From NCBI GenBank assembly GCA_958295675.1, contig OY282360.1, positions 658,026 through 722,025 of the forward strand: DNA of 64,000 nt. The letters run 5' to 3'. How positions within the stretch are numbered: the first letter of the stretch is position 1; the number at the start of each line of letters is the position of its first letter. This DNA comes from Minisyncoccota bacterium. Lineage in GTDB: Bacteria > Patescibacteriota > Minisyncoccia > Phycocordibacterales > JABAAK01. The position numbers and the translations under genes were made by a program. The notes beneath the pieces were generated by a model, which searched no databases, was not told the origin of the DNA, and saw nothing but the letters and a program-made list of their open reading frames with translations. This document shows, piece by piece, positions 1 to 64,000 of the stretch.

Positions 1-515
1 TGACAAGTTATATAATTTTGGTATACTGCATGCAGGAATGAGGGGGAAATGTTGACATGGGGTGTTGAAGTGATGGGTGATTAGGTGAATTGATGTCGCG
101 ACTGTTGTTTTGCCCTTCGGGGTGAGGCACGACTGTGGCTGACAGGATCCGAAAATCTAGATCTGACGCACTGCGTTGGGCGACACACGGTTTCGACCGT
201 GTGAGTGCCGTGCAAAAGCGAGCGAGGTGTAGGGTTAGCGTTTAGTTGATCCAAAACCCTGCGAAGCAATGTGCGGTGCGAGTGTTGCACGGAGTACGCG
301 GTCTGAAGCCGAAAGGCAGAATGATTGTGAACGATGTGTGATGCGCTTGCCTGAAGTCAAACTTGTGGACCTGTAAGGTCACTGTTGACCTAAAGGTCAA
401 CAATAAGATGAAAAACAACGAAAAATCCATAGATACAATATAACCCTCTTCCTACTTTCCAATTAATTTCCAAACAACACACTATCCACACCGCATAACG
501 CGGGTTTTTTTATTG
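1..515 (+). ncRNA. Candidate structured small RNA, copy 1. A promoter-like tgacaa..tatact sits at the window edge. A GC-rich body (about 70-420) is rich in short hairpins with UUCG/GAAA loops. It ends at an intrinsic terminator at 491-511. Identity unknown.
   Basis: The 5' 70 nt and 3' 110 nt are homologous to the unit at 672-955. The interior is GC-rich compared with its flanks and contains hairpins such as cacggtttcgaccgtg, gccgaaaggc and gttgacctaaaggtcaac. No ORF is present on either strand. Confidence 0.3.
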
Positions 516-565
516 CATACAGAACTTCCTGTTACACAAAACTAATAATTTGTCTTCAACAAATA
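440..565 (+). repeat. Direct repeat copy A. The 3' segment, terminator and a pseudo leuS 3' end are homologous to 830-955.
   Basis: About 90% identity by eye over roughly 110 nt. The core reads aatttccaaacaacacacta..ccgcataaCgcgggtttttttattgcata..agaacttcctgttacacaaaact. Confidence 0.7.
491..511 (+). terminator. Intrinsic terminator (short GC hairpin plus T7).
   Basis: ccgcataacgcgg followed by ttttttt. Confidence 0.5.
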
Positions 566-671
566 TTACAAAATTGAATATGGAGTAGATTACATATCAA
601 TGTGTCTCCTTTAGCAAAAACACAACCTACGAATTACTATTTCACAATATTTTCTATAAAAATACAATCAA

Positions 672-701
672 TTGACACGCAACACGCCTTTCAAGTATAC
701 T
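672..701 (+). promoter_or_regulatory. Sigma70-like promoter (TTGACA-18 bp-TATACT) for sRNA-like unit copy 2.
   Basis: ttgaca at 672-677 and tatact at 696-701. The downstream transcript would end at the terminator at 881-901. Confidence 0.45.
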
Positions 702-829
702 ACATGCAAGGAGAGAGAAGAGTACTAATGGAGGATGCTTGTTGTTGGTTGTAGCATGGGTGACCTAGCACTTCGGTGTTGAAGATCCTAAAACCGGCTT
801 TAGCAGGCATCAATAAACTAACGCGATAT

Positions 830-955
830 ATTCTTCCCTTTCCCCACTCCATTTTTTTAATTTCCAAACAACACACTACACCGCATAATGCGGGTTTTTT
901 TATTGCATATAGAACTTCCTGTTACACAAAACTGATAATTCTGTCCTCAACAAAC
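830..955 (+). repeat. Direct repeat copy B. It overlaps the true leuS 3' end.
   Basis: Same sequence as 440-565. The reverse complement of 922-955 encodes the leuS C-terminus ..FVEDRIISFV*. Confidence 0.7.
881..901 (+). terminator. Intrinsic terminator, a paralog of the one at 491-511.
   Basis: ccgcataatgcgg followed by ttttttt. Confidence 0.5.
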
Positions 956-3291
956 ACCTTAACAGCAAGTCCTTTGGTACGATTAGCGAGTGCTGTGTTC
1001 TCAGCAATGCTTCTCAGCACGATTTCCTGATTGCTGCCTCGAGATACTGTGACGGTGCCTCGTGTTTTACCCAACACTTGAACGGCAATAACCACAGTAT
1101 CCCGCTGTGCTGACTCTGCATTACCCTGAGGAAAATGTGAGAGATGCACGGATTCATTATGACCAAGATCGCGCCACAGCACTTCAGTGATGTACGGCGC
1201 GAACGGCGCAAGCATTTGAATAAGAGCGGTATAGGTTTCCTTCGGTACAGTATCGGCATCATACAACGCATTCGTAAGTATCATCAGCGACGAGACGGCG
1301 GTATTGAAACGGTACACGGCAATATCATCGGTAACTGAAAGTATGGTCTCATGCTGCAGCTGCAGCAAAGCGCGATCAGGCGCGCTATCCTGAACGCGGT
1401 CGCGAAGCGCATACACCCGCTCAAGAAACCGGCGCGGACCGGCAATTGCGCGACTGTCCCACGCGACGGTTTGTGAAAACGGCGCGATATGCGCGATATA
1501 TACGCGCAGCGCGTCAGCACCGATTGCATCAACGACAGCAACCGGATCAACAACATTACCGAGCCGCTTGCTCATCTTCCCGCCACCTTCCGCCTGCACG
1601 ATACCGACCGTTCTCAACGCGGCATACGGTTCAGCGGTGCTCACAACACCGATATCAAGCATCACTTTATGCCAAAAACGAGCGTAGATAAGGTGTCGAG
1701 CCGCGTGTTCCATGCCGCCGGTGTATATATCAACGGGCATCCACTGTTTTTCTTTTTCAGAATCAACCAACACGGTACTATTATGCGGATCAATATAGCG
1801 CAGATGGTACCATGACGATCCTGCCCACTGCGGCATAGTATTCGTCTCCCGCTTTCCTGCACCACCACACTGCGGACACGGTGCATTGACCCACTCCTCA
1901 ATGGCGGCAAGCGGTGATTCGGCAGTGCCGGTCGGTTCGTACGATGCCACATCGGGCAGAGTGACGGGCAAATCCTTGTCAGGCACCGGTACAACACCGC
2001 ACTTCCCACAGTGAATAAGCGGTATCGGCTCGCCCCAGTACCGCTGCCGGGAAAACACCCAATCCTGCAGACGATATACGGTTATTTTTTTACCGCCTGC
2101 CGCATTAGCCAGTAATGGTTTCGCCTGTTCGGACGGCGTACCGTCATACTCGCCGGAATGTATCAAAGGCGCATCAACAGGTGTATTAATAAGCGGAAGA
2201 TCGCCATCACCGGCAATCACCTGCGTAATAGAAAGGTTATAACGGACAGCAAACGCGAAATCTCTGGCATCGTGCGCCGGCGAACCGAAAACAGCACCGG
2301 TACCGTATCCACCGAGCACAAAATCAGCGATGAAGACAGGAATGTTCTTCTTGGTGAGCGGATGAACAGCGGAAATACCTTGCGCTAACACTCCTGTTTG
2401 CGCCTTATCCGTTTCAGCAGCTTTTGCTGTGTGTGCCCGTGTCCGGTACGCTTCAATCTCCTCCTTATTCTCCGCGTGCTTCAACAGCGTATCAACAAGC
2501 GTACTTTCCGGAGAAATCGCGATAAACGAACAACCGAATAAAGTATCGGGACGAGTTGTAAAGACATCAACGACACTGCCGACCGGTTCTATGGCGAACG
2601 GAATGGTGTACCCGTCACTTCTGCCAATCCAGTTCCGCTGTACTTCCTTTACGGAATCAGACCAGTCGTCCAATGTATCCAAATCATCCAACAGACGATC
2701 AGCATAGTCGGTGATACGCAGAACCCACTGCCGCATCGGTTTCCGCTCAACAGCGGATCCGCATCGTTCGCATGTCCCGGCATCTAAATCCTCATTGGCA
2801 AGACCGGTCTTGCATGACGGACACCAGTTTACCGGCATGTTTGACTCATACGCCAGTCCTTTTTTGAAAAGTTGTATAAAAATCCATTGTGTCCACTTAT
2901 AAAACGAAGGATCGGTGGTGTTGATTTCCCTATCCCAATCGTATGAAAGTCCGAGTCGGGAAATCTGATCTTTAAACACGGCAATATTCCGCGCGGTTGC
3001 CTCCTGAGGATGCTGTTTATTCTTTATAGCGTACTCCTCGGCAGGCAATCCGAATGCATCCCATCCCATAGGATGCAGCACTTGGTACCCGCGCATCCGC
3101 ATCATGCGGGCATATATATCGGCACCAATATATACCCGAGCGTGACCGACATGCAATCCTGATCCGGACGGATACGGAAACATAACCAGCGCATAGCACT
3201 TCTTCTTCCCGGAATCTTCATCCGTCCGATAGATGCTGTTCTGCTCCCATGTTCGCCGCCACTCCTCCTCTATAGCGCGATGATCATACAT
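922..3291 (-). CDS. leuS: Leucyl-tRNA synthetase
   Basis: 789 aa. Class I HIGH-like motif (PYPSGSGLHVGH) and KMSKRLGN. Typical LeuRS editing and anticodon-binding regions. Confidence 0.95.
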   Translation of the reverse strand: MYDHRAIEEEWRRTWEQNSIYRTDEDSGKKKCYALVMFPYPSGSGLHVGHARVYIGADIYARMMRMRGYQVLHPMGWDAFGLPAEEYAIKNKQHPQEATARNIAVFKDQISRLGLSYDWDREINTTDPSFYKWTQWIFIQLFKKGLAYESNMPVNWCPSCKTGLANEDLDAGTCERCGSAVERKPMRQWVLRITDYADRLLDDLDTLDDWSDSVKEVQRNWIGRSDGYTIPFAIEPVGSVVDVFTTRPDTLFGCSFIAISPESTLVDTLLKHAENKEEIEAYRTRAHTAKAAETDKAQTGVLAQGISAVHPLTKKNIPVFIADFVLGGYGTGAVFGSPAHDARDFAFAVRYNLSITQVIAGDGDLPLINTPVDAPLIHSGEYDGTPSEQAKPLLANAAGGKKITVYRLQDWVFSRQRYWGEPIPLIHCGKCGVVPVPDKDLPVTLPDVASYEPTGTAESPLAAIEEWVNAPCPQCGGAGKRETNTMPQWAGSSWYHLRYIDPHNSTVLVDSEKEKQWMPVDIYTGGMEHAARHLIYARFWHKVMLDIGVVSTAEPYAALRTVGIVQAEGGGKMSKRLGNVVDPVAVVDAIGADALRVYIAHIAPFSQTVAWDSRAIAGPRRFLERVYALRDRVQDSAPDRALLQLQHETILSVTDDIAVYRFNTAVSSLMILTNALYDADTVPKETYTALIQMLAPFAPYITEVLWRDLGHNESVHLSHFPQGNAESAQRDTVVIAVQVLGKTRGTVTVSRGSNQEIVLRSIAENTALANRTKGLAVKVFVEDRIISFV

Positions 3292-3381
3292 ATCGCCAGT
3301 GTAGCACAGGACAAAAACACACTATAAAACAAAACACCCCGCGGGAAAACCCGAAGGGTGCTTTGCACAAAAGAGGGCGCG

Positions 3382-4062
3382 CTACCCTCGCTCAACATCA
3401 TTCTTTATACGATTCAGAAAGTCAGACGCTGCCTGCTGTCCGCCGAGCCCGAAAGCGAGTCCGAGCGCGAGAGAAATAGCGGCGATAAGACCGACAATCA
3501 TGCTCTGAATGATTTCGCTCGCAATGCCGAGTTCGCCGAGAGCGACAAGGACTGACAGAACGACAATTGCCCACTTAGTGATTTTAGCGGCAAGTCCGCC
3601 CTCAACCTTCGCGGCACGACTGGTGCCGGCAACAAGGTTGGAGAAAAAACTGGCGGTAACAAGACCTATAACCACAATCAATGCGGCAGAAGCTACATTC
3701 GGAATATAGGTGAGTACTTGATCAATAAAGAATTGATTGACTGCTTGAAGTCCGAGAACATCAAGAGCGGCGACGAGGAACACGAAGACAATAAATACTC
3801 TGAAGACAAGTCCGAAAAACTTGCCGATGTCAACACGAACACCCGCGCGCTTTGTGACCTCTTCCAATCCGACACTCTTGAGCGCTTCGTCAAAGAACGG
3901 CAATGCCCGAAATACCGACCGCAGCAGCCGATCAACCAGCCATCCGACAATCCAACCGACAAGAATGATAGCGAGTGCGATGACCAATTGCGGTACCACC
4001 TGTACCGGCAGTTCAAGCAAGTTTTGCGCGTTCTGCGAAAGTGAATCTACAGTTATTAACAT
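3382..4062 (-). CDS. Small membrane protein with duplicated conserved-TM-helix repeats (MscS-related TM_helix family)
   Basis: 226 aa with two similar hydrophobic repeats (..LVIALAIILVGWIVGWLVDRLL.. and ..IVVLSVLVALGELGIASEIIQ..). Confidence 0.5.
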   Translation of the reverse strand: MLITVDSLSQNAQNLLELPVQVVPQLVIALAIILVGWIVGWLVDRLLRSVFRALPFFDEALKSVGLEEVTKRAGVRVDIGKFFGLVFRVFIVFVFLVAALDVLGLQAVNQFFIDQVLTYIPNVASAALIVVIGLVTASFFSNLVAGTSRAAKVEGGLAAKITKWAIVVLSVLVALGELGIASEIIQSMIVGLIAAISLALGLAFGLGGQQAASDFLNRIKNDVERG

Positions 4063-4171
4063 ATATAATTATCACAGATCTGTATTAATTATGTAGAGAA
4101 CTGAGTAGTTCGCTACATAGGCAGTATACCCCGCCAATCTGCCTGCAAAGCGCGGACAGTGGATAGGAAAA

Positions 4172-4810
4172 TCACCTGAAAATACCGATTTTATCAATAT
4201 GAACGCGATGCTGACCGTCCAGTACGGCGCGTATAAAACGATCATTGGTCTGTATGCGGTGTATAAGATCATTGACAGTCAGAAACGCGCAGCGCAGTTC
4301 CCTGCCGACTTCCTGCTCCGTCTCCTGTATGAGAGATCTTAAAATGGCATCATTCTTCTGAGAAGAAGCGACCACGACATCGACCTCCCGTTCCGGATTG
4401 TCAACAAATATATCAACAGTGATGACGCATTGCACGCCGGGAGCGCGGGAGAGTTTTTTTGCCACAATATCCCGTTCAGTCGGTATGGAATCCCTGATAA
4501 TTTTCTCAAGGAATTCCTGATGCGCATACCGCTTGTTGAAACCGAATCCGACGGTCTCCCGTATACCCTCATTCTTTCGCCGCGCTTGCGGAATCTTTTT
4601 CTTTTTGATAATACCGTCCTGATCAAGCCATTTCAAAGTTTCTCGAACAGCCGGTTCCCGTTTACGGAATACTTTCATAAATTCCTTCACGGTGTACACG
4701 GTCTCAGGATTGAGCACAAACACCCTGAGCATTTTTACACGCAGTGCATCACCGACAATGCTCTCTAATGGATCATTCATTTTTGCCATATATTCTATGG
4801 TAGCACACAC
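4172..4810 (-). CDS. Hypothetical protein (start probably MAKMNDPL at about 4787)
   Basis: Long ORF immediately downstream of rplL. No recognisable motifs. Confidence 0.4.
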   Translation of the reverse strand: MCATIEYMAKMNDPLESIVGDALRVKMLRVFVLNPETVYTVKEFMKVFRKREPAVRETLKWLDQDGIIKKKKIPQARRKNEGIRETVGFGFNKRYAHQEFLEKIIRDSIPTERDIVAKKLSRAPGVQCVITVDIFVDNPEREVDVVVASSQKNDAILRSLIQETEQEVGRELRCAFLTVNDLIHRIQTNDRFIRAVLDGQHRVHIDKIGIFR

Positions 4811-4864
4811 GAAAAAACGCGCCTGAAAAGCGCGTCCTTCCTCTGTGAAACGAATACTAATCCG

Positions 4865-5443
4865 TTATCCGACACTAACTTTCGCGCCGGCTTCCTCAAG
4901 GTTTTTCTTCAGTTCTTCCGCTTCGTCAGCAGGAATACCTTCCTTAATCGCTTTCGGAGCGGCATCAACAATATCTTTCGCCTCTTTCAAACCGAGCCCG
5001 AGCACATCTTTCACAATCTTGATGACCTGTATCTTGCCGGAACCTGCTTCCTCAAGGGTAACAGTCACCAAACCGCCTCCTTCGTCATCGTCACCGTCCG
5101 CTGCTGCGGGTGCTGCGGCAACTGCTGCTGCGGATACACCGAATTTCTTTTCAAACACCTTCACCAGTTCATGCAGGTCAAGCACACTCATCTGTTCTAT
5201 CTCACTGACAATCTTTTTGAACTTTTCAGGCACCTCAACTTCCCCGCCTTCCGGTTCTTCAGATGTATCCTGCGATTTCTCCTCGGCAGCAGGTGCCGGC
5301 TTGGATTCTCCGCCTGTATTAGCAGCGGCATCTCCGGTGTTCTTTACCGTGGATGCATCATCACCAGATGCCGGCATGCCGGTGTCAGCCGCCTTCGCCG
5401 CGCTGTTCGCGGTATCGTTATTATTTTTCTCTTCTTCAGCCAT
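4865..5443 (-). CDS. rplL: Ribosomal protein L7/L12 with an about 70 aa acidic low-complexity N-terminal extension
   Basis: C-terminal [56 protein letters not shown]-terminal-domain-like [25 protein letters not shown] is preceded by an E/D/A/T-rich tail. Confidence 0.9.
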
Positions 5444-5478
5444 AGTTTAGTTCGTATATAGGTTAGTAATATAAAAAA

Positions 5479-5967
5479 TTACGCTTTCTTGTCGGCAATC
5501 TGACCGAGCGCGGAGACATATCCTTGCACCGGACCGCGGATAACCGTGAGAAACTGCGCGTACAGTGTTTTCACGGGCGGTATGTCCGCGACGGACTGCA
5601 TCTTCTCAGGTCCGACAAACGCATTCTCAAACACGCCGCCGACAATACTGATCCGTCCATCCAGTTTTTTTCCCTGTTCGCCCATAACGCGCGCAGGAGC
5701 GAGCATGTCGGATCCGTACGCAACGGCAATTTCACCCTCCATGTCGGACAGCGATCCGCCAAACGACGCACCGTCAAACACCCGCTTGATTAGGGTTTTT
5801 TTGGCGACCATATAGCCGACATCCTCACTGTCGCAGGCACTGCGCAGCGCATTCACCTCCTCGGATGTTACACCGTTAAAGCGTACAAACACGACAGTTC
5901 GCGCTGACTTGATGATGTCACGCAACGCGCTGACGATGGTTTCTTTCTTGGTTCGTGATATTGCCAT
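5479..5967 (-). CDS. rplJ: Ribosomal protein L10
   Basis: MAISRTKKETIVSALRDII..VVFVRFNGVTSEEVNALR. Operon with rplL. Confidence 0.85.
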   Translation of the reverse strand: MAISRTKKETIVSALRDIIKSARTVVFVRFNGVTSEEVNALRSACDSEDVGYMVAKKTLIKRVFDGASFGGSLSDMEGEIAVAYGSDMLAPARVMGEQGKKLDGRISIVGGVFENAFVGPEKMQSVADIPPVKTLYAQFLTVIRGPVQGYVSALGQIADKKA

Positions 5968-5973
5968 ACACAA

Positions 5974-6150
5974 TCAGGCCCGTCCCTTTCAAGGAGTGTG
6001 TGACCTCGGCAGGTTTTACTCCGTAAATCGGAAACCTGCTGTCTTCGGACCTTGTCTGTACGATAGCACGGCGTGAAATACACTGCAAGCATAAACAACA
6101 TATCATGGGTATATGTCAACCATCCTCGGCACCTACAATCTCCAACCCAA
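5974..6150 (-). promoter_or_regulatory. Putative rplJ (L10) leader / autoregulatory 5' UTR
   Basis: Structured untranslated region of about 180 nt between a terminator and the rplJ start, in the conserved L10-leader position. Confidence 0.3.
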
Positions 6151-6164
6151 AGGTAACAGAAACA

Positions 6165-6193
6165 CCAAAAACACCCCCGAGGGGGTGTTTTTG
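6165..6193. terminator. Bidirectional intrinsic terminator (A-run / 8 bp GC stem / T-run)
   Basis: aaaaacaccccc ga gggggtgttttt. Confidence 0.7.
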
Positions 6194-6264
6194 GTTCTGT
6201 GTGTGTTCAGCACGCGTGTAATCAAGACTATATTAGACGCAAGCGTACCTCCACTACGACTTAG

Positions 6265-9200
6265 TTATTCTTCGAATGTCCAATCACTAACATCTTCAGC
6301 ATCAAAGATAGACCAACCAGAGAACCAATCGGTGTTGTTGCTGTTCGCCATACCATCCTCATCTAACGAATTCGGCGACCAAACAAAGTTATGAGCGGTC
6401 TTTGCTGCTCCTATTTCCAAGCCAACTTGCTTATCAGCATCAGGCTTGTTGTCGGCAACCAAGTCAATCGTGATGGATGCATCATCAGGAACACCGCCAA
6501 CATTAGCAGTAACTAAGAATTTTACAGGTCTGCCGTCGTCATCAATGGTCTGAATCTTGTTATCAGCAAACGAAAATTTCAGATTATCGCCGCTCAAAGT
6601 ACCGGTTGCAATAGAATCTACACCTGTTGAACCACGACGGAGGTTGAAGTCGCTGAGAATGGATGTATTCCCAGTCACTGAGAGAGTAACTTGACCAAGA
6701 TACACTTCACCTGCGTCATCCGGTACAGTAACCTCAAACTCGTAGAGTTTTTGATTATTACCTCGCTTGTATCTGTTATCGTCTCCATTACCGCTTGCGG
6801 ACACAGTCGGCACCGATGGGAATGCAACCGCAGAGGTTACATTGCCTGAAGGAATGGTGTGTGCGGTTACAGTTTCGGTATCACTCTCACTACCTTCCCA
6901 AACAACCACTAACTTAGCGGCCTGCAGGTACTGACCTGCCTTACCACTATTCTGACTATCACGAATGCCATGTAGATCAAGCTCAATAGTCGCGTTAACA
7001 TCACCATCGGCAACCCTAACGGTCTCGTTCACATTCTCAAATGCAAGTGCATTTTCTACATTTACCGTACCAGCACCTGGATCCACATCAGTCAAAGTAC
7101 CCACAAAGTCACCGCCATCGGCATTGGTTGTCTCGCCATCAATAGTCAAAGTAGCACTCTGTAGCAGTCGCTCAATAGCACTCCGATTCACCGGCGTAGG
7201 ACCTGCGGGAAGTGTCAAACCGGAAAGGTAGACATCCTGAATAACGGCATCTTCCTGTTCTGCTTCAAACTTAATTTTAAGGATATCAACACCGTCCACA
7301 CCTCTTTCGCCGACAGCAACAGCAGTCAGTGTTTCGTCAGGGTCTCTAGATACAACAGAGAGTGTTCCCATACCAGACACTGCGATGATGTCGGAAGCAT
7401 CACCTGACTCCAAATCGTACTCAAAGTCATCCCGTCCAATTTCGTACTCAATACGATCCTTGTCAGATGCACGCACTTCGGTCTTCAATTGGAACTTGTG
7501 TCCGTTCTTCGCATTATCGTCAATACTGCAGACAATCTGCAGATAAGACTCTTCACCAGAATCAACGGTGTAATCGTCAAATCTGAACCGAATCTGATCA
7601 TCTTCAGGTGCATCTGCATCACCACCAGTACCACCTACTTCATCGTCATCACCCAAATCAGCCATACCGGTCAAGCTGCTGCGTGAATCGGCAACCTTAT
7701 CATCTCCGTCGTAGACTGCACAGTCATTCAAATCATCAAGGTTTGCTGGATTATCGTTACTGGATCCGTCTACCGCTTCTCCGCCTGATGCTTCAAAGGT
7801 GAGGTACGCACTGGTAATCTCAACATCGTCAACTGCATCATCTGCATCAATTTCCAGTGTACCGAAGACAACATCATCAGCACCGCCAACGAAAGAATCA
7901 TCATCAACATCGCGATCAGAAATCCTGAAGTTAACGACATTACCCTTGATATCTACCTGCTCAAACGCGCGGTTGCTGGCGAAATACTCGCCGGTACCGG
8001 CGTAGTCCTTCTCGGACCGCACACCCTCCGCACTATCAACATCAGTCAGGGTGAACTGCAGATCCGCGCCGTCAAACTGACTCCATGCTTCGTCAAGATC
8101 CGCGACTACTTCAAACACAACTTCGCGTTCGCCACGAACATCAACGGTAAAGGTGTCGGAGAAATCAACAGTTTCGGTGATGGCATTGCTGGAACTAGGT
8201 TTACTGAACTCAACATCATCATCCGCGAATGCTACCTTCTCGCCGTCAACGCGCAGATGCAAACCTCGCAGAACAACCTCATCCTCATCAGCGTCTTTCC
8301 AGTCGTTATCATTTCCAGTATTATACCTGAACCCACTCAACTCAACATCAAAAGTAAGGTCTTCCATCTCAACATCCTCACCTTCAAATTCAACCTCAAG
8401 TGCGCCAAGCACGCGGTCATCACCGTAGACAACCTCATCTTCAAAGCCGCGAATTCTGCCACCGGAACTTACTTCACCCGGCTGAATAGTCGCCACTTCA
8501 CCTTCAACATTGCTGTTGCCTTCTATCTGTCTTTCGTTACTACCGAGAGAAACAGGAAGGCCATATCCGTAGTCCTTACCGACAACATACACATCAACTA
8601 CATCATCAAGGTAAAACCTGATGGTTTCGTCGGTACCCCTGTCGGTGTTCATCTCAACCGATACCGTGATACTGTCGCTCTCTTCAATCAGCGCGCCGCG
8701 ACCGCCAAAGGTGATGACATATCGGTCACCGTCAACGGTTACATCGTGATCAACTTCGTCGTCGTCAACATACACCGTCACATCACCAATCTCATCCTCA
8801 TCCGCGGAACCGTTCTGATCAAGTGTCAGAGAACGAAGATATGCGTCTTCTTCGTCAGCACCTGATCCGCCGAGACTGATACGCACGGAAGCGACTTCAG
8901 TATCCTCGTCAAGATGCACTTCCGATTCAACGCTTTTAACACGCACACTCGCTGTCTGCAGTTGCACACTGCTTGACATCACATGCGCCGCGCCGCGAAC
9001 CGGGAATTGACCCTGCACTGCCGCGTCAGCGATAACCTCGGATACTTCAAGACCCGCGATAGCACCGGAATCAAGGTCGCTTGACTCGTTAGTAATATTA
9101 CCGACAACAACAAGAGTGATAGACCGATTTCTCGGAATAACAAAGTTGCCCCCGAGTGTCGCTTCGTCACGACTGTTGAGAGATCGGGAACTGCCGATCT

Positions 9201-9963
9201 GCACACCGTTCACATCAACCAGTGCGACAGTTTCAAAGTTGCTTCTGGAAGATAATCCGAATCGGCGCACTCTGATGCCCTCAATACGGACATCTTCATT
9301 GCCTGCTGTGAGCACAAATGAGGTGAATGGCACCCGCTGTGCGCCCTGCACGGCATATGAGTCGCCAGGCTGCTGCCCGGCTGTTACTGCCAACGATCCT
9401 CCGGTAACACTGACACGGGTCGTCGGAGTTGTCGGAGCTACAGGCACCGACGGCAGATTTGTTGTTGGCTGCGCGGTACCACACACATTATTCGCTTGAT
9501 TTCGCGTTGATGTGTAGAATCCGCCGGTTCCGCTCGTCAACCCAATGGGAGCCAAAATCTGCGCGGAGTGTAACTCCTGGAACTTACTGACTGCTCGAGC
9601 AGTCGCAGGTCCATAGTAGGTGGTCTCATTGCCGGGAGATCCAGCTCCTGACGAAGCCACCTGAGTTTGAGGGTTACCATTCAGGAATCTTTGCAACTGG
9701 CGGACGTCATCGCCAGAAGATCCGATGGAAAGGTTCCTTGCCCATGTGTACGGACACGCAGCATTGCTGCTCGCCGCCGCAACTGTCGCCGGCGGTGTTG
9801 TCGCGCCGCTAAGCGCGGTCAACTGTGCCGTTAGCGCGGCAAGCTGTGCCTGCAAATCTTCAACGCTCTCCTGTGCATGTACTGTCGCCGAAAAGGCAAC
9901 CGCAACAGAAACGATGAAGGCAATAGAAACCAACCCTACAGTTAATTTACTTGCAATATTCAT
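6265..9963 (-). CDS. Large secreted acidic surface protein with an N-terminal signal peptide and a PG_binding_1-like domain
   Basis: 1232 aa. Signal peptide MNIASKLTVGLVSIAFIVSVAVAFSATVHA. Motif DDVRQLQRFLN..YYGPATARAVSKFQ. Long D/E-rich beta-type repeats. Confidence 0.7.
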   Translation of the reverse strand: MNIASKLTVGLVSIAFIVSVAVAFSATVHAQESVEDLQAQLAALTAQLTALSGATTPPATVAAASSNAACPYTWARNLSIGSSGDDVRQLQRFLNGNPQTQVASSGAGSPGNETTYYGPATARAVSKFQELHSAQILAPIGLTSGTGGFYTSTRNQANNVCGTAQPTTNLPSVPVAPTTPTTRVSVTGGSLAVTAGQQPGDSYAVQGAQRVPFTSFVLTAGNEDVRIEGIRVRRFGLSSRSNFETVALVDVNGVQIGSSRSLNSRDEATLGGNFVIPRNRSITLVVVGNITNESSDLDSGAIAGLEVSEVIADAAVQGQFPVRGAAHVMSSSVQLQTASVRVKSVESEVHLDEDTEVASVRISLGGSGADEEDAYLRSLTLDQNGSADEDEIGDVTVYVDDDEVDHDVTVDGDRYVITFGGRGALIEESDSITVSVEMNTDRGTDETIRFYLDDVVDVYVVGKDYGYGLPVSLGSNERQIEGNSNVEGEVATIQPGEVSSGGRIRGFEDEVVYGDDRVLGALEVEFEGEDVEMEDLTFDVELSGFRYNTGNDNDWKDADEDEVVLRGLHLRVDGEKVAFADDDVEFSKPSSSNAITETVDFSDTFTVDVRGEREVVFEVVADLDEAWSQFDGADLQFTLTDVDSAEGVRSEKDYAGTGEYFASNRAFEQVDIKGNVVNFRISDRDVDDDSFVGGADDVVFGTLEIDADDAVDDVEITSAYLTFEASGGEAVDGSSNDNPANLDDLNDCAVYDGDDKVADSRSSLTGMADLGDDDEVGGTGGDADAPEDDQIRFRFDDYTVDSGEESYLQIVCSIDDNAKNGHKFQLKTEVRASDKDRIEYEIGRDDFEYDLESGDASDIIAVSGMGTLSVVSRDPDETLTAVAVGERGVDGVDILKIKFEAEQEDAVIQDVYLSGLTLPAGPTPVNRSAIERLLQSATLTIDGETTNADGGDFVGTLTDVDPGAGTVNVENALAFENVNETVRVADGDVNATIELDLHGIRDSQNSGKAGQYLQAAKLVVVWEGSESDTETVTAHTIPSGNVTSAVAFPSVPTVSASGNGDDNRYKRGNNQKLYEFEVTVPDDAGEVYLGQVTLSVTGNTSILSDFNLRRGSTGVDSIATGTLSGDNLKFSFADNKIQTIDDDGRPVKFLVTANVGGVPDDASITIDLVADNKPDADKQVGLEIGAAKTAHNFVWSPNSLDEDGMANSNNTDWFSGWSIFDAEDVSDWTFEE

Positions 9964-10229
9964 AATCGATTAGGAATTTACTATTACTAATTGAAATAAT
10001 AATTTCAATGGAGTACCCGCTAATTGCGGATACAGATCACACAAAAACAATAAAATGTGTTTGCTCTTCGTGTGATGATTATATTGTATACGCTCCGCAA
10101 ACAGTGTCAAAATGTGCTGTGGAAAAGATGCAATACAACGAAAAATATGTCCTGCTATCATAGACACCTGAACCGACCGCGAACAGGAGAAAAGTGATGC
10201 TGTGTGAACGATGTCCGCGGAGATAAAAA

Positions 10230-12407
10230 GTGTGTGATAATAAAAAGGTATATATGGCGCGCAAAAAAAAGAAAAAAACAATACTCCGTAGATGCGCTGA
10301 CGGGTATCGCACTATTCCCGAGCGCGTCCGGGAAATCATATTCGGCGGCATCGCGACGCTAATCGCGGTGTTTTTCACGCTGGTGCTCATAAACGCTGCC
10401 GGTTCGTTCGGCATGACTATACGCGATACGCTGTTCTTGCGCAGCAACGGTGATCCGGCACTGCTTGGCTGGAGTTTCCTGCTGCTCATCGTGTTCTTCG
10501 CGTTTCTCGGATTGTCTCTTATCGCAAACATTCGACCGATATCGCACCTTCGTCTTTGGATTGGCAGCATGCTCGGCTTTTTCAGTATCGCGACATTTTT
10601 CGCGGCGAGTTTTGATGAGACGGCGGGCGGCAGTATCGGCAACATCGTGTTCAGCGCGCTGCACAATGTGCTCGGCGTATTCTCGTACATCCTTATCCCT
10701 ATCGGCATTCTCGGGTCGCTCTACATTCTCACCATGTTCTCTCCGACTACAATTTGGGATTGGCTTACCAGCCATAGAAATGATGACGAGGACGAAGATG
10801 AGGATGATGAGGAATACGACGATGAAGAAGACGAGGAAGAGTATGATGATAACGATGAAGAGGACGGAGATGAGGATGAATACGACGATGACGAAGAGGA
10901 AGACGACGAATACGAGGATGAAGAGGAGGAGGAAGATGACCGGCAGACACACGGAACAGAGATTGCGGCATACATCCCGCCGCCATTGGCATTGCTAAGT
11001 TCAGAACGAGGAAAGGGACGCGCGGAAAATACCAAGGCGCAGGCGCAGACAATCGCCCGCACACTCAAAAATTTCAAAATATCAGTTACAGTTGAAGAGG
11101 TCACCGTCGGTCCGACCTTCACCCGTTACGCGGTGCGTCCGGCTGAGGGCATACGACTGTCAAAAATCACCGGACTGCAGCAAAATCTTGAGCTTGCACT
11201 GGCAGCACACCCAATTCGAATTGAAGCACCGATCCCGGGCGAATCGCTGGTCGGTATTGAGGTGCCGAACTCCGCTCGTGCGACCGTCGGACTGCGAACA
11301 CTGCTTGAATCAAGCGAGTTTGAGAAAACAAGGGGTGCATTGCCGCTCGCGATCGGCAAAACAATCAACGGATCAGTATTCGCGAAAAGTTTATCAAAAA
11401 TGCCGCACGCATTGGTCGCCGGCACAACCGGATCGGGAAAAAGCGTGCTGATACACAACTTCATCCTGTCGCTTCTGTTTTCGTACGGTCCGCGTGATCT
11501 TCGCTTTATCTTCATAGATCCGAAACGGGTTGAACTGACATTGTATAAAGGAATACCGCACCTCTACACCGATCCAATTACGGAACCGAAGAAAGCGCTG
11601 CAGGCACTGGTATGGGTGGTAAACGAGATGGAGCGGCGGTATGAACTGCTTGAAGAACGCGGTGCTCGCGGCATTATCTCGTACAACGATGCCATTGAAA
11701 ACGAGGAAGAACGAATGCCGTACCTCGTGGTAGTAGTGGATGAGCTTGCCGACCTGATGCAGAGTTTCCCGCGGGAAATTGAGGGCAATATCGTCCGTAT
11801 CACACAAAAAAGCCGTGCGGTCGGCATCCATCTCATCATCTCCACGCAACGACCGTCAGTGAATATCATCACCGGCGTGGTAAAGGCAAATGTACCGGTG
11901 CGTGTCGCGTTGCAGGTGGCATCCGGCATTGATTCACGAACCATTTTAGACGCAACCGGTGCCGAAAACCTGATCGGTTCCGGCGATTTGCTCTTCGGTT
12001 CCGCCGAAAGCAAGAAACCGGTACGGGTGCAGTCGGCGTTCATTGATGAGCGGGAGGTGAAAAAAGTCGCGCAGCACATTATACGGGAAAACGGTGTCGC
12101 TGAAAATCTGATTGATGTGACACAAAAACAAAAGGGCGGAAACAGCGGCAGCTTTAACACGGACGATGATGATGACGATCTGTACGCCGACGCGCGGGAC
12201 ATTGTTATAACAGCAAAAAAGGCATCCACCTCCCTGCTTCAGCGCAAACTGAAAATCGGCTATTCCCGCGCCGCGCGACTGATTGATATGCTTGAAGAGC
12301 ACGGTGTGGTGGGACCGCAAATCGGTTCAAAGCCGCGGGAAATACTGGTTGAAAATAGTGATGACGGATTTGATGACGAAATGGAACACGCGGAACGGAA
12401 TGAATAG
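10230..12407 (+). CDS. ftsK: DNA translocase FtsK/SpoIIIE with a poly-acidic linker
   Basis: N-terminal TM segments. Walker A GTTGSGKS. VVVVDELADLM. C-terminal gamma domain LLQRKLKIGYSRAARLIDMLEE. The start could also be the Met at 10254. Confidence 0.9.
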   Translation: MCDNKKVYMARKKKKKTILRRCADGYRTIPERVREIIFGGIATLIAVFFTLVLINAAGSFGMTIRDTLFLRSNGDPALLGWSFLLLIVFFAFLGLSLIANIRPISHLRLWIGSMLGFFSIATFFAASFDETAGGSIGNIVFSALHNVLGVFSYILIPIGILGSLYILTMFSPTTIWDWLTSHRNDDEDEDEDDEEYDDEEDEEEYDDNDEEDGDEDEYDDDEEEDDEYEDEEEEEDDRQTHGTEIAAYIPPPLALLSSERGKGRAENTKAQAQTIARTLKNFKISVTVEEVTVGPTFTRYAVRPAEGIRLSKITGLQQNLELALAAHPIRIEAPIPGESLVGIEVPNSARATVGLRTLLESSEFEKTRGALPLAIGKTINGSVFAKSLSKMPHALVAGTTGSGKSVLIHNFILSLLFSYGPRDLRFIFIDPKRVELTLYKGIPHLYTDPITEPKKALQALVWVVNEMERRYELLEERGARGIISYNDAIENEEERMPYLVVVVDELADLMQSFPREIEGNIVRITQKSRAVGIHLIISTQRPSVNIITGVVKANVPVRVALQVASGIDSRTILDATGAENLIGSGDLLFGSAESKKPVRVQSAFIDEREVKKVAQHIIRENGVAENLIDVTQKQKGGNSGSFNTDDDDDDLYADARDIVITAKKASTSLLQRKLKIGYSRAARLIDMLEEHGVVGPQIGSKPREILVENSDDGFDDEMEHAERNE

Positions 12408-12786
12408 CAATATGCGTATAGCAGCGATAGGCACATATATTCTGTTCGCCGTCGTTATCGCGTACGGCTTATTCAGATCACAAACAATACTGTTCGGACC
12501 GCAGCTGACAATTCTTGCTCCGGAACCGCATAGTTCAGTACCGCAGATATTCACCATGGAAGCAGTGACAAAAAACGCAACCTATCTGACCATTAACGAT
12601 CAGCGGGTCTATCCGGACCGAAACGGGTATTTTGAACAAGACCTCCTGCTGCCGACAGGATATACTATAGTGAAAGTATATGCGAAAAACAGACAGAGTC
12701 GGGAAAAAATTATTCACCTGCCATTATACATAACCCACCATGACAACAGAGAAAAAACCAACAAAGAAAACGAAGAGCAAAAATAG
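12400..12786 (+). CDS. Small membrane-anchored hypothetical protein, start overlapping the ftsK stop (atgaatag)
   Basis: [25 protein letters not shown].., a single N-terminal TM helix. Confidence 0.4.
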
Positions 12787-13792
12787 CGATACATCAAAAT
12801 CCGCTGACAAAAAAGATTCGGCGGCACTTCACAGTGCTCTGGCAAATATTAAGACAAAATTCGGCGAGGAATCCATCATGGTGATGGGTGAACGACCGAA
12901 ACAAAAAATTAATGCTGTTCCCACCGGCTCTATAGGATTGGATTTCGCGATCGGCATCGGCGGCGTGCCGCGCGGACGCATCGTTGAAATATTCGGACCG
13001 GAATCCTCAGGAAAAACCACGCTCGCGCTGCACATCGTCGCCGAAGCGCAGAAAGCGGGCGGGGTATGCGCATTCGTGGACGCGGAACACGCGCTTGATC
13101 CTGAATATGCAAAACGAATCGGCGTGAAGATAAATGATCTGCTTGTATCACAGCCGGACACAGGCGAACAGGCGCTGGAAATCACTGACTCACTCGTGCG
13201 CACGAACAGCGTGGATGTTATTGTCATTGACTCAGTCGCCGCGCTCACACCCAAAGCGGAAATTGAAGGCGACATGGGCGAGCAGCATATCGGACGGCAG
13301 GCGCGGCTGATGAGTCAGGCGCTGCGGAAACTGACAGCGATTGTCGCGCGCTCGGCGACAGTGGTCGTATTTATCAACCAAATCCGGATGCAGATCGGTG
13401 TTATGTTCGGTAACCCGGAAACCACGCCGGGCGGCAAGGCACTGAAATTCTACAGCTCGCTCCGGTTGGATGTGCGCCGCATTGCGCAAATCAAAAAAGG
13501 AGACGAAGTGAAAGGCAACCGCGTGCGGGTCAAAGTGGTAAAAAATAAGGTCGGCGCGCCGTACCGTACCGCGGAGTTTGACCTGATGTACAACGAAGGC
13601 ATCACCCGCGAGGGAGAACTTTTAGCGCTCGGCGAGAAGTACGGTCTTGTTGAGAAAAAAGGCGGCGCATCATATTCATACGGCGAAGAAAAACTCGGGC
13701 GCGGTTACGACGCGGCGCGTACCGCGCTTGCGGAAAACCAAAAACTGAGCAAAAAACTTGAATCAGAAGTACGCAACCATTTCCAGTCATAG
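12740..13792 (+). CDS. recA: Recombinase RecA
   Basis: [39 protein letters not shown]. Confidence 0.95.
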
Positions 13793-13812
13793 TATCCGAA
13801 CGACACACTGTT

Positions 13813-14391
13813 ATGACAGCACTAAGTTACACAGATATACAGCAAGGCGTGTTCTTCAGGATGGACGGAGCGGTATATGAAACTGTTGATGCGGTATTCT
13901 CTAAGAAAAGCAGGCAGAAAGGATCAAATCAGGTCAGAATAAAAAATATCGCCACCGGTGCGGTAACAACAAAAACTTTTCATACGTCCGATGTGCTGGA
14001 AGATGTAACCGTGGAAAAGGAAGAGTATGTTTTTGTATACGCACGGAACGACGAAATAATAATACATCCTGTTGACAAACCATCTGAACGCACAAGCATT
14101 CCGTCTTCATCTTTTCCGAACAGCATACTGATACCGTCAGGTACAACGGTAACGGCATTGGTTGAAAACAACGAAATACTGACCGTGCGGGCACCGATTA
14201 AAGTTGATGTGTTGGTGAAAGAAGCGCCGCCGGATGTACGGGGCAATACCGCGCAGGGCGGCACAAAACGGGTCGTAACGGAAACCGGTGCATCAATCGC
14301 AACCCCGCTGTTCATAAAAACAGGTGATTGCATCAGAATCAACACCGAAACCGGCGAGTATACGGAGCGGGTTAAAATAGTCAATAATTAA
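13813..14391 (+). CDS. efp: Elongation factor P
   Basis: 192 aa with three OB-like segments. N-terminal KOW-like region GAVYETVDAVFSKKSRQKGSNQVRIKNIATGA. Confidence 0.75.
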   Translation: MTALSYTDIQQGVFFRMDGAVYETVDAVFSKKSRQKGSNQVRIKNIATGAVTTKTFHTSDVLEDVTVEKEEYVFVYARNDEIIIHPVDKPSERTSIPSSSFPNSILIPSGTTVTALVENNEILTVRAPIKVDVLVKEAPPDVRGNTAQGGTKRVVTETGASIATPLFIKTGDCIRINTETGEYTERVKIVNN

Positions 14392-14419
14392 AGCGTAAAA
14401 TATAAAAACATTGAAAAAA

Positions 14420-14447
14420 AGAAGTAATATTGTATAATAAAAATAGG
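14420..14447 (+). promoter_or_regulatory. Sigma70-like promoter (TTGAAA-16 bp-TATAAT)
   Basis: ttgaaa..tataat, followed by an aaggagg RBS before the 14507 ATG. Confidence 0.4.
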
Positions 14448-14506
14448 CGGGATTGAAATAACAATCTCACGAGTACCGTTTCACAAATGCAGCCAAGGAG
14501 GCAGGC

Positions 14507-14947
14507 ATGACAAATGAAAAAGGAGAGGGGAGAGGAAGCATTGTTAATCTGCATGCATACCGAAAACAGCGTGTATACCGGGAACTCATGAGTGCTGCTC
14601 CCAACGCAGAAATGCTCAATAACGGGAAGGTCATCCTCGTACCAGAAGCAATAAAAGGATCTTCTATCAATCTTCTCAAGGCAATTGTACAGCTCTTTGA
14701 ACTGGCAACAGTGAAAGCGTTCGTCATTGCTCACTATAACAATAGAGTGGGGATTCTGGTACGCCGTGACACGGGGATAATACCGGCTAATCATTCTGAG
14801 ATCAGAGCAATCGTTGGTGGAGGAGAGGCACACGATGCGCAAACCGCCAAACTCAGTAAGTTCTACTACTACTCCGGTACGAGCAAGGTAAGTGTACGGC
14901 AAGTTGCAGAAACAGTCGTACGATTGCTGGAGGAGTCAGAGGAGTAA
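14507..14947 (+). CDS. Hypothetical protein
   Basis: 146 aa ORF with a strong RBS and a clean intrinsic terminator downstream. Confidence 0.5.
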   Translation: MTNEKGEGRGSIVNLHAYRKQRVYRELMSAAPNAEMLNNGKVILVPEAIKGSSINLLKAIVQLFELATVKAFVIAHYNNRVGILVRRDTGIIPANHSEIRAIVGGGEAHDAQTAKLSKFYYYSGTSKVSVRQVAETVVRLLEESEE

Positions 14948-14965
14948 TTCGGTTCATTACCGAAA

Positions 14966-14997
14966 CCCGAGCGGTTTAAACCGCTCGGGAATTTTTT
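14966..14997 (+). terminator. Intrinsic terminator
   Basis: cccgagcggtttaaaccgctcggg followed by a T-run. Confidence 0.75.
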
Positions 14998-15018
14998 ATA
15001 ATGAGCAACAGGAAACAT

Positions 15019-15237
15019 CTACTGCCGCACATACGGCATCAATGACATAAACCGGGCGCGTTTTACCGCTTGTGTTACTTGTCTCTGATACCGAGCGGAT
15101 AAACCGGTTCGCTTGCGCGCGAGCACTTTCCCGTGTGCGTCCACAAAACGATCTAAAAGATGTATATCACGGTAATCAACATATCTAATGTTGTGCGATA
15201 AAAAGTAACAATCTTGTTTTTTTCTTCTCTGCATCAT
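15019..15237 (-). CDS. rpsR: Ribosomal protein S18
   Basis: YVDYRDIHLLDRFVDAHGKVLARKRTGLSARYQRQVTQAVKRARFMSLMPY. Confidence 0.9.
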   Translation of the reverse strand: MMQRRKKQDCYFLSHNIRYVDYRDIHLLDRFVDAHGKVLARKRTGLSARYQRQVTQAVKRARFMSLMPYVRQ

Positions 15238-15240
15238 ACG

Positions 15241-15705
15241 CTAAAACGGAATGTCATCCGGATTAATAGTCGCTTCAGGATACTCGGGTGCATCATCCTT
15301 CTTTTTCGCTGCTGTTGCCGGAGCTGCCTGCGGTGATGCCGGCTGCTGTTGCGGTGCGGCGGATGTTTCACCGTCACGGCGCGGTCCGAACTGCATTTGC
15401 TCACCGACAATCTCAGTTTTGTAACGCTTCTGCCCTGTCTCCTTATCATCCCAATTGCTGGTGCGGAGACGACCTTCAATAAACACCCCCTTGCCGCGGG
15501 AAAGATACTGCTGCGCGAGATCCGCCAACCGACCGAAAAGCACCACATTGTGATATTCAACCTCCTCAACACGCTCACCTTGCTGATTATTGTAATAACG
15601 GTTAGTCGCCATACCGATATTCGCCACATTCATACCACTCGGCAACTGCCGGACTTCAGGGTCGCGCGTCAGGTTGCCGTATAACATTACTTTATTTATA
15701 TTCAT
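15241..15705 (-). CDS. ssb: Single-stranded DNA-binding protein
   Basis: OB fold. Gly/Pro/Gln-rich tail ending in DDIPF. Confidence 0.9.
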   Translation of the reverse strand: MNINKVMLYGNLTRDPEVRQLPSGMNVANIGMATNRYYNNQQGERVEEVEYHNVVLFGRLADLAQQYLSRGKGVFIEGRLRTSNWDDKETGQKRYKTEIVGEQMQFGPRRDGETSAAPQQQPASPQAAPATAAKKKDDAPEYPEATINPDDIPF

Positions 15706-16277
15706 ATATTATATTGTGCCATACTCTTTGCGGCTGTACGGTCAGAATTGGATGGCTCGGTGTCTTTACTGTTCTGTTCAGGTGCAGGTGTGTCTTTCTT
15801 TTTCTGTTCACCCTCTTTCGCCGTATCACTGCTCCTATCTTTCTCTTTCCTATTAACCGGTTGTTCCGGTTTTTTCACATCCTGCCCTTCACCTTCTTCC
15901 TCGTCATCCGTGCCGGGAAGGCGTTCCCCGATACGGGTATCCTCGGCAACGGTTTCAATAATAAGAAAACGAAGAAATGACTCATCAGATTGCAGGTCCT
16001 GGCGCAGTGATTTGGCAAACTCCTGCGTCGCTTTAAACTTTATAGACCCGAAATACGATGTGTTGTACCGATTGTATGAACCGTCACCCTGACGCACATT
16101 ATGGCGTATCGTATACGCAAGATCCATGGATTTCAGTTCTTCAGTGTCAATCACCTCACCGCCGCGCGCAATAGTGTCGCGAAGCCCGGAAAATACTTTT
16201 TCCGCTTCTTCCTCGGATATATCAGGCACAACATGGAAACTTACATCGTATACCTTCTCCGTTTTCTTGTTCGTCAT
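15702..16277 (-). CDS. rpsF: Ribosomal protein S6 with a charged C-terminal extension
   Basis: Operon order rpsF-ssb-rpsR. N-terminal VYDVSFHVVPD..EVIDTEELKSMDLAYTI. Confidence 0.7.
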   Translation of the reverse strand: MTNKKTEKVYDVSFHVVPDISEEEAEKVFSGLRDTIARGGEVIDTEELKSMDLAYTIRHNVRQGDGSYNRYNTSYFGSIKFKATQEFAKSLRQDLQSDESFLRFLIIETVAEDTRIGERLPGTDDEEEGEGQDVKKPEQPVNRKEKDRSSDTAKEGEQKKKDTPAPEQNSKDTEPSNSDRTAAKSMAQYNI

Positions 16278-16388
16278 AATACGATTATAACACTACCATA
16301 CACAGCAGGCATTCGCAATACGACATTGCAAATACTAACCAAAAAATAAAAATCTCATATTGTACACCATACACGCACTCCGTTTAAT

Positions 16389-17450
16389 TCAGAATTTTTT
16401 CAGTTTTTGCAGTTTGCCGGATTCAACATCACTGAAAAATTCCTGAATGACACCGGCAAGCGGTACGGCGATGAGAACACCGACAAATCCGGCAATTGAA
16501 CCGCCGACAACAACGGCGAGAATGATGAGTACTGATGAAATGCCGACAACCTTGCTGACCACGAGCGGATAAATGAGCGCGCTCTCAAGCTGCTGAATGA
16601 TAACAAACACACCGATAACAAGCAGAACAAGCGTGATGTCACCGGTGGTCAGTGCCATAAGCACAGCGGGAATCGCGCCGATAACCGGACCGAAAATCGG
16701 TATCACCTCCATCAAACCAGCGAATACGGCAAGGAACAGCGCGTTCTGAATACCGAGCACAGATAGCGCGAAATAGACAAGCGCACCGACAATGCACATA
16801 AGTACCAGTTGTCCCTGAAACCACTGACCCATCTTCACCTGCGTACGCTTCCACAAATCCTCAACATACGCACGGTACCTGATCGGCGTGACAACATGCA
16901 GAAAAGTGTCAAGTGATTTCGGATTAACCGCGAACAGAAAAGTGAGCAACAAAAAGAGAATAATATTTACAATGCCGCCAAAAATGGACAGCACACTCGC
17001 GCCGGTCGACTTGATAAACGACTGCGCGAACTGATTGGAATCAGCGAACACGGCGGATAATTGATCGCCGGCGACAAGACCTTCAAAAATCGTGCCGTCA
17101 AACCAGCCGCGGACCACCTCAAACAAACTCGGCAGCGCATCAACAAACACCTGATATTGCTGTACAAAAATCGGAAACAGGGAGTATGCACAAAACGCGA
17201 AAATGATGAAGACGACAACATACAGAAGCAACACGGCAATCGGTTCCGGAATCTTGAATCGCATGAGAAACCGCTTACCCGGCGCGAGCGCGAGCGAGAA
17301 AACAACCGCGCTTATGACAATCAGCAGTACGGATTTAATTTCATAGAGAAACCAGCCGACAAGCAGAAAAAACAGTACCAATAAAACGGTTCCTGATGTT
17401 ATATTAACGGCAATCGGTTTCTCACGCATATCATATAGAGTGTAGCACAC
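16389..17450 (-). CDS. AI-2E family transporter (PerM/YdiK-like, UPF0118)
   Basis: 8 TM helices. MEVIPIFGPVIGAIPAVLMALTTGD motif. Confidence 0.8.
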   Translation of the reverse strand: MCYTLYDMREKPIAVNITSGTVLLVLFFLLVGWFLYEIKSVLLIVISAVVFSLALAPGKRFLMRFKIPEPIAVLLLYVVVFIIFAFCAYSLFPIFVQQYQVFVDALPSLFEVVRGWFDGTIFEGLVAGDQLSAVFADSNQFAQSFIKSTGASVLSIFGGIVNIILFLLLTFLFAVNPKSLDTFLHVVTPIRYRAYVEDLWKRTQVKMGQWFQGQLVLMCIVGALVYFALSVLGIQNALFLAVFAGLMEVIPIFGPVIGAIPAVLMALTTGDITLVLLVIGVFVIIQQLESALIYPLVVSKVVGISSVLIILAVVVGGSIAGFVGVLIAVPLAGVIQEFFSDVESGKLQKLKKF

Positions 17451-17473
17451 ATAAAGCGTGCGTGCGCTCTCTA

Positions 17474-19345
17474 TTATTCAACAACCACACCAGAACGATA
17501 ATCAAACGGTTCGGAGGTGATGCGTGTCGTAAGCTCAGAAATTGTACCCTTGAACACTTCATCCACAAAGGTGTCGCGCGCTTCATAGACCGCCTCATCA
17601 GCCAAAATAACTTCCTGACCCGCATCACGGGATGATGGTGTGAAGGCAACCTGGAATTCAATAGATCTGCCGGAACGCAGTCCTGTCGCGGTCATCGTCG
17701 GCACAGCAACCTGTATTGTATTCGTCTCCTCGTCATGCGACCATTCCTGCGCACTCAGTCCGGAAACCGAACCGGTCATCTCCACATCCCGCCGCAGCGG
17801 CACGGACAGAGAAACATTCGCGAGATCATTGCCGCTGTTCTTGATAAAGTACTTCAGAACATAGGTAGTCCGCTGACCGACCCTCGGCGGTATGGGACCT
17901 GAATTCTCTATTGTACTCGTCTGATACAGCGTAGTGCCGGTCGCCTGCAGAACGCTGCGTACATTGACCCGTCCGACCGCAATATTCTGAATGCGCTCGG
18001 TCTTGCCGGTACTTATACGCTTCGCGCGCGCGGAAACACGCACTTGCACATTTTTCTGAGGTTGGCTGAACTCAATCCGATTCGGCAGCGCGTTGAATTT
18101 AAATGAGAGAATACCGCTCTCGCCGGCACTAACCGACGCGAATGAGCGCAGCTGCTTCTTGTCCCACACAATTTCCCGTTTTACCTCATCAAAATAGCCC
18201 CTGTTGCTCCTGATACTGCTCTCATTCAGTCCTGTGCCGGCAATCTGCGCGGTAATAACTACATCCTCCAACTGCGCTAAATCCAAATTTGACCATGCAA
18301 TATCAACATCCACCTCATCACCGGGAGACACAATGATCACTTGCTCTTGCTCATTGCCGAACTTCAGCCCGATATCAAGAAACGACTTCGCTATGGTAAG
18401 CACAGCACTTTCCTCGGCAATAACAGTCGCTTCGGCAGGATCACCGGTCGGCACCGCGAACAAACGCGCTACAATGGATTGTTCATCACGCTCGGTTCCG
18501 CGAATCACGCCGCGTACTGTGATGATTTGCTCCTCATTCGGCTTCAGTTGTTTGATAGTCCATGAGGTCTGCTGTGCATCAAACGGTTCCGGAGAGAACG
18601 AACGCGGTGTGAAACCGGGAGGATAAGTCAATTGCACATATGATTTTGGAGTCACCTTCGCGGTATTTGACTGTATCTTCACAGTAAAGGTTATTTCTTT
18701 TCCCGCAACCGGATTACTGTACTGCGGCATACCGAGTAATAGCGGTGCGGTACGCAGGAGTACATCATAGGTCTCTTTCACACGGGTCGGTTGCATGGAA
18801 CCCTCCGCCCGATAGGTCAGGGTGTATGTTATAGTTTTTTTCTCCCCTGCCGTGCCATACAGTAACGGCACGACTGACCCGCTAACCACCTCACCGGAAT
18901 CAATAACATCCCAATTAAACATATCCCCGGTCGGACGAACGATACCATCACCCTGCTTCCGGTACGATCCGGGCGGATAATCAACCTCAAACGTCACATC
19001 CCATATAGGTACGGGATTTCTGTTCGCGATGCGTATGGTAAGCGGAACCGTTGAACCCCCCTCAACCACCTTCTCTCCCTGGGTCACAATAGTGATTTTA
19101 CTGGTTGAAACAGTCCGATCAATGCCGGCAATCCGCACGAAAGACGCTATACCAACCGCGGCGAGAAAAAAAAGGAAAGTGATAACAGCAAGAATCAAAA
19201 GATATTTGGACGCTTTCGGTGTCTCAACATCCTCCTTCCAGTCGGTCTCTAAATCTGACTCTTCCCGTTCCAATTTTACTTTCCTATCAACAGCCCGCCT
19301 TTTCGTGTTGTGATAAAGAATTTTTGAAACATCCCGTAACCGCAT
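17474..19345 (-). CDS. Membrane-anchored hypothetical protein with repeated beta-sandwich-like domains
   Basis: 623 aa. N-terminal charged region then a TM helix (YLLILAVITFLFFLAAVGIASFV). Repetitive T/V-rich domains. Confidence 0.5.
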   Translation of the reverse strand: MRLRDVSKILYHNTKRRAVDRKVKLEREESDLETDWKEDVETPKASKYLLILAVITFLFFLAAVGIASFVRIAGIDRTVSTSKITIVTQGEKVVEGGSTVPLTIRIANRNPVPIWDVTFEVDYPPGSYRKQGDGIVRPTGDMFNWDVIDSGEVVSGSVVPLLYGTAGEKKTITYTLTYRAEGSMQPTRVKETYDVLLRTAPLLLGMPQYSNPVAGKEITFTVKIQSNTAKVTPKSYVQLTYPPGFTPRSFSPEPFDAQQTSWTIKQLKPNEEQIITVRGVIRGTERDEQSIVARLFAVPTGDPAEATVIAEESAVLTIAKSFLDIGLKFGNEQEQVIIVSPGDEVDVDIAWSNLDLAQLEDVVITAQIAGTGLNESSIRSNRGYFDEVKREIVWDKKQLRSFASVSAGESGILSFKFNALPNRIEFSQPQKNVQVRVSARAKRISTGKTERIQNIAVGRVNVRSVLQATGTTLYQTSTIENSGPIPPRVGQRTTYVLKYFIKNSGNDLANVSLSVPLRRDVEMTGSVSGLSAQEWSHDEETNTIQVAVPTMTATGLRSGRSIEFQVAFTPSSRDAGQEVILADEAVYEARDTFVDEVFKGTISELTTRITSEPFDYRSGVVVE

Positions 19346-19400
19346 GCAATACAGTATACAGTATCAGGTACTTAAAAACGGTCGGTATTGTACAATACGC

Positions 19401-19979
19401 ATGATGGAAAACACATACGCGGTACTTATAACCGATGCATTTATACTCCACACACGCGGAATCGGAGAAGCAGATAGGATAGTAACCGCACTGACACGGG
19501 AAAACGGAGTCATTGATATATTCGCGCGCAGTATTCGCAACGAACGGGCGAAGATGCGCGGCACCGTCAAACCATACAGTCGGGTATCGCTCTCCGCTGT
19601 GATAGGAAAAAGAAATATACTGAAAGATATCACAACAACCGACACACTCAGTGCGATTTGGCGGGAAAAAGAAAAATACACAGCATATGTGAATCTTCTG
19701 CAATTTGTCCGCACACAGGTACCCGCTGTCTCCGCAAAAGACAAACATCTGTTCCCTATAATTGAAAACGGAACGAGATACCTACAGGAATCAGAGGCGA
19801 AAAAATCTCCGGACATACTGCTCGTCGCACAGGTATCGCTGCTCAGCGCTCTCGGCTATGTGCACGACAAAGATATTGAACACAACACATTTGAAAAAAT
19901 ACTACACGACACCTCTATCTCAACAAAGCGGCGGAAAGACCTAAGTCAGCACCTGCGCCACGCATTGCTGCACCAATGA
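19401..19979 (+). CDS. recO: Putative DNA repair protein RecO (N-terminal OB fold)
   Basis: AVLITDAFILHTRGIGEADRIVTALTRENGVIDIFARSIR resembles the RecO N-terminus. Confidence 0.45.
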   Translation: MMENTYAVLITDAFILHTRGIGEADRIVTALTRENGVIDIFARSIRNERAKMRGTVKPYSRVSLSAVIGKRNILKDITTTDTLSAIWREKEKYTAYVNLLQFVRTQVPAVSAKDKHLFPIIENGTRYLQESEAKKSPDILLVAQVSLLSALGYVHDKDIEHNTFEKILHDTSISTKRRKDLSQHLRHALLHQ

Positions 19980-19982
19980 TGG

Positions 19983-22900
19983 TTAGCGAAATATTTTTCC
20001 CGGCCGCTCAACGAGCAGTACGGATATGTCCATGCCATCAATAATAATCGTCCGTCCGTCCGGAATAGGTTTCGCGCTGTAGATGATTGTGCTTACCCTT
20101 GTTTCCTTCTTTATTGTTTCCTCATATTCCTGTATATGCTTTTGCTGTTCAACAGGAATACAGATGTGCATCTCATGCACCGTTTCAGTAAGCGAAAGAT
20201 TCATTTCCTTGCGTATACTCTGAATGTTACGGACATATTCCCTACTGAACCCTTCGGAACGGAGTTCCGGTGTCAGAATCGTGTCGAGGACAACCTCATC
20301 TTTCGCGCCGGAATTAACAAGAACCTCTTTCACATTCAACTCATCGGCAATGATGGTACGCACCGCGACAGGTATATTTTGCTGAATAGTCACACGCATC
20401 AGCGGCTGCCGCACCTTTATACCCGCTTCCGACCGCTGCTCATGCGCAAGAGAAACAATGCGACGGGCGGTATTCATCGTCATGATACTGCGCGTATTGA
20501 CGGACATACCGCGCGGCCACCGGCACAAATGCACACTCTCCGGAACCAAAACAGAAAACATCTGAAATTTCTGCATACTCAAAAACAGATGCTCCGCATA
20601 AAACGGCGCGACAGGGGCAATACACTTCGCGAATTCAGTCAGCACAAAACGAAGCGTCTCACGCGCATGCGCACCGTCTTTGGTGTCATACCGTATCCTG
20701 TCCCGTGATCGGCGCAGATACCAAACAGATAAATCTTCAACAAACGCGCTGATAGGAGCAACCGCGACATCAAGACGGTAGCTCTCAAATCCCTTCGTGA
20801 TGGCGGCATGCGTTTCAGCAAAGCGGGAAAGAAGATATATATCAAGCGGATGACGGCTTCCCGCGACATGCGGCAAATGCGCATAAGCGGCATAGAAATT
20901 AAAACAGTTGTGCAGCCGCATATACACCTTTTTGTAAATCTCATCAACCTGCTCATCATTAAAATCAAGCGTCTCGCCGCGCATCACCGGAGAACCGAGC
21001 AGATAATGACGGAGCGCATCCGCACCGTACCGATTAACAACATCCATCGGATCGGAATAGTTTTTCAAACGCTTGCTCATTTTCTTGCCGTCCGCGGCGC
21101 GGATAATGCCGGTCGCGACTACCTGCCGGTACGGTGCTCTGCCGAACGCACCCACACCGATAGCGAGCAAACTGTAAAACCAACCGCGTGTTTGATCCAA
21201 TCCTTCGCAGATAAAATCGGCGGGGAATCCTTTATTCCGCGCCGGATTAAAAAGGGGTGTATCCACAAAGGGATAATACTGCGACGCGTACGGCATCGCA
21301 CCCGACTCAAACCAACAGTCAAACACTTCCCTGACATGTCGCGCCGGATTGCCGTCATCATCATACAGAACGACATCATCAATGTACGGTCGATGCAAAT
21401 CCACATCTCCGTCTTCAGTCCGCTTCACCGGCTTATACCGAAGCCGGAATGTGCCGGTATTACTGTTCAGCGGCGAAAAATGCTCTTTTAGGTACGAATA
21501 CCGAAACACACCCAAGGACTCCACTCTGCGCGCGCTCACCAACACCGCCTTGTGCGTAACGACGATAATATGCGCGCCGCTATACTGCTTATCCACAGCG
21601 TCAAGAAACTTGAGCATACGGACATACACATCGTTATATGATTCACCCGAACCTATCTTCTTCCGCATATCCCGATACGCTCCGCTTGCCACTGCCGTAT
21701 CCCGCACATCGGCATACGACCTGCCGTGCATATCAGGCAACTGCATCTCAATGATGAGCGGATCCTCAATAACTTTCGCACCGGTCGCTTTTGCTATATA
21801 ATCCGCCGTCTCCCGCGTCCGCTCAAGCGGCGAGGAAAAGATAACGGTCGGCTTAACATCTTTTAATTCCTCGGCAACCTTCCGCGCCTGCGCTTTGCCA
21901 CTCTCTGTGAGTCCCCATCCGCTGCCGGGTTTGCAGTTAAACACCTTCCGTTCGTTGCTGACCGAATGTCCGTGCCGTACAAATGTGTATGTGTTTCTTG
22001 GACGCATTCTTGCAAACATCTCCGAGAGAGAGCCGATGACAAGATACTGACCTGTCTTCTCAACCTGCCATATCGGCAGTGGCGCGCCCCAAAAACGGCT
22101 CCTTGACACCGCCCACGGCTGCGCATCTTTCAGCCAGTTACCGAATCTTCCGTCACGCACATGCTCCGGCACCCAGCGCACCTTCCTATTCTCGGCGACC
22201 ATTTTATCACGGTACCTGTCCGCGTGCACAAACCATGAATCAGCGGCGTAATTGAGCAGCGGTGTACTGCAACGCCAGCAAACCGGATAGCTGTGTTCAA
22301 TATCTTCACTGTGCAGCAATACACCTTTCTTTCGCAGCGCATCCAGTATCTTGTCATCCGTCTCTTTCGGATTTCCCTGCTCTTTCGGACGCAAACCGGC
22401 GAACGGACCGAGTTTGGAAATGAACACACCATCCTTTGAAACATGGTGGCGAATCGGCAGACCATGCTTCTCGGCGGTTTCCATATCGTCTGAGCCGTAT
22501 GCAGGCGCAAGATGCACGATACCGGTGCCGACTTCGGTGTCTATGTACGGCACATCGTACACACGCCAAATTTTCTCCGATACTCTGTCATCTTTTTCAT
22601 CCGCGTACAAAAAATCAAACGGCGGCAGATACTCTTCACCGATAAAATCAGAACCCTTCTTAGTCGCTGTTATATGTCCGTTTTTAAAAAGATGCGCCGC
22701 ATTGCTATGGACAATGTACCGCTTGCCGTTTTCCTCAACAACCGCATACTCAATATCACGACCGATACCGAGCGCGACATTGCCGAACAATGTCCATGGC
22801 GTGGTTGTCCATGCGACAAAAAAAGTATTTGCATACGCTTTCATCGGAAACAATGTGTATACCGCGGTATCAGTGAGCATTTCATAACTGTCAGCAACTT

Positions 22901-23522
22901 CTGTATTAGAAACTGTTGTTGAACATCTCGGACAAAGATGCAGCGATTTAAATCCCCTGCTTACAAAACCATTCTTATGCAGACGATGAAAGATTGACCA
23001 TACTGACTCCATATACGAAGCACTAAGTGTGCGGTAGTCATTCTCCATATCCACCCAGCGCCCGATACGGGGAATGATCTTCTTCCATGCGTCAGCATAC
23101 TGCAGCACAAATCTACAGATACCCGTATTGAACTTTTCAATGCCATATTTCTCAATATCGCTCTTGGACTTACTGCCGATCTCCTTCTCCATCTCAACTT
23201 CAAGCGGCAACCCATGGCAGTCCCACCCCCACCGGCGACGGACAATATATCCCCGCATAGTCTTGTAGCGCGGAATCGCATCCTTCACCGCGCTCGCCAA
23301 AATATGCCCATAGTGCGGAAGCCCTGTCGCAAACGGCGGTCCGTCATAGAAAATAAAGTGTTTTTTTTTGAAAAACCGACATACAGTACTCCAAAAACTG
23401 CCGGAAATTCCCTCCTCACTCTTCTCAAAAATACGATGTGTTCGCCAAAATGCAAGTATTTTTTCTTCCCGTTCAACAACCGTCTCTCGCAACGGCATAT
23501 CCTTCCTTTCAGTCATATGCAT
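19983..23522 (-). CDS. ileS: Isoleucyl-tRNA synthetase with an inserted histidine-phosphatase (phosphoglycerate-mutase-like) domain
   Basis: HYGH (PHYGHILAS), GWDCHGLP and KMSKRLKN. Residues about 508-705 carry RHGHS..SSPLERTRETA..VTH, not present in canonical IleRS. Confidence 0.9.
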   Translation of the reverse strand: MHMTERKDMPLRETVVEREEKILAFWRTHRIFEKSEEGISGSFWSTVCRFFKKKHFIFYDGPPFATGLPHYGHILASAVKDAIPRYKTMRGYIVRRRWGWDCHGLPLEVEMEKEIGSKSKSDIEKYGIEKFNTGICRFVLQYADAWKKIIPRIGRWVDMENDYRTLSASYMESVWSIFHRLHKNGFVSRGFKSLHLCPRCSTTVSNTEVADSYEMLTDTAVYTLFPMKAYANTFFVAWTTTPWTLFGNVALGIGRDIEYAVVEENGKRYIVHSNAAHLFKNGHITATKKGSDFIGEEYLPPFDFLYADEKDDRVSEKIWRVYDVPYIDTEVGTGIVHLAPAYGSDDMETAEKHGLPIRHHVSKDGVFISKLGPFAGLRPKEQGNPKETDDKILDALRKKGVLLHSEDIEHSYPVCWRCSTPLLNYAADSWFVHADRYRDKMVAENRKVRWVPEHVRDGRFGNWLKDAQPWAVSRSRFWGAPLPIWQVEKTGQYLVIGSLSEMFARMRPRNTYTFVRHGHSVSNERKVFNCKPGSGWGLTESGKAQARKVAEELKDVKPTVIFSSPLERTRETADYIAKATGAKVIEDPLIIEMQLPDMHGRSYADVRDTAVASGAYRDMRKKIGSGESYNDVYVRMLKFLDAVDKQYSGAHIIVVTHKAVLVSARRVESLGVFRYSYLKEHFSPLNSNTGTFRLRYKPVKRTEDGDVDLHRPYIDDVVLYDDDGNPARHVREVFDCWFESGAMPYASQYYPFVDTPLFNPARNKGFPADFICEGLDQTRGWFYSLLAIGVGAFGRAPYRQVVATGIIRAADGKKMSKRLKNYSDPMDVVNRYGADALRHYLLGSPVMRGETLDFNDEQVDEIYKKVYMRLHNCFNFYAAYAHLPHVAGSRHPLDIYLLSRFAETHAAITKGFESYRLDVAVAPISAFVEDLSVWYLRRSRDRIRYDTKDGAHARETLRFVLTEFAKCIAPVAPFYAEHLFLSMQKFQMFSVLVPESVHLCRWPRGMSVNTRSIMTMNTARRIVSLAHEQRSEAGIKVRQPLMRVTIQQNIPVAVRTIIADELNVKEVLVNSGAKDEVVLDTILTPELRSEGFSREYVRNIQSIRKEMNLSLTETVHEMHICIPVEQQKHIQEYEETIKKETRVSTIIYSAKPIPDGRTIIIDGMDISVLLVERPGKIFR

Positions 23523-23831
23523 TATAATAACACAAAAAACTCAATAATACATTAGAAAAAATTAATATGTAATATAAAAATACAGAAAAATCTGCTATAC
23601 TACGAGGGTAGTACTTTGCAGCACAACATTTGGGGTCATGGCATTTGCCAGTTCTCGCTTCTGTTGTATGAGAACACAAATCTTCCCCGACTCCCCCAAT
23701 CCCTTGCAAGATTGTTTCTGCAAGGGATTTTTATGGCACCTGCATACTATCACAGGCACCGCCGGTCGCCACACGAACATCAATCTATTAAATAACAAAA
23801 AAGATTTTATTTTGTAGTATACTGTTCCAAC

Positions 23832-24845
23832 ATGATACTGACATACATTGTCGTCATAATTCTTATCACACTCTCAGCATTATTCTCCGGTCTGACCCTC
23901 GGTCTCATGGGTCTTGATGTGTACGATGTGGAGCGAAAGATGCGGGACGGCAACAAGTACGCGAAAAAAATATACCCGCTGCGTGTCCGCGGCAATCTTC
24001 TGCTGACTTCTCTGCTGCTTGGTAATGTGTTCGTCAACGCCGTGCTGTCAGTATTCCTCGGAAGTATCGCCGGCGGAGTCGTTGCGGGCATAACAGCAAC
24101 TGCGCTCATTTTTATATTCGGTGAAATTATCCCGCAAGCGACAATACCGCGCTACGCGCTGCGGTTCGGTGCCGCGACCGTACCGCTGGTGCGCGGTCTC
24201 ATATTCATCTTGTACCCGATTGTATATCCGATATCCCTTTTACTTGATAAACTGCTCGGCAAAGAAGCACCGAATGTGTACTCCCACAACGAACTTATCT
24301 CAATCATCGCGGAACATGAAGATTCAAAAAAATCACCATTGGATGCTGATGAAGAAAGAATTGTCCTCGGCGCGCTGAAATTCTCCAACAAAAAAATCAA
24401 TAAAACCATGACTCCGCGTACTGTGGTAGTCGGCGTACTCAAAAACGAAAAACTCACACAGGAATTGATAGATAAACTCGTCAACAGCGGTTTCTCAAGG
24501 TTTCCGGTATATGAGAATGAAACTCGGGAAAAAGTCGTCGGCTTGTTACCGATTCGATCATTGATCGGCATAGAAATGAAAGGTGCGGTCAGCGATATAA
24601 ACCTGCTTGAAGTGCATATGGTTGATGAGCAGATGCCGCTGGACGATGTGCTCAATAAGTTTATAAAAACACACATGCAGATGTTCGCCGTTCAGGACGA
24701 ATTCGGCAGTTTTGCCGGCATTATAACTGTTGAGGATATTTTAGAAGAAATCATTCAATGTGAAATTATTGATGAAAACGACAAACACCACAACATGCGA
24801 AAACTTGCCCGAGATAAGAAAAACGGAAAGAATAAGGAAAAATAA
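23832..24845 (+). CDS. CNNM/CorC-type transporter (DUF21 TM domain plus CBS pair)
   Basis: 4 TM helices N-terminal. GEIIPQ motif. CBS-like region VVGLLPIRSLI..FAVQDEFGSFAGIITVEDILEEI. Confidence 0.8.
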   Translation: MILTYIVVIILITLSALFSGLTLGLMGLDVYDVERKMRDGNKYAKKIYPLRVRGNLLLTSLLLGNVFVNAVLSVFLGSIAGGVVAGITATALIFIFGEIIPQATIPRYALRFGAATVPLVRGLIFILYPIVYPISLLLDKLLGKEAPNVYSHNELISIIAEHEDSKKSPLDADEERIVLGALKFSNKKINKTMTPRTVVVGVLKNEKLTQELIDKLVNSGFSRFPVYENETREKVVGLLPIRSLIGIEMKGAVSDINLLEVHMVDEQMPLDDVLNKFIKTHMQMFAVQDEFGSFAGIITVEDILEEIIQCEIIDENDKHHNMRKLARDKKNGKNKEK

Positions 24846-24878
24846 CAGAGCTACAATGCTTGCGCCACCCGACAATGT

Positions 24879-25835
24879 TCAGGCATCGCCGAACCGTTCC
24901 TCAATCCATTCCCTACTCTCCGGATCATCAGTGCTGTATCCGAGAATAGGTGCAAGAACGGCAAGAACAAAACGAACAAACCGTCCGCCGTTATTAACCT
25001 GCTCAATAATATCTTCATCTGTGTTAAAGGTAATATGATAATCCGCGCGCACCTCGCCATTTTTCAGTAATCTGCCGGATTCGCCACGTTTTCGTTCAAA
25101 ATAACTACAGAAACCGGGCGAAGAATACTCTTCATCAAGGTATGTCTCGTCAAAATATTCATAAGAAGTTTCCGCTGTATAGCCGAGCGGCATCTGCTGA
25201 ATAATGGATGTTACCCTATCATACATATCAAAAGTAATTACTACGCGTTGTTTACCGTCCTCTTCAGCGTGAGTCACCGGCGCGTCTCTCACCTGAAGCG
25301 GCAGAGATGTCCGGTCGCACTCCCGTGTCGGTGCCGGTTCCGACGAACGAAAAGTAAGTATCGGCACCAACTCTCCGTTATGTGTCGCGCTTACAGACAC
25401 ACCGTCCTCATAAACGGTCTCTTGAGACCCGATCACCTCATCACCTTGCAATAGCTCCCATGATTCCCGGCGAAGACTTTGCAGAAAATCATACGGACAG
25501 GTATAGGAATACTCGTGTACACTCCGAACAGTATATCCATCCCATTCGCTCACGGAAGAAATCACGCGGTTGAATATATCATAGGTAATCTGCGCTTCTG
25601 TCTGACCGGACACATTCACAAAACTTTCGCTGGCGGTCACTGTTACCGGTGCGTCATGCTTTTGAATAGGAAGAAGATTCCGAACCGCACAACCGCGCGC
25701 AGCAGGATCAGAAAGTGCCCGCTCCAATGAAACCTGATCCGCACCGGCAACCATCGGCATCAAAAACAGCGATGCCGCAGTAAATGCTGTTGCTACTAAC
25801 AACACTCTTCTCAAAATTTCCGCTGTGCCACGCAT
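24879..25835 (-). CDS. Secreted hypothetical protein (start chosen at MRGTAEIL with a signal peptide)
   Basis: Signal-like LLVATAFTAASLFLMPMVAGA. Confidence 0.45.
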   Translation of the reverse strand: MRGTAEILRRVLLVATAFTAASLFLMPMVAGADQVSLERALSDPAARGCAVRNLLPIQKHDAPVTVTASESFVNVSGQTEAQITYDIFNRVISSVSEWDGYTVRSVHEYSYTCPYDFLQSLRRESWELLQGDEVIGSQETVYEDGVSVSATHNGELVPILTFRSSEPAPTRECDRTSLPLQVRDAPVTHAEEDGKQRVVITFDMYDRVTSIIQQMPLGYTAETSYEYFDETYLDEEYSSPGFCSYFERKRGESGRLLKNGEVRADYHITFNTDEDIIEQVNNGGRFVRFVLAVLAPILGYSTDDPESREWIEERFGDA

Positions 25836-25958
25836 ACTAATAAAGTAGCACAGTACTGCAAATATCAATCGCATACTTTGGAAAACAGAAATTTGTGGTG
25901 CGAAGTAGAACATGTGCACAAAGAATTGCAATAGGTATTTCACCGTTATAATAAAAAT

Positions 25959-26819
25959 ATGGTAAAAATGACAGATACTGCCATTAGGCAAAAGATACAA
26001 AGAGAAGGACAGTTGTTAGAAAATAGAATATTGTGCGGTAATGCCTCAGATATAATTAAAGGTTTCCCATCCGCTTTCATTGATCTCACTGTTACATCAC
26101 CACCATACGATGAATTGAGAAATTACGAGGGATATAATTTTGATTTTGAGTCCATAGCACAAGAATTATTTAGAGTAACAAAAACTGGAGGAGTTCTTGT
26201 ATGGGTTGTGGGTGATAAGATAAAAAATGGAGACAGGAGTTTGACGAGTTTTAAGCAGGTAATCTTATTTCAAGAATTGGGATTCCGTGTTCATGATGTG
26301 ATGATCTATAAGAAAAAAAACACACCGTTCATGCGATCAAACGGATACACAAACTGCTTTGAATTTATGTTTGTGTTGAGTAAGGGAAAACCAGCAGTGT
26401 TCAACCCGATTCAAATAGACACAGTTAGACAGGGATTAGAAATGCTCACACACAACAAAGGTCCGGATGGTGTGAACAAAAAAATATTAAAGACATTGAA
26501 CAGCAAAAAGACAAAAACAAACATTTGGGAATATGCAGTCGGACTACATGGCTCAACAAGTGATAAAATCGCTTTTGAGCACCCTGCCATCTTTCCAGAA
26601 AAACTCGCAGAAGACCATATTCTCTCTTGGACCAACGAAGGGGATATAGTATTTGATCCGATGTGCGGTTCAGGAACTACCTGTAAAATGGCACAAAAAA
26701 ACAATCGGATTTATGTCGGTTGTGATATCTCAGAAAAATATGTAGAAATTGCTAAAAAAAGAATGGAATGTGTCACTTCCAACTTATCTTTATTTAATAA
26801 ATCTAATAGCTCTTCTTAA
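25959..26819 (+). CDS. Beta-class N6-adenine/N4-cytosine DNA methyltransferase (Type II)
   Basis: Motif IV SPPY (VTSPPYDE) precedes motif I FDPMCGSGTT. AT-rich. Confidence 0.85.
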   Translation: MVKMTDTAIRQKIQREGQLLENRILCGNASDIIKGFPSAFIDLTVTSPPYDELRNYEGYNFDFESIAQELFRVTKTGGVLVWVVGDKIKNGDRSLTSFKQVILFQELGFRVHDVMIYKKKNTPFMRSNGYTNCFEFMFVLSKGKPAVFNPIQIDTVRQGLEMLTHNKGPDGVNKKILKTLNSKKTKTNIWEYAVGLHGSTSDKIAFEHPAIFPEKLAEDHILSWTNEGDIVFDPMCGSGTTCKMAQKNNRIYVGCDISEKYVEIAKKRMECVTSNLSLFNKSNSSS

Positions 26820-27371
26820 AATTTTCACGTCATCTTTAAATCTTCCTATTCCTGTATTACAACTATCACAAATCCAACCTCGTATTTTCCCCGTTTTGTG
26901 ATTATGATCAATGACTACTTTACTGGTAATACCCGCAATAGTTTTTTTGTGGCAAATTGGACATTCAAATGGAATTCTATTCGGCTTTGTTTTCAAAAAC
27001 TTTTTCCTCTCCTTTGAATCAACAGGTACTCCGTCAATGTATCTTCTGCAATCTCTACAAGAGGGTCTTCTAACTGTTCTGTTGTCTTTTGCATTTTGAT
27101 TCTTGTCAAAATGAGAAGTTTTTAATAACTTATGACAAACATTGCAAATCTTTTTTTGAAAATCATCTCCAGTTTTACTAATATTAAAAAATGATATCAA
27201 CTCTCTTTTTATATTCACTCTTTGTCCATTTCTAACAAAAAATACGGAATATTTTTCTCCAATCTTATCCTCAACCATCCCAACATCGTTCTTTTTCAGT
27301 AAAATATTCTTGGAGAATTTCACATCTTTTTTCAGAAAAGCAAATCTTGATTTCTTCTTTTTTATTGTCAT
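26790..27371 (-). CDS. Putative HNH-family restriction endonuclease (Cys-rich), cognate of the 25959 methyltransferase
   Basis: VIDHNHKTGKIRGWICDSCNTG HNH motif plus CxxC pairs. Convergent and overlapping 30 bp with the methyltransferase. Confidence 0.55.
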   Translation of the reverse strand: MTIKKKKSRFAFLKKDVKFSKNILLKKNDVGMVEDKIGEKYSVFFVRNGQRVNIKRELISFFNISKTGDDFQKKICNVCHKLLKTSHFDKNQNAKDNRTVRRPSCRDCRRYIDGVPVDSKERKKFLKTKPNRIPFECPICHKKTIAGITSKVVIDHNHKTGKIRGWICDSCNTGIGRFKDDVKILRRAIRFIK

Positions 27372-27657
27372 AGCAAATTTTTCTATGAACCAGTAAAACT
27401 GGCATTTTGGCTATACTCCTTTGGTTGCTGTGTACAGCATACCAAATTGCAAGAAAGTCCGCTTGCACAAAAATTCCTAAAGATGCAGTGTTCGCTTCTG
27501 CCCAAACACGAGAAATATTTTTTGTGTTGTATATTACTAATGCAACCATAGATAATCGGTAGAGCACTTGAAGCACCCCGTCAGTTCATAGGGCTCTACT
27601 CTATGGTTGCGCTGGCGGGGTGCTTCATTTATAACGCACAACGAATAAACCATCCTG

Positions 27658-27746
27658 CGGAGAGGGTGGGATTCGAACCCACGGTGCGGTGTGACCCGCA
27701 CACTCGTACTCCAAACGAGCGCCTTCGACCACTCAGCCACCTCTCC
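27658..27746 (-). tRNA. tRNA-Ser (anticodon GGA), type II long variable arm
   Basis: GGAGAGGTGGCTGAGTGGTCGAAGGCGCTCGTTTGGAGTACGAGTGTGCGGGTCACACCGCACCGTGGGTTCGAATCCCACCCTCTCCG. Anticodon loop TTGGAGT. Confidence 0.85.
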
Positions 27747-27783
27747 TTTTTCAATATGGTAGCACACTTACCGCGCACACCAA

Positions 27784-28170
27784 CTATTCAAAATCAATAG
27801 GAGCATCAGGTGCATGTCTGTCCAGATAACTCTGCAAAATGATGGTTGCCGCTTCCGCATCACTCCCCTTTCCGAGCCGCGATGCTTCTTGTGTTGAAAA
27901 TTGTTCCGGCTGAAATATAATTTCCGCTTTCCCGCGCAGCGCATCGGCGACGGCACGCACATCTTGCATAATCGGATTCTCGGATCCGTCCAATGCCAAT
28001 GATTCACCGATAACAACAGCGGAAATGTTTCTCTCGTCAATGATGGCAGCCATCCGATCAATACACGCTTCCCGCGACAGCACTTCAAGCGGAAACGCGA
28101 CTGTTCCCGCATCATCGGAAATTGCGACACCGACCCGCTTACTGCCGATATCAACGCCGAGATACTTCAT
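27784..28170 (-). CDS. ruvX: Holliday junction resolvase-like YqgF/RuvX
   Basis: MKYLGVDIGSKRVGVAISD. Confidence 0.85.
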   Translation of the reverse strand: MKYLGVDIGSKRVGVAISDDAGTVAFPLEVLSREACIDRMAAIIDERNISAVVIGESLALDGSENPIMQDVRAVADALRGKAEIIFQPEQFSTQEASRLGKGSDAEAATIILQSYLDRHAPDAPIDFE

Positions 28171-28178
28171 ACCGAAAA

Positions 28179-28406
28179 TTATGATGCCTCTTTAACAATC
28201 CTGCCTTCGCTGTCCTTCATCTTGCCGAACAAAATAAGCAAGATATCAATCAGCCACCAAATGCCGAAACCGCCAATGGTGATTAACTTCAAGAAACCGG
28301 TACCGTACTTCCCCAAATAGAATCGATCAATACCAAATGCACCAATCAAAATGGACACGATGACCAGAACAGTAAAATCTTTATCACTCTTTTCTTCCAT
28401 ACCCAT
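28179..28406 (-). CDS. TM2-domain small membrane protein
   Basis: GAFGIDRFYLGKYGTGFLKLITIGGFGIWWLIDI. Confidence 0.6.
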   Translation of the reverse strand: MGMEEKSDKDFTVLVIVSILIGAFGIDRFYLGKYGTGFLKLITIGGFGIWWLIDILLILFGKMKDSEGRIVKEAS

Positions 28407-28407
28407 A

Positions 28408-30078
28408 CTATACCACACGCTTATTGAGTGCGGCGCGAATAAAACCGGTGAATACCGGATTCGGGAAAAACGGACGCGCGGTGAACTCAGGATGATACTG
28501 CGTACCGACAAAAAACGGATGTGTCTCTTCCGACAGCTCAACCGCCTCAACTAAACCGCCTCGTGAGCGCGCTGAGACATGAAGACCGTTCTCTTCAAAC
28601 TCATCAACATATGCATCGTTCACCTCATACCGATGCCGGTGCCGCTCATCAACCTTGTCAACGCCGTACAGCGAGTGCAGCAGTGTCTCTTTCACGATAT
28701 GCGCGGTATATGCCCCGAGACGCATACTCCCGCCGTACTGCCCGTCCGCGAGTTTCTCGTGCTGATCTTCCATAATAGTAATGACATCATGTCTGGTTTT
28801 TGGATCAATTTCCAAACTGTTCGCGGATCGTTTGCCGCATACATTCCGCATATACTCAACCACCATAAGCTGCATGCCATAGCAGATACCGAGAACCGGT
28901 ATGCCGTATTCACGCGCATGCCGAATAACGGCAAGTTTACCGGGAACACCGCGACTGCCGAAGCCGCCGGGTATGATAACACCGTCATAGTTCTGCAAGT
29001 CCTCCAAATGCTTTGCCGCCGTTCTGTTCTCAAACTTCTTCGCGCTGAGCCATGATATTTCCGGTCGCGTATTGCTGCATGCGCAGGAAAAACGCACCGC
29101 CTCAATAACGGAGACATAGGAATCGCTGAGCATATATGACCCTGTCTCAAAGTATTTACCGACAATAGCGATACGCACGGGATTTTTCTTATTGTTCTGA
29201 ATGTTTCTGCTAATCTGTTTCCATCGTTTCAGCACACCGGTTGTTTTGCGTTTCTGCAGGGACAGTTCCTTGATTAAAACAGAAGCAATTTTTGCCTTAT
29301 CAAAATTAATAGGCACATCATAGATACTTTTCACATCAGGAGCGGGAATAATGTTCCCTTTAGGAACATTGCATGCGCGGGCTATTTTCTCCCGGCGTTT
29401 CTGATCAATGAGACCTTCAGACCGCGCAATAACGACAGACGGATTAATACCGTATGAATTGAGCATGCGAACGGCGTTCTGTGTGGGTCGTGTCTTAACT
29501 TCACCGATACTTTTCGGAAACGGCAGGTAACTGACAAGCACGAATGTCACACTTTCCGGCATATCAAGATGCATCTGTCTTGCGGTCTCAAGAAAGAGCA
29601 GATTCTGATAATCGCCGAGTGTGCCTCCGATTTCCACAACCTGAACATCGTTATCAAGCCGCAGCGCCGAATCCTCAATACGCCGGCGAATCTCGTCAAC
29701 GACATGCGGTATCGCTTCAACACATTTCCCGTTGTACTTGAGCGATCGCTCCCGCTCTATTACCGTCTGATACACCATGCCGCTGGTGATATAATCATGA
29801 TGTGAAAGGTCACGGTTAAGAAACCGCTCGTAATTCCCCATATCCTGGTCGGTCTCCAGACCGGAACTCAGAACAAACACTTCTCCGTGTTCAGTCGGAT
29901 TCATATTGCCGGCATCAACATTGAGATACGGGTCAATTTTCATATTGTTCACCCGGTAGCCGTAATGCGTGAGAATGGTGGCGATGGAGGATGCGGAGAT
30001 ACCTTTACCAATGCCGGACATAATACCGCCGACAACAAATATATATTTGATGTTCTTTTTTTTCTTCATGCTGTGCAC
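28408..30078 (-). CDS. pyrG: CTP synthase
   Basis: IFVVGGIMSGIGKGISASS. Glutamine amidotransferase C-domain GICYGMQL. Confidence 0.95.
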   Translation of the reverse strand: MHSMKKKKNIKYIFVVGGIMSGIGKGISASSIATILTHYGYRVNNMKIDPYLNVDAGNMNPTEHGEVFVLSSGLETDQDMGNYERFLNRDLSHHDYITSGMVYQTVIERERSLKYNGKCVEAIPHVVDEIRRRIEDSALRLDNDVQVVEIGGTLGDYQNLLFLETARQMHLDMPESVTFVLVSYLPFPKSIGEVKTRPTQNAVRMLNSYGINPSVVIARSEGLIDQKRREKIARACNVPKGNIIPAPDVKSIYDVPINFDKAKIASVLIKELSLQKRKTTGVLKRWKQISRNIQNNKKNPVRIAIVGKYFETGSYMLSDSYVSVIEAVRFSCACSNTRPEISWLSAKKFENRTAAKHLEDLQNYDGVIIPGGFGSRGVPGKLAVIRHAREYGIPVLGICYGMQLMVVEYMRNVCGKRSANSLEIDPKTRHDVITIMEDQHEKLADGQYGGSMRLGAYTAHIVKETLLHSLYGVDKVDERHRHRYEVNDAYVDEFEENGLHVSARSRGGLVEAVELSEETHPFFVGTQYHPEFTARPFFPNPVFTGFIRAALNKRVV

Positions 30079-30147
30079 CTATGGACACACCACCGATACA
30101 GCAGCACATTGCGCCGCACTATAGGTGGTGTTTGTCCAAACATCAAA

Positions 30148-30849
30148 TTAATTACCCGCTGATTTTTCGACAGGCATATTAATCCCCGCAAAAACAATGG
30201 CGGTGGAAATGGCGTCATCCTCGTAGAACTGGGAATGGAACGACACAACGCCGTTGGTTGAAGCGGTTCCGTTATCAACATTCTCCGCGCCTCGCGCAGG
30301 ATCGGGCTGACCGCCTGCAAAGCCGGAGCCAATCGGCGAGTTCTCCTCGGTACCCATGTCAAGCATGGTCACCCATACCTGATCACCCTGTTCGCCCAAC
30401 TCTTCATCATGATGAAGCGGAAAACTGTCCAACCACACCACACCGTCGTTGGTCTGCACAATCATCGCCATATATGAAACAACGGCATCCTCCGGTGCTT
30501 CTGCAAAATTAATCGTCCGCTGCTCACCTGGTTCTAAAGCACCGACCTTGCGTACCTGATACACACTGGGGTTGTTCTTCATCATGGCAATAACAGCTGA
30601 CGGATCGCCGACCTCGGCAAGCGATTCGTATTCAGCTGGTGCCTGTGTATCAAGAAAACTCATCAAAAACGGATCACTGTGTACCACCGCAACACCGGGA
30701 GAAATGGCATATTCCGACTCGTTTGATAAATCAAGTGTGTGTGCCGCACTGCCCAAGACAGAAAAACCGCCCTTGTTGATCATCACATTAACCACCACAG
30801 CGACAACCACGAGCACAATTATCACTGTCCATACATGTTTTTTATTCAT
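30148..30849 (-). CDS. Membrane-anchored spondin_N-like domain protein
   Basis: N-terminal TM helix. ISPGVAVVHSDPFLMSF..MIVQTNDGVVWLD..WVTMLDMGTEENSP resembles spondin_N. Confidence 0.45.
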   Translation of the reverse strand: MNKKHVWTVIIVLVVVAVVVNVMINKGGFSVLGSAAHTLDLSNESEYAISPGVAVVHSDPFLMSFLDTQAPAEYESLAEVGDPSAVIAMMKNNPSVYQVRKVGALEPGEQRTINFAEAPEDAVVSYMAMIVQTNDGVVWLDSFPLHHDEELGEQGDQVWVTMLDMGTEENSPIGSGFAGGQPDPARGAENVDNGTASTNGVVSFHSQFYEDDAISTAIVFAGINMPVEKSAGN

Positions 30850-30933
30850 ATAGAAAAAACTGTAATGTTAATAAAATAATCCCACGCTCGAGATTACACA
30901 GATAGTATACAGCACCTCCCGTATACTGAATAC

Positions 30934-33090
30934 ATGCAGTCCACAACGCCAATAGAGATATGTTTCCCGAATCTGAAAAAACAGCAGCGGGACGGAATGA
31001 AACGGCTCGGCATATACACGGCGCGGGACTTGCTCTACCACTTCCCGAGCCGGTACGCCGATGCGGCCGAGACATTTGCCGGAGAGATGCATGCGGGTGC
31101 CACCATAACACTCATCGGCACGATTGAAAAGATAAACAAACGGCGCACCGGCGGAAAAAGACGCATCATGATTGCCGAGGCGACCATACAATCGGAGGGA
31201 AAAAAGGTGCGGGCGGTGTGGTTCCATCAACCGTACATCGCCAACCAGTATACAATCGGTGATACGGTCACACTCTCAGGAAAAATAGCAGGAACAGCGA
31301 AAAAAACATACATCACCAACCCGATTATTAAACAATCAACAGGTGGCGACACCCTGTTCGCGCAAAACGATAAAAAAAATGAGGAGAAGCAAACAGAAAC
31401 ACGCAACGAACTCATCGCTGTCTATCCGGAAACGCACGGAGTGTCGTCGCTATGGCTCTCAACGAGCATAGAAAAACTTTTAGGAAAGGAGGGTATAAAA
31501 AAAATGGAGGACCCGATACCGGAAGACATGCGGAACCACCTGAAACTGCCGGACATATATAACGCGCTCATATACATACACAAACCGCGCACGGAAAACG
31601 AGCACATCGGCGCGAAAAAACGATTTGTGTTTGAGAAAACGCTCACCATGCAGATCACCCAGCAGCGAACGAGGAATGAACGGTTGGAATCAAAAGCATA
31701 CAAACTATCCGTGAATAAAAAAGACACCGACACATTCATGAAAGAGAGGTTTGAGTTCACCCCGACACAAGATCAAAAAAAGGCGGTCAAAGAAATACTT
31801 ACCGATATACACAGCAATAAACCTATGGCACGCCTCCTGGAAGGCGATGTCGGATCGGGCAAAACAGCCGTGGCGGCAGCAGTCATGCACGGTGTCGTCA
31901 CCGCGAAAGCGGAAGAGAAAACAAGCGGCAGACCGCAAGTCGCCTATCTCGCGCCGACTGAAGTGCTTGCCAGACAGCAGTTCAACACGCTCATGAAACT
32001 CTTTAACCACCTCCCGATTAATATAGGGCTCATCAGCGGCAAAGAATGCCTCAAATACCCGTCAAAAACAAACAGTGAGGAAGCGACCGACATAAGTAAA
32101 ACACAGTTAAAAAAATGGATCGCGTCCGGAGAGATTGCCATCGTCGTCGGCACACACGCCGTCATACAGAAAGACATCAAGTTCCAGCGGCTCGCTCTCG
32201 TCATCATAGACGAACAGCACAGATTCGGCGTGGCACAGCGCCAATCACTCATAAACCTCACGGAAACGCACACACCGCATCTGCTTTCAATGACAGCGAC
32301 CCCGATACCGAGAACACTCGCGCTGACCATCTACGGCGATCTGGACATCAGCGTCATAGAAGAAGTGCCGAAAGGACGAAAAACAGTCAGCACAAAACTG
32401 GTCAATTCATACAACAAAGATGCTGTCTACAACAGCATCAGAAAAGAAACAGAAAAGGGACACCAAGCGTATGTCCTGTGTCCGCGCATTGAAGAAAGCG
32501 ACGACTCAATACTCCGATCAGTAACAAAAGAATGTGAAGAACTGAAAAAGACAGTATTCCCGGACCTCACAGTCAACATGCTCCACGGAAAAATGAAACC
32601 GAAAGAAAAAAAAGAAATAATGGAACAGTACATAAACGGAACAATTCAGGTACTGGTATGCACAACAGTGGTGGAAGTCGGCGTGAATGTGCCGAACGCG
32701 ACTATCATAGCCATACTGCACGCCGAACGCTTCGGTCTCGCCCAGCTTCATCAACTCCGCGGACGCGTCATACGCAGCAACCATCAGCCGCACTGTTACG
32801 CCATCACCGACAGTAAAAACGAACTGACGCTGGAACGCCTCAAAGAATTTGAAAAAGTACACAACGGATTCAATCTCGCCCAGAAAGACCTGGACATGCG
32901 TGGCAGCGGCGAACTTGCCGGACTGCGCCAATCAGGCGTGCCGGATCTCGTCATGGAAGGATTAAAAAACCAAAAACTTGTGGCGATAGCGCAGCAGGAA
33001 GCAAAAAAAATAGTGGACACCGACCCGGAACTCACAAACTACCCGAAACTAAAACACGCCATAGAAACCGACCAGAGTCATAATGAGTAA
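30934..33090 (+). CDS. recG: ATP-dependent DNA helicase RecG
   Basis: Wedge/OB N-terminus. LLEGDVGSGKTAVA, IIDEQHRFG, TATPIPRTL. Confidence 0.9.
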   Translation: MQSTTPIEICFPNLKKQQRDGMKRLGIYTARDLLYHFPSRYADAAETFAGEMHAGATITLIGTIEKINKRRTGGKRRIMIAEATIQSEGKKVRAVWFHQPYIANQYTIGDTVTLSGKIAGTAKKTYITNPIIKQSTGGDTLFAQNDKKNEEKQTETRNELIAVYPETHGVSSLWLSTSIEKLLGKEGIKKMEDPIPEDMRNHLKLPDIYNALIYIHKPRTENEHIGAKKRFVFEKTLTMQITQQRTRNERLESKAYKLSVNKKDTDTFMKERFEFTPTQDQKKAVKEILTDIHSNKPMARLLEGDVGSGKTAVAAAVMHGVVTAKAEEKTSGRPQVAYLAPTEVLARQQFNTLMKLFNHLPINIGLISGKECLKYPSKTNSEEATDISKTQLKKWIASGEIAIVVGTHAVIQKDIKFQRLALVIIDEQHRFGVAQRQSLINLTETHTPHLLSMTATPIPRTLALTIYGDLDISVIEEVPKGRKTVSTKLVNSYNKDAVYNSIRKETEKGHQAYVLCPRIEESDDSILRSVTKECEELKKTVFPDLTVNMLHGKMKPKEKKEIMEQYINGTIQVLVCTTVVEVGVNVPNATIIAILHAERFGLAQLHQLRGRVIRSNHQPHCYAITDSKNELTLERLKEFEKVHNGFNLAQKDLDMRGSGELAGLRQSGVPDLVMEGLKNQKLVAIAQQEAKKIVDTDPELTNYPKLKHAIETDQSHNE

Positions 33091-33164
33091 AAATACCAAA
33101 AAACTTAACAAATAAATTTGCAGGATAACCACATAAGATTAACCACTCATTCAAAAAATGCTTG

Positions 33165-33764
33165 TTATTCATTATTCATATGTTGCATGGTCATTTTTCC
33201 GAAGTTTCCTGTGCCAACGAAAAGTCCTATTGGCTCAAGGATATTAACACGGTAAACATTCTGATAGTCAATAAGTGCTTGTTTAGTTTTTGGACCAAAA
33301 TAATATGTTTCATTACCAAGTGAACCAGCTCCTGTTGTTGATACTGTAAAACCTCTGGTGTTTAAGTATTTTTGGAGACGACGCACATCTTCACCAACTG
33401 ATCCAACGCTGAGTGTTCTTGTAAATTTACTGTTAGTATTGCCAAAATATTGACTGTTCGGTTTTGGTTTCTTGTATGCCTCCCACACTTCATAGGTACC
33501 GTCTCTGTGACTTCGTATTGGCTCATATGGTTGTGGTACCCCTTTGCTTTGATGACAATGTCGTTGATTGTACGCTGTGCCACCCCAACTACCACAATTT
33601 GTTCGGCAATAATGACACCCATCACCGGCAGTTCTACCAGGATGAGCATAGACGGGTTGTATTATACTCAATACAAATATACTGAAGAATAAAAGAAATA
33701 ACACTGGGGTAATGGTAATAACTGTATCTTTAGGTATTTTATTTGTAGAGTTGGTGGTAGTCAT
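33165..33764 (-). CDS. Secreted Cys/His-rich protein with a PG_binding_1-like domain paralogous to the N-terminus of the 6265 protein
   Basis: GEDVRRLQKYLN..YYFGPKTKQALIDYQ..ILEPIGLFVGTG versus GDDVRQLQRFLN..YYGPATARAVSKFQ..ILAPIGLTSGTG. Confidence 0.6.
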   Translation of the reverse strand: MTTTNSTNKIPKDTVITITPVLFLLFFSIFVLSIIQPVYAHPGRTAGDGCHYCRTNCGSWGGTAYNQRHCHQSKGVPQPYEPIRSHRDGTYEVWEAYKKPKPNSQYFGNTNSKFTRTLSVGSVGEDVRRLQKYLNTRGFTVSTTGAGSLGNETYYFGPKTKQALIDYQNVYRVNILEPIGLFVGTGNFGKMTMQHMNNE

Positions 33765-33995
33765 ATGCGTAATGCTACTACCCTTTCAAGAAATAATACT
33801 AAAATAATCATAGTCTGTCAAATGCTCTTTTTTACTGACTAATTAGGTAGATGTAGGATAAAATGCCCGACTTATTCGGGTGTTTCTAGACCAAATACCC
33901 GATTTTTTAGCGTTTTTTCGGGTGTTTTACCTCTCAGAACAATACTTGAAAAATAGTACACATCCCTTTCTTGTTTTGGCAAATCCATACCACCA

Positions 33996-34565
33996 TTAAA
34001 CAGTCTCTAAAAAGTATTGCTTTGAATCTGCTAATGTATTTTTTTCAACTTTCGCTGGTCCTTCATCATCTTCAAAGAAGTCAATTTTTTCTATCTTCAC
34101 TCTTTTGCAATTTCCGTCATTCAAATCTGTTTCGTATTTTTTCCATGCATGATATTTATGCACTTCTTGAATAAGATCTTTTGGTGTGTAATTACTGTAA
34201 TTATTAAAGGAATAATCAATTACTTCTCTGTCAATCTCGGAAAGATAATCCTCATCCACCTTTCCTTTGATTCGTACCATATCCCATATATTGTTTCTTC
34301 TGGACACTCGCCTCCACATCTTCTTACTCATCTCCAATTCCTGTTCAGATAAATATTCATTAGCATGATCTATCAAATTCGTTGTGCTTGACGGCACAGG
34401 ACCATTTCTTAACGCAAAATACTCTTCCCGCTGCAGCAATTCACTTCCGTATTTTCTCAACTTATACACATCAGCAATAACCAGCAACTTAACAAGTTTG
34501 ATGACATCAGCCCCCTTACGACCAAATTTGTTGAGTAAGTGGGCAATTTTTTGTATATTTTCCAT
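33996..34565 (-). CDS. Panacea-domain (DUF4065, SocA/PanA-like) protein
   Basis: LVKLLVIADVYKLRKYGSELLQREEYFALRNGPVP. Confidence 0.5.
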   Translation of the reverse strand: MENIQKIAHLLNKFGRKGADVIKLVKLLVIADVYKLRKYGSELLQREEYFALRNGPVPSSTTNLIDHANEYLSEQELEMSKKMWRRVSRRNNIWDMVRIKGKVDEDYLSEIDREVIDYSFNNYSNYTPKDLIQEVHKYHAWKKYETDLNDGNCKRVKIEKIDFFEDDEGPAKVEKNTLADSKQYFLETV

Positions 34566-34930
34566 AAATTGAAAATATGCTTTCTACACACATATAGTAT
34601 ACATACGCTTTATCTTTCGGTGTTTATTTTCAAGATATTTCTAAGGCACTGAAACAATGCAAAAATCAAGTATTTTTGGTATATACTTCACCTTAAACAT
34701 TCGATATTTTGATAAATAATCATTTTTCACACATTCAATAATACCTTGTATTTATTGCGATTTGTATACTACTATGATAAATAATGAAATTAGTCGGTGA
34801 AAATAATTACAATTTTTGTTTCGTAAAAAAGCCCGAAAGAGGAAATGTCTTGTTATATACCCTATCATTCAGTTTCTCCAAATCCAGCAAAATTTTTTTC
34901 CGTCTTGGGCTTCCTCCTGAGTTATAAATC

Positions 34931-35197
34931 TTATTGCTGTATTTCTTTAAGCGTTGCTCCACACTCAAAATAATCTCCTATCACCCCAACCATTCTTTCT
35001 GCCGACACAGCATCACCGCTTATAATATACTCATCATTATTTTGTGATTCAAATACATCGTCAACGATAATACTAGCGCCCCGTTTAATCTCTTCCATAA
35101 TTAATTGCGACAGAAAATCACGCCTTTCCTGTCTAAAAGAATCAGCTACAAACACAGTCATTGAAAATTTCCTTTCTACTATCTTTTTAGTTCCCAT
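34931..35197 (-). CDS. Small hypothetical protein
   Basis: 88 aa ORF in an AT-rich island. No motifs. Confidence 0.25.
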   Translation of the reverse strand: MGTKKIVERKFSMTVFVADSFRQERRDFLSQLIMEEIKRGASIIVDDVFESQNNDEYIISGDAVSAERMVGVIGDYFECGATLKEIQQ

Positions 35198-35318
35198 ATA
35201 TCTTTGTTTAACATTATTTTACCCTGTTTTTTCAGATTTTACTGAGCACTCCCAACTAAATGCTTCCATTTTTTCCCAAACAACTACCTCTTTACATCCC
35301 GCCTTCCAATCTACCCTC

Positions 35319-37553
35319 TCAAAATTGAAAATCAGACCATTTTTTCAAGGTGATATCCTGAGCAATTTTCCAAACACCACGCTCTTTTTTCACAAAACCA
35401 CCTTTAAACTTTTTATTTTCTCCCAACCACTTTTCTAACGCCTGTGCCCGAATTTGTGCTGATTCTCCTTTTGCGGTGAAACCACCCTTAGTATCAATCA
35501 CCCAAACATCGTCCTCTGTTTTTATAAACCAATCAGGAAAGAACAACCCGCCATCATGTCTCCTTACAGAAAAATGCTCAGAACCATTATCTCCATTCTT
35601 ATACCACCACTTAACCGATTCATTATCCTCAAGATATGTTATAAAATCCATTTCGTTCTGATTGCCTTTATTTATATAGCAGGGCGATAATGCACATTTC
35701 TCACTTTCTATCTCCTCATAAATACTCGTGTAAGAAACACTGCTCAACGGTATAGAAATATCCTTTTTACTCATTTTTCTTTTATCTTTCTCCTCTTCCT
35801 CCTTTGTCCGCACAGAAACATATTTCTCTAATGCTTTATTTATCACAGGAAGAAGGATACTGTTTGCCTTCCTGCTCAGATCATTCACCACACACGGATA
35901 ATACTTATTTTTATCCTTGATGCCAACATAACTTTCAAACCATACATTGATGGCTGATTTCAACTTTCCGTAGGATCGTGCGATATTTTTAAATTTGGTC
36001 TCTTTCTCCTGTTTGTGCAGTATTTCAATACATAACTTCTTATACAATTTCTCCACATCGTTACGAGACATCTTTTCTCCGAAACTATCTGCCTCTTTAA
36101 TGTCTTGTATAAATTTATCATAATCCCGTATATCCTGATCAACTATCAAATCTACATCCACATCTTCGCCAAAATCAAAACACGACTGAAAAGGTTTTTT
36201 CTTCTCAAGCATTTTGTTCGCAACATCAATAAAGGTAAACTGAAAGGTTTTCCCAAGATCGTTGTAACTGGTTCTTTGTGAGACAAAGGTTTCTAGCGGT
36301 ATCTGATCAATACCTTCCTTAATAAATGCATGGTGTATTGCCGCTTGATTCTCCCCTTGGTAGTTATCGTAACTTTCAATAATCTCATTTTTTGTATAAG
36401 TGGTATACAAGTATGACATATTTAATTTTGACTTCGTATGATGCCTACCTTCGGGCATTCGCAAAACTCTACCTAACACCTGAACCTGAAAGACAGGATC
36501 TTTTGTTTCCCGATACATCAATAACACCTGAGCCCTCGGACAATCCCAACCAGTTGCAGGCGCTTGCTTAAAAAGCAGAACATCAACACCGTTATTGTTG
36601 ATGGTGATGTTCCCCAAATTCACTTTCTCGTTATCAAGCCAAATGGCGATAGTATTTTCATGGATACCCATATCCTTCAGCGACTTGAGAACAATATCTT
36701 TCTTTTTCTCCTCTTCCTGATTCGCACGATCGTCGTTTGGCAGTTGGATCATCAGTAATGGATTCACATCTACACCCTCTTTTGCGTACAGACCAGCAAT
36801 CTCTGCTCGCTGTTTGATTGCCAATTTGAGAACATGTTCATCCAAGTCCTTGACCGGTCTTTTTCTGTCAGTAAAATCCTCCCGCGTCTGAGACTTGATT
36901 GACTCCTTAATGAGACCGGCGCGTACAACATCTTCGTGTGAAATATTCACATCTATATTGCTTTGGTTTCTATGTGTCGCAGTGATATGCATCACTATTT
37001 TCGGATCAATCAATCGTATCTCTTCCTCGGCAAGTGAAGTACTGCTACTAGTATGCGCTTCATCAATGATGAGAATGATGGAACGATTTTCTGCCTTTGT
37101 TCTTTGAATCATGCCGTCCCATGTTATTTCCTGCTCACTCTCCCTCCTCAGTTTTCTCCCCTCCTTATTTCTCGCCTTAATCTTTGACCAGTTAAAAAAC
37201 AGTATTTCGTTTTGATTCAACACTTTCTCTCTGCTCAAACTGTCCAGTCCGGTCACTTCAACTTCAGACGCACCGCCATAGTACTCATTAAACTTATTTC
37301 TGCTCTGAGAAGCCAAATCTCCATCACTGGATCCGCCAATACTGACCCACAAAAAGGCAAAATCAACATTTAACAATTCTGGTGCATTCACAAGATCCCG
37401 CACAAACTGAGCCATCATAACGGTCTTACCGGATCCGGTCGGTGATTGAAACTTGATATCTTGCCTTGTGTCCCTGTCCCACCTGTGCAGTACATCCTTT
37501 TTCAATCTTTCTATTGCATCAATCTGAAATGGTTTTAGTATTGTGTTTTTCAT
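35319..37553 (-). CDS. res: Type III restriction enzyme Res subunit (SF2 helicase plus C-terminal PD-(D/E)xK)
   Basis: SPTGSGKT, IIDEAH, and a C-terminal ..VWVIDTKGG nuclease-like motif. Confidence 0.8.
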   Translation of the reverse strand: MKNTILKPFQIDAIERLKKDVLHRWDRDTRQDIKFQSPTGSGKTVMMAQFVRDLVNAPELLNVDFAFLWVSIGGSSDGDLASQSRNKFNEYYGGASEVEVTGLDSLSREKVLNQNEILFFNWSKIKARNKEGRKLRRESEQEITWDGMIQRTKAENRSIILIIDEAHTSSSTSLAEEEIRLIDPKIVMHITATHRNQSNIDVNISHEDVVRAGLIKESIKSQTREDFTDRKRPVKDLDEHVLKLAIKQRAEIAGLYAKEGVDVNPLLMIQLPNDDRANQEEEKKKDIVLKSLKDMGIHENTIAIWLDNEKVNLGNITINNNGVDVLLFKQAPATGWDCPRAQVLLMYRETKDPVFQVQVLGRVLRMPEGRHHTKSKLNMSYLYTTYTKNEIIESYDNYQGENQAAIHHAFIKEGIDQIPLETFVSQRTSYNDLGKTFQFTFIDVANKMLEKKKPFQSCFDFGEDVDVDLIVDQDIRDYDKFIQDIKEADSFGEKMSRNDVEKLYKKLCIEILHKQEKETKFKNIARSYGKLKSAINVWFESYVGIKDKNKYYPCVVNDLSRKANSILLPVINKALEKYVSVRTKEEEEKDKRKMSKKDISIPLSSVSYTSIYEEIESEKCALSPCYINKGNQNEMDFITYLEDNESVKWWYKNGDNGSEHFSVRRHDGGLFFPDWFIKTEDDVWVIDTKGGFTAKGESAQIRAQALEKWLGENKKFKGGFVKKERGVWKIAQDITLKKWSDFQF

Positions 37554-38386
37554 GTTTGTTCTTTACCTTTTCTCTTTTTTTCTCGTTCATACAAATTTAA
37601 CACTGTGGTGTGATTTTTTTTGTTTAAAATATTCGCTATTGCTGAATAAGTCATTTTTTTTTCATCTCTCAAAAAAACAACAATTCGAGACCTCTCATCA
37701 ACAACCTCCCTCTTCCTGCTTGGACCAAGAATAGCAGAAAGGCTAATATCTTTATTTTGTATGATTCCTTCCATCAATGAGGAGAGGCTTTCATCTGATC
37801 CACTGCCTATTAATCCAAGAGAATATGCATCATTTATATAAGTACATATATCTGACAATATTGATTGTGCCTTGCTTCTTGCTTGATTGAGATTACGAAG
37901 GTTACTATTACCTTCAAAATGTAAAATATTGTTTCTATGATTTTTCAAATCTATGCTCATTTTAATTAAAAATTCTCTTATCTTTCTAGTATTTTTATTA
38001 CTAAGATTCTCCAAATATTCTTCTATATTTTTGGTTTCTAATGATCTTCCTAGTGACCGATCATTCTTATAAAAACCGATATCTCGTAAAATTTTAAAAA
38101 CAAAACCTTCAAATGCTAAACACAGTGGAGCAATAATAAATGTATAGTCTTTCACTTCACCACGTAATGAATGATGCTTCATGAAATGTTTTTCCATAAC
38201 AAGATAATCTAGAATATACTTTCTTATTTGTGGACTTAAATACAACTTATTCCTCCTCCCTCCAAAAATCTCTTTGAATTGAATACCAGCATCACCTCTC
38301 TCTGTTTTTTTATATATATCCTGATCTATCCTGTTGTGACCGAAGCATTTTTTTATCTTTTTCTTTAAAAAATTAAATATTTTCAT
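37550..38386 (-). CDS. HEPN-like (R-N-x3-H) protein with a C-terminal DnaA domain-IV-like HTH, embedded between mod and res
   Basis: KNHRNNILHFEG (Rx4H) and C-terminal SRIVVFLRDEKKMTYSAIANILNKKNHTTVLNLYERE, similar to DnaA ..GGRDHTTVLHA. Confidence 0.45.
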   Translation of the reverse strand: MKIFNFLKKKIKKCFGHNRIDQDIYKKTERGDAGIQFKEIFGGRRNKLYLSPQIRKYILDYLVMEKHFMKHHSLRGEVKDYTFIIAPLCLAFEGFVFKILRDIGFYKNDRSLGRSLETKNIEEYLENLSNKNTRKIREFLIKMSIDLKNHRNNILHFEGNSNLRNLNQARSKAQSILSDICTYINDAYSLGLIGSGSDESLSSLMEGIIQNKDISLSAILGPSRKREVVDERSRIVVFLRDEKKMTYSAIANILNKKNHTTVLNLYEREKKRKGKEQT

Positions 38387-38387
38387 A

Positions 38388-40325
38388 CTACAAATTTAAA
38401 TTTTTATACACCCGCAGTATCGGCTCAGGTATGTCTTCCACTGAAACATTTTCATATTCCGCATAGTCGTTTTTCCAATCATCAGTACTTCCATGCGAAA
38501 ATATATATAACTTCACTTCCATTTTTTCCAAAATTTTCTTTTCTAAATCTTCAAGTTTTTTTAAGTTCTCCCGAAAGTAGATACCGACATATTTATCTAC
38601 CTCATCAGTAAATATCTGATACCAGTCATTTTTCTCTAATTCAGTAAAAGTATTTTCTTTCAAAGCAATCACATGACCGGCTTCATGGGTAAATTCTAAC
38701 CTTTGCCTATCAGGGACACGGTCTACATGCTCCACATCAACAAATTCCGTCTTCAAGTATTCCAAGCTGCCGCCCAAACCTTCCACCTTCTCACCGCTTC
38801 CTTTTTTCTTATATCCTTTCATCACTTTTTTTATTCTTGGCTGACATACACCTTCTGCAACACCACCATGTCCGTTACCGTTGTTATTTTCATTGTTCGT
38901 ACAGAGAATAAACTGACGATTGCCGCCGTCTTTTTTGTTTAATTCCAAAACCGCATGTCCGGCTGTTCCAGATCCAGCAAAAAAATCTAAAATGACCGCT
39001 TCTTTTTTATCACTACTCAAAATATCCAAAATGTCCAAAACTGCAAAAATGGACTTCGGATAATCAAAAGAATTTCTCTTTCCTAAAATTTTGTCAACAA
39101 GGACCGTTCCATGAGAAGAGGCATCATATTTTGGATCTATCCAAACTGTTTTTGCTTTTCTACCTTGTTTGATACGATCTTTCATATAAACTACATAACC
39201 ACTTCTACCTTCTTTGATCACAATATCCCCCCTCTCTACTGCCTGCATTAAAGAAGGTTTGGTTTGACGCCACACGCGTTTTCCACCTGCATTATCAATA
39301 GGTAAAATTTCAATCAAACCATCATCTTTCTGTACATCTATTTTTCCTCTTTTTGGATCATAGTATATTGGATAATATGAATTTGGTCTCTCCTCTGGTG
39401 TAGATAGCCCACCACTTCTCCTAAAGGGAAGTAATCTATATTTGGAAATATCGTCCTCAAATTTAAACAACCCTTCTTGTTCATCTGTTAATGGAAGATT
39501 GCTTATTACCGCTTTTTCTATATTTTTTGCATATACTAACCAATACTCGTGACTTGTTGCAAAAAATTTATTCGTTGTCCTGCCTCGTGGATTGCTTTCA
39601 ACAACCAAAAAACCAATTCTATTTTGTTCAAGAAAAATGTCATCCATAAGCAGTCCTAATGTAAAAAGTTCATAGTCATCAATCGTTGTGACAATCAATC
39701 CATCATCTTTGAGCAAGTGTTTCGCTAACCACAACCTTTTTGTCATGAATGATAACCATTTACTATGTCTAAACTGGTCATCTTTTTCTACATAACTATT
39801 GTTATAAACCCAACTTTGATTACCTGTGTTATACGGCGGATCAATGTAAATAACATCAATCTTACCTTTGTGTGTGTAGTTCAGCACCTGTAATGCATGA
39901 TAGTTATCACCCTCTATCATAATGTGCTTTTGTTCACCTTCTTTGCCGGCGACACTCATTTCAGAAACTGACTTCAATATCGGCGCCTCCCTCTTACACC
40001 GCTCAACAACTTCCTCCAGCTTATCCTCCCACACAAGCCCATATTTTCGCTGCTTGCTCAACAACTGCAATTCTTTTATTAGTTGCTCTTTTGTATAATC
40101 CGAATAATCCCGTCGTGCAGGCTGTCGACGCGATAGATCCGACACGAGACCTTTTTCTTTGATCTGTTTTATGTGCTCCGCTGTATACCGCCTATCTTTC
40201 CGTGTCCCGACTCTATCAGCAATCACCAGTCCCTGCTCATCCCAGTTGCGCAGAGTATCCTCATGCACACCGAGCATTTCTGCTACTTCACCGATTTTAT
40301 AATATTTTTCATTCTCTTTCTTCAT
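38388..40325 (-). CDS. mod: Type III R-M Mod methyltransferase with an N-terminal MerR-type HTH
   Basis: YKIGEVAEMLGVHEDTLRNWDEQGL (MerR HTH). VIYIDPPYNTG (motif IV). DFFAGSGTAGHAV (motif I). Confidence 0.8.
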   Translation of the reverse strand: MKKENEKYYKIGEVAEMLGVHEDTLRNWDEQGLVIADRVGTRKDRRYTAEHIKQIKEKGLVSDLSRRQPARRDYSDYTKEQLIKELQLLSKQRKYGLVWEDKLEEVVERCKREAPILKSVSEMSVAGKEGEQKHIMIEGDNYHALQVLNYTHKGKIDVIYIDPPYNTGNQSWVYNNSYVEKDDQFRHSKWLSFMTKRLWLAKHLLKDDGLIVTTIDDYELFTLGLLMDDIFLEQNRIGFLVVESNPRGRTTNKFFATSHEYWLVYAKNIEKAVISNLPLTDEQEGLFKFEDDISKYRLLPFRRSGGLSTPEERPNSYYPIYYDPKRGKIDVQKDDGLIEILPIDNAGGKRVWRQTKPSLMQAVERGDIVIKEGRSGYVVYMKDRIKQGRKAKTVWIDPKYDASSHGTVLVDKILGKRNSFDYPKSIFAVLDILDILSSDKKEAVILDFFAGSGTAGHAVLELNKKDGGNRQFILCTNNENNNGNGHGGVAEGVCQPRIKKVMKGYKKKGSGEKVEGLGGSLEYLKTEFVDVEHVDRVPDRQRLEFTHEAGHVIALKENTFTELEKNDWYQIFTDEVDKYVGIYFRENLKKLEDLEKKILEKMEVKLYIFSHGSTDDWKNDYAEYENVSVEDIPEPILRVYKNLNL

Positions 40326-41101
40326 ATTGAATGATAAAGTAGAATCGATGTGTGTAGTATAAACTCCGCATCTTCTTTTGTTGGATTCTGACCAGTGCCA
40401 CTAGTATGTTGACCTCTAAAATTAGCGAACCGTGAGCAAATTTCAAAAAGTTTTTTCTCATCGTCAACACTCTTGCCAATATATGATATTACTGCACTGG
40501 GATTTTCTTTCATCTGATTCAAAAATTTTCCTAAGCTCGGCTTTTGGTCTTTAGGATAATACTTATTCTTAATCTTTGTCTCCAGTGCATCAACACACTT
40601 AGAAACTGTTTTTGTAAGATCAGGGTCTTTTTTGTAAAAAGATTGCCATGCTTCTCTTAACGATGCATCTTCATTCAATACTTCCCTTGAGGCAGCTTCC
40701 AATCCGTCAGACACTCGTCGTTCTAAACCAACCTGCTCTGTCCCGATATGCGCAACCTTATACGCATGCCCACCCTCACACAAAATACTTTCTAAGGCCA
40801 TAGATTTTTCTGGTGTAGCATGATTTTGCACAAAAAAGTTCAATACTTCAATAACAAGATCAGATTCACTAAAAAAAGAAGAAATGGATCCAGGAATGAT
40901 ACATCTAAGAGAAATCTGCGCTTCCTGAATAAAAGATGATTTAAAAATAAAATCACCCCAAAGACCATAATGAAAAGTGTCACTGTATTCACATGTAACA
41001 ATCCATGTCACTATTGGTTGATGAAAATGTGCAGGAAAATCAGATGTTAATCCTTTCTTAAATCTCTTCTGATGACTTTGAGTTATAGGATTATAAACCA
41101 T
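40322..41101 (-). CDS. Hypothetical protein, first gene of the Type III operon (4-nt overlap with mod)
   Basis: 259 aa, AT-rich, tightly overlapped gene chain. Confidence 0.45.
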   Translation of the reverse strand: MVYNPITQSHQKRFKKGLTSDFPAHFHQPIVTWIVTCEYSDTFHYGLWGDFIFKSSFIQEAQISLRCIIPGSISSFFSESDLVIEVLNFFVQNHATPEKSMALESILCEGGHAYKVAHIGTEQVGLERRVSDGLEAASREVLNEDASLREAWQSFYKKDPDLTKTVSKCVDALETKIKNKYYPKDQKPSLGKFLNQMKENPSAVISYIGKSVDDEKKLFEICSRFANFRGQHTSGTGQNPTKEDAEFILHTSILLYHSI

Positions 41102-41364
41102 ATACTCCCATCGTAACAGATGGTATATATTTATGTCAAGTTTCCTAATTTACCAAAGTTGGAGGATTCGCCGGCGGATTGCACATGATTCTCCCGACCC
41201 ACAACAACGCATTTTCTTTTTTTGATTCATTCGTCGCATTTTTCCACGCGCTGTGCGGACACACCATTCGTTTCATCCCGTGCAGTGCATGGAAAGCACT
41301 CTACGATGCGCGCGCAACCAGCCACACGAACGGTAGTGAGTGTATATCTGCTTATTCTACCCAG

Positions 41365-41437
41365 TCCACCCGCCTGGACTCGAACCAGGAACCGCGTGTG
41401 TATAAGACACGTGCTCTACCAATTGAGCTACAGGTGG
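41365..41437 (-). tRNA. tRNA-Ile (anticodon UAU)
   Basis: CCACCTGTAGCTCAATTGGTAGAGCACGTGTCTTATACACACGCGGTTCCTGGTTCGAGTCCAGGCGGGTGGA. Anticodon loop CTTATAC. Confidence 0.8.
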
Positions 41438-41477
41438 TAATATCATATTACTACACACCATGATACACTGAAACCAT

Positions 41478-42143
41478 ATGGCATTGTCGGACAAAAAAAT
41501 CCTTGAGGAGATGGAAAAGGGGGATGTTGTCATTTCCCCGTTCAATGAGAAAAACCTTTCCACCTCAAGTTACGATGTTACGCTCGGCGAGTATTACTTC
41601 GCGGAACAGAAAAACACCAATAACTTCTACAACATGTACAGCAAAGATGATGTGAATCGGGTGTGGGGTACCGAGCCGAGAAAGGCGAGAACGGCAAAAG
41701 AGGTGTTTGAGGAAATCAAGTTTCCGTTTGTCGGTATCAGAAAAGATGATCGTGTTATTTTACTGGGACCGGGAGAAACTATTCTTGCGCACACAAATGA
41801 ATTTATCGGCGGACGGAATCATATCACTACCATGATGAAAGCCCGTTCATCGCTGGGAAGAAACTTCATAGAGGTATGCAAGTGCGCCGGCTGGGGTGAT
41901 GTGGGCTTCACCAACCGCTGGACGATGGAAATCACCAACAATGCGCAGCACTATCACATCCCGTTGGTCGTCGGCAGAAGAATCGCTCAGATTGTATTTT
42001 TTGAAACCGGACCGATTATAGGAAACGATTACACCAAAAAAGGGAAATATCAAAAAACGAATGATCTGAAACAACTACAAAAAGAGTGGGATCCGGCTTC
42101 CATGCTTCCGAACCTATACAATGACCGGGATATCAGACATTAA
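41478..42143 (+). CDS. dcd: dCTP deaminase family protein
   Basis: dUTPase-like fold motifs ARSSLGRNF, GWGDVGF, HIPLVVGRRIAQIVFFE. Confidence 0.75.
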   Translation: MALSDKKILEEMEKGDVVISPFNEKNLSTSSYDVTLGEYYFAEQKNTNNFYNMYSKDDVNRVWGTEPRKARTAKEVFEEIKFPFVGIRKDDRVILLGPGETILAHTNEFIGGRNHITTMMKARSSLGRNFIEVCKCAGWGDVGFTNRWTMEITNNAQHYHIPLVVGRRIAQIVFFETGPIIGNDYTKKGKYQKTNDLKQLQKEWDPASMLPNLYNDRDIRH

Positions 42144-42801
42144 TATAGAACAATCGTGGAAAGAGCACCTCCAACCCCTGCTGGAGGAAGCATACATGCA
42201 CGAACTGCGGAAAAAAGTCAGAGTGCTGTACCAGGATTCAACAAAACACATATACCCGCAACCGCAGCACCTCTTCAATGCGTTTGACACCTGCCCGTTC
42301 ACCGATGTGCGGGTGGTGATTCTCGGACAGGATCCGTACCACGGCGCGGGACAGGCGCACGGTCTCTGTTTCTCGGTGCCGGAAGGAAAGAGTATGCCGC
42401 CGTCTTTACAGAATATTTTTAAAGAAATACAGAGCGATATCGGCACAGCCGTGCCGGCACATGGCGACCTCACCCGTTGGGCGAAACAGGGTGTCTTTCT
42501 CCTGAACGCCATCCTCACCGTTGAGGCGGGAAAACCGGCATCGCACCACGGTATCGGCTGGGAGGAATTCACTGATGATGTTATCACCCTGCTCTCCGGC
42601 AGCAGAGAGCATGTGGTGTTCATGCTGTGGGGCAACTATGCGAAACAGAAACAAGGTCTCATTGACGGAGATAAGCACTGTATTCTCACCGCGGCACATC
42701 CGTCGCCATTTTCCGCGGAAAATGGATTCTTCGGCTGCAAGCACTTCAGCAAAGCGAATGAGTATCTGAAACAGCACAACAAGGGGTCAGTTGACTGGTG
42801 A
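42121..42801 (+). CDS. ung: Uracil-DNA glycosylase (family 1)
   Basis: VVILGQDPYHG, GVFLLNAILTV, HPSPFSA. Confidence 0.9.
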   Translation: MTGISDINIEQSWKEHLQPLLEEAYMHELRKKVRVLYQDSTKHIYPQPQHLFNAFDTCPFTDVRVVILGQDPYHGAGQAHGLCFSVPEGKSMPPSLQNIFKEIQSDIGTAVPAHGDLTRWAKQGVFLLNAILTVEAGKPASHHGIGWEEFTDDVITLLSGSREHVVFMLWGNYAKQKQGLIDGDKHCILTAAHPSPFSAENGFFGCKHFSKANEYLKQHNKGSVDW

Positions 42802-44784
42802 CTACTTATCAAACGCATTTTGAATTTCAACACCGTGTTTCTTGAGCAGCGCTTCATATTCTTCCCGTTCAAGTGTTTCATGCTCAAACAGTTCTTTCAC
42901 GATGACATCAAGCGCGTCTTTGTGTTTTGTCAGCAGATCTTTCGCAGTCTGGTGCGCACCCTTGATAATGTTATCAACTTCGCTGTCAATCTGCTTTTCA
43001 AGGTCCTGTGAGTGTCCTTCCCTGCCGCCGGTCAGACTGTGCATGTTCGGCTGCCGAAGCACCATCGGACCGACTGTGTCCGACATGCCGAATCGGGTGA
43101 CCATATTGTGCGCGAGACGCGACACTTCAACCAAATCGCTGGACGGTCCGGTGGAGACATCGCCGAATATGAGCTGTTCGGTCGTGTAGCCGCCGAGCGC
43201 GACGGTGATGGTGTCAATGAATTCTTTTTTAGTTTTCAAACGGCGCTCGGAGTCCGGCAGTGAGAGCACATAGCCGCCCGCGTGACCGCGGGAGACGATG
43301 GTGATCTTCTGCACCGGATCGGCGTACGGCAGCAGTGATGCGAGCAGTGCGTGTCCCGCCTCGTGGTAGGCGATGACTTTTTTCTCGTGCTTAGTGATTA
43401 CGCGTCCTTTCCGCTCAGGTCCGAGCATCACCTTTTCAATCGCGTTAAGCAGATCTTTTTGGGTGATAACTTTCCGCTTGTCACGCACGGTAAGAATAGC
43501 CGCTTCATTCATCACGGAGGCGAGGTCGGCACCGGAGAGCCCCGGCGTCCTGCGGGCGACTATCTCAAGATTGACTGAATCGTCAAACTTTTTCTCGCGA
43601 GCGTGTACCATAAGAATCTCTGATCGTTCTTTGATGTCCGGCAAATCAACGACGATCTTCCGGTCAAACCGACCGGGACGCAGCAACGCATTGTCCAGGA
43701 TGTCGGGACGGTTGGTGGAGGCGAGTACGATCACCTTGTCCGTCTGCTCAAACCCGTCCATTTCCACCAAAATCTGGTTCAACGCCTGCTCTCGCTCATC
43801 ATTGCCGCCGCCAAGTCCGCTCCCGCGGGCGCGCCCGACCGCATCTATTTCGTCTATAAACACAATAGCGGGTGCCGCCTTTTTTGCCATAGCGAATAAA
43901 TCACGCACTCTGGAAGCGCCGACACCGACAAACATTTCAACAAACTCAGAACCGGATATGGAAAAGAACGGCACACTCGCTTCGCCGGCGACCGCGCGGG
44001 CGAGCAGGGTCTTCCCTGTTCCCGGCGCACCGGTCAGCATGACGCCCTTCGGCACCTTCGCGCCAATACGCAAAAATTGACTCGGGTGCTTCAAAAAAGT
44101 CACAAATTCTTCAAGCTCTTCTTTCGCTTCTGACGCACCGGCAACATCTTTGAAAGTCACTTGGTTCTTTTTGTCATCAGGATTAACGAACCGAGCGCGC
44201 GACCTGCCGAATTGAAACAGCTGCATACCGCCCATACCCTTCGTCTGCCGTGATAGAAACCAGAAGAAGAGGATAAACAGGAGCAGCGGAAACAGGAACG
44301 GCAAGCTGGACTTCAGCCAGTAGCCGATCCCCTGCTCGCGCTCAACGCTGTACTGGAGTCCGGCGAGATGTTCGGCGGTTACACCAAGATTAAGCAATGT
44401 CTCGTCAAACGCAGCAACCGCATCTTTGCGCAGGGTGCCGATTTGTTCGTCGGCATATTGAATTTCCACCTTTGCACCGCGCACGATAATTTCCGTAACC
44501 TCACCCGCCTGCACAGCAGCGGCTACTTCGGAGATGGTCGGCTCCAATTCCTCTTCACCGTAGTACGCATCGCGAATGAAAGAAAAGACGATAAAAAAGA
44601 CAACACACCACAGAATAATATTGAACAAATCGGGCATATACCGCTTGCGCAGACCGGGCTTCCCATTGTCAGACGATCGGGCACCGAAGAATCCGAAACC
44701 CATCTCCCGATGTCCGTCTTTCTTTGGGTGTCCGCTGTGTTCACCTCTCTCCTGTTTTTCTTTCCTGTGCGTGTCTTTCTTCAT
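42802..44784 (-). CDS. ftsH: ATP-dependent zinc metalloprotease FtsH
   Basis: [19 protein letters not shown] and HEAGHAL. Confidence 0.95.
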
Positions 44785-44808
44785 ATATCAGTGTATTATA
44801 CACATAGT

Positions 44809-45249
44809 ATGGCGTATATAACGAACAGAGCGGCAAAACAACACCATGAAATCCTTGACACCGTGCGCGCAGGCATTACCCTGCTCGGCACCGAAGTGAA
44901 GAGTATCAGAAACGGCAAGGGGTCACTGCTCGGCGCGAAGGTACTCATCCGCGACGGCGAAGTATTCCTCGTCGGCGCGACTATTCCGCCATATCAGGAG
45001 AAAAACACACAGCCGTCATACGACCCTGAACGCACAAGGCGACTCCTGCTGAACAGGCGGGAGATTGAAAAACTCAACGCACAGACAGAGACAAAAAACT
45101 TGACCTTAGTGCCGATTAGTATGTATAATTGTAATAGGGTGCTGAAATTGGATATCGGCATCGCCCGCAAGAAAAACGCACGCGATAAACGGGAGACGAT
45201 AAAAAGACGGGAAAGCGAGCGGAGTATCAGGCGGCAAATGAAACACTAG
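44809..45249 (+). CDS. smpB: SsrA-binding protein SmpB
   Basis: ITNRAAKQHHEILD..GTEVKSIRNGK. The long upstream ORF is trimmed to Met148. Confidence 0.85.
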   Translation: MAYITNRAAKQHHEILDTVRAGITLLGTEVKSIRNGKGSLLGAKVLIRDGEVFLVGATIPPYQEKNTQPSYDPERTRRLLLNRREIEKLNAQTETKNLTLVPISMYNCNRVLKLDIGIARKKNARDKRETIKRRESERSIRRQMKH

Positions 45250-45295
45250 CGCGTCCAAAGGGGGACATTTCAACCCACCAGAAGTGTTCCCCTTT

Positions 45296-45651
45296 GGGGG
45301 TGTCAGGCTTTGACAGTTGACATGCCCTGTGAATGGAATGCGTGGTAGTGAGAGGTCACTATAATCACCGAAACCTTGCAAATAAACTTGCACAGATGTT
45401 CAACAGAACACCTGCCCTCGCGTACGCATAACAATGCCCGTGAGGCATCCGCAGGATGATTCTCACTAATCCAAACGGATGTAAGATAATGTGAGAAACA
45501 CGGCGTGCTGTACTACGCTTCAAACAGCATACGAAAAGTAAACGAACGAAGCGGTTTTTGGTCTGTGAGCGAACCTATCGCCCACTACGCCACGAAAACA
45601 TTCTTCGCAGTGTCAATATGGACGGGAGTTCAATTCTCCCCACCTCCACCA
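45296..45651 (+). ncRNA. ssrA: tmRNA (ssrA)
   Basis: 5' GGGGGTG pairs with the 3' CACCTCC-A-CCA, including G3-U70. T-arm GGGAGTTCAATTCTCCC. Internal tag ORF ..gca aat aaa ctt gca cag atg ttc aac aga aca cct gcc ctc gcg tac gca taa (ANKLAQMFNRTPALAYA*). Adjacent to smpB. Confidence 0.85.
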
Positions 45652-45664
45652 GAAAACTAAAACA

Positions 45665-45697
45665 GGAACACCCACGCTATCGCGTGGGTTGTTCTTT
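45665..45697 (+). terminator. Intrinsic terminator after tmRNA
   Basis: gaacacccacgc tatc gcgtgggtgttc ttttt. Confidence 0.7.
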
Positions 45698-45751
45698 TTC
45701 ATGGCGCATCGTTTTGGCGCGTCATGCGTTGCGGAATTCGGCTGATTTCCT

Positions 45752-46468
45752 TCAGCAATACTGCTGTAGATGCGATTTAAAAAATGATAGTGCGTTAACT
45801 AAAGATTCTCTTTTCATTGGCTTAAAAAACTCTCCCCTATGAATCGGTCTATCTACTTTTCTATCTCCTTCTAATAAGGTGATTATATTGAGTGTGTAGT
45901 CAAAGTAAGACATAAGGGTGTGGGTGCTGGTGCTACCAAATTTTACCTCTTTTAAAATCTCTGAATAATCGCCACCAAGCTGACTCTCAAGTTGAAAGAG
46001 CACAATCTCCGCATCAGGAGAAATTTCTTTTACAAATGAGCCATCAATTAAAATTCTCTTTATCATCGCGTTTTCTGTGTATGATTTACATTCAATGGCC
46101 ATTACGAGATTACCTCGCACATAAACAGGAACATCTATGTTAAATTTGTACGAATAATCTTTTATGTTTTTTCGTATGTGTTCTGCTATTTCGTTTTCAA
46201 TAGTATCTAAATAATCTTTTTTAAGCGGGACAGTGACAGATCCCTGCTCGGTGCTCAGATCATCAATATTGCCCACCATATCAAACCATGCTCGCTTCAC
46301 AAGACCTCGTGCAAATGCTTCAACAAAAGAACCCTTAATAGAACGCTCTATACCGCCCGTTGCGCGTTTTGTATCCTGGACCTCGGAACCTATTCTCTTA
46401 ACTAATGAGTTATATGCAGCTAATAAATCATCAATGGTTGGAATTTCCGGTAAATCTTCTATATTCAT
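45752..46468 (-). CDS. Putative Type II restriction endonuclease (PD-(D/E)xK)
   Basis: NIDVPVYVRGNLVMAIECKSY. 4 nt downstream of a methyltransferase gene in the same orientation. Confidence 0.5.
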   Translation of the reverse strand: MNIEDLPEIPTIDDLLAAYNSLVKRIGSEVQDTKRATGGIERSIKGSFVEAFARGLVKRAWFDMVGNIDDLSTEQGSVTVPLKKDYLDTIENEIAEHIRKNIKDYSYKFNIDVPVYVRGNLVMAIECKSYTENAMIKRILIDGSFVKEISPDAEIVLFQLESQLGGDYSEILKEVKFGSTSTHTLMSYFDYTLNIITLLEGDRKVDRPIHRGEFFKPMKRESLVNALSFFKSHLQQYC

Positions 46469-46471
46469 ATA

Positions 46472-47647
46472 TTAAAACAACGAGCTTGCTAATCGTTTCT
46501 CCGCAACATTACAATATTCCGTTGATATATCCACACCGAGATACCTTCTATCAAGCATACGAGCAACGCTGGTTGTTGTACCCACACCATTAAAAACATC
46601 CAATATGATGTCATTTTTGAAACTGAAAAGTTTGAGACATCGCGATACAAGATTTTCAGGAAACATTGCAGGGTGCCCATATTCTTTCATATTCCTTTCA
46701 GGTGCAATTGACCACTTCGCAACAACCCACTTTTTAAACTCTTCAGCCGTTATATCAATATCTTCAGTTTTTCCAGAGTGCTTCAAATCACCTTTACAAA
46801 AAACTTCAATAAACTCCCATGTGTATTTCAGATATGGACTACTCGGACTCTTCCAACTACCCCACGCAGTATACTTGCAGTTATAGTTATTTTTTTCCCA
46901 AAGTATTTCCCCTTTCCACAGCATCCCAATATCCAACAAATGTTTAGAGATAATATGATGTGTCGGTATATAATCTGAAAACAGCGGCTGTACATTAATA
47001 ATCATTCTTCCGCCATATTTTAGGACTCGTTTTGTTTCTTCTAAAATTGCAAATAACTGATTGAAATAATCATCCCACTTTTTATCATCTGCACCATTCT
47101 CATATTCAAGTCCGAAATTATACGGCGGTGAGGTAATCATCACATCAATACAATTATTTGGTAACTTCCTGAGTACATCCAAACTATCCGCACATACTAT
47201 TGCATTCTCATATTCAAACGGCAAGATATTTTCTTCTATGCTTTTTTCTGTGTTTCTAATACTGGAGGTTCTTTTTTCCGATTTTTGTTTTCTGTTCTTT
47301 ACCTTTCTCTCTTTATTAAAATCAACATACACTCTTTTCCCACTCTTGAGCCCGTATGATCCGATACTGTTAACCGCCTCCACAAGATCATCTATAGCAC
47401 TGAGAACCTCTTCCTCTCCGTTGTTCGCTTTTACCTCCAGTGCTCTGCTTTTGAACCGTTCAAAATCAAGATTATTCACAAACAGCTTCACCTCATATGA
47501 TCCCATTGGCTCAAAATAAATATGTCTATTAAATTCATCCAAGAAAGATTTGACAACGCGTTTGCTTTTCTCATCAAATTCTTTGGTTGTCTTCAGAGTA
47601 ACCTCCTTATATTCCATATATATAGTATATATCAGAAAATTACACAA
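46472..47647 (-). CDS. Beta-class DNA methyltransferase with an about 150 aa N-terminal extension
   Basis: VMITSPPYNFG (motif IV) and LDVFNGVGTT (motif I). Confidence 0.8.
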   Translation of the reverse strand: MCNFLIYTIYMEYKEVTLKTTKEFDEKSKRVVKSFLDEFNRHIYFEPMGSYEVKLFVNNLDFERFKSRALEVKANNGEEEVLSAIDDLVEAVNSIGSYGLKSGKRVYVDFNKERKVKNRKQKSEKRTSSIRNTEKSIEENILPFEYENAIVCADSLDVLRKLPNNCIDVMITSPPYNFGLEYENGADDKKWDDYFNQLFAILEETKRVLKYGGRMIINVQPLFSDYIPTHHIISKHLLDIGMLWKGEILWEKNNYNCKYTAWGSWKSPSSPYLKYTWEFIEVFCKGDLKHSGKTEDIDITAEEFKKWVVAKWSIAPERNMKEYGHPAMFPENLVSRCLKLFSFKNDIILDVFNGVGTTTSVARMLDRRYLGVDISTEYCNVAEKRLASSLF

Positions 47648-47812
47648 TATGTGTTACTTTCTCACACCTATTTGCTTTTCCCTGCTATGAAGTGGCTTAC
47701 CATGATCTTTTAAAATTTTGTAAGCAACATCTTTAAAGGAGTTCATATATATAATGGGGCAATATATCACCCTATAGTGTAAAAATCTATGAATGAATTC
47801 CCCTAAATTTCT

Positions 47813-48613
47813 TTATAAGGAAAGTAGAGTTTTTATATAAAGAGAGTCATCAAAATTTTCCTGTTTTATTAAGGCAAAATAACCATTATTAATGCCTGCC
47901 CTTTCAAGAACATCTTCAAATTCTCTACTATCCAATCTGCAAATAACTTCAAATAGGTATGGAAAAATGATTGATACGGCGTTTATTCCAGATATCCTGC
48001 GGTGTATAGGAGAAAATATCCCAGTATTGCCTGATTTCGACATGTCAAATTTTTTGTACATTGAAAAAAGGAGATTAATATTTTTCTCAATATCACCAGA
48101 AGATAATTCGCATATTATTTTTTCCCTATACGGTCCAATGTTAATATGAGAAAACTTTTCTGATAAATCAAGTTTCAATATTAAAAATAATATAAATCTT
48201 CTAATCTTTTCTAAATCAATATCATTAATTATCCCATCTCTTAAATTACTATTAAGAAAGTCGCCAATCCTCATTAGGCGCCCATATTCTTCATCATCAG
48301 TTATAATATTAATATCCCCTTTCCCAATATTTTTTATAAATTCGAGAAAATATTTTTCATCTCCAGAAAATTTATTATCACAGTCAGCACAAAAAGTGTC
48401 TTTCATATATGGAAGATTGTTTGATTGAGTATATTTTGTGCTTCCATCTGCCATTATTATAGTTCCCCGTTTATCCTGAGAGTTCGGGTTGTTTTCATCA
48501 ATACCACAAATATATTTCCTGAATGCTTTCGATAATATATGTGCTTTAATGAGGGGTCTTTCTTTCCTACATAAAAAACAAATGCCAAAATCTCCTCTTC
48601 TATTTTTATTCAT
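47813..48613 (-). CDS. Hypothetical protein with an HNH-like CxxC..AHI motif
   Basis: GICFLCRKERPLIKAHILSKAF. Confidence 0.3.
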   Translation of the reverse strand: MNKNRRGDFGICFLCRKERPLIKAHILSKAFRKYICGIDENNPNSQDKRGTIIMADGSTKYTQSNNLPYMKDTFCADCDNKFSGDEKYFLEFIKNIGKGDINIITDDEEYGRLMRIGDFLNSNLRDGIINDIDLEKIRRFILFLILKLDLSEKFSHINIGPYREKIICELSSGDIEKNINLLFSMYKKFDMSKSGNTGIFSPIHRRISGINAVSIIFPYLFEVICRLDSREFEDVLERAGINNGYFALIKQENFDDSLYIKTLLSL

Positions 48614-48711
48614 ATTAATAGCTGATTATATCACAAACGCCAAATTGTAGTGCTTGAAAAATACCTGAAAATAGAATACAATACCGCAGGTTTCCTGATA
48701 GGGAGAAACGG

Positions 48712-49341
48712 ATGAGGAAGAATAGGAAGAAAAGGTTGGAAGAGTGGGACAAACACACACCCGAAGAAAAATTTGAGATTGTCTTCGGGAGCAATGATGT
48801 GTTCCATGAAAGCTTGCAAGAATGGAAGAAAAACGGCGGAAAAGGGAAGAATGTTCCTGATTTTGCTGATAGAACCACAGCGATTGGAAAACGACGATCA
48901 AGGATATACCAATTTGGCATATTGGTATGGGACAGATGGTCGCTACTGCCGGAAAACAGAATTTTCAACATCCATCTACACCGATGGTGGAGATCTGAAG
49001 AAATACTCGTCAAAGGACTCCATTCGCACAATATGCTTTTCTGCATCGGCATAACACTCAAAGGAAGTGTGTGGGAATTGGTAGACAAACATCCCAAGCA
49101 GAAAATTGCGAAAGTGGGTTCACTGATCGTGGTTGCTAATCCGGATGATGACGAATTAGAAAACGCAAAACTGGTACACAGATACTTCTTCCGGTGGTAT
49201 ACTCAGAAAGTCCGACATTCCGTGCTCATTCCGAAACGGTTTGCAGGAAAAACATGGACACTGTTCATAACAGGACCGGAGATACGGAAGAAGGGAGAAA
49301 GCAACGTGGTCCTCATCAAAGGATTTGACGAGGAGACGTAG
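48712..49341 (+). CDS. Hypothetical protein
   Basis: 209 aa ORF followed by a strong intrinsic terminator. Confidence 0.4.
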   Translation: MRKNRKKRLEEWDKHTPEEKFEIVFGSNDVFHESLQEWKKNGGKGKNVPDFADRTTAIGKRRSRIYQFGILVWDRWSLLPENRIFNIHLHRWWRSEEILVKGLHSHNMLFCIGITLKGSVWELVDKHPKQKIAKVGSLIVVANPDDDELENAKLVHRYFFRWYTQKVRHSVLIPKRFAGKTWTLFITGPEIRKKGESNVVLIKGFDEET

Positions 49342-49349
49342 CACACATA

Positions 49350-49380
49350 CCCACACACTGAAGTGTGTGGGTAACTTTTT
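49350..49380 (+). terminator. Intrinsic terminator
   Basis: cccacacac tgaa gtgtgtggg taacttttt. Confidence 0.75.
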
Positions 49381-49484
49381 GCCGATTATGCAAATTCCAT
49401 GAGAGTAAAGATACGCACACGCAGAAATCGTCCGTATGCTACACTGAATACAGGTATTAGTAATCATCCAAATTAGAAGATAGT

Positions 49485-50495
49485 ATGTTTAAAAATATAT
49501 TTGTCATAATAACAATCATCATTATCATTTTCCTTGTTGTATTCTTTGCCAGGAGTCCGCAGGATAGGAGTTTCGTCACATTCGGTACAGGCGGTATCAC
49601 CGGTGTCTACTATCCGACAGGTGGGGCGATCAGCAGTTTAATCAACAAGAAACAGGACACATACAACATCAAGTCGGCAGTCGCGTCCACAGGCGGATCC
49701 GTGTTCAACATCAATGCAGTTCTGGCGGGTAACATAGAATTCGGTATCGCGCAGTCCGACCGGCAGTACGAGGCGTACAACGGACTTGCGGAATGGGAGT
49801 CCGAGGGACCTCAGAAAAACCTGCGATCGGTTTTTGCAATCTACCCCGAAGCAATCACCTTAGTCGCATCCGAAAAGAGCGAGGTCAGCACCGTTTCCGA
49901 CTTGCGTGATAAACGGGTGAACCTCGGCAATGTCGGCTCCGGACAACTACAGAACGCGCTTACAGTGCTGAAAGTATTCGGATTGTCTGAAGATGATGTG
50001 AAAGCGGAGATGGTTAAAGCGGCTGAAGCACCAGGCCTGCTCCAGGATGGGCGCATAGATGCGTTCTTCTACACAGTCGGACATCCGAATGGCAACATCA
50101 AGGAAGCGGCATCCGGTCGCATACCAGTACGCATCATTCCTATTGAAGGTCCCGGCATCAACACACTTATCGTTGAAAACCCGTTCTACAGCACAACAAC
50201 CATTCCCATAACGATGTATCCGAAGAGTGTCAATACGGAGGACATCCCAACATTCGGTGTGGCAGCAACACTGGTAACTTCAAGTGAAACATCGGAAGAC
50301 ATTGTCTACGCGGTCACAAAAGAAGTGTTTGAGAATTTGGATGACTTCAAGGCCTTCCATCCGGCATATGAAACCATAACACCTGAATCCATGCTGGAAG
50401 GACTTTCCGCCCCATTACATAAGGGTGCAATCCGCTACTACAAAGAAGCGGGATTGCTGGAAAGAATAGACGATCGGCTGCTCGTTGAAGCATAA
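49485..50495 (+). CDS. TRAP transporter TAXI-family solute-binding protein
   Basis: N-terminal TM/signal. FVTFGTGGITGVYYPTGGAI. Confidence 0.8.
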   Translation: MFKNIFVIITIIIIIFLVVFFARSPQDRSFVTFGTGGITGVYYPTGGAISSLINKKQDTYNIKSAVASTGGSVFNINAVLAGNIEFGIAQSDRQYEAYNGLAEWESEGPQKNLRSVFAIYPEAITLVASEKSEVSTVSDLRDKRVNLGNVGSGQLQNALTVLKVFGLSEDDVKAEMVKAAEAPGLLQDGRIDAFFYTVGHPNGNIKEAASGRIPVRIIPIEGPGINTLIVENPFYSTTTIPITMYPKSVNTEDIPTFGVAATLVTSSETSEDIVYAVTKEVFENLDDFKAFHPAYETITPESMLEGLSAPLHKGAIRYYKEAGLLERIDDRLLVEA

Positions 50496-50520
50496 TCGGA
50501 TATATCGCCGATAATCGGCG

Positions 50521-52596
50521 ATGGATATGCAACACAACATACGAAACACATTCAGAATACTGAAAGATCGGCTGAAACCGGAAGTGCATGAGGAGATAGA
50601 GGAAGAGATTGAAGGTATTAGTATAAAGCGCACACCGCTGCTGATTATAATCGTTTCAGTTGCATGGGCGTTGTTCCAGCTCGCGCTTCCCCAACTACTC
50701 CTATTGGACACATTAGTTATCCGTGCGGTGCATCTCGCATTCGCACTGACATTAGCGTTTCTCACCGCAAATTTGTGGAAACAATCAAAACCGACGACGC
50801 TCAAAAAACCGTTCCGCAAAATCATCCGCTATGCAGCGATCAGTGTATGTATCGCGATAATAATCACCGCGGCGTGCTATATCATCATTGACTGGCAGGG
50901 TATCGCGGAGCGTGCGGGCATATTACTGACACGCGACATGCTGATGGGTGTGCTGTTAATCGCCATTCTGTTGGAAGCGACACGGAGAAAAATAGGCATG
51001 GCACTGGTGCTTACCGCCGCATTTTTTATATTCTACGCGCTCTTCGCTTCACATTTCCCCGGCATACTCGCGTTTAGAGATGTCTCAATAGTTGAGTTTT
51101 TCAATCAAATAACACTCTCATTTGAGGGTATCTACGGCATACCGCTCGGCATATCCGCATCAACAATCTTCCTGTTCGTGCTAATGGGCGCACTTTTGGA
51201 GCGCGCCGGTGCGGCAAGATACTTCATCAATCTCGCGCTCGCGCTGGTCGGCAGATCAAGGGGCGGACCGGCAAAAGCGGCAGTCGCATCAAGTGCGATG
51301 ATCGGCACCATATCCGGCTCAAGCATAGCGAATGTCGCGACATCCGGCGCATTCACCATCCCGCTAATGAAAAAGACGGGATTTCCGGCGAAAAAAGCGG
51401 CTGCAATAGAAGTTGCGGCAAGTACAGACGGACAGCTTATGCCGCCGATTATGGGCGCAGCGGCGTTCATTATGGCGGAATATCTCAATGTCCCCTATGT
51501 GGAAATCATTAAAGCAGCCCTTATCCCCGCGATTATCTCTCTCGCCTCCCTGTTCTTTGTGGTGCACTTTGAGGCATCAAAACTCGGTTTGCAAAAACTC
51601 GCAAAAGAACATATACCCCGCTTCACGAAAGTGCTATGGGGTGGCGCGCACTACCTTGCGGTCATAGGTCTTCTGCTCTACGAACTATTGGTGATGCGCC
51701 ATTCACCGGAGATGTCGGTGTATAAAGCGGTGCTGCTGTTGCTAGTAATTATCTTTGTCCAGGAACTATGGCGCGGATATAAAAAAGGATCAATCAATAA
51801 GGGTTTACGAGGTGCAGGCAGAACTATTGTTGAGGGATGTATTCTCGGATCAAAAAATATGGTGATGGTCGCACTCGCGACCGCGATCGCAGGCATTATT
51901 ATCGGTGTTATTAATATGGGATTAGGCAGCAGCATCACGCAACTGGTCAGCGCGGTCTCGTTGGGAAACATATTCCTGTTGCTGCTATTCACTGCGATTG
52001 CCTGTATTATCCTCGGCATGGGACTACCGACCACGGCAACATATATTGTAATGGCATCGCTCACCGCGCCTATAATTCTTGAATTTGGAGCGGAAATCGG
52101 TTTCATTGTGCCACTCATCGCCGCACACCTCTTCTGCTTCTACTTCGGCATCCTCGCGGATGACACTCCGCCGGTCGGTGTCGCCGCATACACCGCGGCA
52201 ACCATAGCAAAATCAGATCCTATAAAAACAGGTTTGCAATCATTCTTCTATGACATCAGAGATGCCATCATTCCTTTCATGTTCATTCTGAACACCGATC
52301 TCATTCTGTACAATATTGAAAACTTTTGGCTCGGTCTCCTCATCGCCATAATGGGCATTCTCGGCGCTCTCTCTTTCACCAGTGCATTGCAAGGTTGGCT
52401 TCTGATAAAAAGCAGGTGGTATGAAAACATCCTGTGCATCGGCGCGGCACTCCTCTTCCTTAATCCGGCATTTATCGGATTTTTCATCAATATTGCGGTA
52501 CCGTACTATGGCTACATAGCCGGATTGGCGATCTTGATGGGAGTCGTATACATACAAAAAACAAGAAAAAGTAAACAAGTTACGCTGGATGTATAA
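50521..52596 (+). CDS. TRAP transporter fused 4TM/12TM permease (TAXI-associated)
   Basis: 691 aa polytopic membrane protein immediately downstream of the TAXI binding protein. Confidence 0.8.
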   Translation: MDMQHNIRNTFRILKDRLKPEVHEEIEEEIEGISIKRTPLLIIIVSVAWALFQLALPQLLLLDTLVIRAVHLAFALTLAFLTANLWKQSKPTTLKKPFRKIIRYAAISVCIAIIITAACYIIIDWQGIAERAGILLTRDMLMGVLLIAILLEATRRKIGMALVLTAAFFIFYALFASHFPGILAFRDVSIVEFFNQITLSFEGIYGIPLGISASTIFLFVLMGALLERAGAARYFINLALALVGRSRGGPAKAAVASSAMIGTISGSSIANVATSGAFTIPLMKKTGFPAKKAAAIEVAASTDGQLMPPIMGAAAFIMAEYLNVPYVEIIKAALIPAIISLASLFFVVHFEASKLGLQKLAKEHIPRFTKVLWGGAHYLAVIGLLLYELLVMRHSPEMSVYKAVLLLLVIIFVQELWRGYKKGSINKGLRGAGRTIVEGCILGSKNMVMVALATAIAGIIIGVINMGLGSSITQLVSAVSLGNIFLLLLFTAIACIILGMGLPTTATYIVMASLTAPIILEFGAEIGFIVPLIAAHLFCFYFGILADDTPPVGVAAYTAATIAKSDPIKTGLQSFFYDIRDAIIPFMFILNTDLILYNIENFWLGLLIAIMGILGALSFTSALQGWLLIKSRWYENILCIGAALLFLNPAFIGFFINIAVPYYGYIAGLAILMGVVYIQKTRKSKQVTLDV

Positions 52597-52843
52597 AAGT
52601 CATGCGCATCTCAAATGAAACAAAGATCTGACAGTCATGGTACGGAAGAAAAATGTAAAAAGTAATCACTATGAATTATAATGTTGCATCATTTCGTTTA
52701 TGTGCAACACACAAACGAAGTGCCGAGTGTAAAAATAAAATTTTTTACACAAAAAAAGAAAAAAGGGGTTGCAAAAAATTAATAAGTAGTGCAAAATACA
52801 AGTGGACTCTAGAACAAGCACATTCAAGCAGGTTTTAGAGGGC

Positions 52844-52869
52844 AAAAACTCCCGCTTGCGGGAGTTTTT
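52844..52869. terminator. Bidirectional intrinsic terminator
   Basis: aaaaactcccgcttgcgggagttttt. Confidence 0.65.
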
Positions 52870-52957
52870 GTGTTGAATACATACAATTATTTTTTTATCA
52901 TACAAGCACAGAACAAAAAGTGTACGAAAGAGATACAAAAAGATATACTATACTCAT

Positions 52958-53031
52958 CTCCTCGTAGCTCAGCTGGATAGAGCAACTCCCTTCTAAGGAG
53001 TAGGTCGCAGGTTCGAATCCTGCCGAGGAGG
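52958..53031 (+). tRNA. tRNA-Arg (anticodon UCU)
   Basis: CTCCTCGTAGCTCAGCTGGATAGAGCAACTCCCTTCTAAGGAGTAGGTCGCAGGTTCGAATCCTGCCGAGGAGG. Confidence 0.85.
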
Positions 53032-53051
53032 CCCGGAGAAATACCGGCATA

Positions 53052-53123
53052 CTCCCCGTAGTTTAACGGATAGAACACAGGCTTCCGGAGCCTGCGATGC
53101 GGGTTCAATTCCTGCCGGGGAGG
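53052..53123 (+). tRNA. tRNA-Arg (anticodon CCG)
   Basis: CTCCCCGTAGTTTAACGGATAGAACACAGGCTTCCGGAGCCTGCGATGCGGGTTCAATTCCTGCCGGGGAGG. Confidence 0.8.
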
Positions 53124-53180
53124 CTTAATGGAGGTGGAAATGACACCTTGCCGTAAGTTTTCCTCGTATACTATGTATGT

Positions 53181-54479
53181 ATGGATACGCAGTATGTAAA
53201 AATCCCGTTTCTGGGTACGGTCTGCGCTAAAACTTCACTAGGTACAGCGATATGTGGTACTCCGTCTACAATAACTGTTTCAAAAGATATCTTACAACCA
53301 AGGAAAAAATACTATTCACTAACAATAGGCGGCGATAGTATGCGACACACCTACAAAGATGGCGAGACCATTCTTGTAGAGAATACCAAAAATGCACAAC
53401 AGGATGATGTGATTATCGCCAGGACACAGGAGGGAGACACCATAAAGAGAATAAAAACTCTCACAGAAAAAAGAATTGTTCTTATAGCCGATAATAAAGA
53501 AACACTGTCATTTCCAAAAAATAAGATGGACATTCTCGGCGTTGTCATTGGCAAGATAGATGTAACAGAACAGGAAAGTGTCAACCTTGTCTCAAAAAAC
53601 ATACTGACTGAAAAATTGCACATAAAAAACAAAATTATCTGCGGTGACACGCTGATAGAAATGAGAAAAATTCCAACCGCAAGTGTTGATGTCATCATTG
53701 CCGATCCACCGTATAACATAGGAAAAGATTTCGGAAACAATAAGGACAAAAAAGATATGGAGGAATATATCGGATGGTGCAAGGTGTGGATTGATGAAGG
53801 ATTGCGGTGTCTTAAACCGGAAGGAACAATGTTTATTTATGGTTTTAGTGAAATACTAGCACACCTTGCAACAAACACACGGGCAAACAAAAGGTGGTTG
53901 GTATGGCACTACACCAACAAAAATGTTGCATCACTAAACTTTTGGCAGCGAAGCCACGAAGGGGTGCTGTGCGTCTGGAAAGAGAAAAAACCAAAATTTT
54001 TCAGAGACGCAATCAGAGAACCGTACTCCGAAACATTCTTGAAAAATTCCGCCGGCAAGGTAAGAAAATCAAAATCCTGCAGATTCAGCAATGGAGAGAG
54101 TACCACGATTTACAAGGCACATTCAAAGGGTGCTCTACCGCGAGATGTCATTAAAACCCCGGCACTTGCCGGAGGAGCAGGAAAATCGGAAAGACATTTC
54201 CTCTGCAAAACCTGTAACAAAGTATATTTGTCAAAAAATCTTGACGAACACAGAACACACACAACTCTGAAGCACCCAACACAAAAACCAAGAGTACTTA
54301 CTGAAAAATTGCTTCATTCCTGCCTCAATAAAAAAGGATTGGTGCTCATTCCTTTTGCTGGATCAGGATCGGAGTGCCTTGTGGCAAAACAACTCGGACA
54401 CGACTTTGTTGGTATAGAAATAAACGAAGAATATATACAATTAGCAAACGGTCTATTCAATAAGAAAATGCCTAAATAG
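53181..54479 (+). CDS. Fusion protein: N-terminal S24 LexA-like peptidase domain plus beta-class DNA methyltransferase (with a CxxC insert)
   Basis: IGGDSMRHTYKDGETILVE..DDVIIARTQEGDTIKRIK (S24 Ser/Lys dyad). VIIADPPYNIG (motif IV). IPFAGSGSE (motif I). CKTCNK. Confidence 0.75.
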   Translation: MDTQYVKIPFLGTVCAKTSLGTAICGTPSTITVSKDILQPRKKYYSLTIGGDSMRHTYKDGETILVENTKNAQQDDVIIARTQEGDTIKRIKTLTEKRIVLIADNKETLSFPKNKMDILGVVIGKIDVTEQESVNLVSKNILTEKLHIKNKIICGDTLIEMRKIPTASVDVIIADPPYNIGKDFGNNKDKKDMEEYIGWCKVWIDEGLRCLKPEGTMFIYGFSEILAHLATNTRANKRWLVWHYTNKNVASLNFWQRSHEGVLCVWKEKKPKFFRDAIREPYSETFLKNSAGKVRKSKSCRFSNGESTTIYKAHSKGALPRDVIKTPALAGGAGKSERHFLCKTCNKVYLSKNLDEHRTHTTLKHPTQKPRVLTEKLLHSCLNKKGLVLIPFAGSGSECLVAKQLGHDFVGIEINEEYIQLANGLFNKKMPK

Positions 54480-55308
54480 CATCAATCTCCTCTTTTTTCT
54501 CACGAAACACTTTCGGAGTAAACACCACAAACCCGTTACCCAACCTCTTCAGATTTTTATTTTCTATAAAATCAAGGTACGGCTTTCTATACTCGCCGTT
54601 CAGTTTCTTCGGTTTTTCAAACACTTCCTGATTCGGCACAGCGTATTCAATATCTATCGACTCACCCTGCAACTGTTGTTTACTTGTCCTCGGTCGGCGC
54701 ACCTCCCTACTCTGTGTGCGTTTTTTAACCTGATAGTTAAGCATGCGTCCTTTATAATGAACTTGTATATCTGCATTCTTTCTATCAAGCTCGGTAGACA
54801 TATTCACCGTACCGGCACCAAACACCTGTTCGGCAACATACCCGGCGTGTATCTGTGTAATGATGCTCGCCCAAGTCCGGTAAATTCTCGCAGGCAGTCC
54901 TCTATAAAAACAATCAGGACATATTGTTGTCTTATCCCGAAACTCCTCTATATCCTGTTCGTATTTTTTACTGTATCGTTTGTAAAATGTATCAAAGTTA
55001 ACATACTCACGCTTATCCCAGTAAATCTCGTACATTAAATCAAGTGCCTGTATATTTCTCGGCAAGTCCATCTCCACGATTTTAATCGGCTGGTACTTTT
55101 TCCTGTACCCAGCCAAATCCACACCCTCAAGGAATGAGTCAAAAGATTGTGTGTCGTTTATTGTATACATACTACTAAAAATATATCTCACACCTTGAGT
55201 TGCGGGTTGCATAGATATAGATAAAGTATAGCAAATAAACAAAATTATGTCTTTGTGTCGAATATCTTGATTTACAGCAAGATGTCTGCTAAAATACAAA
55301 TACAACAA
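54472..55308 (-). CDS. Hypothetical protein convergent with and overlapping the methyltransferase; candidate cognate restriction endonuclease
   Basis: 278 aa. The true start is probably an internal Met (MQPATQ.. or MYTIND..). Contains ICPDCFYRG. No clear nuclease motif. Confidence 0.35.
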   Translation of the reverse strand: MLYLYFSRHLAVNQDIRHKDIILFICYTLSISMQPATQGVRYIFSSMYTINDTQSFDSFLEGVDLAGYRKKYQPIKIVEMDLPRNIQALDLMYEIYWDKREYVNFDTFYKRYSKKYEQDIEEFRDKTTICPDCFYRGLPARIYRTWASIITQIHAGYVAEQVFGAGTVNMSTELDRKNADIQVHYKGRMLNYQVKKRTQSREVRRPRTSKQQLQGESIDIEYAVPNQEVFEKPKKLNGEYRKPYLDFIENKNLKRLGNGFVVFTPKVFREKKEEIDAI

Positions 55309-55534
55309 GTGATAAAATACTTATATATCAGATTCATACCCATACACAGTAATAAACAACAAGCTTGAGCCTGTTTTCCAAAAAATCCAACAGGCTGCAA
55401 AACCAGAAAGATTTAATGCTGCCTTTCTGCAAAAACTTGGTTTCGCCAGCTCAAATTATCGAGCAATCGTACCCCTGTTTAAAAAACTTGGTTTCATTAA
55501 TGAGGATGGGTCCCCCACCGAATATTATGATAGG

Positions 55535-55939
55535 TTGCGCGATGCAACAGACTGGCAATATGTGCTTGGGGAAAGAATAAAAGAATTGTACAAGGATCTC
55601 TACAATATAGACACTGAAATCCATCAAAAGAATCAAGATGAAATAAAGGGGGCTGTTAACCGTGTTACTGGAAAAGATAAAAAAAGTGTTGACAGATATG
55701 TCTTAACTTTCTCATCATTAAGCAATATGGCAAAGTTTGGGGTCTCACCGAAAACAACAAAGGTACCAGAAAGTGCAGCAAACACCAAAGAAAAACAAAA
55801 AAAGGACGAACACTCTGTCAAAGGAAGTTTAGATGGAATCAGTTTAAATCAAAACATCCAAATACAACTACCAATGACCAAAGACACTGCGGTTTACAAT
55901 GCTATCTTCCAGAGCATACGAGAAAATCTGTTGGATTGA
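55535..55939 (+). CDS. Hypothetical protein. The frame is open from 55316 without an in-frame ATG, so the start is uncertain.
   Basis: The conserved-looking upstream peptide ..AAFLQKLGFASSNYRAIVPLFKKLGFINEDGSPTEYYDRL continues in frame into the TTG-start ORF. Confidence 0.35.
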   Translation: MRDATDWQYVLGERIKELYKDLYNIDTEIHQKNQDEIKGAVNRVTGKDKKSVDRYVLTFSSLSNMAKFGVSPKTTKVPESAANTKEKQKKDEHSVKGSLDGISLNQNIQIQLPMTKDTAVYNAIFQSIRENLLD

Positions 55940-55940
55940 T

Positions 55941-56531
55941 ATGAAAAAAACAAACAAAAAGTATATGGATGATCTCAAAAGAATGACTTTCAACGGAATT
56001 CTGGCAATAGAAAGTCTCAATGCTTTATCAAAGAATGGAATTGATATAAGAGTGCTTGAAAAAAAGGAAGAAAGGGAAGAGCAGGAAAATGATTTTAGCC
56101 CAATTTTACTAAATAAAGCAAGAAGTATGAGCAGAGTTTACGAAATGTTTTTCTGTATGGAGAACGCTGCCAGATCACTGATAGAAGAGCGTCTTTCGGA
56201 ACGAATGAACGAAAATTGGTGGGAAACCTGTGTTTCAGAAAACATAAAAAAATCTGTCGAAACCTTAAGAAAGAAAGAAGAAAAAAATAAATACCACACC
56301 CAAAGAAATTTACATCCAATTGGGTACACAATGTTTGGAGATCTTGAAAAAATTATCATCAATAATTGGGAAAATTTTTCCGATATCTTTCCCGAACAAT
56401 ATTGGATATCGTCTCGTTTTAATGATTTAGAATTATCAAGAAATATCATCATGCACACAGGGACACTTCCAGAAACAGAAATAGGAAGAATTGAGGGAAT
56501 AGTTAGAGATTGGATAAACCAAACTGGGTAG
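55941..56531 (+). CDS. HEPN-like (R-N-x3-H) protein
   Basis: ELSRNIIMHTG motif at the C-terminal end of an alpha-helical protein, in a defense-island context. Confidence 0.45.
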   Translation: MKKTNKKYMDDLKRMTFNGILAIESLNALSKNGIDIRVLEKKEEREEQENDFSPILLNKARSMSRVYEMFFCMENAARSLIEERLSERMNENWWETCVSENIKKSVETLRKKEEKNKYHTQRNLHPIGYTMFGDLEKIIINNWENFSDIFPEQYWISSRFNDLELSRNIIMHTGTLPETEIGRIEGIVRDWINQTG

Positions 56532-56865
56532 TTTTATACAAAGCAATTTGTAAGTATTTCCAGTTTTGAATCTTTGCGACCGAAAAGTGCAAAAAAGATA
56601 AAACAGGGAAAACAGAGCGAAACATTCCATATCTCGCGTAAGAGTGAAAAATAGCAGAGTGTTTATGTATACAACTGCTTCGCTTTTTTGAATAGGTTCG
56701 AAACTGCGGGGTGAAGTGACGGTACCCAACCAAACGAACACCCTGTTACTATAGACCGTCCTGCCAGTACCTCCATAACTCCTACAGTACCATGACGAGG
56801 GCACGGGATTGGACGGCGGATTGAAAGGAAAAAGAAGTAAATATATCTACAATCTATACTACCTA

Positions 56866-56965
56866 CTACCGCAAACCCTTCAGTTTCGCCCGCAGTATCG
56901 CAACTTCAAGTGCTTTGTCGGAAGATGCTATCTTTTCCTCAAGCGCGGCAATAAGATGGCGGCGA
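56866..56965. repeat. About 100 bp direct repeat (copy A) encoding the C-terminal RHLIxALEEKIxSSDKxxEVAILRAKLKxLR module
   Basis: About 85% nucleotide identity with 58203-58302. Confidence 0.7.
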
Positions 56966-57333
56966 ACCGCTTCCTTAGCCCGGGCGTATAAAAAATCACC
57001 GGCTAAGAGCGCTTCTTTAATACTCCACTTTTTATGCGCTGTGGTCCGGCCCCGGCGCAACGATGCCTCGTCAATGATATCATCATGTATTAATGACGCC
57101 GCATGAATATATTCCACCGCCAACGCCGCTTGGATGCCAGCTTCCCCGCGCTGTCCCATCAAGCGATAAAAAGTTAAAAGTAACAGAGGCCGAATGTATT
57201 TCCCTTCGCCGCGTAGAATATAGGTCATTCGTTCTTGCAGATCTGGATGACAATCCACCGCCACCAATCGGCACTTAAACTCAGCCATTGTCTCCGCCAC
57301 GACCGCGGTAGGGAAACCGCTTGGCGGTTTCAC
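56866..57333 (-). pseudogene. Truncated polyprenyl diphosphate synthase (N-terminal half with the first DDxxD) fused in frame to a 31 aa repeat-encoded tail
   Basis: ..LAVEYIHAASLIHDDIIDEASLRRGRTTAHKKWSIKEALLAGDFLYARA then RRHLIAALEEKIASSDKALEVAILRAKLKGLR*. The second aspartate-rich motif is absent. Confidence 0.6.
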
Positions 57334-58115
57334 AGAATATCGTTCATCGTGTAGAGACCCGCTTTGCTCTGGTCCGCCAGCCAGGCCGCGGCGCGTAACG
57401 CGCCTCGAGCAAACAGAACACGGGAATTGGCTTGATGACGAATTTCCAACACCTCCCCCTCGCCGATGAAGCGCACGCTATGTTCGCCGACTAGATCCCC
57501 GCCACGCGTTACTTGAAAGCCGATACTACCCGCTGTTCGTTCGCCTTCTTGGCAGCGATCATAAACAGCCAGTTCGTCTAAGGGGCAATCACGCGTCGCG
57601 GCTAGTAAACGACCAAGCATCAATGCTGTGCCGGAAGGGGCGTCTTTTTTATGCTTATGATGCGCCTCGGCAATTTCAATATCATATTCTTCGCCCAGAT
57701 GTCGCGCTGCTTGCTGCGCCAACTCGCCGCAAACATAAATACCCAGGCTCATATTCGCCGCCCAGAAAATTGGAATCTGGTTGGCTGTTTTCTTAATCAG
57801 ATCGATCTGCTGAGTTGAATGTCCCGTCGTCCCGATGACTAGACCTATGCCTTGCGCGGCGCATCCGTGTAAAACATCTATAATTGCATCCGGATGCGAA
57901 AAATCAATGAGCACCTTACATCCGGTTGGATCAATTGCGCTTATGCAGATAAGAGGATGATCGCCGCCACTGAGCGGCGCAATATCCTTGTTAGCCATGG
58001 GACTGGTTGGTTCCACGATCGCAACAGTTGCTCGCATAGCCGATGCGGCATGCGCTAAACGCAGGATCGTTAAACCCATTTTACCATCCGCGCCGCAAAC
58101 TCCTATCCTTAGCAT
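57330..58115 (-). CDS. dapB: 4-hydroxy-tetrahydrodipicolinate reductase
   Basis: MLRIGVCGADGKMG (NAD-binding). EAHHKHKKDAPSGTA. Noticeably GC-rich. Confidence 0.85.
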   Translation of the reverse strand: MLRIGVCGADGKMGLTILRLAHAASAMRATVAIVEPTSPMANKDIAPLSGGDHPLICISAIDPTGCKVLIDFSHPDAIIDVLHGCAAQGIGLVIGTTGHSTQQIDLIKKTANQIPIFWAANMSLGIYVCGELAQQAARHLGEEYDIEIAEAHHKHKKDAPSGTALMLGRLLAATRDCPLDELAVYDRCQEGERTAGSIGFQVTRGGDLVGEHSVRFIGEGEVLEIRHQANSRVLFARGALRAAAWLADQSKAGLYTMNDIL

Positions 58116-58202
58116 AATTGTAGTATACTGTAAAACATTTTATGACTCATTATAACCATGTTTCATAGAAAAAACCAAAAATATCCGTAATTTGTACTGC
58201 TA

Positions 58203-58302
58203 TTATCGCAAATCCTTCAGTTTCGCCCGCAATATCGCAACTTCAAACGGCTTATCCGAAGATTTAATTTTTTCCTCAAGCGCGCTGATAAGGTGCCGAC
58301 GC
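58203..58302. repeat. About 100 bp direct repeat (copy B), the 3' end of the helicase gene
   Basis: See copy A. Confidence 0.7.
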
Positions 58303-61300
58303 GCCGTTTTCTTGCGTTCCGGATTCCCTGCGCTCTCGAATTCATTCTCTAAATCATCAATACTCATAGCGACAAAATAAGAATCGTCCGGAACACCACG
58401 CTCTCGGCGTTCAATCTCCTCCTCTGAATAGAAAATCTCATAATCATCAACCCACACTTCATCCGCTATACCGTCGTCCCAGACCAAACTATCATCGCCC
58501 AAAATCATATTCTCTCTGTCATCCGCGAATAAAACTGCACCACTTCTGTCAACAAGAATTTGGGCGATGATATATTCATAACCAGAACCAGATTTTTTGG
58601 CGGAAACATTAGAAACAAGAACCTGATTTTTGTCTGAAAAATTAATGCGCTTAAGCACATTTGATGGAACGGACACACCGCCGCGCCGTACACTTTCAAC
58701 ATCTGAAGGGATACCGAGTTCAGATTCTTTCAATAGGTCACCGTACATAACCTTGTTGATTAATGCATCCGAATCCCTGCACGCCGCTTCTTTTTCTTCA
58801 ATAGCATCAGCAATATCAGATGCGCGCTCGATGCTTGTCTCCGCCGCCTTCAATAGAGGCACATTAAGTTTACGCTCAGCATCTTGCACACTACCCCAAA
58901 GCATCTCCACCTGCTCCGGACTGACAACATTAAGGCGCGGAGGTCGGACTCGCCTATCAAGTGCAAAATCTCTCAATTTTTTAACTTTCTTTCTGATTGA
59001 ATCGCGAAGTCGTTCACTCTCTTCTTGTTGTGCCACATTGTCACGAAGTTCTTTGATGCGCTGAAGAGTTTCGGCATTTTCTTTTTTCGCTTCATTTTCT
59101 TCACGGTAATAGCGAATACTATATTGGATACCGCCCCATCCTACAACACGGGCCGGATGTGCGGTTAACGGATCACCGGTAACACCATCATTGCCGTACA
59201 CAATAGGATTGGGCAGTGACAGGTCTGATGTCAGAGGATCAAACCTGTGTTGCTGCCGTTCATATCTATCCTGATTATTTAATTTCCATTTTTCCCATAC
59301 AACAGTATTCAAACGATTCCGTACATCCTGTTTGAGAGATTCAATATCATTAAATTTGTTCTCAGAAAACGCATCCTGCAGTTGAACATACACCTTACGA
59401 CCAGACGGCAAAGAGGGGATATCACCAAGCTTCAAAATATCTTTATTCCGCATCTCTATCTTTGCATAGTAACCGTCATGAGGATCAGTGATGTACTGCA
59501 CACGATACATCTTTCCACCGACAGTAATCGTATTAGGATTCTCTTTATATATCGCGCGCTGTGTATCCCGTGATATGAAATCTTCAAGAGAGAAAGATAG
59601 ACTAATACCATGACGCTTCAAATCACGCATGGAAGACGCATTACCTGCGTGTGTGAGTCCCAAGGAATATAGATCACGCAAACAATCTTTGGAAAATGAT
59701 CCTGAAAACATCTGGTTCTCCTGAATATCACTGCCATTGCGGGCACGCAGCACATTGTACCGATCCATGACCTGCTGGTTGTTCCTGGTAAAATCAGCAA
59801 AATTCGGATGCTGTACAAGCCATTCACTGAATGCACGCACGGCATCCGGATTGGAATCTACTTTTTCAACACTAGGCGGCAGATCATCTTGAAACTGTAC
59901 ATCTTTTATACGCTGAACGGTATGCCTGTACACACCATCTTTTTGTGGATCATATTCCAAAGAATCGTGAGATGTTTCAAGCAATTGGGGAGCGATTTCC
60001 GAAATCCATTCCTGCTTCACACGCTGAACAGGCGAAAGCCATGTCTTTGGTCCGCGTTTCGTGTCAGTGGTGAATATCTCACCGGCAACACACAAATCAG
60101 GCACGGTCCGGTAAACCGAAGACGACGGATGAATAAACATGTACATTCCGTGAGAAAAACCGGCGGGATCAGGGCGCACAAAACCATAACTAAAGCGACT
60201 ATTTTTTCGCACAAAGTTTGAAACGAGACCGGCAAAAACGGATTTGCCAACGGCTTCCGGATCATCGGAGTGCGCTTCATAGTTCCGTCCGTTTCTGAGA
60301 ACGCGGAGCATCTGCATTCTGGTCTGACGCACACGGTCAAGCGCCTGAGCGTTGAGAAAGTTTTCTCTTGCCCACTGATACCGACCGCCATTCAGATTTT
60401 TGTACTCCTTCCAAATGTTCATAAATGTTACAAAATCAGAAGAATCATCCTGAAATCGAAGATGTGCTCGATCCGCTTCATCCTCCTTTCCTCTGGGACG
60501 CACAAACAATTTCCGGCGTTCATCAAAAAAAGCAGCGATGGTTACAATATCACCGACACAGCCGCGATCAAGACCCTCAACAACCATTCGGGCAATTCTC
60601 GGCTCAAGCGGCAGGTCTGCCATCGTCTCACCGACAGAAGTAATGGCTTCCTGTTCGTCAAGAGCGCCTAACATTTTCAATTCCTGAACAGCGGCATCAA
60701 TGTTCTCCAGATCCGGTTTGTCAATAAAATCAAAGGAACGCACATTATCAATGCCGGATTTTTTCATAATCAGGACAAGATTGGCGAGGTTCGTCCGCTG
60801 AATTTCCGGCTTTGAATACGCCGGTCGTTCTTCAAAGCTTTCTCTGGTGTAGAGTGCATGGTACACACCGTCTGTCACGCGACCGGCGCGCCCGCGCCGC
60901 TGCCTCAAACCGGCCTGCGAATGCTCTTTTGTTTCCAATTTTCTGATGTGCATCTTCGGATCAAAATCAGTTTCTTTGATGAGTCCGGAATCAACCACAT
61001 GCCGTATACCGTCAACAGTCACTCCTGCTTCGGCTATGTTTGTGGAGACGATGATACGCCGTGTGTCACCTCGCTTGGTTATCACCCGCTTCTGCTCTTC
61101 CTTGGAAACAGACGCGTGCAGCTCCAATATCTCACACCGATTGGTAATGTCTGAGTCACTCAGACACTGAATGGTGCCTTTTATTTCCTCACGACCGGGC
61201 ATAAAAACAAGTATGTCGCCCGGCTCTCCGGACGTAACAATCTCTTCACATTTTTCAGCAGCAGCAGAAACATAGTCGTTGGCAATTGTCTCCGCATAAT

Positions 61301-62024
61301 GCTCTTCAACAGGAAACATCTTGCCTTCTATCTCCTTCATTGCCTCAGTACCGAAGTATTCGGCAAATTTCTCCTTCTCAATAGTTGCCGAGGAAATCAC
61401 AACTTTCAATGGCGGGTGTCCCTGTTCTTTCCGCAGCTTCTGCGCCTGTTTAAGCAGACCCATAACAAGATCAATATTCAAACTCCGCTCATGCGCTTCA
61501 TCAACCATAACGGCATCATAGTTTTTCAGAAGCGGATCATTGACAATTTTCCGCAGCATAATACCGTCAGTCATAAAATTCAAATTGGTATTGCGGTCAG
61601 TACGGTCGTCAAAACGAACCTGGTATCCGACTTCCCGATTCATAGAATAACCATTCAGGTCAGCAACATATTCAGGGACGGAAACGGCGATATTTACCCG
61701 AGGCACGGTGACGGCAATGCGCGAATCAGGACCGAGTGTTTTAAAAAGAAAATCCGGACCGCGTGTGGTTTTCCCGGCACCGGTGTGCGCCACTAACACT
61801 GACGATTCATGATTGGAAAAAAATTCCATCACTTCATCTCTGCGCCTGTCCATCGGCGTAACCTGATCGGGAGAAAGTTCCTGTTTCCTGTGAGACCGCT
61901 CTGGTGTTTGCTCCCTCTCGGAAGCCGGTTTGGAAAACTGCTCTGATGTTTGTTCCTTCTTGGGAAATGGTTTGGTTATTTCATCCAACCTTCCGAATAC
62001 TAATTTTCTTCTCCCACTTTTCAT
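58203..62024 (-). CDS. hrpA: HrpA-like DEAH-box ATP-dependent helicase with a long C-terminal extension
   Basis: AHTGAGKTT, MVDEAHERS, SATIEKEKF, QRRGRAGR. Confidence 0.8.
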   Translation of the reverse strand: MKSGRRKLVFGRLDEITKPFPKKEQTSEQFSKPASEREQTPERSHRKQELSPDQVTPMDRRRDEVMEFFSNHESSVLVAHTGAGKTTRGPDFLFKTLGPDSRIAVTVPRVNIAVSVPEYVADLNGYSMNREVGYQVRFDDRTDRNTNLNFMTDGIMLRKIVNDPLLKNYDAVMVDEAHERSLNIDLVMGLLKQAQKLRKEQGHPPLKVVISSATIEKEKFAEYFGTEAMKEIEGKMFPVEEHYAETIANDYVSAAAEKCEEIVTSGEPGDILVFMPGREEIKGTIQCLSDSDITNRCEILELHASVSKEEQKRVITKRGDTRRIIVSTNIAEAGVTVDGIRHVVDSGLIKETDFDPKMHIRKLETKEHSQAGLRQRRGRAGRVTDGVYHALYTRESFEERPAYSKPEIQRTNLANLVLIMKKSGIDNVRSFDFIDKPDLENIDAAVQELKMLGALDEQEAITSVGETMADLPLEPRIARMVVEGLDRGCVGDIVTIAAFFDERRKLFVRPRGKEDEADRAHLRFQDDSSDFVTFMNIWKEYKNLNGGRYQWARENFLNAQALDRVRQTRMQMLRVLRNGRNYEAHSDDPEAVGKSVFAGLVSNFVRKNSRFSYGFVRPDPAGFSHGMYMFIHPSSSVYRTVPDLCVAGEIFTTDTKRGPKTWLSPVQRVKQEWISEIAPQLLETSHDSLEYDPQKDGVYRHTVQRIKDVQFQDDLPPSVEKVDSNPDAVRAFSEWLVQHPNFADFTRNNQQVMDRYNVLRARNGSDIQENQMFSGSFSKDCLRDLYSLGLTHAGNASSMRDLKRHGISLSFSLEDFISRDTQRAIYKENPNTITVGGKMYRVQYITDPHDGYYAKIEMRNKDILKLGDIPSLPSGRKVYVQLQDAFSENKFNDIESLKQDVRNRLNTVVWEKWKLNNQDRYERQQHRFDPLTSDLSLPNPIVYGNDGVTGDPLTAHPARVVGWGGIQYSIRYYREENEAKKENAETLQRIKELRDNVAQQEESERLRDSIRKKVKKLRDFALDRRVRPPRLNVVSPEQVEMLWGSVQDAERKLNVPLLKAAETSIERASDIADAIEEKEAACRDSDALINKVMYGDLLKESELGIPSDVESVRRGGVSVPSNVLKRINFSDKNQVLVSNVSAKKSGSGYEYIIAQILVDRSGAVLFADDRENMILGDDSLVWDDGIADEVWVDDYEIFYSEEEIERRERGVPDDSYFVAMSIDDLENEFESAGNPERKKTARRHLISALEEKIKSSDKPFEVAILRAKLKDLR

Positions 62025-62683
62025 ATGCTAAAAACCTGTATTGTATCCTTGCCAATACCCTCATACCGTAACTCATCAGCAGCTTCGCGCAGAAAAGCAG
62101 CTGAAAAGAAAGCCGGAATAAGCGGAATAGTGCCGGAAAGTGTAACAGAGTGCGCGGGTCGCAGTTGCGGAAGCAATGCGTCAAAAAACTTTTGCAGGTC
62201 GTCGGGTGAAAAGTGCTCATCAGAAGGAAAAATCTTCCCTAGATCCACGGAATACGGCGGCGCACCGGATACCCTCTGGGAAAAATCCTTTCCAGAATTG
62301 GGAAAAGCAAAATCAAGAATAACATTACTGTCGCGAATCACGGTGTCCCGAGAATATATAGGCGTCAAGAATATGTCTCCGGATTTTGATTCCATAACCA
62401 ATTCATCAGTAACGGCATGTATATCGCTGAACAGACGGAGTGTTGAGGCGATATGGCTGTTTGGAGAAAGACACACATGAGCACCCTGAAAATCAATAAG
62501 AAAATCCTGCACGGCATCCTGCCCGCCAAAATCAGGAGTAGTAATATCAGGCACCGTCACAGTCTCGTACTGAATAAAAGACGGCTTAACATGCGCAGAA
62601 ACTGGCATACAAAAGCAGTATACAGGGATAAACAAGCGCAATAGGAAAATATCAACACATGCCACAAAAACAGGTACTGACAA
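62021..62683 (-). CDS. Hypothetical protein (start probably an internal Met, MPVSAHVK)
   Basis: ORF with a 4-nt overlap onto the helicase start. Confidence 0.4.
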   Translation of the reverse strand: MSVPVFVACVDIFLLRLFIPVYCFCMPVSAHVKPSFIQYETVTVPDITTPDFGGQDAVQDFLIDFQGAHVCLSPNSHIASTLRLFSDIHAVTDELVMESKSGDIFLTPIYSRDTVIRDSNVILDFAFPNSGKDFSQRVSGAPPYSVDLGKIFPSDEHFSPDDLQKFFDALLPQLRPAHSVTLSGTIPLIPAFFSAAFLREAADELRYEGIGKDTIQVFSI

Positions 62684-62705
62684 AAAACCTTTTTATTCCT
62701 ACATC

Positions 62706-63404
62706 CTATTTTTTCTTCTTTACACACAAACAAAGTGTGCACAGGCAGAATCCCTTCTTTGTTTTCCGTGCGCCTATCTTCTTCTTTGCCGGCTCAAAGG
62801 TGCTTTTTGAGCATGAACGGAACGCACACCATGCGAAGAGAGCGATAACGAACGAAACATTCAGAACATACACAAAGTCAAAAGGTGGCACATCAAAATA
62901 TACGGGATCAAAAAAATCAATAAGGTAGAACACGAGCGCGAACAGGATATAGTACACCAAAAACAGTGATGTGATGACGCCGTAGAATAAACGAATATAC
63001 TTTCGCCATACGGTTGAGACAAGCACAAGCAGTAGTGCGATCAGCACAACAATAAGGGACTCAGCAAAACGGAATATATCGTACCGATCTGCCTCAGACA
63101 TACCCAATTCAGCAACACTTAAAAAGAGAGCGCTGAAACCGAGAAGTGCTATAAAAGCGGATCCGACAAAAACATAGTATTTCACATTTTGTGATCTGAA
63201 CACATCATACAAAAGAGGCACTGAAGCGACGATGGGAACAGCAACCATGCCGAACAGATAAAAAACAAGGTGTAGTGCGGTCATACCCGAGCCGTGCATC
63301 AGAAAAATACCTTCATACAAAAAATACAGGTTTGATAATACGAGAGTGGCGAGAACGACAGCGCTCACAAAACGAATAAAACAGAAACAGGTAATGTTTA
63401 CCAT
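62706..63404 (-). CDS. Polytopic membrane protein, hypothetical
   Basis: 232 aa, about 6 hydrophobic helices. Confidence 0.45.
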   Translation of the reverse strand: MVNITCFCFIRFVSAVVLATLVLSNLYFLYEGIFLMHGSGMTALHLVFYLFGMVAVPIVASVPLLYDVFRSQNVKYYVFVGSAFIALLGFSALFLSVAELGMSEADRYDIFRFAESLIVVLIALLLVLVSTVWRKYIRLFYGVITSLFLVYYILFALVFYLIDFFDPVYFDVPPFDFVYVLNVSFVIALFAWCAFRSCSKSTFEPAKKKIGARKTKKGFCLCTLCLCVKKKK

Positions 63405-63437
63405 ACACCCGTACTATACCACACCAAAACAATACTT

Positions 63438-63980
63438 TTAGTTATACAAATCGTATTCCCGCAATTCATTCCGAAGTGCGCGGTAATCAGGAAACGCCCT
63501 GCTGACGAGAGACCAAAACCTGTCCGAGTGATTAAGTTCTTTCAGGTGGCACAACTCGTGCACAATGATATAATCACGCAACCGTTCCGGCAAAAAAAGA
63601 ATACGATGGTTTAAGCTGATATTCTTCTTGGCTGTGCAGCTGCCCCAGCAGGTTTTCTGATTCCGTATGTACAACTTATTATATGAAAAACCGTACAGGT
63701 TGTTGTAGAAACAGAGGCGTTCCTCGGCAAGTGCGCGTGTTCGATCTCTGTGCCTCAAGTAATCCTCCCGGGAAGAAACCGGCAGCGGACGAAAGCCGAG
63801 ATTTTTGAAAAAATCAATTTGATTAACCACCCATACAGATTTCTCCCGTACAAACGAATCCAACACCGATTGAGGAACACTGATCGGTCCGACCACAACC
63901 ACACTGCCGTCACGATGCACATCAATGTGCACCCGTTTCGTTCTTTTACTTCTGCGTACGGTGTATGAAAAATTGCTCAT
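63438..63980 (-). CDS. YgjP/DUF45-family zinc-dependent hydrolase (WLM/SprT-like HExxH)
   Basis: IIVHELCHLKELNHSDRFW. Confidence 0.7.
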   Translation of the reverse strand: MSNFSYTVRRSKRTKRVHIDVHRDGSVVVVGPISVPQSVLDSFVREKSVWVVNQIDFFKNLGFRPLPVSSREDYLRHRDRTRALAEERLCFYNNLYGFSYNKLYIRNQKTCWGSCTAKKNISLNHRILFLPERLRDYIIVHELCHLKELNHSDRFWSLVSRAFPDYRALRNELREYDLYN

Positions 63981-64000
63981 AGCGCACCATGGAAATCGTT

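Follow-up and report, generated by a model that had tools for sequence, protein, structure and literature searches.

Does the non-coding interval beside leuS hold RNA genes or only debris? CPR bacteria have very small, densely packed genomes, so a 1.5-kb non-coding interval with two strongly promoted, predicted structured RNAs is unusual. To our knowledge, the regulatory and catalytic RNAs of this radiation are almost entirely uncharacterised. The interval occurs in an uncultivated, tiny-genome CPR (Kaiserbacteria-like) bacterium, of which we analysed a 64-kb stretch of DNA (the window), and the gap next to leuS is the largest between open reading frames (ORFs) in this window. On the plus strand, convergent with leuS, lie two transcription-unit-like blocks, RNA1 at about 34-511 and RNA2 at about 708-901. 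An initial annotation had described them as two paralogous, non-coding, sRNA-like units with common 5' and 3' ends; this description is supported, and the central domains differ. The features of the locus are as follows.

1-27, plus strand: predicted RNA1 promoter; -35 (T)TGACA cut by the window edge, 16-nt spacer, -10 TATACT at 22-27
34-511, plus strand: RNA1, predicted non-coding transcript of about 477 nt
34-44, plus strand: RNA1 5' clamp strand
54-66, plus strand: RNA1 small hairpin
72-400, plus strand: RNA1 GC-rich multi-hairpin domain, closed by roughly 78-88/347-360, with UUCG, UUCG and GAAA loops
401-443, plus strand: RNA1 A-rich linker
444-453, plus strand: RNA1 3' clamp strand
463-490, plus strand: RNA1 CA-rich tail
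463-563, plus strand: 3' module, copy A; made up of the CA-rich tail, the terminator and a pseudo-copy that covers the downstream flank and the last 33 nt of leuS
491-511 (RNA1) and 881-901 (RNA2), plus strand: predicted terminators, each CCGCATAAYGCGG followed by T7
564-671, no strand: AT-rich, hypervariable spacer between the units
672-701, plus strand: predicted RNA2 promoter; TTGACA (672-677), 18-nt spacer, TATACT (696-701), 11/12 match to the sigma-70 consensus
708-901, plus strand: RNA2, predicted non-coding transcript of about 194 nt; rod, then single-stranded tail and terminator
710-724/830-844, plus strand: RNA2 clamp, followed by an internal loop
735-752/794-811, plus strand: RNA2 stem
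766-780, plus strand: RNA2 apical hairpin
857-954, plus strand: 3' module, copy B; RNA2 tail and terminator, genuine leuS 3' end
922-3291, minus strand: leuS (leucyl-tRNA synthetase, 789 aa), convergent with RNA2

Promoters and terminators of the two units

The RNA2 promoter is the sole instance of TTGACA-N16-18-TATAMT in the 64-kb window, where 0.03 are expected. The RNA1 promoter is complete (TTGACA, 16 nt, TATACT) in strain L081, the only other strain in which both units were found (LeuS 99% identical, with a 2.5% nucleotide difference in leuS). There are exactly two such promoters in L081, one before each RNA. Between the window and L081, one of 33 positions in the RNA1 promoter block has changed. 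The RNA2 block (671-707) has changed at 9 of its 37 positions, all of them outside the hexamers, which are kept at 12 of 12 positions. The 5' ends of both units contain the motif GTATACTNCATGCA (21-34 and 695-708) and, further in, GGTGTTGAAG (61-70 and 775-784), a 10-mer that is not significant alone.

A terminator scan accepted only the RNA2 terminator; the stem of the RNA1 terminator has 4 bp in the window and 5 bp in L081. Each non-coding interval is enclosed by its own promoter and its own intrinsic terminator. Judging from these terminators and from promoters that are the strongest sigma-70 consensus matches in the window, both RNA1 and RNA2 are probably transcribed.

These signals might instead be leftovers in a non-functional relic, perhaps still firing without a selected product. 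According to this explanation, junk or foreign DNA accumulates and is replaced in a hot spot, the gap between leuS and the sigma70_r4 gene; the GC-rich part of RNA1 is a decaying fragment of a foreign structured RNA or DNA, and the duplication is a neutral accident. Two near-perfect promoters have been retained, however, with hexamers kept amid a diverged spacer, and the genome belongs to a compact lineage in which so large a gap is out of character.

Predicted folds of RNA1 and RNA2

GC content is 0.53-0.56 over positions 51-350 as compared with 0.27-0.36 in the flanks, which bears out the GC-rich segment first reported amid AT-rich DNA, and the hairpins with UUCG- and GAAA-type loops are also there. 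The domain at 72-400 is 55% GC and G-skewed. Its plus strand has a fold energy of -128.7 kcal/mol (z -4.9 against shuffles), the z value for the minus strand is -1.4, and the whole of RNA1 folds at -160.7 kcal/mol (z -3.2). Independent folding of the L081 domain gave the same hairpins (z -4.5). The RNA1 domain therefore has the strand-specific fold energy, well below that of shuffles, that is looked for in a structured RNA, and such z values in both strains count against a relic. So do the compensatory insertions in the clamp, where one strain's RNA1 has an additional G in the 5' strand and a matching additional C in the 3' strand. In the consensus fold of the two sequences (alifold), no pairs are broken, there is one double change and each clamp strand has an insertion; one stem carries a compensatory change from U-A to C-G.

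RNA2 is predicted to form a rod of about 140 nt including the clamp, with an asymmetric internal loop (9/17 nt). This architecture is the same in the window and L081 despite about 15% divergence (z -3.8 in L081), and its retention is again difficult to reconcile with a relic. Among the predicted pairs of RNA2 there are 14 one-sided changes and 1 double change between the two strains, and the alifold consensus has no broken pairs. Where RNA1 carries the GC-rich domain, RNA2 has its own rod of about 75 nt. The view that the first copy was interrupted by an insertion is thus an interpretation, and RNA2 provides no clean empty site for the GC-rich domain.

A pair of mutually exclusive hairpins had been pointed out in RNA1. 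Both are present in the sequence (377-390 versus 384-401), but a riboswitch-like switch at 377-401 is not supported because in L081 the substitution U379C weakens the alternative hairpin and the one at 384-401 is retained (A400G gives a U-G pair).

Coding potential

The statement that neither strand has an ORF was not accurate, since small ORFs of up to 69 aa exist; none of them is conserved or has homologues. The boundaries and sets of small ORFs on both strands differ between the window and L081. A protein database search with two 69-aa ORFs (one per strand, overlapping RNA1), spurious ORFs used as a means of catching homologous DNA, returned nothing beyond the ORF of L081 itself. In the two longest minus-strand ORFs the substitutions at the three codon positions number 9/1/4 and 7/4/4, which is not a codon-like pattern, and frame-breaking indels of 1-2 nt between the two versions of RNA2 rule out coding there. 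Based on the lack of ORF conservation between strains and on the RNA2 indels, we rejected coding hypotheses for both units.

These data also bear on the idea of a type I toxin-antitoxin or small-peptide locus, in which a hydrophobic peptide (MDFSLFFILLLTF..., 242-430, minus strand) would be the toxin and the plus-strand RNA its antisense partner. The clamp between the 5' and 3' ends described here, in which a purine-rich, Shine-Dalgarno-like stretch is sequestered, resembles the folding of toxin mRNAs, and the N-terminus encoded by the minus-strand ORF is hydrophobic. However, the ORF is 62 aa long in the window and stops after only 18 aa in L081, so that no hydrophobic ORF is conserved, an 8-aa ORF in RNA2 has lost its ATG in L081, and the substitutions are not those of codons. 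We regard a toxin-antitoxin locus as scarcely credible.

The shared 3' module

The two copies of the 3' module are direct repeats in which 463-484/857-878 are 100% identical, 488-550/878-940 are 95% identical and 551-563/942-954 are 92% identical. In the 64 kb there are exactly two occurrences of the repeat 22-mer and exactly two of the terminator 23-mer (0.00 expected); a search of the window for sites complementary to the tail 22-mer, allowing up to 3 mismatches, found none. As proposed earlier, this common block holds both the terminator and a copy of the end of leuS. The genuine LeuS C-terminus reads FVEDRIISFV* as claimed, with the stop codon at 922-924 on the minus strand. The pseudo-copy (531-563) had been read as FVEDKLLVLC*. 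It is frameshifted, and because a 1-nt deletion places TAA out of frame it reads FVEDKLLVLCNR with no in-frame stop.

A four-way alignment (two copies from each of two strains) showed that the module evolves in concert. The two copies read T..T in the window but C..C in L081, with the leuS stop codon variant (TAA versus TGA) among these differences, and sites at the distal end of the module stay copy-specific in both strains alike. From this pattern, the near-identity of the module of about 90-100 nt within each genome appears to be kept by gene conversion.

Direct repeats with a replacement copy of a gene 3' end are typical of site-specific integration, and the repeats here, of about 100 nt, carry a substitute leuS 3' end and flank a 293-nt segment (564-856). 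The locus, which is variable among relatives, might therefore be what is left of a small integrative or mobile element targeting the 3' end of leuS, with the repeats as attL and attR, RNA2 (564-856) as cargo and the GC-rich core of RNA1 perhaps as a second insertion. Against this, such an element would be only about 390 nt in size, the genes called in L081 up to about 6 kb away on each side include no integrase or recombinase, further copies of its parts were not found in the searched collections and the core is without terminal inverted repeats. Furthermore, the concerted evolution of the repeats, together with copy-specific sites that are orthologous between the strains, is what an old in-situ duplication followed by gene conversion would give. 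We consider a mobile element improbable. The suggestion of a mobile or ribozyme-like insertion for the GC-rich domain itself also fared poorly, with no second copy of the domain in the window, related loci, phage, plasmid, IMG/VR or metagenome sequences and no terminal repeats.

The best explanation, in our view, is duplication in place. A local tandem duplication would have produced two paralogous RNA genes, transcribed independently, on the strand opposite leuS. The duplicated segment would have spanned the last 33 nt of leuS and the terminator shared with this gene, after which a module of about 90 nt would have been held near-identical by gene conversion as the remainder diverged quickly. 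In the predicted scaffold common to both RNAs, the clamp is formed between a purine-rich 5' end and a pyrimidine-rich 3' segment, and there are also an unpaired A-rich strand, a single-stranded tail rich in CA and an intrinsic terminator. Set into this scaffold are a rod of about 75 nt in RNA2 and a six-hairpin, GC-rich domain of about 330 nt in RNA1.

Comparison with known RNA families

A check against Rfam, as had been advised, assigned the region to no known family. Positions 1-1100 had no match in Rfam 15 at the gathering threshold, and at E<=10 the 1.1-kb search gave a single match, to a viral UTR model, which at 9.6 bits is due to chance. For L081 (8360-9870), the best match was 20 bits against a threshold of 58.7. 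Models of RNase P, SRP, 6S, tmRNA, T-box, riboswitches, group I/II introns and self-cleaving ribozymes had no match at E<=10, and neither HEARO/omega RNA nor the OLE/GOLLD/ROOL/raiA models in Rfam 15 were matched at the gathering threshold. ARAGORN and Tandem Repeats Finder returned nothing.

It could be argued that these are highly divergent housekeeping RNAs, RNA2 a 6S-like decoy of RNA polymerase or RNA1 an RNA of the RNase P or SRP type that has diverged too far to be recognised by Rfam. Rfam found no RNase P, SRP or 6S gene in the 64-kb window; these genes probably lie elsewhere, since the window covers only about 9% of the genome. RNA2 loosely resembles 6S RNA (RF00013) in that it is a rod with paired ends and a bubble between two long irregular stems. 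By contrast with 6S RNA, which is a 150-200-nt rod with a large central bubble and is conserved across relatives, RNA2 has a small, asymmetric bubble and a 55-nt 3' extension with a terminator, evolves fast, is missing from the syntenic locus of relatives and has no covariance-model match at E<=10. A divergent housekeeping RNA is very unlikely in our estimation.

Distribution and divergence

In four relatives with LeuS identities of 70-74% (L082-L085), neither nhmmer nor an RNA2 covariance model found a homologue of RNA1 or RNA2; other sequence occupies the same locus and both RNAs are absent from it. Among four relatives, the gap between leuS and the sigma70_r4 gene measures 208, 586, 659 and 1487 nt, and its contents are unrelated. 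Apart from a region-4 HTH, the product of this neighbouring "sigma factor" gene consists of an unknown C-terminal domain and thus provides no functional link. Exact-protein look-up gave no identical entry for the window LeuS or P0001. A scan of a genome collection with LeuS gave a best species representative only 53% identical, so no useful synteny came from it. Phage and plasmid BLAST searches gave only chance matches of 45-50 nt, and k-mer scans of IMG/VR gave no matches or random ones inside coding regions. A metagenome scan with an RNA1 21-mer found nothing and one with a tail 20-mer found a single contig (L086), in which the motif is present as its complement within the 5'UTRs of two small genes; for this reason we judged it unrelated or coincidental.

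Between the window and L081, RNA1 differs by 6.8%, close to the 7.8% seen at four-fold degenerate sites of leuS, with about 2% divergence in the scaffold parts versus 7.4% in the core domain. RNA2 differs by 15-17%. The spacer between the units has 33-35% substitutions and an 87-nt indel. As a comparison, most other intergenic regions have diverged by 0-3%. Since RNA1 and RNA2 diverge at or above the neutral rate, purifying selection on them is weak or absent. We also scored the L081 substitutions by permutation against structures predicted from the window sequence alone, and this unbiased test of structure preservation, on two sequences, was not significant (P 0.14-0.58 for RNA1 and 0.09-0.16 for RNA2). 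No covariation between the two strains reached statistical significance.

These results are what a relic would predict: divergence at or above the neutral rate, no significant preservation of structure, a gap of 208-1487 nt with unrelated content in relatives and no homologues in the searched collections. Weighed against the promoters, folds and clamp insertions described above, we hold a relic to be rather unlikely. We put about an even chance on RNA1 and RNA2 being real, lineage-specific ncRNA genes made by duplication. Because they are known from only two closely related strains, the reading of these sequences as probable non-coding RNA genes beside leuS is plausible but unproven. The initial suggestion of an uncharacterised ncRNA family holds insofar as no known family matches, but the word family is generous for two paralogues in two near-identical strains with no significant covariation.

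Possible function and significance

With its stand-alone promoter and terminator and no ORF, RNA1 is like the OLE, GOLLD, ROOL and raiA class and orphan sRNA genes, and it is also like the OLE, GOLLD, ROOL and raiA class in its GC-rich, G-skewed core amid AT-rich DNA and its size of about 480 nt. It differs from these RNAs in that it matches none of them in sequence or structure, is known from only two strains, has diverged near-neutrally and lacks covariation support. Tandem sRNA paralogues with shared promoter and terminator modules include Qrr, PrrF1/2, OmrA/B and 6S-1/6S-2. The pair described here is similar in that adjacent paralogues have conserved ends, divergent middles and shared parts that evolve in concert, but one paralogue has an extra domain of about 330 nt and the repeat includes part of a protein gene.

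We suggest only tentatively, and with low confidence, that RNA1 and RNA2 act in trans as stable structured RNAs, in which case roles as protein-binding decoys or scaffolds would be likelier than roles as antisense regulators. It is doubtful that RNA1 is the first representative seen of a new ncRNA class, large (about 480 nt) and structured, in CPR/Patescibacteria. Such a class would have a modular clamp scaffold in common with RNA2, into which different structured domains are plugged, would be driven by the strongest promoters of the region and would have a dedicated biochemical role, for example as a protein-binding scaffold of an episymbiont.

If the locus is not functional, it remains a documented case of a hypervariable hot spot between the genes of a streamlined genome. 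If the two RNAs are real and functional, RNA1 would become one of the few large ncRNAs of bacteria with no known function. The pair would then be a clear case of modular RNA evolution, with a shared scaffold and a swapped domain, and would exemplify gene conversion of a module that overlaps the 3' end of a protein-coding gene.

Organization of the two predicted transcription units

The window is part of a CPR/Patescibacteria genome. The identity of its LeuS to those of species representatives is at most 53%, with the top matches in Paceibacteria, Parcubacteria, and Kaiserbacteria. In a large protein collection, the closest LeuS is from a single strain (P0002, 99%) and the next are only 70–74% identical. 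The genome is compact, and the longest interval in the window lacking a long ORF is 1–921. This interval holds the two predicted non-coding RNA units beside leuS:

~34–511, + strand, RNA1
~708–901, + strand, RNA2
922–3291, – strand, leuS (LeuS, 789 aa)

Both units start with a near-consensus sigma-70 promoter. The RNA2 promoter (TTGACA-18-TATACT, 672–701) is the sole such match in the window, compared with 0.03 expected. The RNA1 promoter is cut by the window edge but is whole in L081, a contig of a near-identical strain (LeuS 99%), where just two such promoters occur, one before each unit. At L081 9611–9630 lies a third TATACTGCAT promoter-like box, 246 nt farther upstream than the RNA1 promoter and with no clear terminator.

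The 3′ ends of the units are a repeat of about 100 nt, the 3′ module, with 100% identity between 463–484 and 857–878, 95% between 488–550 and 878–940, and 92% between 551–563 and 942–954. Parts of this module occur just twice each in 64 kb, with none expected. Each copy contains the terminator hairpin CCGCATAAYGCGG followed by seven T (491–511 and 881–901) and, on the opposite strand, the final 33 nt of leuS. The initial annotation, an accurate description overall, correctly gave the genuine LeuS C-terminus as FVEDRIISFV*. The end it gave for the copy needs a small correction: the pseudo-copy reads FVEDKLLVLCNR and its stop is out of frame because of a 1-nt deletion. The two units with a 3′ repeat, the promoters, and the GC contrast (0.53–0.56 in the GC-rich segment of RNA1 vs 0.27–0.36) that it described are all real.

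Predicted structures

In the predicted folds, a purine-rich 5′ strand pairs with a pyrimidine-rich 3′ strand to form a clamp (34–44 with 444–453 in RNA1; 710–724 with 830–844 in RNA2). In both RNAs, the 3′ strand of the clamp is preceded by an A-rich unpaired strand and followed by a CA-rich tail and then the terminator; both also have a small hairpin with GGUGUUGAAG at its end. Inside the clamp, RNA2 has a 75-nt rod and RNA1 has a 330-nt domain of approximately six hairpins, two of them with UUCG loops and one with a GAAA loop. For the GC-rich core of RNA1 (72–400), the + strand has a folding energy of –128.7 kcal/mol (z –4.9), and the minus strand a z of only –1.4. The L081 version of this core, with 25 differences, gives the same hairpins and closing helix when folded separately (z –4.5). 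For RNA2, the two strains give the same rod (z –1.8 in the window and –3.8 in L081).

Paralogous non-coding RNAs with a variable central domain, the first reading in the initial annotation, is the best available. When RNA1 and RNA2 are aligned globally, identity is convincing in the 3′ module alone, and the promoter, clamp, and linker contribute just short islands, so "domain difference between paralogues" is safer wording than "insertion". The other reading in the initial annotation, a mobile or ribozyme-like insertion, is without support. There is no recombinase gene near the locus among the L081 genes and no further copy in any collection searched.

Origin of the repeat

A four-way alignment of the 3′ modules revealed strain-specific variants common to both copies (T..T in the window, C..C in L081), one of which is the leuS stop codon (TAA vs TGA). 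At the distal end, the differences are copy-specific and common to both strains. The duplication is therefore older than the split between the strains, and gene conversion has since homogenized the central ~90 nt. In-situ tandem duplication of the RNA gene, terminator, and leuS end fits better than site-specific integration.

Coding potential and known RNA families

Comparison of ORFs between the window and L081 yielded no conserved coding potential. The extents of small ORFs vary by strain (a 62-aa minus-strand ORF ends after 18 aa in L081), RNA2 has 1–2-nt indels between strains, and third codon positions are not enriched for substitutions, as counted from variable alignment columns. Searches with two 69-aa ORFs, one per strand, found no homologue beyond themselves. 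Rfam gave no match at gathering thresholds. Relaxing the cutoff to E ≤ 10 over 1.1 kb, a setting that would reveal even very weak similarity, turned up nothing meaningful. No tRNA-like elements or tandem repeats were found at the locus. The only RNAs in the window recognized by Rfam, which located no RNase P, SRP, or 6S gene in the 64 kb, are:

27658–27746, – strand, tRNA
41365–41437, – strand, tRNA
45296–45651, + strand, tmRNA (75.5 bits)
52958–53031, + strand, tRNA
53052–53123, + strand, tRNA

Elsewhere in the window, a 1232-aa ORF (6265–9963, – strand) has a faint PG_binding_1 match in L081 and probably encodes a fast-evolving surface protein; its nucleotide difference from L081 is 17%, with a further 71 gap columns, compared with 2–5% in adjoining genes. 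Ribosomal protein L7/L12 (4865–5443, – strand; 192 aa) has an acidic, Ala-rich N-terminal extension of ~70 aa, and its orthologue in the relative L082 has 160 aa. The most AT-rich intergenic stretch is a 365-nt gap at 34566–34930 (28% GC).

Constraint between strains

The comparison of strains cuts both ways, pointing in part to function and in part against strong constraint. The promoter hexamers are kept although the surrounding sequence changed. In the RNA1 clamp, an additional G in the 5′ strand is paired off by an additional C in the 3′ strand. There are two double changes, U-A to C-G in RNA1 and G-C to A-U in RNA2, the two-sequence consensus folds contain zero broken pairs, and the RNA1 scaffold segments are conserved about three times better than the core. 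We count the hexamers, clamp insertions, double changes, and scaffold as arguing in favor of function.

Divergence is 6.8% of sites in RNA1, close to the 7.8% found for leuS four-fold degenerate sites; it is 15–17% in RNA2, and 33% plus an 87-nt indel in the spacer; the majority of other intergenic regions diverge by 0–3%. In a further test, the structure was derived from the window sequence without L081, and the L081 substitutions were compared with randomly relocated ones. Avoidance of pair breakage was not significant (RNA1, P 0.14–0.58; RNA2, P 0.09–0.16), a test that with two sequences has little power either way. These results weigh against strong constraint. There is a substantial probability, though well short of even, that the locus is non-selected DNA in rapid decay with its strong transcription signals still in place.

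Distribution and significance

In L081, the whole gap from leuS to the next gene is 1487 nt. The product of that gene has only a sigma-70 region-4 HTH, which is N-terminal. Upstream of window position 1, L081 9396–9857 adds ~470 nt of AT-rich non-coding DNA before this divergent gene. The synteny of leuS with this sigma70_r4 gene is retained in three of four relatives with 70–74% LeuS identity, where the gap is 208 nt (L082 8371–8578), 586 nt (L084 7377–7962), or 659 nt (L083 7374–8032). Gap length ranges from 208 to 1487 nt with L081 included, and the content is unrelated. The L083 gap has three CACCAGCAGCATTACCCCC-like repeats in a G-rich stretch, on the strand matching window +, and a small clamp-plus-terminator unit.

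No homologue of either RNA was found in the relatives' loci by nhmmer, nor of RNA2 with a covariance model, and phage, plasmid, IMG/VR, and metagenome searches gave no credible match. An unrelated 2.7-kb metagenome contig (L086) carries the exact 20-mer AATTTCCAAACAACACACTA beside a CCTCTTTCTACC stretch at 751–770 and ~1975–1995. Two small genes on it have near-identical 5′UTRs containing the motif complement, and the match may be coincidental.

So far as these searches show, both RNAs are confined to a single species-level lineage, at a locus that is a hot spot for turnover of non-coding sequence. On this sequence evidence, the locus is plausibly a pair of lineage-specific non-coding RNA genes, and our guess is that both RNAs act as stable, protein-binding structured RNAs.

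Follow-up and report, generated by a model that had tools for sequence, protein, structure and literature searches.

Aminoacyl-tRNA synthetases acquire extra domains, and histidine phosphatases remove terminal phosphoryl groups. The small branch-1 phosphatases (PhoE, PspA, GpgP and CobC) are usually dimeric, and isoleucyl-tRNA synthetase (IleRS) is monomeric. The solved type-2 IleRS structures of Priestia megaterium (8c8u/8c8v), Thermus thermophilus (1ile) and yeast (8wnd) have the same domain order as the IleRS encoded in the 64,000-nucleotide stretch of DNA analysed here (the window), and share with it the HxGH, KMSKS and CP1 editing motifs as well as the anticodon-binding and IleRS2-type C-terminal domains (583-618 bits; TM 0.78-0.87, target-normalised), the best of these relatives being 8c8u/8c8v and 8wnd. 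CP3 is the small subdomain after the WxxSRxRxWG linker that lines the tRNA 3'-end pocket. It comprises residues 459-526 of ScIleRS, in which the CP2-3 linker ARDWNVSRNRYWG is part of the reveromycin/tRNA pocket (PMC7955072), and residues 473-534 of CaIleRS; it differs from one IleRS to another in topology and in whether it has zinc (PMC7191050), and in human IARS1 it is a protein-docking surface (PMC13439101). The CP3 loop of solved IleRS contains a mere short linker, whereas about 200 residues are inserted there in the window IleRS.

The insert has the predicted fold and the size (~200 amino acids) of PhoE (1ebb/1h2e), Hydrogenobacter PspA (4ij5/4ij6), GpgP Rv2419c (4pz9/4qih) and CobC (6nru), and their catalytic residues align with it (RHG, Asn, Arg, Glu, GES/Arg and His), but it is just 18-29% identical to them and below every equivalog cut-off, and it is embedded in another enzyme whereas they are free-standing. 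Another curated IleRS class with an acquired enzyme domain exists (NF040702; IleRS, N-acetyltransferase domain-containing), but its added domain is a GNAT rather than a phosphatase, and the window protein is not a member (283 bits against a cut-off of 1999). The RNase H/CobC-like acid phosphatase (NF005567, PRK07238; Rv2228c type) joins a phosphatase of the same subgroup to a nucleic-acid enzyme, and its phosphatase half matches the insert at 76 bits, below the cut-off of 326; that fusion is end to end and with a different partner enzyme, whereas the window insert is nested. A full-text literature search covering IleRS and other aminoacyl-tRNA synthetases, histidine phosphatases and Patescibacteria/CPR found no description of the nested architecture, and it turned up no usable report of CPR lacking inorganic pyrophosphatase.

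The ileS gene and the insertion site

The ileS open reading frame (Table 1) has no internal stop or frameshift, and the window is free of any N; a public copy of the gene (P0052) starts at Met9 (window 23498). The protein scores above the ileS equivalog cut-off (TIGR00392, 745.3 bits against 621.4), the match falling into two stretches, one on either side of the insert. The Pfam domain tRNA-synt_1 covers residues 52-505, and PDB matches to the N-terminal part end at query residues 500-506; Anticodon_1 was found at residues 894-1041 and DUF5915 at residues 1076-1168. Both class I signatures, HxGH and KMSKS, are present, with K814 and K817 invariant in 110 homologues. Invariant in the same homologues are W238-T239-T240-T241-x-W243-T244 of the CP1 sequence WTTTPWT, and G332, T333, G334 and H337 of GTGIVHLAP are invariant or nearly so; we take these Thr-rich and GTG(I/L)VH motifs to belong to the CP1 editing site. 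The body is of type 2: its match to the IleRS2 structure 8c8u reaches 618 bits, those to the type-1 structures 1ffy and 8c9e just 265-272, and the fold of the IleRS model compares with 8c8u/8c8v at TM 0.78-0.83. Judged from these motifs and scores, the protein is a full, editing-competent, type-2 (eukaryote-like) IleRS, predicted to charge tRNA(Ile).

Table 1. Features of the ileS locus, in window coordinates
Feature	Residues	Window position	Strand	Remarks
recO-like gene		19344..19979	(+)	convergent with ileS; Pfam RecO_N E=8.8e-15
ileS, whole ORF	1-1179	19983..23522	(-)	1179 aa; stop codon 19983-19985
IleRS N-terminal part	1-504	22011..23522	(-)	Rossmann first half, CP core, CP1 editing domain, CP2, first CP3 strands
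HYGH motif	70-73	23304-23315	(-)	in IleRS N-terminal part
Inserted histidine phosphatase domain	~505-707	21402..22010	(-)	nested in CP3; ~200 residues
VRHGHSVSN	515-523	21954-21980		
R516-H517 of RHG, putative phospho-accepting histidine	516-517	21972..21977	(-)	aligned to PhoE RHG
SSPLERTRETA	563-573	21804-21836		
R568, second phosphate-binding arginine (SPLERTRETA)	568	21819..21821	(-)	PhoE alignment; 81/81
E592, putative proton donor	592	21747..21749	(-)	aligned to PhoE 'rEi' glutamate
VVTHKAV	654-660	21543-21563		
H657, second catalytic histidine (VVTHKAV)	657	21552..21554	(-)	PhoE alignment; 81/81
DLHRPYID	708-715	21378-21401		
IleRS C-terminal part	708-1179	19986..21401	(-)	remaining CP3, Rossmann second half, anticodon-binding domain, IleRS2-type C-terminal domain
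KMSKR motif	814-818	21069-21083	(-)	in IleRS C-terminal part

The insertion site is an exposed surface loop of CP3. The insert is preceded by GRFGNWL (residues 458-464), WAVSRSRFWGAPLPIW (residues 470-485) and LVIGS (residues 494-498), and followed by DLHRPYID. The original prediction had placed some 200 residues at 21408-22001, which translates to residues 508-705 and is essentially the insert, and had taken a short linker to be canonical at this position; the linker of insert-less type-2 IleRS indeed measures only 8-15 residues. The zinc cysteines of CP3 have been lost from the window IleRS; they are kept in about 60% of the relatives, whether these are fused or insert-less. No residue of the IleRS body was specific to the fused state (present in at least 75% of fused and at most 25% of unfused sequences), which argues against tight mechanistic integration. 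The recO gene is the downstream neighbour of ileS in related loci, fused and unfused alike; it adjoins ileS in L083 and L085-L087 and in 27 of 80 fused loci.

The inserted histidine phosphatase and its catalytic residues

Pfam His_Phos_1 (PF00300) matches residues 514-662 significantly (E=1.3e-32; 113.5 bits against a gathering score of 21.7), and the catalytic signatures on which the original prediction was based, VRHGHSVSN, SSPLERTRETA and VVTHKAV, are all present. Structure prediction yielded a confident autonomous domain: the full-length AlphaFold model has a pLDDT of 92.5 and a pTM of 0.87, with pLDDT 91-98 over the insert, and the model of the domain alone has a pLDDT of 89.3 and a pTM of 0.88. 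Compared with PspA (4ij6), PhoE (1h2e) and GpgP (4qih), the insert fold gives TM values of 0.75-0.78 (target-normalised), and as modelled it is a complete branch-1 histidine phosphatase fold of the PhoE/PspA/GpgP kind. The description 'phosphoglycerate-mutase-like' holds at the level of the superfamily but goes no further, since the scores of the dPGM models fall well short of the cut-offs and, among solved structures, the closest are small phosphatases rather than mutases. No dPGM, GpmA or GpmB identity was found with dPGM_arch (75.6 against 225), GpmB (50.2 against 261) or PRK01295 (23 against 316). Membership of the CobC and PspA families was rejected on curated cut-offs (TIGR03162, 84.5 against 162.9; PhserinePhPspA, 71.6 against 350).

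Aligned residue by residue to PhoE, the insert matches it at the nucleophile, the two arginines, the acidic donor and the second His. No variation was seen at eight residues (R516, H517, N523, R568, E592, E627, R635 and H657) among 110 homologues (43-68% identity), and the same eight are kept in 80-81 of the 81 sequences of an alignment made up of 80 species-genome loci and the window (R516 and H517 in all 81, E592 in 80). Of the 101 domains drawn from 96 clusters (50% identity), about 95 keep this catalytic set, and decay of catalytic residues was seen in just three clusters (P0177, P0305 and P0310). Conservation of this kind points to purifying selection on catalysis, and the nested phosphatase is probably catalytically active. 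Of the added activities suggested in the original prediction (hydrolysis of nucleotides or of the aminoacyl-adenylate, or regulation), the aminoacyl-adenylate is an unlikely substrate because enzymes of this class are generally known to act on terminal phosphoryl groups.

Distribution and genomic context of the fused and free-standing forms

In each of the 80 species genomes sampled, the nested architecture is encoded by a single open reading frame that runs without a break across the insert; with one exception, these genomes are labelled Patescibacteria or carry no classification. Of the 150 nearest clusters at 50% identity, 96 have the insert, and the domain has been duplicated in place in five clusters. 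Database records from two contigs (724,510 and 90,889 bases) carry a protein 100% identical to the window IleRS, the GC content of the insert (0.50-0.55) is like that of the rest of ileS, and no Hint/intein domain was matched in Pfam at E<=0.01 in the IleRS protein, in which His_Phos_1 accounts fully for the insert. The unusual architecture alone might raise suspicion of an assembly chimera, a possibility that the original prediction had itself named, of read-through across a frameshift, or of a mobile insertion resembling an intein, but against this evidence an artefact has next to no probability. The protein P0002, which at 251 aa consists of His_Phos alone and shares 52% identity with the insert, at first resembled a split-gene form of ileS; it was rejected as such, being a piece of a frameshift-fragmented ileS, with four consecutive ileS pieces (493+251+86+288 aa) on its contig from a long-read assembly. 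The same insertion is borne by ileS homologues in related genomes, and the nested architecture is genuine and has been inherited in many Patescibacteria (CPR bacteria). It represents a real, widespread and uncharacterised IleRS variant.

In a profile search with the insert, its closest free-standing relatives were Patescibacterial proteins of ~190 aa (150-190 bits). All six of those examined (P0332 of GCA_020148045.1, P0327, P0336, P0342, P0357 and P0367) are encoded between argS and an insert-less ileS. The gaps in these argS-phosphatase-ileS loci are 1, 1, 12, -4 and 555 nt, with two genes intervening in one case, and the stop and start codons of some free-standing phosphatase and ileS genes touch. 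In GCA_020148045.1 (locus L083) the phosphatase gene spans 7001-7585 and ileS spans 7587-10406. The five directly adjacent loci share the order infC-rpmI-rplT / smpB / argS / phosphatase / ileS and may represent a single clade; they are therefore not independent observations. The argS gene adjoins the free-standing phosphatase as closely as ileS does. Two lower-scoring free-standing homologues have unrelated gene contexts. The phosphatases encoded between argS and ileS are similar to the insert in length (~187-199 aa) and keep R, H, R and H, but most have Gln for Asn523 and Asp for Glu592 (the latter position being D or E overall), and they are products of separate genes whose partner IleRS has no insert.

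Among the 80 fused loci, 57 have argS upstream of ileS in the same orientation, 19 of them within 250 nt, and no separate phosphatase gene was found in the argS-ileS interval of fused loci, save for a weak 56-bit match (L074). The window contains no second copy of the phosphatase in its 64 kb, and argS is not adjacent to ileS there. Three insert-less relatives (P0217, P0231 and P0232) have no phosphatase gene within 4-8 kb, and thus IleRS2 does not need the phosphatase.

Because the phosphatase is either fused into ileS or its neighbour, IleRS and the phosphatase are candidate functional partners. The pattern is that of the Rosetta-stone criterion, with fusion in 80 of 80 sampled loci and separate but linked genes in 6 of the 6 free-standing orthologues examined, and such alternation of fusion and neighbourhood at one locus suggests that the two proteins work together. 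As a caveat to coupling, genes that lie side by side can readily fuse even when their products have no functional connection. NJ trees of 144 IleRS bodies (insert removed) and of 221 phosphatase domains were star-like, with fused and unfused sequences interleaved, and establish neither one origin nor a direction (fusion or fission); no claim is therefore made as to monophyly or the direction of the event.

Possible roles of the nested phosphatase

On balance, the reading somewhat favoured here is that of a bifunctional protein, a type-2 IleRS with a nested, active phosphatase that is its functional partner. The free-standing phosphatase would likewise be a functional, and probably physical, partner of IleRS, and the move of a neighbouring phosphatase gene into the exposed CP3 loop would have made the partnership covalent in the fused lineages. 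More speculatively, the phosphatase might remove the terminal phosphate from something made or used in the charging of tRNA(Ile), the leading candidates being pyrophosphate or AMP from amino-acid activation, followed by a phosphate-blocked tRNA 3' end. It is rather unlikely that the phosphatase acts in cis with the synthetase, either by destroying PPi or AMP and so pulling activation forward, or by repairing the 3' end of tRNA(Ile) before charging. Were this cis reading true, the protein would be, to our knowledge, the first aminoacyl-tRNA synthetase with an integrated phosphohydrolase acting on its own reaction cycle, and the argS-phosphatase-ileS form would be the two-protein precursor of the nested enzyme.

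Possible, if somewhat improbable, is that the domain is an ordinary small-molecule phosphatase (for a substrate such as phosphoserine or a sugar or cofactor phosphate) with no mechanistic link to charging, a passenger that entered when, in a streamlined genome, a gene beside ileS was captured by an essential protein that is expressed constitutively and has an exposed loop tolerant of insertion. The nearest solved relatives are all metabolic (PspA, PhoE, GpgP, TIGAR, a riboflavin-pathway phosphatase and CobC), the invariant residues all belong to generic superfamily motifs, the IleRS body lacks fused-specific residues, both the insert and a neighbouring copy are missing from some relatives, and gene adjacency offers a simple path to fusion. 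However, fusions of neighbours are normally end to end, and nested insertion into an essential catalytic body is rarer; the insertion persists across a very deep radiation, the stop/start contact of the free-standing gene with ileS suggests translational coupling, and the in-place duplications of the domain also speak against a passenger.

A non-catalytic module, which would replace or extend CP3, serve as a tRNA- or protein-docking surface, or sense a phosphometabolite and so tune IleRS without turnover, could be accommodated by the variability of CP3 among IleRS (PMC7191050) and by its docking of proteins in human IARS1 (PMC13439101). The pTM of the full-length model also suggests a fixed packing of the domain. 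Pseudo-enzymes, however, usually lose the nucleophile, and here, among over 280 copies of the domain, at least ~95% keep the nucleophile His, both Arg, the proton donor and the second His, with catalytic decay in so few clusters; a role without catalysis is accordingly regarded as improbable. Target-linked detoxification, in which the domain would inactivate a natural IleRS inhibitor that carries a phosphate, in the manner of target-attached resistance domains, is very improbable: no IleRS inhibitor that is a phosphomonoester is known to us, mimics of the adenylate resemble phosphodiesters and are poor substrates for the histidine phosphatase fold, and the data hold no pointer to a toxin. What favours it is that the host enzyme is of the mupirocin-resistant IleRS2 type, that about a quarter of fused relatives carry G/AxHH, a hyper-resistance motif (PMC10485003), and that the GNAT-bearing NF040702 proteins form a separate IleRS class.

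The literature searched does not describe a bacterial synthetase whose catalytic body encloses another, apparently active, catalytic domain that has been retained throughout a very large radiation of ultra-small bacteria. The CP3 loop is thereby shown to be permissive for whole-domain insertion into IleRS. Annotation pipelines at present call these proteins 'class I tRNA ligase family protein', and fragments of them 'histidine phosphatase family protein'; a family model built for fused IleRS would correct this. Identifying the substrate would show whether, in these bacteria of reduced genome, tRNA charging is tied to the metabolism of phosphate, nucleotides or tRNA ends in a manner not shared by other bacteria.

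The host synthetase and its nested phosphatase

The ileS gene of the window is a single, uninterrupted ORF that encodes an intact type-2 isoleucyl-tRNA synthetase (IleRS); its parts are tabulated below with other features. The protein scores 745 bits against the NCBIfam isoleucine--tRNA ligase model TIGR00392 (cut-off 621), in a match split into two stretches of which the first stops at residue 512. Its best solved relatives by sequence are Priestia megaterium IleRS2 (8c8u, 618 bits), the cytosolic enzymes of yeast and Candida, and Thermus IleRS, whereas type-1 structures reach only about 270 bits; the alignments to solved IleRS all break at query residues 500 to 506. In the editing domain, homologues show little or no variation in the Thr-rich and GTGIVH motifs. 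The full-length AlphaFold2 model, for which 110 homologues were used (mean pLDDT 92.5, with 91-98 in the insert; pTM 0.87), superposes on 8c8u/8c8v, 8wnd and 1ile with TM-scores of 0.78-0.87 (normalised to the target), and the extra domain is absent from every solved IleRS compared.

Between the IleRS halves, Pfam His_Phos_1 matches with E=1.3e-32 (113.5 bits; gathering score 21.7), and the insert is a complete small histidine phosphatase. The closest solved proteins by sequence are the Hydrogenobacter phosphoserine phosphatase PspA (4ij5, E=2e-10) and Bacillus PhoE (1ebb/1h2e), together with TIGAR, mycobacterial glucosyl-3-phosphoglycerate phosphatase (GpgP) and CobC. In alignment with PhoE, the RHG motifs coincide, R568 is the second arginine, E592 the acidic catalytic residue, GES/R635 corresponds to GER/R, and H657 is the histidine of TH(G). 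A separate model of residues 486-745 (pLDDT 89.3) matches PspA, PhoE, GpgP and a riboflavin-pathway phosphatase with TM-scores of 0.75-0.78 (normalised to the target). The original prediction of a phosphoglycerate-mutase-like domain inside ileS is thereby confirmed by profile search and a confident structural model, every motif it quoted being found in its place; the likeness holds for a small histidine phosphatase and fails for a mutase proper, which was rejected with dPGM and GpmB equivalog scores far below cut-offs. Membership of the CobC and PspA equivalogs was rejected likewise.

The insert lies between the 'IGSxxE(L/M)' element and 'DLHRPYID', where insert-less relatives have 8-15 residues. 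The yeast CP2-CP3 linker, 453-ARDWNVSRNRYWG-465, corresponds to window residues 466-479; this linker contributes to the reveromycin/tRNA 3'-end pocket and yeast CP3 comprises residues 459-526 (PMC7955072), while Candida CP3 comprises residues 473-534 (PMC7191050), and therefore the phosphatase is nested in CP3. The topology and zinc content of CP3 vary among IleRS (PMC7191050), and in human IARS1 it lies exposed at the surface and LARS1 docks on it (PMC13439101). Zinc cysteines of CP3 are present in about 60% of fused and about 60% of insert-less enzymes, and no residues of the IleRS body were found that separate the two.

Features of the window and of related loci
Feature	Sequence	Position	Strand	Remark
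ileS	window	19983-23522	-	1179 codons
class I catalytic domain	window IleRS	aa 52-505		Pfam
HYGH	window IleRS	aa 70-73
nested phosphatase, as first predicted	window	21408-22001		aa 508-705
His_Phos_1	window IleRS	aa 514-662		Pfam
KMSKR	window IleRS	aa 814-818
anticodon-binding domain	window IleRS	aa 894-1041		Pfam
DUF5915	window IleRS			Pfam; IleRS2-type C-terminal domain
AI-2E family transporter	window	16389-17450	-	after recO, with the following gene
DUF11/CLIPPER-like repeat protein	window	17474-19345	-	623 aa; after recO
region of low GC content	window	~25850-26900		0.34-0.38; about 0.45-0.55 around
N6/N4 DNA methyltransferase	window	25959-26819	+	Pfam N6_N4_Mtase, E=4e-43
tRNA-Ile	window	41364-41437	-	anticodon TAT (UAU)
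smpB	window	44824-45186	+	directly upstream of tmRNA gene
tmRNA	window	45296-45651	+	tag peptide ALAYA*
ileS in four gene calls	L081	1102-4635		493, 251, 86, 288 aa
genes inserted before ileS	L089	4750-6574		23S rRNA intervening-sequence protein; Fic-domain protein
bAvd and reverse transcriptase	L092	329-1722		about 2 kb upstream of insert-less ileS

Distribution and conservation

The best 120 matches in a database of 5.8 billion proteins all contain both PF00133 and PF00300 (43-100% identity, mostly 1120-1210 aa), the named sources being Kaiserbacteria, Pacebacteria, Parcubacteria or Patescibacteria, and a protein identical to the window IleRS is on record from two contigs (724,510 and 90,889 bases). 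When genomes were scanned, one for each species, relatives made up 576 of the first 600 pattern matches. The best 80 loci all span the whole insert and its flanks, and in 80/80 the N-terminal part of IleRS, the insert and the C-terminal part belong to one uninterrupted ORF. Nearly all are labelled as Patescibacteria groups or unclassified, and one as Gammaproteobacteria. Among the nearest 150 representatives of 50%-identity clusters, 96 contain the phosphatase domain and 54 do not; Paceibacterota are also the source of at least one insert-less IleRS. In the window, GC content is even over the insert and flanks. The nested architecture is not an artefact and is widespread.

As a whole, the insert ranks with the more variable stretches of the protein (mean column identity 0.46, versus 0.70-0.76 for the catalytic core), but N510, R516, H517, N523, G542, S564, R568, E592, E627, R635 and H657 are invariant in the 110 homologues. 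R516, H517, R568 and H657 are present in 81/81 sequences of the 80 loci plus the window, and E592 in 80/81. Across 101 domain copies from the 96 clusters, the same four residues are each kept in 97-100 and E592 in 95 (Asp in 3 more); only three clusters have a degenerate-looking domain. As judged from these alignments, the catalytic residues are under purifying selection. Five IleRS clusters (P0197, P0213, P0275, P0292 and P0300; 1087-1468 aa) have two tandem phosphatase domains, both with catalytic residues, and additional insertions at other sites displace the domain in some further long members, which reach 1859 aa.

Within the synthetase itself, G/A-x-H-H replaces the class I H-x-G-H motif in about a quarter of fused relatives, L001-L080 (position 70: H 51, G 18, A 4; position 72: G 51, H 22), and in several insert-less enzymes encoded beside a separate phosphatase gene (GVHH, GIHH; among L083, L085, L086 and L087). 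This swap is reported to confer mupirocin hyper-resistance on IleRS2 (PMC10485003); the window IleRS has the canonical motif.

Genes around ileS

A profile search with the insert alone picked up numerous free-standing proteins, about 187-199 aa long and scoring 150-190 bits, the level of the nested copies, one of them annotated as a Patescibacteria histidine phosphatase. They keep the R, H, R and H residues, and the residue that aligns with the proton donor is Asp or Glu. Genomic positions were looked up for six high-scoring proteins and two lower-scoring homologues. In L083, L085, L086, L087 and L088 argS, the phosphatase gene and an insert-less ileS (921-981 aa) follow one another on the same strand, with gaps from phosphatase to ileS of 1, 1, 555, 12 and -4 nt and recO downstream of ileS in four; in L089 the phosphatase gene also follows argS, and two inserted genes separate it from ileS. 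The lower-scoring homologues (one from a Spirochaete) are in unrelated phosphate-metabolism contexts. Among the fused loci, 57/80 have same-strand argS upstream of ileS, within 250 nt in 19 of those, with no free-standing phosphatase ORF except for a weak 56-bit match in L074. At one conserved locus, the phosphatase thus occurs in two forms, as a gene of its own abutting ileS or built into ileS as a domain, which is a Rosetta-stone pattern. Neighbour-joining trees, one of the IleRS body and one of the phosphatase domain, are star-like and do not distinguish one insertion from several, or fusion first from fission first. In L081, a long-read contig, a close relative of the window ileS is divided into four consecutive gene calls, a frameshift-error artefact through which the protein database gained a spurious 'free-standing' phosphatase.

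In the window, argS is not beside ileS, which is flanked by convergent recO and a CNNM/CBS membrane protein gene. A DUF11/CLIPPER-type protein is also encoded downstream of ileS in L081, L085 and L088, followed in L081 by the AI-2E transporter; this part of the neighbourhood is therefore conserved between fused and unfused lineages. The dip in GC content coincides with the methyltransferase gene, and the region may be a horizontally acquired restriction-modification remnant. In L092, a related genome, the genes upstream of ileS are the accessory pair typical of a diversity-generating retroelement. The tRNA-Ile gene with anticodon UAU is unusual, because AUA is decoded in most bacteria by a tRNA whose CAU anticodon TilS modifies to lysidine, and this isoacceptor bears on what the window IleRS must recognise.

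Possible functions of the nested phosphatase

One polypeptide combines an entire IleRS2 with an entire histidine phosphatase fold, and phosphatase and ileS are elsewhere neighbours. This fold removes terminal phosphoryl groups via a phospho-histidine, and the nested domain, from its residues, would be an active phosphomonoesterase and a probable partner of IleRS. Functional partnership is favoured over coincidence mainly because of the Rosetta-stone pattern, and we give an active phosphatase coupled to IleRS somewhat better than even chances. An active enzyme that is a passenger unrelated to IleRS is the less probable alternative. The case for partnership is limited in that argS is as near to the free-standing gene as ileS, the five directly adjacent loci agree in gene order throughout the neighbourhood and may represent a single clade, and no phosphatase gene was found within 4-8 kb of ileS in three insert-less relatives. 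Non-catalytic roles, a detoxifying role and artefact jointly share the small remaining probability; the conservation pattern is that of an active enzyme and not a scaffold.

For the favoured coupling, pyrophosphate, AMP and a phosphate-blocked tRNA 3' end are speculative candidate substrates near the synthetase, each improbable when taken singly, and the aminoacyl-adenylate originally suggested is unlikely.

NCBIfam provides a dedicated model for IleRS carrying a GNAT domain and none for the phosphatase-nested architecture; public records use 'isoleucine--tRNA ligase' or 'class I tRNA ligase family protein', and fragments appear as 'histidine phosphatase family protein'. No mention of the combination was found in full-text literature whose coverage leaves out most subscription journals. 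The window ileS encodes a known enzyme in which a second catalytic domain is nested, an arrangement with no earlier description within that coverage, uncharacterised and present in hundreds of database sequences.

Follow-up and report, generated by a model that had tools for sequence, protein, structure and literature searches.

The window, by which we mean the whole analysed stretch of 64,000 nucleotides from a Minisyncoccota bacterium, contains four AT-rich blocks. Their GC contents are 0.350 (block 1, 25836-27656), 0.366 (block 2, 33091-41363), 0.365 (block 3, 45652-49484) and 0.384 (block 4, 53125-56865), compared with 0.485 elsewhere in the window, where 800-bp windows have a mean GC of 0.486 with a standard deviation of 0.033. 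Blind segmentation at GC<0.40 recovered the same four blocks and one non-coding stretch (201-1200). The four blocks beside RNA genes described in the original prediction were confirmed together with the positions of the RNA genes; only the start of block 2, placed at 33.8 kb, had to be corrected to about 33.1 kb, just past the RecG stop codon. The anchoring RNA genes are:

27657..27746, minus strand: tRNA-Ser(GGA), anchor of islet 1 (ARAGORN; Rfam 55.3 bits), its 3' end at 27657 facing the islet
41364..41437, minus strand: tRNA-Ile(UAU), anchor of islet 2
45296..45651, plus strand: tmRNA, anchor of islet 3
52957..53034, plus strand: tRNA-Arg(UCU), anchor of islet 4 together with the following tRNA
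53052..53124, plus strand: tRNA-Arg(CCG), anchor of islet 4

The low-GC blocks start 57-286 bp past the 3' ends of tRNA-Ser, tRNA-Ile, tmRNA and the tRNA-Arg pair, all four are on the 3' side of the respective RNA gene, and every tRNA or tmRNA locus in the window has such a block. When four blocks of the same lengths were placed at random, all edges came to lie <=300 bp from the 3' end of an RNA gene in 4e-5 of the trials. Cargo makes up nearly the whole of each islet, and the islets are small (1.8-8.3 kb). As predicted, each block has its own R-M system, which is of type III in block 2 and of type II in the others (Hpy99I-like in block 1, TaqI-like in block 4), and no R-M genes were detected in the scanned part of the window remainder. 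The accessory HNH, HEPN or Panacea genes attributed to every block were found in blocks 2 and 4 but not in blocks 1 and 3.

Islet 1 holds a complete R-M system:

25836..27656: islet 1, GC 0.350, complete Hpy99I-like type II R-M system
25959..26819, plus strand: beta-class N6/N4 DNA methyltransferase, 286 aa (Pfam N6_N4_Mtase 4e-43; PADLOC MTase_II/oMTase)
26790..27371, minus strand: Hpy99I-like His-Me/HNH restriction endonuclease, 193 aa (PDB 3fc3 Hpy99I, E 2.8e-44, full length)

The two genes are convergent and overlap by 30 nt. The endonuclease also matches Pfam His_Me_b4a2 and Endonuclease_7 and PADLOC REase_II (5.5e-44). As it is a homolog of Hpy99I (PDB 3fc3), the HNH gene is the restriction enzyme itself and not an accessory gene. 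The sole sister strain compared (ENA ERZ19488997 contig_1), whose FtsH and RuvX are identical to those of the window, possesses islet 1 with 1 mismatch in 1821 nt (99.95% identity). In this one strain pair, the islet lies within a 6-kb tract at 0.19% divergence, with 1.4-2.3% farther out, which is a signature of a recombination tract; the tract around block 1 looks recently recombined.

Islet 2 occupies the whole interval between RecG and tRNA-Ile:

33091..41363: islet 2, GC 0.366, bounded by the RecG stop codon and the 3' end of tRNA-Ile
40322..41101, minus strand: 259-aa protein, first gene of the type III cassette (ortholog in the relative L090, 54% amino acid identity by tblastn)
38388..40325, minus strand: type III Mod methyltransferase with N-terminal MerR-type HTH, 645 aa (PADLOC MTase_III 1.6e-79; Pfam N6_N4_Mtase and MerR_1)
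37550..38386, minus strand: 278-aa protein with DnaA-C-terminal-like HTH (Pfam Bac_DnaA_C 2.2e-8; NCBIfam DnaA C-terminus)
35319..37553, minus strand: type III Res helicase-nuclease subunit, 744 aa (Pfam ResIII 3.9e-16; PADLOC REase_III 2.4e-18)
34931..35197, minus strand: 88-aa ORF with no assigned function (96.6% amino acid identity to the sister strain, with which this segment is shared)
33996..34565, minus strand: SocA/Panacea-domain protein, putative antitoxin, 189 aa (Pfam SocA_Panacea 1e-14; phrog_1281)
33165..33764, minus strand: secreted-looking protein with peptidoglycan-binding domain, 199 aa (Pfam PG_binding_1 7e-8)

The gene for the DnaA-C-terminal-like protein sits between mod and res, and the 259-aa protein had no Pfam, NCBIfam, PHROG or PDB match. 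The SocA/Panacea protein has an 89% identical copy in the sister strain, which carries a different 142-aa gene in place of the PG_binding_1 gene.

Islet 3 follows the tmRNA, and beyond it lies a transporter pair:

45652..48700: islet 3 proper, with a type II R-M system and a 266-aa protein of no recognized function (GC of the genes 0.30-0.37)
45752..46468, minus strand: type II restriction endonuclease, 238 aa (PADLOC REase_II PDLC03499 1.1e-64, full length)
46472..47647, minus strand: beta-class N6/N4 methyltransferase (Pfam N6_N4_Mtase 7e-38; PADLOC MTase_II; 381 aa with start at 47617 in the public gene call)
47813..48613, minus strand: 266-aa protein, GC 0.295 (weak match to phrog_19960 only)
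48712..49341, plus strand: cupin/cysteine-dioxygenase-like gene, 209 aa, GC 0.44 (phrog_4786 1.2e-11; called on the public contig)
49485..52596, plus strand: TAXI-TRAP transporter pair located between islet 3 and islet 4, normal GC

Instead of an HNH, HEPN or Panacea gene, block 3 contains the 266-aa protein, for which no PDB or Pfam match was obtained, and the cupin-like gene, which marks the edge of the islet and is probably not a defence gene. At 90% clustering of about 15 billion sequences the islet 3 proteins had no other cluster member, all being singletons. The contig of the sister strain ends 17 nt past the tmRNA 3' end, and the tmRNA flank is different in every relative examined, with a HaeII R-M system and a Bub-like system in L082; for islets 3 and 4, variability means absence from an assembly. 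Apart from the clade genomes L085 and L090, the best matches of the TAXI-TRAP pair are 55-57% identical and come from non-CPR phyla, and by sequence comparison this pair is itself horizontally acquired.

Islet 4 follows the tRNA-Arg pair:

53125..56865: islet 4, GC 0.384, LexA-like methyltransferase, TaqI-like endonuclease and PDC-M34 pair
53181..54479, plus strand: methyltransferase with N-terminal LexA/UmuD-type S24 domain, 432 aa (Pfam Peptidase_S24 2e-17, N6_N4_Mtase 3e-40)
54472..55308, minus strand: TaqI-family type II restriction endonuclease (Pfam RE_TaqI 2e-35; PADLOC REase_II; 246 aa with start at 55212 in the public gene call)
55352..55939, plus strand: DUF5343 / PDC-M34A, whole domain in one frame from about 55361
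55899..56531, plus strand: Swt1-like HEPN protein / PDC-M34B (Pfam HEPN_Swt1 2.4e-11; PADLOC PDC-M34B 4e-65)

In the PDC-M34A frame there is no ATG, GTG or TTG before 55535; translation may begin at ATA (55352), or the gene may no longer have its start codon. Alignment indicates that the methyltransferase, a member of a CPR-wide family of LexA-methyltransferase fusions, is devoid of the wHTH domain and of the Ala-Gly cleavage site and keeps the Ser/Lys dyad. In 62 of 80 metagenomic loci, the methyltransferase of this fusion type has a TaqI-like endonuclease as its partner. The AT content of the module exceeds that of its flanks at 43 of 50 loci, and the window shows strong avoidance of the canonical TaqI site TCGA (O/E 0.21). 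Orthologs of the methyltransferase within the clade are 77-80% identical and FtsH of the same genomes 73-83%; as the pair is widely conserved and its identity tracks that of FtsH, it may be vertically inherited and not hotspot cargo. The R-M pair of block 4 is an old module occurring throughout CPR, and its methyltransferase a conserved CPR gene that is no obvious recent import. From genome to genome, however, the module is found beside different tRNAs and different neighbours, which suggests that it also moves. Near the end of this block, the segment 56840..58313 (minus strand) contains a foreign fragment (56977-58155) that encodes a truncated polyprenyl synthase as well as dapB and matches a non-CPR contig of 2.17 Mb at 96.3% identity. 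The fragment is bracketed by a diverged duplication of about 137 nt of the 3' end of an HrpA-like gene (56840-56976 and 58177-58313).

The tRNA-Ile site provides the clearest comparison between genomes. The alignment with the sister strain (98.6% identity) stops 2 nt past the discriminator base of tRNA-Ile, and islet 2 is a mosaic of swapped (35309-41362), shared (33923-35308, 94.8% identity) and swapped (33101-33922) segments. In the first of these, 6.05 kb of the window, comprising the 259-aa gene, Mod, the DnaA-C-terminal-like gene and Res, are replaced in the sister strain by a 7.1-kb cassette with a 142-aa gene, a SMODS/DncV cyclase, another Mod and another Res, and a 194-aa gene, and homology resumes 10 nt past the Res stop codon. 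Res of the window shares 78-79% amino acid identity with Res of L090 and only 29% with that of the sister strain. The cassette beside tRNA-Ile was replaced recently in the sister strain. Six clade genomes, among them four relatives with 78-83% FtsH identity (L091, L083, L084 and L090), contain five different defence cargoes at this site. A type I R-M system fills the tRNA-Ile-RecG interval of L091; L083 has two methyltransferases and an AAA_5 protein (McrB-like); L084 has dCMP deaminase, methyltransferase, DruA and DUF87 proteins (Druantia-like); and L090 shares the cassette of the window in orthologous form. Between L083 and L084, whose cores are 87% identical, homology ends 7 nt past tRNA-Ile, and island segments are 94-96% identical and thus more alike than the core, pointing to horizontal exchange of modules. 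In more distant Paceibacteria tRNA-Ile lies directly beside RecG (gaps of 9-550 bp), which marks the interval as an insertion site, and in others it carries ordinary surface-protein genes of normal GC, so that the character of a defence hotspot is specific to this clade.

Domains of integrases, recombinases or transposases were found neither in the island genes scanned nor in six-frame translations of the islands' intergenic DNA, and integrases or transposases were also absent from a sample of ten larger ORFs from elsewhere in the window, in agreement with the statement that none remains. In six relatives, the islands annotated with Pfam contained no integrase, recombinase or transposase domain. 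In L082, a 360-aa HTH_38 protein could be an IS30-type transposase. The direct repeats of tRNA 3' ends sought at the distal borders did not exceed shuffled controls (p 0.33-0.95), the heptamer AGGCGGG, found at both the tRNA-Ile 3' end and the internal junction (35308), reaching p 0.52. With no integrase, no remnant and no tRNA 3'-end repeat, the proposal of old or decayed integrative elements received no positive support, and that of tRNA-proximal insertion hotspots is supported by the diversity of cargo at tRNA-Ile and the break at the tRNA 3' end. We therefore favor, with a probability of about 0.6, RNA-3'-flank hotspots with turnover of defence cassettes by homologous recombination and without a site-specific recombinase.

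It is unlikely that the blocks are decayed integrative islands, for which a tyrosine integrase would have inserted into tRNA or tmRNA 3' ends and the integrase gene and distal att repeat would since have been lost. Such 3' ends are classic integrase targets (Williams 2002, as cited in PMC5635113 and PMC10121019), and integrase targeting, with the enzyme acting in trans or lost, would likewise produce the exact 3'-end breakpoint and the uniform orientation of the blocks; the shared heptamer would also fit. However, besides the negative searches and the small size of the islets, the recent cassette swap between near-identical strains left no recombinase.

Less probable still is that the blocks are long-resident vertical genes, with a low GC inherent to R-M systems and a nearness to tRNAs due to conserved gene order or co-transcription. 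The conservation and composition of the LexA-methyltransferase module, the avoidance of TCGA, the retention of islet 1 in the sister strain and a type III cassette common to the window and L090 at about core-genome identity would agree with this, but block 2 is not the same in strains whose FtsH is identical, and the varied cargo at tRNA-Ile, the islet 3 singletons, the changing contexts of the LexA-methyltransferase module and the L083/L084 segments argue against it. In the sister strain the block 2 cassette differs and block 1 is kept, and the tmRNA flank varies among the relatives; core rather than accessory status applies in part to block 1 and to the CPR-wide R-M pair of block 4.

An assembly or binning artefact, in which repeated tRNA genes had caused chimeric joins or contaminating contigs had been included, is hardly credible: short metagenomic contigs of related strains (L087-L089) break near tRNA-Ser, the sister contig breaks at tmRNA and the dapB fragment resembles an unrelated contig, but an assembly made independently recovers islet 1 together with the shared segment of islet 2 and the core flanks, without gaps over 15.3 kb, independent assemblies of five further relatives have the same architecture, and the diverged duplication of the host HrpA-like 3' end around the dapB fragment indicates a real insertion rather than a mis-join.

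For the favored hotspots, each would be an interval between a conserved RNA gene and a conserved core gene (RecG in the case of tRNA-Ile), inside which whole defence cassettes would be gained, lost or replaced. The blocks differ in age. The cassettes seen comprise type I, II and III R-M systems, a CBASS-type cyclase, Druantia-like, McrBC-like and Bub-like systems, and toxin-antitoxin or HEPN pairs. Cassettes would be swapped when DNA that has been taken up undergoes homologous recombination, dependent on RecA, with the conserved flanks; this is the mechanism we infer to be best supported. The low GC may reflect a mobile AT-rich gene pool shared among co-occurring CPR lineages. RecA is encoded in the window (12740-13792), natural competence and homologous-recombination genes have been described in CPR (PMC10187176, PMC12455944), and hotspots that lack integrases and recombine at the core genes beside them are over-represented in transformable species (PMC5635113). 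The most interesting lead is the LexA-methyltransferase/TaqI-like endonuclease module of block 4, of which no description was found in the literature searched. Taken as a whole, the locus represents a familiar kind of defence hotspot in an unusual lineage, the Paceibacteria (CPR), with a genome of roughly 0.72 Mb.

The GC profile of the window shows four dips, from about 0.49 to 0.30–0.40. RNA genes were called by ARAGORN and Rfam, which agree on five, and the borders of the low-GC blocks were taken from the flanking genes.

RNA genes (called by both ARAGORN and Rfam) and low-GC blocks of the window
25836–27656: block 1, GC 0.350
27657–27746, minus strand: tRNA-Ser(GGA)
33091–41363: block 2, GC 0.366
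41364–41437, minus strand: tRNA-Ile(UAU)
45296–45651, plus strand: tmRNA
45652–49484: block 3, GC 0.365
52957–53034, plus strand: tRNA-Arg(UCU)
53052–53124, plus strand: tRNA-Arg(CCG)
53125–56865: block 4, GC 0.384
Window outside the blocks: GC 0.485

Blind segmentation at GC<0.40 returned the same four blocks and one extra stretch (201–1200), which is non-coding and matches no Rfam family. All four blocks lie on the 3' side of their own RNA gene, 57–286 bp away, and when four blocks of equal length were placed at random the same arrangement arose in 4e-5 of trials; the pattern is therefore real and not accidental. AT-rich blocks beside RNA genes had been claimed in the original prediction, and the non-uniform profile and the 3'-side position of 4/4 blocks bear this out; its block coordinates and gene roles hold broadly and need small corrections. 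The window's first 921 nt, upstream of the end of leuS, have a GC of about 0.42 and a longest ORF of at most 84 aa, and are the sole low-GC stretch without a neighboring RNA gene; a search of this non-coding DNA with Rfam gave zero matches, even at E 0.1. As the stretch reaches the edge of the window, an RNA gene may exist just beyond it.

A restriction-modification (R-M) module is present in each block, as had been predicted, and is of type II in blocks 1, 3, and 4 and of type III in block 2. The high R-M density was likewise confirmed: 31 kb contain four systems, and each RNA locus has one of them. Block 1 is a complete predicted type II system consisting of a beta-class N6/N4 methyltransferase and a convergent endonuclease, the latter a full-length Hpy99I homolog of the His-Me type (PDB 3fc3, E 2.8e-44; residues 15–193 of 193), and the gene previously taken for an HNH accessory gene is thus the restriction enzyme itself. 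The genes of block 2 are co-directional with tRNA-Ile and encode, in order, a 259-aa protein of unknown function, Mod, a 278-aa HTH protein, Res, an 88-aa ORF, a Panacea-domain protein (domain match 1e-14), and a small peptidoglycan-binding protein. Mod is a type III methyltransferase with a MerR-type HTH (PADLOC MTase_III, 1.6e-79) and forms one operon with Res, a type III helicase-nuclease (PADLOC REase_III, 2.4e-18). The HTH gene between them (37550–38386) is of the DnaA C-terminal type, overlaps res by 4 nt and, with a GC of 0.296, is the second lowest among the island genes of the window. The only neighbor of the Panacea gene is the 88-aa ORF, 366 bp upstream, for which no family match was found in Pfam, NCBIfam, or PHROGs. 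In block 3 the endonuclease matches REase_II PDLC03499 (PADLOC, about 1e-64) over profile positions 8–240 of 241 and forms a predicted type II system with a methyltransferase; the block further contains a 266-aa protein of unknown function and a cupin-like gene, which is probably the edge of the block. Searches of PDB and PHROG with the 259-aa and 266-aa proteins gave no useful match.

Block 4 consists of a methyltransferase with an N-terminal LexA/UmuD-type S24 domain, a convergent TaqI-family endonuclease (Pfam RE_TaqI, covering 2–224 of 229), and the adjacent PADLOC candidate defense pair PDC-M34, of which M34A is a DUF5343 protein (PDLC04589, 1.1e-34) and M34B a Swt1-like HEPN protein (PDLC04592, 4e-65). 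The publicly called methyltransferase starts at 53340 and has 379 aa, with its S24 domain cut in half; orthologs begin with MDTQYVKIPFLG, which supports a 432-aa ORF from 53181. The DUF5343 frame (55316–55939) has no stop codon from 55316 on, and the complete domain is encoded in it. A frameshift, considered for this apparently truncated gene, was rejected, as a six-frame Pfam scan placed the N-terminal half in the same frame. No ATG, GTG, or TTG occurs in this frame before about codon 60 of the domain, and PDC-M34A may be inactive because a canonical start is missing there; translation may begin at an ATA at 55352, or this ATA may be a mutated start. The blocks are surrounded by housekeeping genes (CNNM, RuvX, PyrG, RecG, Dcd, UDG, FtsH, SmpB). 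Family matches among ten larger ORFs sampled outside the blocks were to LeuRS, FtsK, RecA, EF-P, an AI-2E transporter, and an HrpA-like helicase, and no R-M or mobility gene was found among these ten; IleRS and RecO were assigned from the annotation of the sister strain's contig.

In the classic model of tRNA-borne islands, an integrase inserts DNA into the 3' part of a tRNA gene; the model predicts an integrase gene and, at the distal border, a second copy of the tRNA 3' end. Insertion at the 3' end is what 4/4 blocks display, in line with the proposal that they are old or decayed integrative elements. Against this, no integrase domain was found in the island genes scanned with Pfam, NCBIfam, and PHROGs, nor was a transposase domain found in the genes scanned; a Pfam scan of the intergenic island DNA, translated in six frames, likewise gave no integrase or transposase domain and no integrase remnant. 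These results agree with the earlier statement that no integrase or transposase remains. Neither was there an integrase match in the annotated islands of six relatives, and no mobile element was seen at the RNA-gene sites of seven genomes; an HTH_38 protein in the relative L082 is the sole possible mobility gene among the relatives' islands. Direct repeats of tRNA 3' ends, suggested as a mark of island borders, were searched for with blastn-short and Smith-Waterman against 300 shuffled controls. The best distal repeats had 7–9 identical nt (alignments reached up to 18 nt once gaps or mismatches were allowed), with p values of 0.33–0.95, and none exceeded chance. No repeat is common to different islet borders, the sole substantial repeat being one that flanks a dapB fragment. 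An AGGCGGG heptamer at the 35308 junction was rejected as an att repeat (p about 0.5). With integrase and far-border repeat absent at all four sites, and integrase absent from six relatives, an origin as decayed elements placed by an integrase is unlikely. A phage vector is unsupported, as viral contigs yielded only distant HNH homologs (29–44% identity) and two REase homologs (40–44%); the same scans also gave solitary methyltransferase-domain homologs in giant-virus MAGs.

FtsH places the host in the Paceibacteria (CPR/Patescibacteria); some of its closer matches have Kaiserbacteria-like names. The gene order SmpB-FtsH-tRNA-Ile(UAU)-RecG is kept across the class, and in many distant members tRNA-Ile lies directly beside RecG, with gaps of, for example, 39 bp (L003), 98 bp (L008), 11 bp (L010), and 9 bp (L018); the 8.3 kb that intervene in the window are therefore inserted. 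Among GTDB species representatives the best FtsH match has 59% identity, and these genomes were useful for deep synteny only. Within the clade, five different cargoes occupy this interval in six genomes.

Cargo between tRNA-Ile(UAU) and RecG in clade relatives (FtsH identity to the window in brackets)
L091 (78%): type I R-M, spanning exactly tRNA-Ile to RecG
L083 (83%): two methyltransferases and an AAA_5 (McrB-like) pair
L084 (83%): dCMP deaminase, methyltransferase, DruA, and DUF87 proteins
L090 (79%): ortholog of the window's cassette (259-aa protein 54%, Mod 59–75%, Res 78–79% aa identity)

L090 shows clear conservation of the 259-aa gene, Mod, and Res, and the DnaA_C-like middle gene is fragmented there. 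The core sequences of L083 and L084 are 87% identical and their homology ends 7 nt past tRNA-Ile, and yet segments within their islands, lying between unique inserts, are 94–96% identical; island segments closer than the core indicate horizontal exchange. In more distant Paceibacteria, occupied tRNA-Ile-RecG intervals contain surface proteins or transporters of normal GC, and the defense-hotspot character is therefore specific to the clade of the window. The downstream flank of tmRNA also differs in each relative where it is visible.

Genes following tmRNA in clade relatives
L082: HaeII-type R-M, Bub-like ubiquitin-type system, second decayed R-M
L083 and L084: unknown genes and a DUF8202 protein
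L090: NucS-like and ParA-like genes, TAXI-TRAP
L091: cupin gene

The original prediction had offered insertion hotspots as the other possible reading of the blocks, and the varying cargo at tRNA-Ile supports it.

An independently assembled contig of a sister strain (ENA ERZ19488997 contig_1, 90,889 bp), whose FtsH and RuvX proteins are identical to those of the window, resolves the junctions of such a replacement. The two sequences align from window position 45668 to 41363 with 98.6% identity and the alignment ends 2 nt past the discriminator base of tRNA-Ile. Where the window then has 6.05 kb (259-aa gene, Mod, DnaA_C-like gene, Res), the sister strain has 7.1 kb encoding a 142-aa protein, a SMODS/DncV-type cyclase, another Mod, another Res, and a 194-aa protein; the two Mod proteins share 42% and the two Res proteins 29% amino acid identity. 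The sister's type III system has no DnaA_C-like HTH gene. Homology restarts 10 nt past the stop codon of the window's Res and continues for 1.39 kb at 94.8%, comprising the 88-aa ORF and the Panacea gene, a second break runs across the peptidoglycan-binding gene, and from the RecG stop onward 15.3 kb align ungapped at 98.9%. As the window's cassette is shared with the more distant L090 and not with the sister strain, the sister's cassette is the replacement. Block 1 has one mismatch in 1821 nt between the two strains and lies within a tract of about 6 kb with 0.19% divergence, compared with 1.4–2.3% farther out in this one strain pair. The sister contig stops 17 nt past tmRNA, and for the block 3 proteins, the TAXI-TRAP pair of the window, the TaqI-like enzyme, and the HEPN protein a search of about 15 billion sequences gave no relative at 90% identity. 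The sister strain must therefore lack these regions, differ in them, or have them unassembled. A RuvX identical to that of the window is encoded on three short contigs of other samples (L087, L088, and L089); two of them end at window position 27333, 38 nt into the Hpy99I-like gene, and the third folds back at tRNA-Ser, which hints that islet 1 may vary between strains of other populations.

The cargo of these intervals is mostly defense (R-M systems of types I, II, and III, SMODS cyclase, DruA, AAA_5/McrB-like, Bub-like, PDC-M34, and Panacea). In the mechanism that we favor, with a probability of about 0.6, defense cassettes would be exchanged by homologous recombination in the conserved flanking core genes. 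We infer the recombination step itself from several features of the sequences: the breakpoints lie at the edges of conserved sequence, mosaicism occurs at the level of modules, a tract of low divergence spans an islet, island segments exceed the core in similarity, and recA is present within the window. An excess of recombination in the flanks may be indicated by the islet 1 tract and by the island similarity of L083 and L084, in two genome pairs. These features match the integrase-free hotspots described by Oliveira et al. (2017, PMC5635113), whose cargo is reported to be renewed by homologous recombination in adjoining core genes, above all in species capable of natural transformation. Competence and homologous-recombination genes have been reported for CPR (PMC10187176, PMC12455944).

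Other DNA of foreign appearance occurs close to the islets. A TAXI-TRAP pair (49485–52596) lies between tmRNA and tRNA-Arg, and thus between islets 3 and 4. Among clade relatives it occurs only in L085 and L090, and within CPR it is nearly unique to the clade; the other best matches (55–57%) are non-CPR, from Deferribacter, Desulfohalobiaceae, Aminicenantes, and similar groups. These matches show that the pair was itself acquired horizontally. In L090 it is also near tmRNA, inverted and fragmented, and in L085 it stands in a different context; TRAP-permease homologs and L085 were uninformative on islets 3 and 4 of relatives. At the far edge of islet 4, a segment of 1179 bp (56977–58155) contains dapB and a truncated polyprenyl synthase, of which the first 356 nt are present, fused to a duplicated HrpA tail. 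This fragment matches a 2.17-Mb non-CPR contig of a related sample series with 96.3% identity and is relatively enriched in GGCC and CTAG, which are avoided elsewhere. It is flanked by a diverged (79–83%) duplication in which some 137 nt from the 3' end of the HrpA-like gene are repeated (56840–58313 in all). It looks like a real, recent inter-phylum insertion, and its donor could possibly be the host organism.

Several 4-bp palindromes are strongly depleted in the window, with observed/expected ratios of 0.08 for ACGT (10 vs 126), 0.14 for GGCC (16 vs 118), 0.21 for TCGA (40 vs 188), 0.42 for CTAG, and 0.44 for AGCT. The avoidance concerns islands and core alike; CTAG is relatively enriched in islet 2, with 8 of the 22 sites. 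So extreme an avoidance indicates strong, long-term R-M pressure. It fits a long exposure to R-M systems that cut 4-bp sites, one of them specific for TCGA, and it also fits an origin of the island DNA from donors under the same pressure.

The methyltransferase of block 4 has orthologs of 425–446 aa with 77–80% identity in genomes whose FtsH is 73–83% identical, and there are thousands of relatives of about 505 aa with 47–52% identity, composed of LexA_DNA_bind, Peptidase_S24, and N6_N4_Mtase domains and labeled 'LexA' in many public CPR MAGs. The N-terminal winged HTH (PF01726) present in these longer relatives is missing from the protein of the window and its clade orthologs. In the alignment the Ser53 and Lys89 dyad is invariant, and the LexA cleavage site reads A-K in the window copy and A-G in the full-length fusions. 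A TaqI-like endonuclease, 46–65% identical to that of the window, lies directly downstream and convergent in 62/80 metagenomic loci with the long form. At 13 of these 80 loci a tRNA gene occurs within about 900 bp beyond the endonuclease, in 13/13 cases with its 3' end toward the module; since several of these loci look related, the independent cases are fewer, perhaps eight. Among the 50 loci with sufficient flank, 43 have a module that is richer in AT than the flanking DNA (p 2e-7). Counted with at most 2 mismatches, a TATACT-N3-AGTATA palindrome 30–45 nt ahead of the start codon occurs in 24 of the 60 unique upstream regions, compared with 1.6 expected, and in the CPR-wide relatives it overlaps the likely -10 box of the methyltransferase's own gene. 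The neighbors of the module vary by genome and include tRNA-Ser(GGA), RuvX, SmpB, and PyrG, that is, the islet neighborhoods of the window. Since the module is old and occurs widely, a recent import is excluded for the core of block 4, and the description of the blocks as accessory needs amending for block 4 in part, where the R-M pair is conserved rather than accessory. The methyltransferase domain, including its Cys2-His2 insert, also has homologs of 50–58% identity on many IMG/VR contigs binned with giant viruses, with a mean GC of 0.31; these are always solitary and without S24 domain or endonuclease, and could reflect gene exchange between viruses and CPR or contamination of the bins by CPR.

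No description of LexA-methyltransferase fusions in CPR was found in the literature searched. A possible reading, of rather low likelihood, is that the R-M pair of block 4 represents an undescribed CPR-wide class of R-M systems that is autorepressing, SOS-coupled, and tRNA-proximal. In such a class, a methyltransferase fused to a complete LexA (winged HTH, Ala-Gly, Ser/Lys) would have a TaqI-like endonuclease as its partner. With TATACT-N3-AGTATA as a putative operator over the -10 box, the fusion would be the repressor of its own gene's promoter. Upon DNA damage RecA* would cleave the fusion, and the balance of restriction and modification would follow SOS. The fusion might be the only LexA of these genomes. 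The lineage of the window would be a degenerate descendant in which the HTH and the cleavage site were lost, and the tendency of the module to lie on the 3' side of tRNA genes would make integrase-free tRNA-proximal defense hotspots general in reduced CPR genomes. M.SsoII and M.EcoRII are autoregulating methyltransferases with a regulatory HTH. The CPR-wide relatives resemble such HTH-bearing methyltransferases and C-protein R-M systems in having an N-terminal DNA-binding domain and a palindrome at their own gene; they differ in that the CPR fusions add a complete LexA module, through which the control of R-M would depend on RecA and DNA damage. Of the leads obtained here, the LexA-methyltransferase/TaqI-like module is the most novel, and it concerns the way in which R-M expression could be wired to DNA damage.

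Proteobacteria are well known to have defense islands at hotspots beside tRNA and tmRNA genes (PMC10121019, PMC10250203), and the hotspots of the window thus belong to an already known kind. Core defense hotspots of P. aeruginosa (PMC10250203) and, in E. coli, hotspot #37 and the tmRNA hotspot #9 (PMC10121019) have been described. Like these and other integrase-poor hotspots (PMC5635113), the islets of the window occupy fixed intervals set by conserved flanking genes, with defense cargo that differs by genome, many instances without a recognizable mobility gene, and tRNA and tmRNA loci among the sites. Unlike them, they occur in a CPR genome of about 0.7 Mb, are tiny (1.8–8.3 kb, with one or two systems each), and fill each RNA locus of the 64 kb. 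Most tRNA hotspots of E. coli contain prophages, satellites, or integrative mobilizable elements, in contrast to the sites of the seven genomes examined here. Islands of tyrosine recombinases and P4-like satellites share with the islets the position at the 3' end of an RNA gene, the atypical composition, and an accessory cargo including R-M, whereas integrase, att repeats, and excision or mobilization genes are missing from the window. From aquifer Patescibacteria, genomic islands including a type I R-M island have been reported, with horizontal transfer mostly among Patescibacteria (PMC12455944); phylum, composition-based detection, and R-M cargo are as here, but tRNA anchoring is absent from the main text of that report and it contains no strain-level breakpoints.

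What is notable in the present case is the lineage, the density, the missing mobility genes, and a cassette swap resolved to the base pair. To our knowledge, CPR/Patescibacteria are mostly without CRISPR and are thought to rely on R-M and other innate defenses, and we know of little documentation of how such small genomes acquire and exchange defense systems. The window provides a strain-resolved example in which near-identical strains differ by the swap of an entire cassette, with the junction exactly at the tRNA 3' end, and a swap without the machinery of mobile elements fits recombination-driven turnover in naturally competent bacteria.

Follow-up and report, generated by a model that had tools for sequence, protein, structure and literature searches.

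In the PrrC paradigm, a restriction–modification (R-M) complex masks a latent RNase, which fires when a phage inhibits restriction (PMC3710099; PMC12707154), and both PrrC and HEPN genes have been recorded as embedded in R-M operons (PMC3710099, PMC3632139, PMC12707154), operons of all R-M types being known to carry variable extra genes (PMC3632139). Embedded defence genes are by now an established discovery principle: in Payne et al. (2024; bioRxiv 10.1101/2024.01.29.577857), 'guilt-by-embedding' was applied to Hma, BREX, DISARM and Type I R-M operons in RefSeq genomes, an embedded DUF3644-HEPN protein (HEC-08) gave phage defence that was abolished by mutation of the Rx4-6H histidine, and an embedded HTH+NYN protein (HEC-09) was among the nine candidates tested. 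RnlA/LsoA (RNase LS) offers a further point of reference, in which RnlA has four essential residues (R255, which binds substrate, E258, R318 and H323) and RnlAB, according to the 2013 HEPN survey, acts independently of DNA-level restriction (PMC3710099).

Against this background, we analysed a 64,000-nt window of patescibacterial DNA (all coordinates, collected in Table 1, are positions in this window), in which four closely spaced genes lie on the minus strand in the order orf259, mod (encoding a MerR-HTH::Mod fusion), orf278 and res. A preliminary description had these four ORFs overlapping by 1–4 nt each; read from the sequence, the orf259/mod and orf278/res junctions are indeed ATGA overlaps of 4 nt, whereas mod and orf278 are separated by a 1-nt spacer (TAG-T-ATG). 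The Type III mod-res pair with a hypothetical gene ahead of mod that was also described there is borne out by the ORFs, Pfam and PADLOC, but the two are not adjacent as in a two-gene mod-res unit: mod is separated from res by an 837-nt gene and has a leader gene ahead of it. With predicted products of 259–744 aa, significant family matches and conserved homologues, these ORFs are no chance pattern.

Table 1 Features of the locus and its surroundings, as positions in the 64,000-nt window
Feature	Position	Strand	Basis
orf259 (leader gene)	40322-41101	-	ORF
Mod, 645 aa	38388-40325	-	ORF, Pfam, PADLOC
MerR-type HTH of Mod	~40158-40301	-	Pfam MerR_1
orf278	37550-38386	-	ORF, Pfam
HEPN domain of orf278, RnlA/LsoA-type	aa ~30-190	-	profile similarity
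RNNILH motif of orf278	37919-37936	-	sequence
DnaA-domain-IV-type HTH of orf278	aa 209-266, 37589-37762	-	Pfam Bac_DnaA_C
Res, 744 aa	35319-37553	-	ORF, Pfam, PADLOC
AT-rich genomic island	33100-41150	.	composition profile, Pfam, synteny with loci L004 and L007
tRNA-Ile (anticodon TAT)	41364-41437	-	ARAGORN
Putative promoter TTGACA-N18-TACGAT (TG-extended), then GGGAG Shine-Dalgarno before orf259	41110-41139	-	10/12 consensus scan
SocA/Panacea antitoxin-domain protein, 189 aa	33996-34565	-	PF13274 1e-14
Terminator-like hairpin after SocA/Panacea gene	33866-33902		terminator scan

Mod matches MerR_1 (2.6e-10, aa 9–56) and N6_N4_Mtase (6.4e-25) in Pfam and the MTase_III profile of PADLOC (1.6e-79), which upholds the earlier reading of a MerR-type HTH fused to the methyltransferase; the N-terminal HTH also resembles PADLOC mad1 (2e-12). 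The methyltransferase motifs follow the order of a beta-class N6A/N4C enzyme, from IDPPYNTG (aa 161–168, with DPPY at aa 162–165) through a divergent central TRD to DFFAGSGT (aa 447–454, with FAGSGT at aa 449–454). Res, encoded downstream of mod, is a predicted SF2 helicase with a C-terminal PD-(D/E)xK-like motif (ResIII 3.9e-16 in Pfam, REase_III 2.4e-18 in PADLOC); it has TGSGKT, DEAH and, in an alignment with sister Res proteins 76–80% identical to it, an invariant P673-D674...D687-T-K689, and at 744 aa is shorter than the matched PADLOC REase_III profiles (809–898 positions). In Type III systems generally, cleavage is ATP-dependent and requires a pair of unmethylated sites in inverse orientation, Mod producing hemimethylation. 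Both predicted enzymes carry catalytic motifs, and we consider the odds about even that the locus is a functional-looking Type III R-M operon serving as a scaffold for accessory defence genes in a Patescibacteria (Kaiserbacteria-like) genome. The HTH of Mod stands alone on the methyltransferase, without the C-terminal coiled-coil or effector-binding domain of a MerR-family regulator. HTH-bearing R-M regulators include C proteins, and methyltransferases with an HTH, such as M.SsoII, autoregulate R-M operons; as in such methyltransferases, the HTH of Mod is N-terminal, but it belongs to the MerR/excisionase type and is confined to the insert-bearing sub-clade described below. By analogy with fused or free-standing HTHs in other R-M systems, it probably autoregulates the operon; a free-standing 56-aa HTH_17/MerR-like gene lies ahead of one canonical relative (L118).

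Relatives of orf278 were found by an exhaustive HMMER scan, a word-indexed search having returned orf278 alone and a profile search having added little. Its N-terminal part matched the LsoA HEPN domain (E = 1.4e-8), and PF19034 was matched by 9 of the 11 family members, orf278 by itself scoring under the Pfam cut-off (16.3 versus 27 bits). E93, R151 and H156 are invariant across the 11 members, with R151-N-N-I-L-H156 forming an Rx4H. The HEPN motif is defined as Rx4-6H with a polar residue after the Arg (PMC3710099); orf278 has this motif together with an all-helical model that matches HEPN structures, and what had been called a HEPN-like R-N-x3-H is a genuine invariant Rx4H on the strength of the 11 sequences, the LsoA match and the structural match. 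The model is alignment-based (a single-sequence AF2 prediction reached a pLDDT of 43 and was set aside) with a poorly predicted C-terminal domain, and a search of a viral structure library gave no meaningful match. The C-terminal HTH, likened from the outset to DnaA domain IV, scores above the Bac_DnaA_C cut-off (2.2e-8, 34.5 versus 31.5 bits) and retains a DnaA-like NHTTVL segment (with HTTV). By its profile, then, orf278 is an RnlA/LsoA-type HEPN protein with an intact Rx4H and a conserved Glu, fused to a DnaA-domain-IV HTH.

RnlA/LsoA is closest to the orf278 N-terminal domain in both sequence profile and fold, with the Glu and the Rx4H in common. Equivalents of three of the four essential RnlA residues are present (E93, R151 and H156), whereas the R255 position holds Leu90, where about half of the family has Lys. 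Unlike RnlA/LsoA, orf278 has no pair of TBP-like N-terminal domains (NTD/NRD), its HEPN starting at about aa 30, and has the additional C-terminal HTH; unlike RnlAB, it is an RnlA relative embedded in R-M operons, with mod and res as its neighbours and no adjacent RnlB-type antitoxin. With prrC, which lies in the EcoprrI Type Ic operon (hsdM-hsdS-prrC-hsdR), it has in common the nesting of a HEPN-superfamily gene in the same orientation within an R-M operon; however, it interrupts the mod-res pair of a Type III system, its HEPN belongs to the RnlA/LsoA rather than the PrrC/RloC branch, and it has a DnaA-type HTH instead of an ABC-ATPase regulatory domain, so that the embedding logic alone is common to the two. 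Like the embedded cassettes of Payne et al., which include HEPN/NYN RNase-type effectors, it is a same-orientation gene in a modification-based defence operon; the Type III host in Patescibacteria, the single, precisely bounded mod-res slot and the MerR-HTH fusion on Mod set it apart from them.

To place this arrangement in context, we used a comparison set of 143 related mod-res loci, mostly from Patescibacteria. In 130 of the 143, mod adjoins res. The initial premise that classic Type III systems are mod-res only makes the extra genes look more surprising than they are, such genes being documented in R-M operons of all types. An insert is present in all 7 distinct loci whose Res is at least 61% identical (the window counted), and in this sub-clade it fills precisely the interval from the mod stop to the res ATG: DNA conservation breaks off at the ATG that follows the mod stop and picks up again at the res ATG, the flanking mod 3' and res 5' sequences being conserved. 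The slot gene differs at every locus (an RnlA-like HEPN, NYN (3e-13), DUF3800 and unknown proteins in the sub-clade; DUF3644-HEPN (6e-56, L116) and Bro-N in more distant loci), and a search for hidden homology among the three slot genes from the window, L002 and L003 found none. The NYN and DUF3644-HEPN proteins are further predicted RNases. The slot is conserved and its content swapped; orf278 itself is not conserved at the position. In L007 the insert begins with a duplicated res 5' end, and some accessory families that are wedged in one locus lie just downstream of res in others. All 6 insert-bearing sub-clade loci with the Mod N-terminus on the contig have the MerR-HTH, against 0 of the 130 mod-res-adjacent loci, a correlation drawn from a single clade that may go back to one ancestral event. 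Of the two outcomes named at the start as refuting, neither was found: orf278 and orf259 matched no housekeeping family, and L002, L003 and L004 repeat the positional order leader, MerR::Mod, X, Res.

The only other full-length orf278 relative with both HEPN and DnaA_C domains (P0009; 26% identity, E = 5e-18) is placed between MerR::HsdM and HsdS-HsdR in a Type I R-M operon (L087), whose methyltransferase N-terminus is homologous to the MerR-type N-terminus of Mod (41% identity, E = 2e-16). Both full-length HEPN + DnaA_C proteins (2/2) thus lie directly behind a MerR-tagged methyltransferase, in two R-M types. HEPN-only relatives occur in non-R-M contexts, and the domain family is therefore not intrinsically R-M-dependent.

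On the model of PrrC and of guilt-by-embedding, we read orf278 as an accessory RNase effector embedded in the R-M operon, with a probability of roughly 0.5. It would be a latent endoribonuclease whose synthesis is tied to that of Mod and Res by translational coupling. In uninfected cells it would be kept inactive, with the R-M proteins themselves the most likely restraint, given that no gene for an RnlB-like antitoxin lies next to it. Release would come once a phage has disabled or escaped restriction, or has shut off expression of host genes, whereupon the freed enzyme would cut RNA and arrest the infected cell, moving the PrrC/EcoprrI logic to a Type III system; that masking and activation proceed as in PrrC we infer from the analogy. 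Of the extra layers proposed at the start for the inserted genes, the toxin or abortive-infection reading is the best supported, and the purely regulatory one is weaker.

The embedding could also have another cause: orf278 and the other inserts may be self-contained defence or toxin cassettes that reside in the operon only for co-transfer and co-expression and act uncoupled from Mod and Res. The swapping of unrelated inserts among sister operons, the accessory families found both inside and downstream, and the HEPN-only relatives outside R-M systems all fit this, as does the finding of Payne et al. that most embedded systems also occur non-embedded and work alone (bioRxiv 10.1101/2024.01.29.577857). 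Yet the slot offers no antitoxin or sensor partner gene beside orf278, both insert junctions are tight enough for translational coupling, and both full-length HEPN + DnaA_C proteins known in this family are encoded directly behind a MerR-tagged methyltransferase, in two R-M types; we regard this explanation as possible but doubtful. An improbable reading is that orf278 is a C-protein-like regulator, its DnaA-type HTH timing res relative to methylation and its HEPN domain serving not as a nuclease but as a module for dimerisation or sensing. The above-threshold HTH with its HTTV, the position immediately ahead of res and the missing R255 equivalent are in its favour, but the catalytic Rx4H and Glu are invariant in the family, sister slots hold proteins without an HTH (NYN, DUF3800, unknowns), the 130 canonical relatives need no slot gene, Mod already has a fused HTH, and no repeated DnaA-box-like operator is seen in the locus (the candidate TTWTNCACA, rejected as an operator for the orf278 HTH, occurs 11 times in the window versus 7.4 expected and is unclustered in the locus).

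Control might instead lie with the SocA/Panacea gene, as the antitoxin of the HEPN toxin, with the R-M proteins uninvolved. It is on the same strand, a terminator scan found no terminator-like site between res and it, and, besides the one in the window, Panacea genes are present at 3 of 11 insert-bearing mod-res loci versus 3 of 151 canonical ones, an enrichment that is confounded by lineage, the loci belonging to one island lineage, and whose test is circular because the HMM was trained on the same loci. PanAT pairs are normally adjacent, whereas here about 3 kb, with res and orf88, separates the gene from orf278, and in L002, L003 and L004 its counterparts are on the opposite strand with neighbours of their own; such a pairing is very improbable. 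An extended form of the preferred reading, in which the R-M proteins restrain an embedded RNase, is tentative and on balance unlikely: methyltransferases that carry a MerR-HTH (the Type III Mod here and the Type I HsdM of L087) would be a portable platform whose methyltransferase or R-M complex acts as antitoxin and sensor for the effector encoded behind it; orf278 would be the first RNase of the 'restriction guardian' kind to be described in a Type III system, an RnlA-type HEPN in which the R-M complex has replaced the RnlB antitoxin and to which a DnaA-type DNA-binding domain has been added; and in Patescibacteria the junction of mod and res would be a slot whose effectors are exchanged by recombination.

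Together, these results suggest that in a widespread patescibacterial Type III lineage a slot with precise bounds has evolved at the mod-res junction, perhaps with another one in front of mod, and that different effectors (HEPN and NYN RNases, DUF3800 and unknown proteins) are exchanged in these slots. The genomes of Patescibacteria (CPR) are tiny, with few recognised defence systems other than R-M, and a compact, layered defence is therefore of interest there. The locus extends guilt-by-embedding to Type III systems and puts forward some ten uncharacterised proteins as candidates for a role in defence. Its predicted RnlA-type RNase, which lacks a cognate antitoxin gene, offers a case in which to ask whether R-M complexes can replace antitoxins, as with PrrC. 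The example in another host system is new; that defence genes nest inside defence systems was already known, and this general principle, already in the literature, is not overturned in any respect.

The leader gene appears to be a further accessory gene with a candidate role in defence, and the 'leader' slot that it occupies is variable. Its six homologues are 45–54% identical by BLASTP (51–57% in a MAFFT alignment), with R229, H232, G235 and H250 invariant near the C-terminus. No match to orf259 was found in Pfam, the PDB or PHROG, and none to its family in JGI metagenomes; PADLOC PDC-S32, one of the candidates of Payne et al., is matched weakly (E = 0.0023 over 168 aa) and by 5 of 7 family members (best E = 2.2e-6), and the predicted family is uncharacterised and at most distantly related to this candidate defence family. 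A HEPN assignment for orf259 was rejected (1.5% probability with hhalign against the HEPN family; its R-x2-H is not the canonical motif).

The preliminary description's AT-rich block beside tRNA-Ile is confirmed by the composition profile and ARAGORN: GC is 0.33–0.39 across positions ~33100–41100 against ~0.45–0.56 on either side. This island is bounded by recG and tRNA-Ile/dcd and contains the operon, orf88, the SocA/Panacea gene and a PG-binding protein; its flanks showed no direct repeats and no att-like duplication of the tRNA end. The tRNA lies 262 nt upstream of orf259, and counterparts 92–97% identical precede related islands in L002, L004 and L007; tRNA-Ile is an island boundary and a recurrent hotspot. 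The SocA/Panacea gene is downstream of res on the strand of the operon, and Panacea genes were also seen in L006 and L087, both outside the 3/11 versus 3/151 count. A palindrome across the −10 region (CCATCtgttacGATGG) was rejected as an operator, being not conserved in sister loci, whereas the TTGACA box and GGAGGT-N-ATG are kept ahead of the L002, L003 and L004 homologues of orf259.

Four minus-strand ORFs, among them a MerR-HTH::Mod fusion and a Res of Type III, had been described in the preliminary description as lying in an AT-rich block beside a tRNA-Ile gene, and all of these elements were recovered at the expected positions (see the table), with a GC content of 0.33-0.39 over ~33.1-41.1 kb of the window versus ~0.45-0.56 on both sides. 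The accompanying claim that all four ORFs overlap held for the orf259/mod and orf278/res junctions, each of which reads as an ATGA overlap, and failed at mod/orf278, where the sequence is TAG-T-ATG with a 1-base spacer. Upstream of orf259 lie a TTGACA-N18-TACGAT promoter-like site and a GGGAG Shine-Dalgarno (SD) sequence (the -35 box and the SD/ATG context are kept ahead of orf259 homologues in three sister loci, that is, loci with a Res at least 61% identical to the window's, hereafter the sub-clade), and a terminator scan predicted no terminator-like site at intergenic positions within the four-gene block, which together fit a single transcription unit. The operon feature is real, and its earlier interpretation was largely right.

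Coordinates of features in the window and in related loci of other genomes (L-numbers)
Locus	Position	Strand	Feature
Window	40322-41101	-	orf259, ORF, leader gene
Window	38388-40325	-	Mod (645 aa), ORF
Window	37550-38386	-	orf278, ORF
Window	35319-37553	-	Res (744 aa), ORF
Window	34931-35197	-	88-aa ORF without homologues (island, downstream of res)
Window	33996-34565	-	SocA/Panacea gene
Window	33165-33764	-	199-aa protein (island, downstream of res)
Window	41364-41437		tRNA-Ile(TAT), 262 nt upstream of orf259, the operon's first gene
Window	27657-27746		tRNA-Ser
Window	45296-45651		tmRNA gene (tag ALAYA*)
Window	26001-27000		AT-rich stretch, adjoins tRNA-Ser
Window	46001-49000		AT-rich stretch, just past tmRNA gene
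Window	55001-57000		AT-rich stretch
L002	5427-7191		Flanking defence-type genes
L003	10930-12045; 17188-18120		Flanking defence-type genes
L002	7861-8538		SocA/Panacea gene
L003	18529-20840		SocA/Panacea gene
L004	18330-19073		SocA/Panacea gene
L006	6209-6700		SocA/Panacea gene
L053	10436-10954		SocA/Panacea gene, directly downstream of res
L087	1916-2404		SocA/Panacea gene
L007	6901-6945; 8001-8045		Start of NYN insert; res 5' end that it duplicates
L067	4688-10202		Genes intact only under code 25
L103	5309-6025		Homologue of L171/L067 slot proteins
L019	10305-11702		Homologue of L171/L067 slot proteins
L148	11082-11555		Homologue of L171/L067 slot proteins
L118	98-268		Free-standing 56-aa HTH_17/MerR-like gene

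Mod combines a MerR-type HTH (Pfam MerR_1, 2.6e-10, aa 9-56) with an N6_N4 methyltransferase domain (6.4e-25), matches PADLOC Type III methyltransferase profiles (MTase_III) at up to 1.6e-79 and has the motif order DPPY, variable TRD, FAGSGT; Res has a ResIII helicase domain (3.9e-16), a PADLOC REase_III match (2.4e-18), the motifs TGSGKT and DEAH, and an invariant C-terminal PD...D-T-K. Judged by these profiles and motifs, mod and res form a genuine Type III R-M pair. A scan in which a single genome stood for each GTDB species gave more than 546 relatives of Res, overwhelmingly in Patescibacteria (Kaiserbacteria, Saccharibacteria and Paceibacteria), the nearest (79% identity) being in a Candidatus Kaiserbacteria MAG (L007) that has a dcd - tRNA-Ile - island synteny in common with the window, which makes a Kaiserbacteria-like origin of the window probable. 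Among sister operons, Mod is nearly identical except for a divergent TRD, and Res is 76-80% identical.

The end of mod and the start of res were mapped in 143 related loci. The gap between them was at most 120 nt in 130 (canonical loci, with a MerR-type N-terminus on Mod in none) and larger in 13, one of which has a gap of only 144 nt with no ORF and one of which (L092) duplicates L007. Every locus of the sub-clade (L002, L003, L004, L007, L008 and L080) carries an insert of 0.74-1.7 kb in this slot, and the MerR HTH is present in all six insert-bearing sub-clade loci that have the Mod N-terminus on the contig. The slot genes are mutually unrelated across loci: within the sub-clade they comprise an RnlA-like HEPN + HTH protein (window), a 239-aa unknown (L002), a 309-aa unknown (L003), several small ORFs (L004, a 2.5x-coverage assembly), an NYN protein (L007; 3e-13) and DUF3800 proteins weakly related to each other (L008 and L080), and in more distant loci without MerR a Bro-N protein (L066), a DUF3644 protein, from a HEPN family (L116; 6e-56), and unknowns (L155, L171 and L067). 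DNA similarity of sister operons ends at the ATG behind the mod stop and restarts precisely at the res ATG, with TAG-N1-3-ATG at the mod stop kept in five loci. In L007, the first ~45 nt of the NYN insert are duplicated from the start of res (5' end; MKKITLKPFQ...), which looks like the footprint of an insertion at the original coupled res start. Because both slot flanks are conserved, we infer that slot contents have plausibly been exchanged by homologous recombination between related operons. Homologues of the L171 and L067 slot proteins lie directly downstream of res in L103, L019 and L148, so accessory genes of this Type III lineage are not confined to a single position, being wedged in some loci and downstream in others.

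Two features of individual loci were also observed. The L067 genes (Gracilibacteria) are intact only under genetic code 25 (TGA = Gly), with which mod and res are separated by a gene of 473 aa that may encode a C-terminal D...E-x-K nuclease-like motif. The defence-type genes flanking the L002 and L003 sister operons are RloB with an AAA_15 ATPase, an AAA_15 ATPase between an orf259 homologue and Mod, and a Mrr-type restriction enzyme just past res.

The HTH on Mod may most simply be an autoregulator. In L118, a canonical relative, the corresponding position directly upstream of the mod-res pair is taken by a free-standing HTH gene, an unfused version of the HTH that the window's Mod carries. 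As the MerR-type HTH co-occurs strictly with inserts, it could also serve to dock or control the effector.

A word-indexed homologue search with orf278 found no match beyond orf278 itself, and an exhaustive HMMER scan of 1.84 billion representatives gave 36 matches, with ~190-200-aa proteins covering aa 20-196 and DnaA_C-type HTH proteins covering aa 200-275. In the alignment of the N-domain set, D60, D80, P87, E93, G113, R151 and H156 are invariant, and the Arg of the family's Rx4H motif is followed by Asn or His, a form that matches the HEPN signature as defined previously (PMC3710099). The family profile matched the LsoA HEPN (Dmd-binding) domain (PDB 5hy3; E=1.4e-8), and 9 of the 11 family members matched Pfam RnlA-toxin_DBD. 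An AF2 model built on the family alignment was confident for most of the HEPN domain, with mean pLDDT values per block of 70-94 over aa 31-150 and 171-190 and of 62-74 over aa 151-170, the stretch with R151-H156; Foldseek ranked RnlA/LsoA-type HEPN structures top, with E-values that were not significant. Among the residues required by RnlA (R255, E258, R318 and H323; PMC8266594), the last three are kept as E93, R151 and H156, and the R255 position is Leu90 in orf278 and Lys in about half of the family. The C-terminal domain scores above the Pfam Bac_DnaA_C cut-off (34.5 vs 31.5 bits) and keeps the 'NHTTVL' segment, and is poorly modelled in AF2. On profile and model evidence, orf278 joins an RnlA/LsoA-type HEPN domain to a DnaA-domain-IV HTH; an HEPN-like R-N-x3-H motif and a DnaA-domain-IV-like C-terminal HTH had been proposed beforehand. 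The protein differs from RnlA in being without RnlA's N-domains and antitoxin and in its added DnaA-type HTH.

The sole other full-length relative, P0009 (292 aa; HEPN + DnaA_C, 26% identity, E=5e-18), has homology to orf278 that begins at residue 20, upstream of the 231-aa database version, so the ATG directly behind the mod stop is the correct start of orf278. P0009 is encoded in a Type I operon (SMC-like ATPase - MerR::HsdM - P0009 - HsdS - HsdR - YgjP), and the N-terminus of its HsdM is homologous to that of the window's Mod (41% identity, E=2e-16); a MerR-tagged methyltransferase followed directly by a HEPN-HTH protein thus occurs in two R-M types. The inspected neighbourhoods of the HEPN-only relatives P0010, P0011, P0013 and P0014 held no adjacent R-M genes. 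A further database protein (P0042, 316 aa) has a different helical N-domain, with an Rx4H motif (KRNNIIHD), fused to two C-terminal HTHs, one sigma-r4-like and one of the DnaA_C type, and P0017 and P0032 have both of these HTHs in common with it. HEPN + DnaA_C fusions may form a broader class.

The leader gene orf259 has six homologues (45-54% BLASTP identity; 51-57% in a MAFFT alignment) with an invariant C-terminal motif, F-R-x-x-H-T-x-G-x-G...E-D-x-x-F-I-L-H-T-S-I-L. It had no match in Pfam, PDB sequences or PHROG, and five of the seven family members matched PDC-S32 (best 2.2e-6), one of the PADLOC candidate families that were chosen for embedding in BREX, DISARM or Type I R-M (bioRxiv 10.1101/2024.01.29.577857). 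Half of the homologues (3 of 6) stand ahead of a MerR::Mod-X-Res unit (with an AAA_15 ATPase intervening before MerR::Mod in L003), one abuts a DpnII-type R-M system convergently and two lie among hypothetical genes. Given these varied contexts, and sister operons with other leader genes instead (399-aa and 166-aa proteins in L007; a trypsin-like peptidase in L080), orf259 is an optional accessory, not a core subunit.

Alongside the observed gene content, motifs, fold, tight junctions, variable slot and recurring MerR::methyltransferase and HEPN-HTH pair, we propose that orf278 may be a latent endoribonuclease, made together with Mod and Res, that would be restrained in healthy cells and freed during infection, when it could act as a second, abortive or bacteriostatic layer. 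Because no RnlB-like gene is adjacent to orf278, the most economical restraint would be the R-M complex itself; PrrC is restrained by the EcoprrI R-M complex (PMC3710099, PMC12707154, PMC3632139). As the chief alternative, orf278 would be a cassette that functions autonomously and is embedded solely for co-transfer and co-regulation; such independence was found for many embedded systems by Payne et al. (bioRxiv 10.1101/2024.01.29.577857). A purely regulatory role for orf278 is unlikely, since sister operons hold non-HTH proteins in the slot, 130 relatives do without any insert and the catalytic motif is invariant. That the downstream SocA/Panacea-domain gene is the antitoxin of orf278 is a long shot: with a locally built HMM, Panacea genes were found in 3 of 11 insert-bearing versus 3 of 151 canonical loci, a comparison that is circular and lineage-confounded.

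The embedding principle is already known from three lines of earlier work: a 2013 paper noted additional genes in R-M operons of each of the four types (PMC3632139), many HEPN families have been described as nested within R-M operons, PrrC being the example treated in detail (PMC3710099), and the 'guilt-by-embedding' study demonstrated that seven embedded candidates, one of them a DUF3644-HEPN protein, defend against phage, the host systems being Hma, BREX, DISARM and Type I (bioRxiv 10.1101/2024.01.29.577857). For specialists, the feature would in principle hold no surprise. What appears to be new is a Type III host, its insert placed precisely at the junction of mod and res; an RnlA-branch HEPN, a branch described in the 2013 survey as acting independently of restriction (PMC3710099), as effector in an R-M operon and fused to a DnaA-type HTH; and the clade-wide association of the MerR-HTH::Mod fusion with a variable effector slot in Patescibacteria. 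A non-exhaustive literature search found no papers on the Type III slot insert, RnlA-branch embedding or the MerR::Mod-slot association. The locus offers defence candidates that lend themselves well to testing, and a possible Type III 'guardian'.

A tRNA-Ile with a UAU (TAT) anticodon is uncommon in bacteria, in which AUA is usually read by a modified CAU tRNA, and the island insertion point marked by this tRNA-Ile(TAT) recurs in genomes related to the window's (L002, L004 and L007). Genes with a SocA/Panacea antitoxin domain are found repeatedly around these R-M islands. The 199-aa protein encoded in the window's island has an N-terminal hydrophobic segment, a PG_binding_1 domain and a weak, sub-threshold match to a YHYH motif model (19 bits vs a 30-bit cut-off). 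The three more AT-rich stretches of the window (GC 0.34-0.39) may be additional islands.
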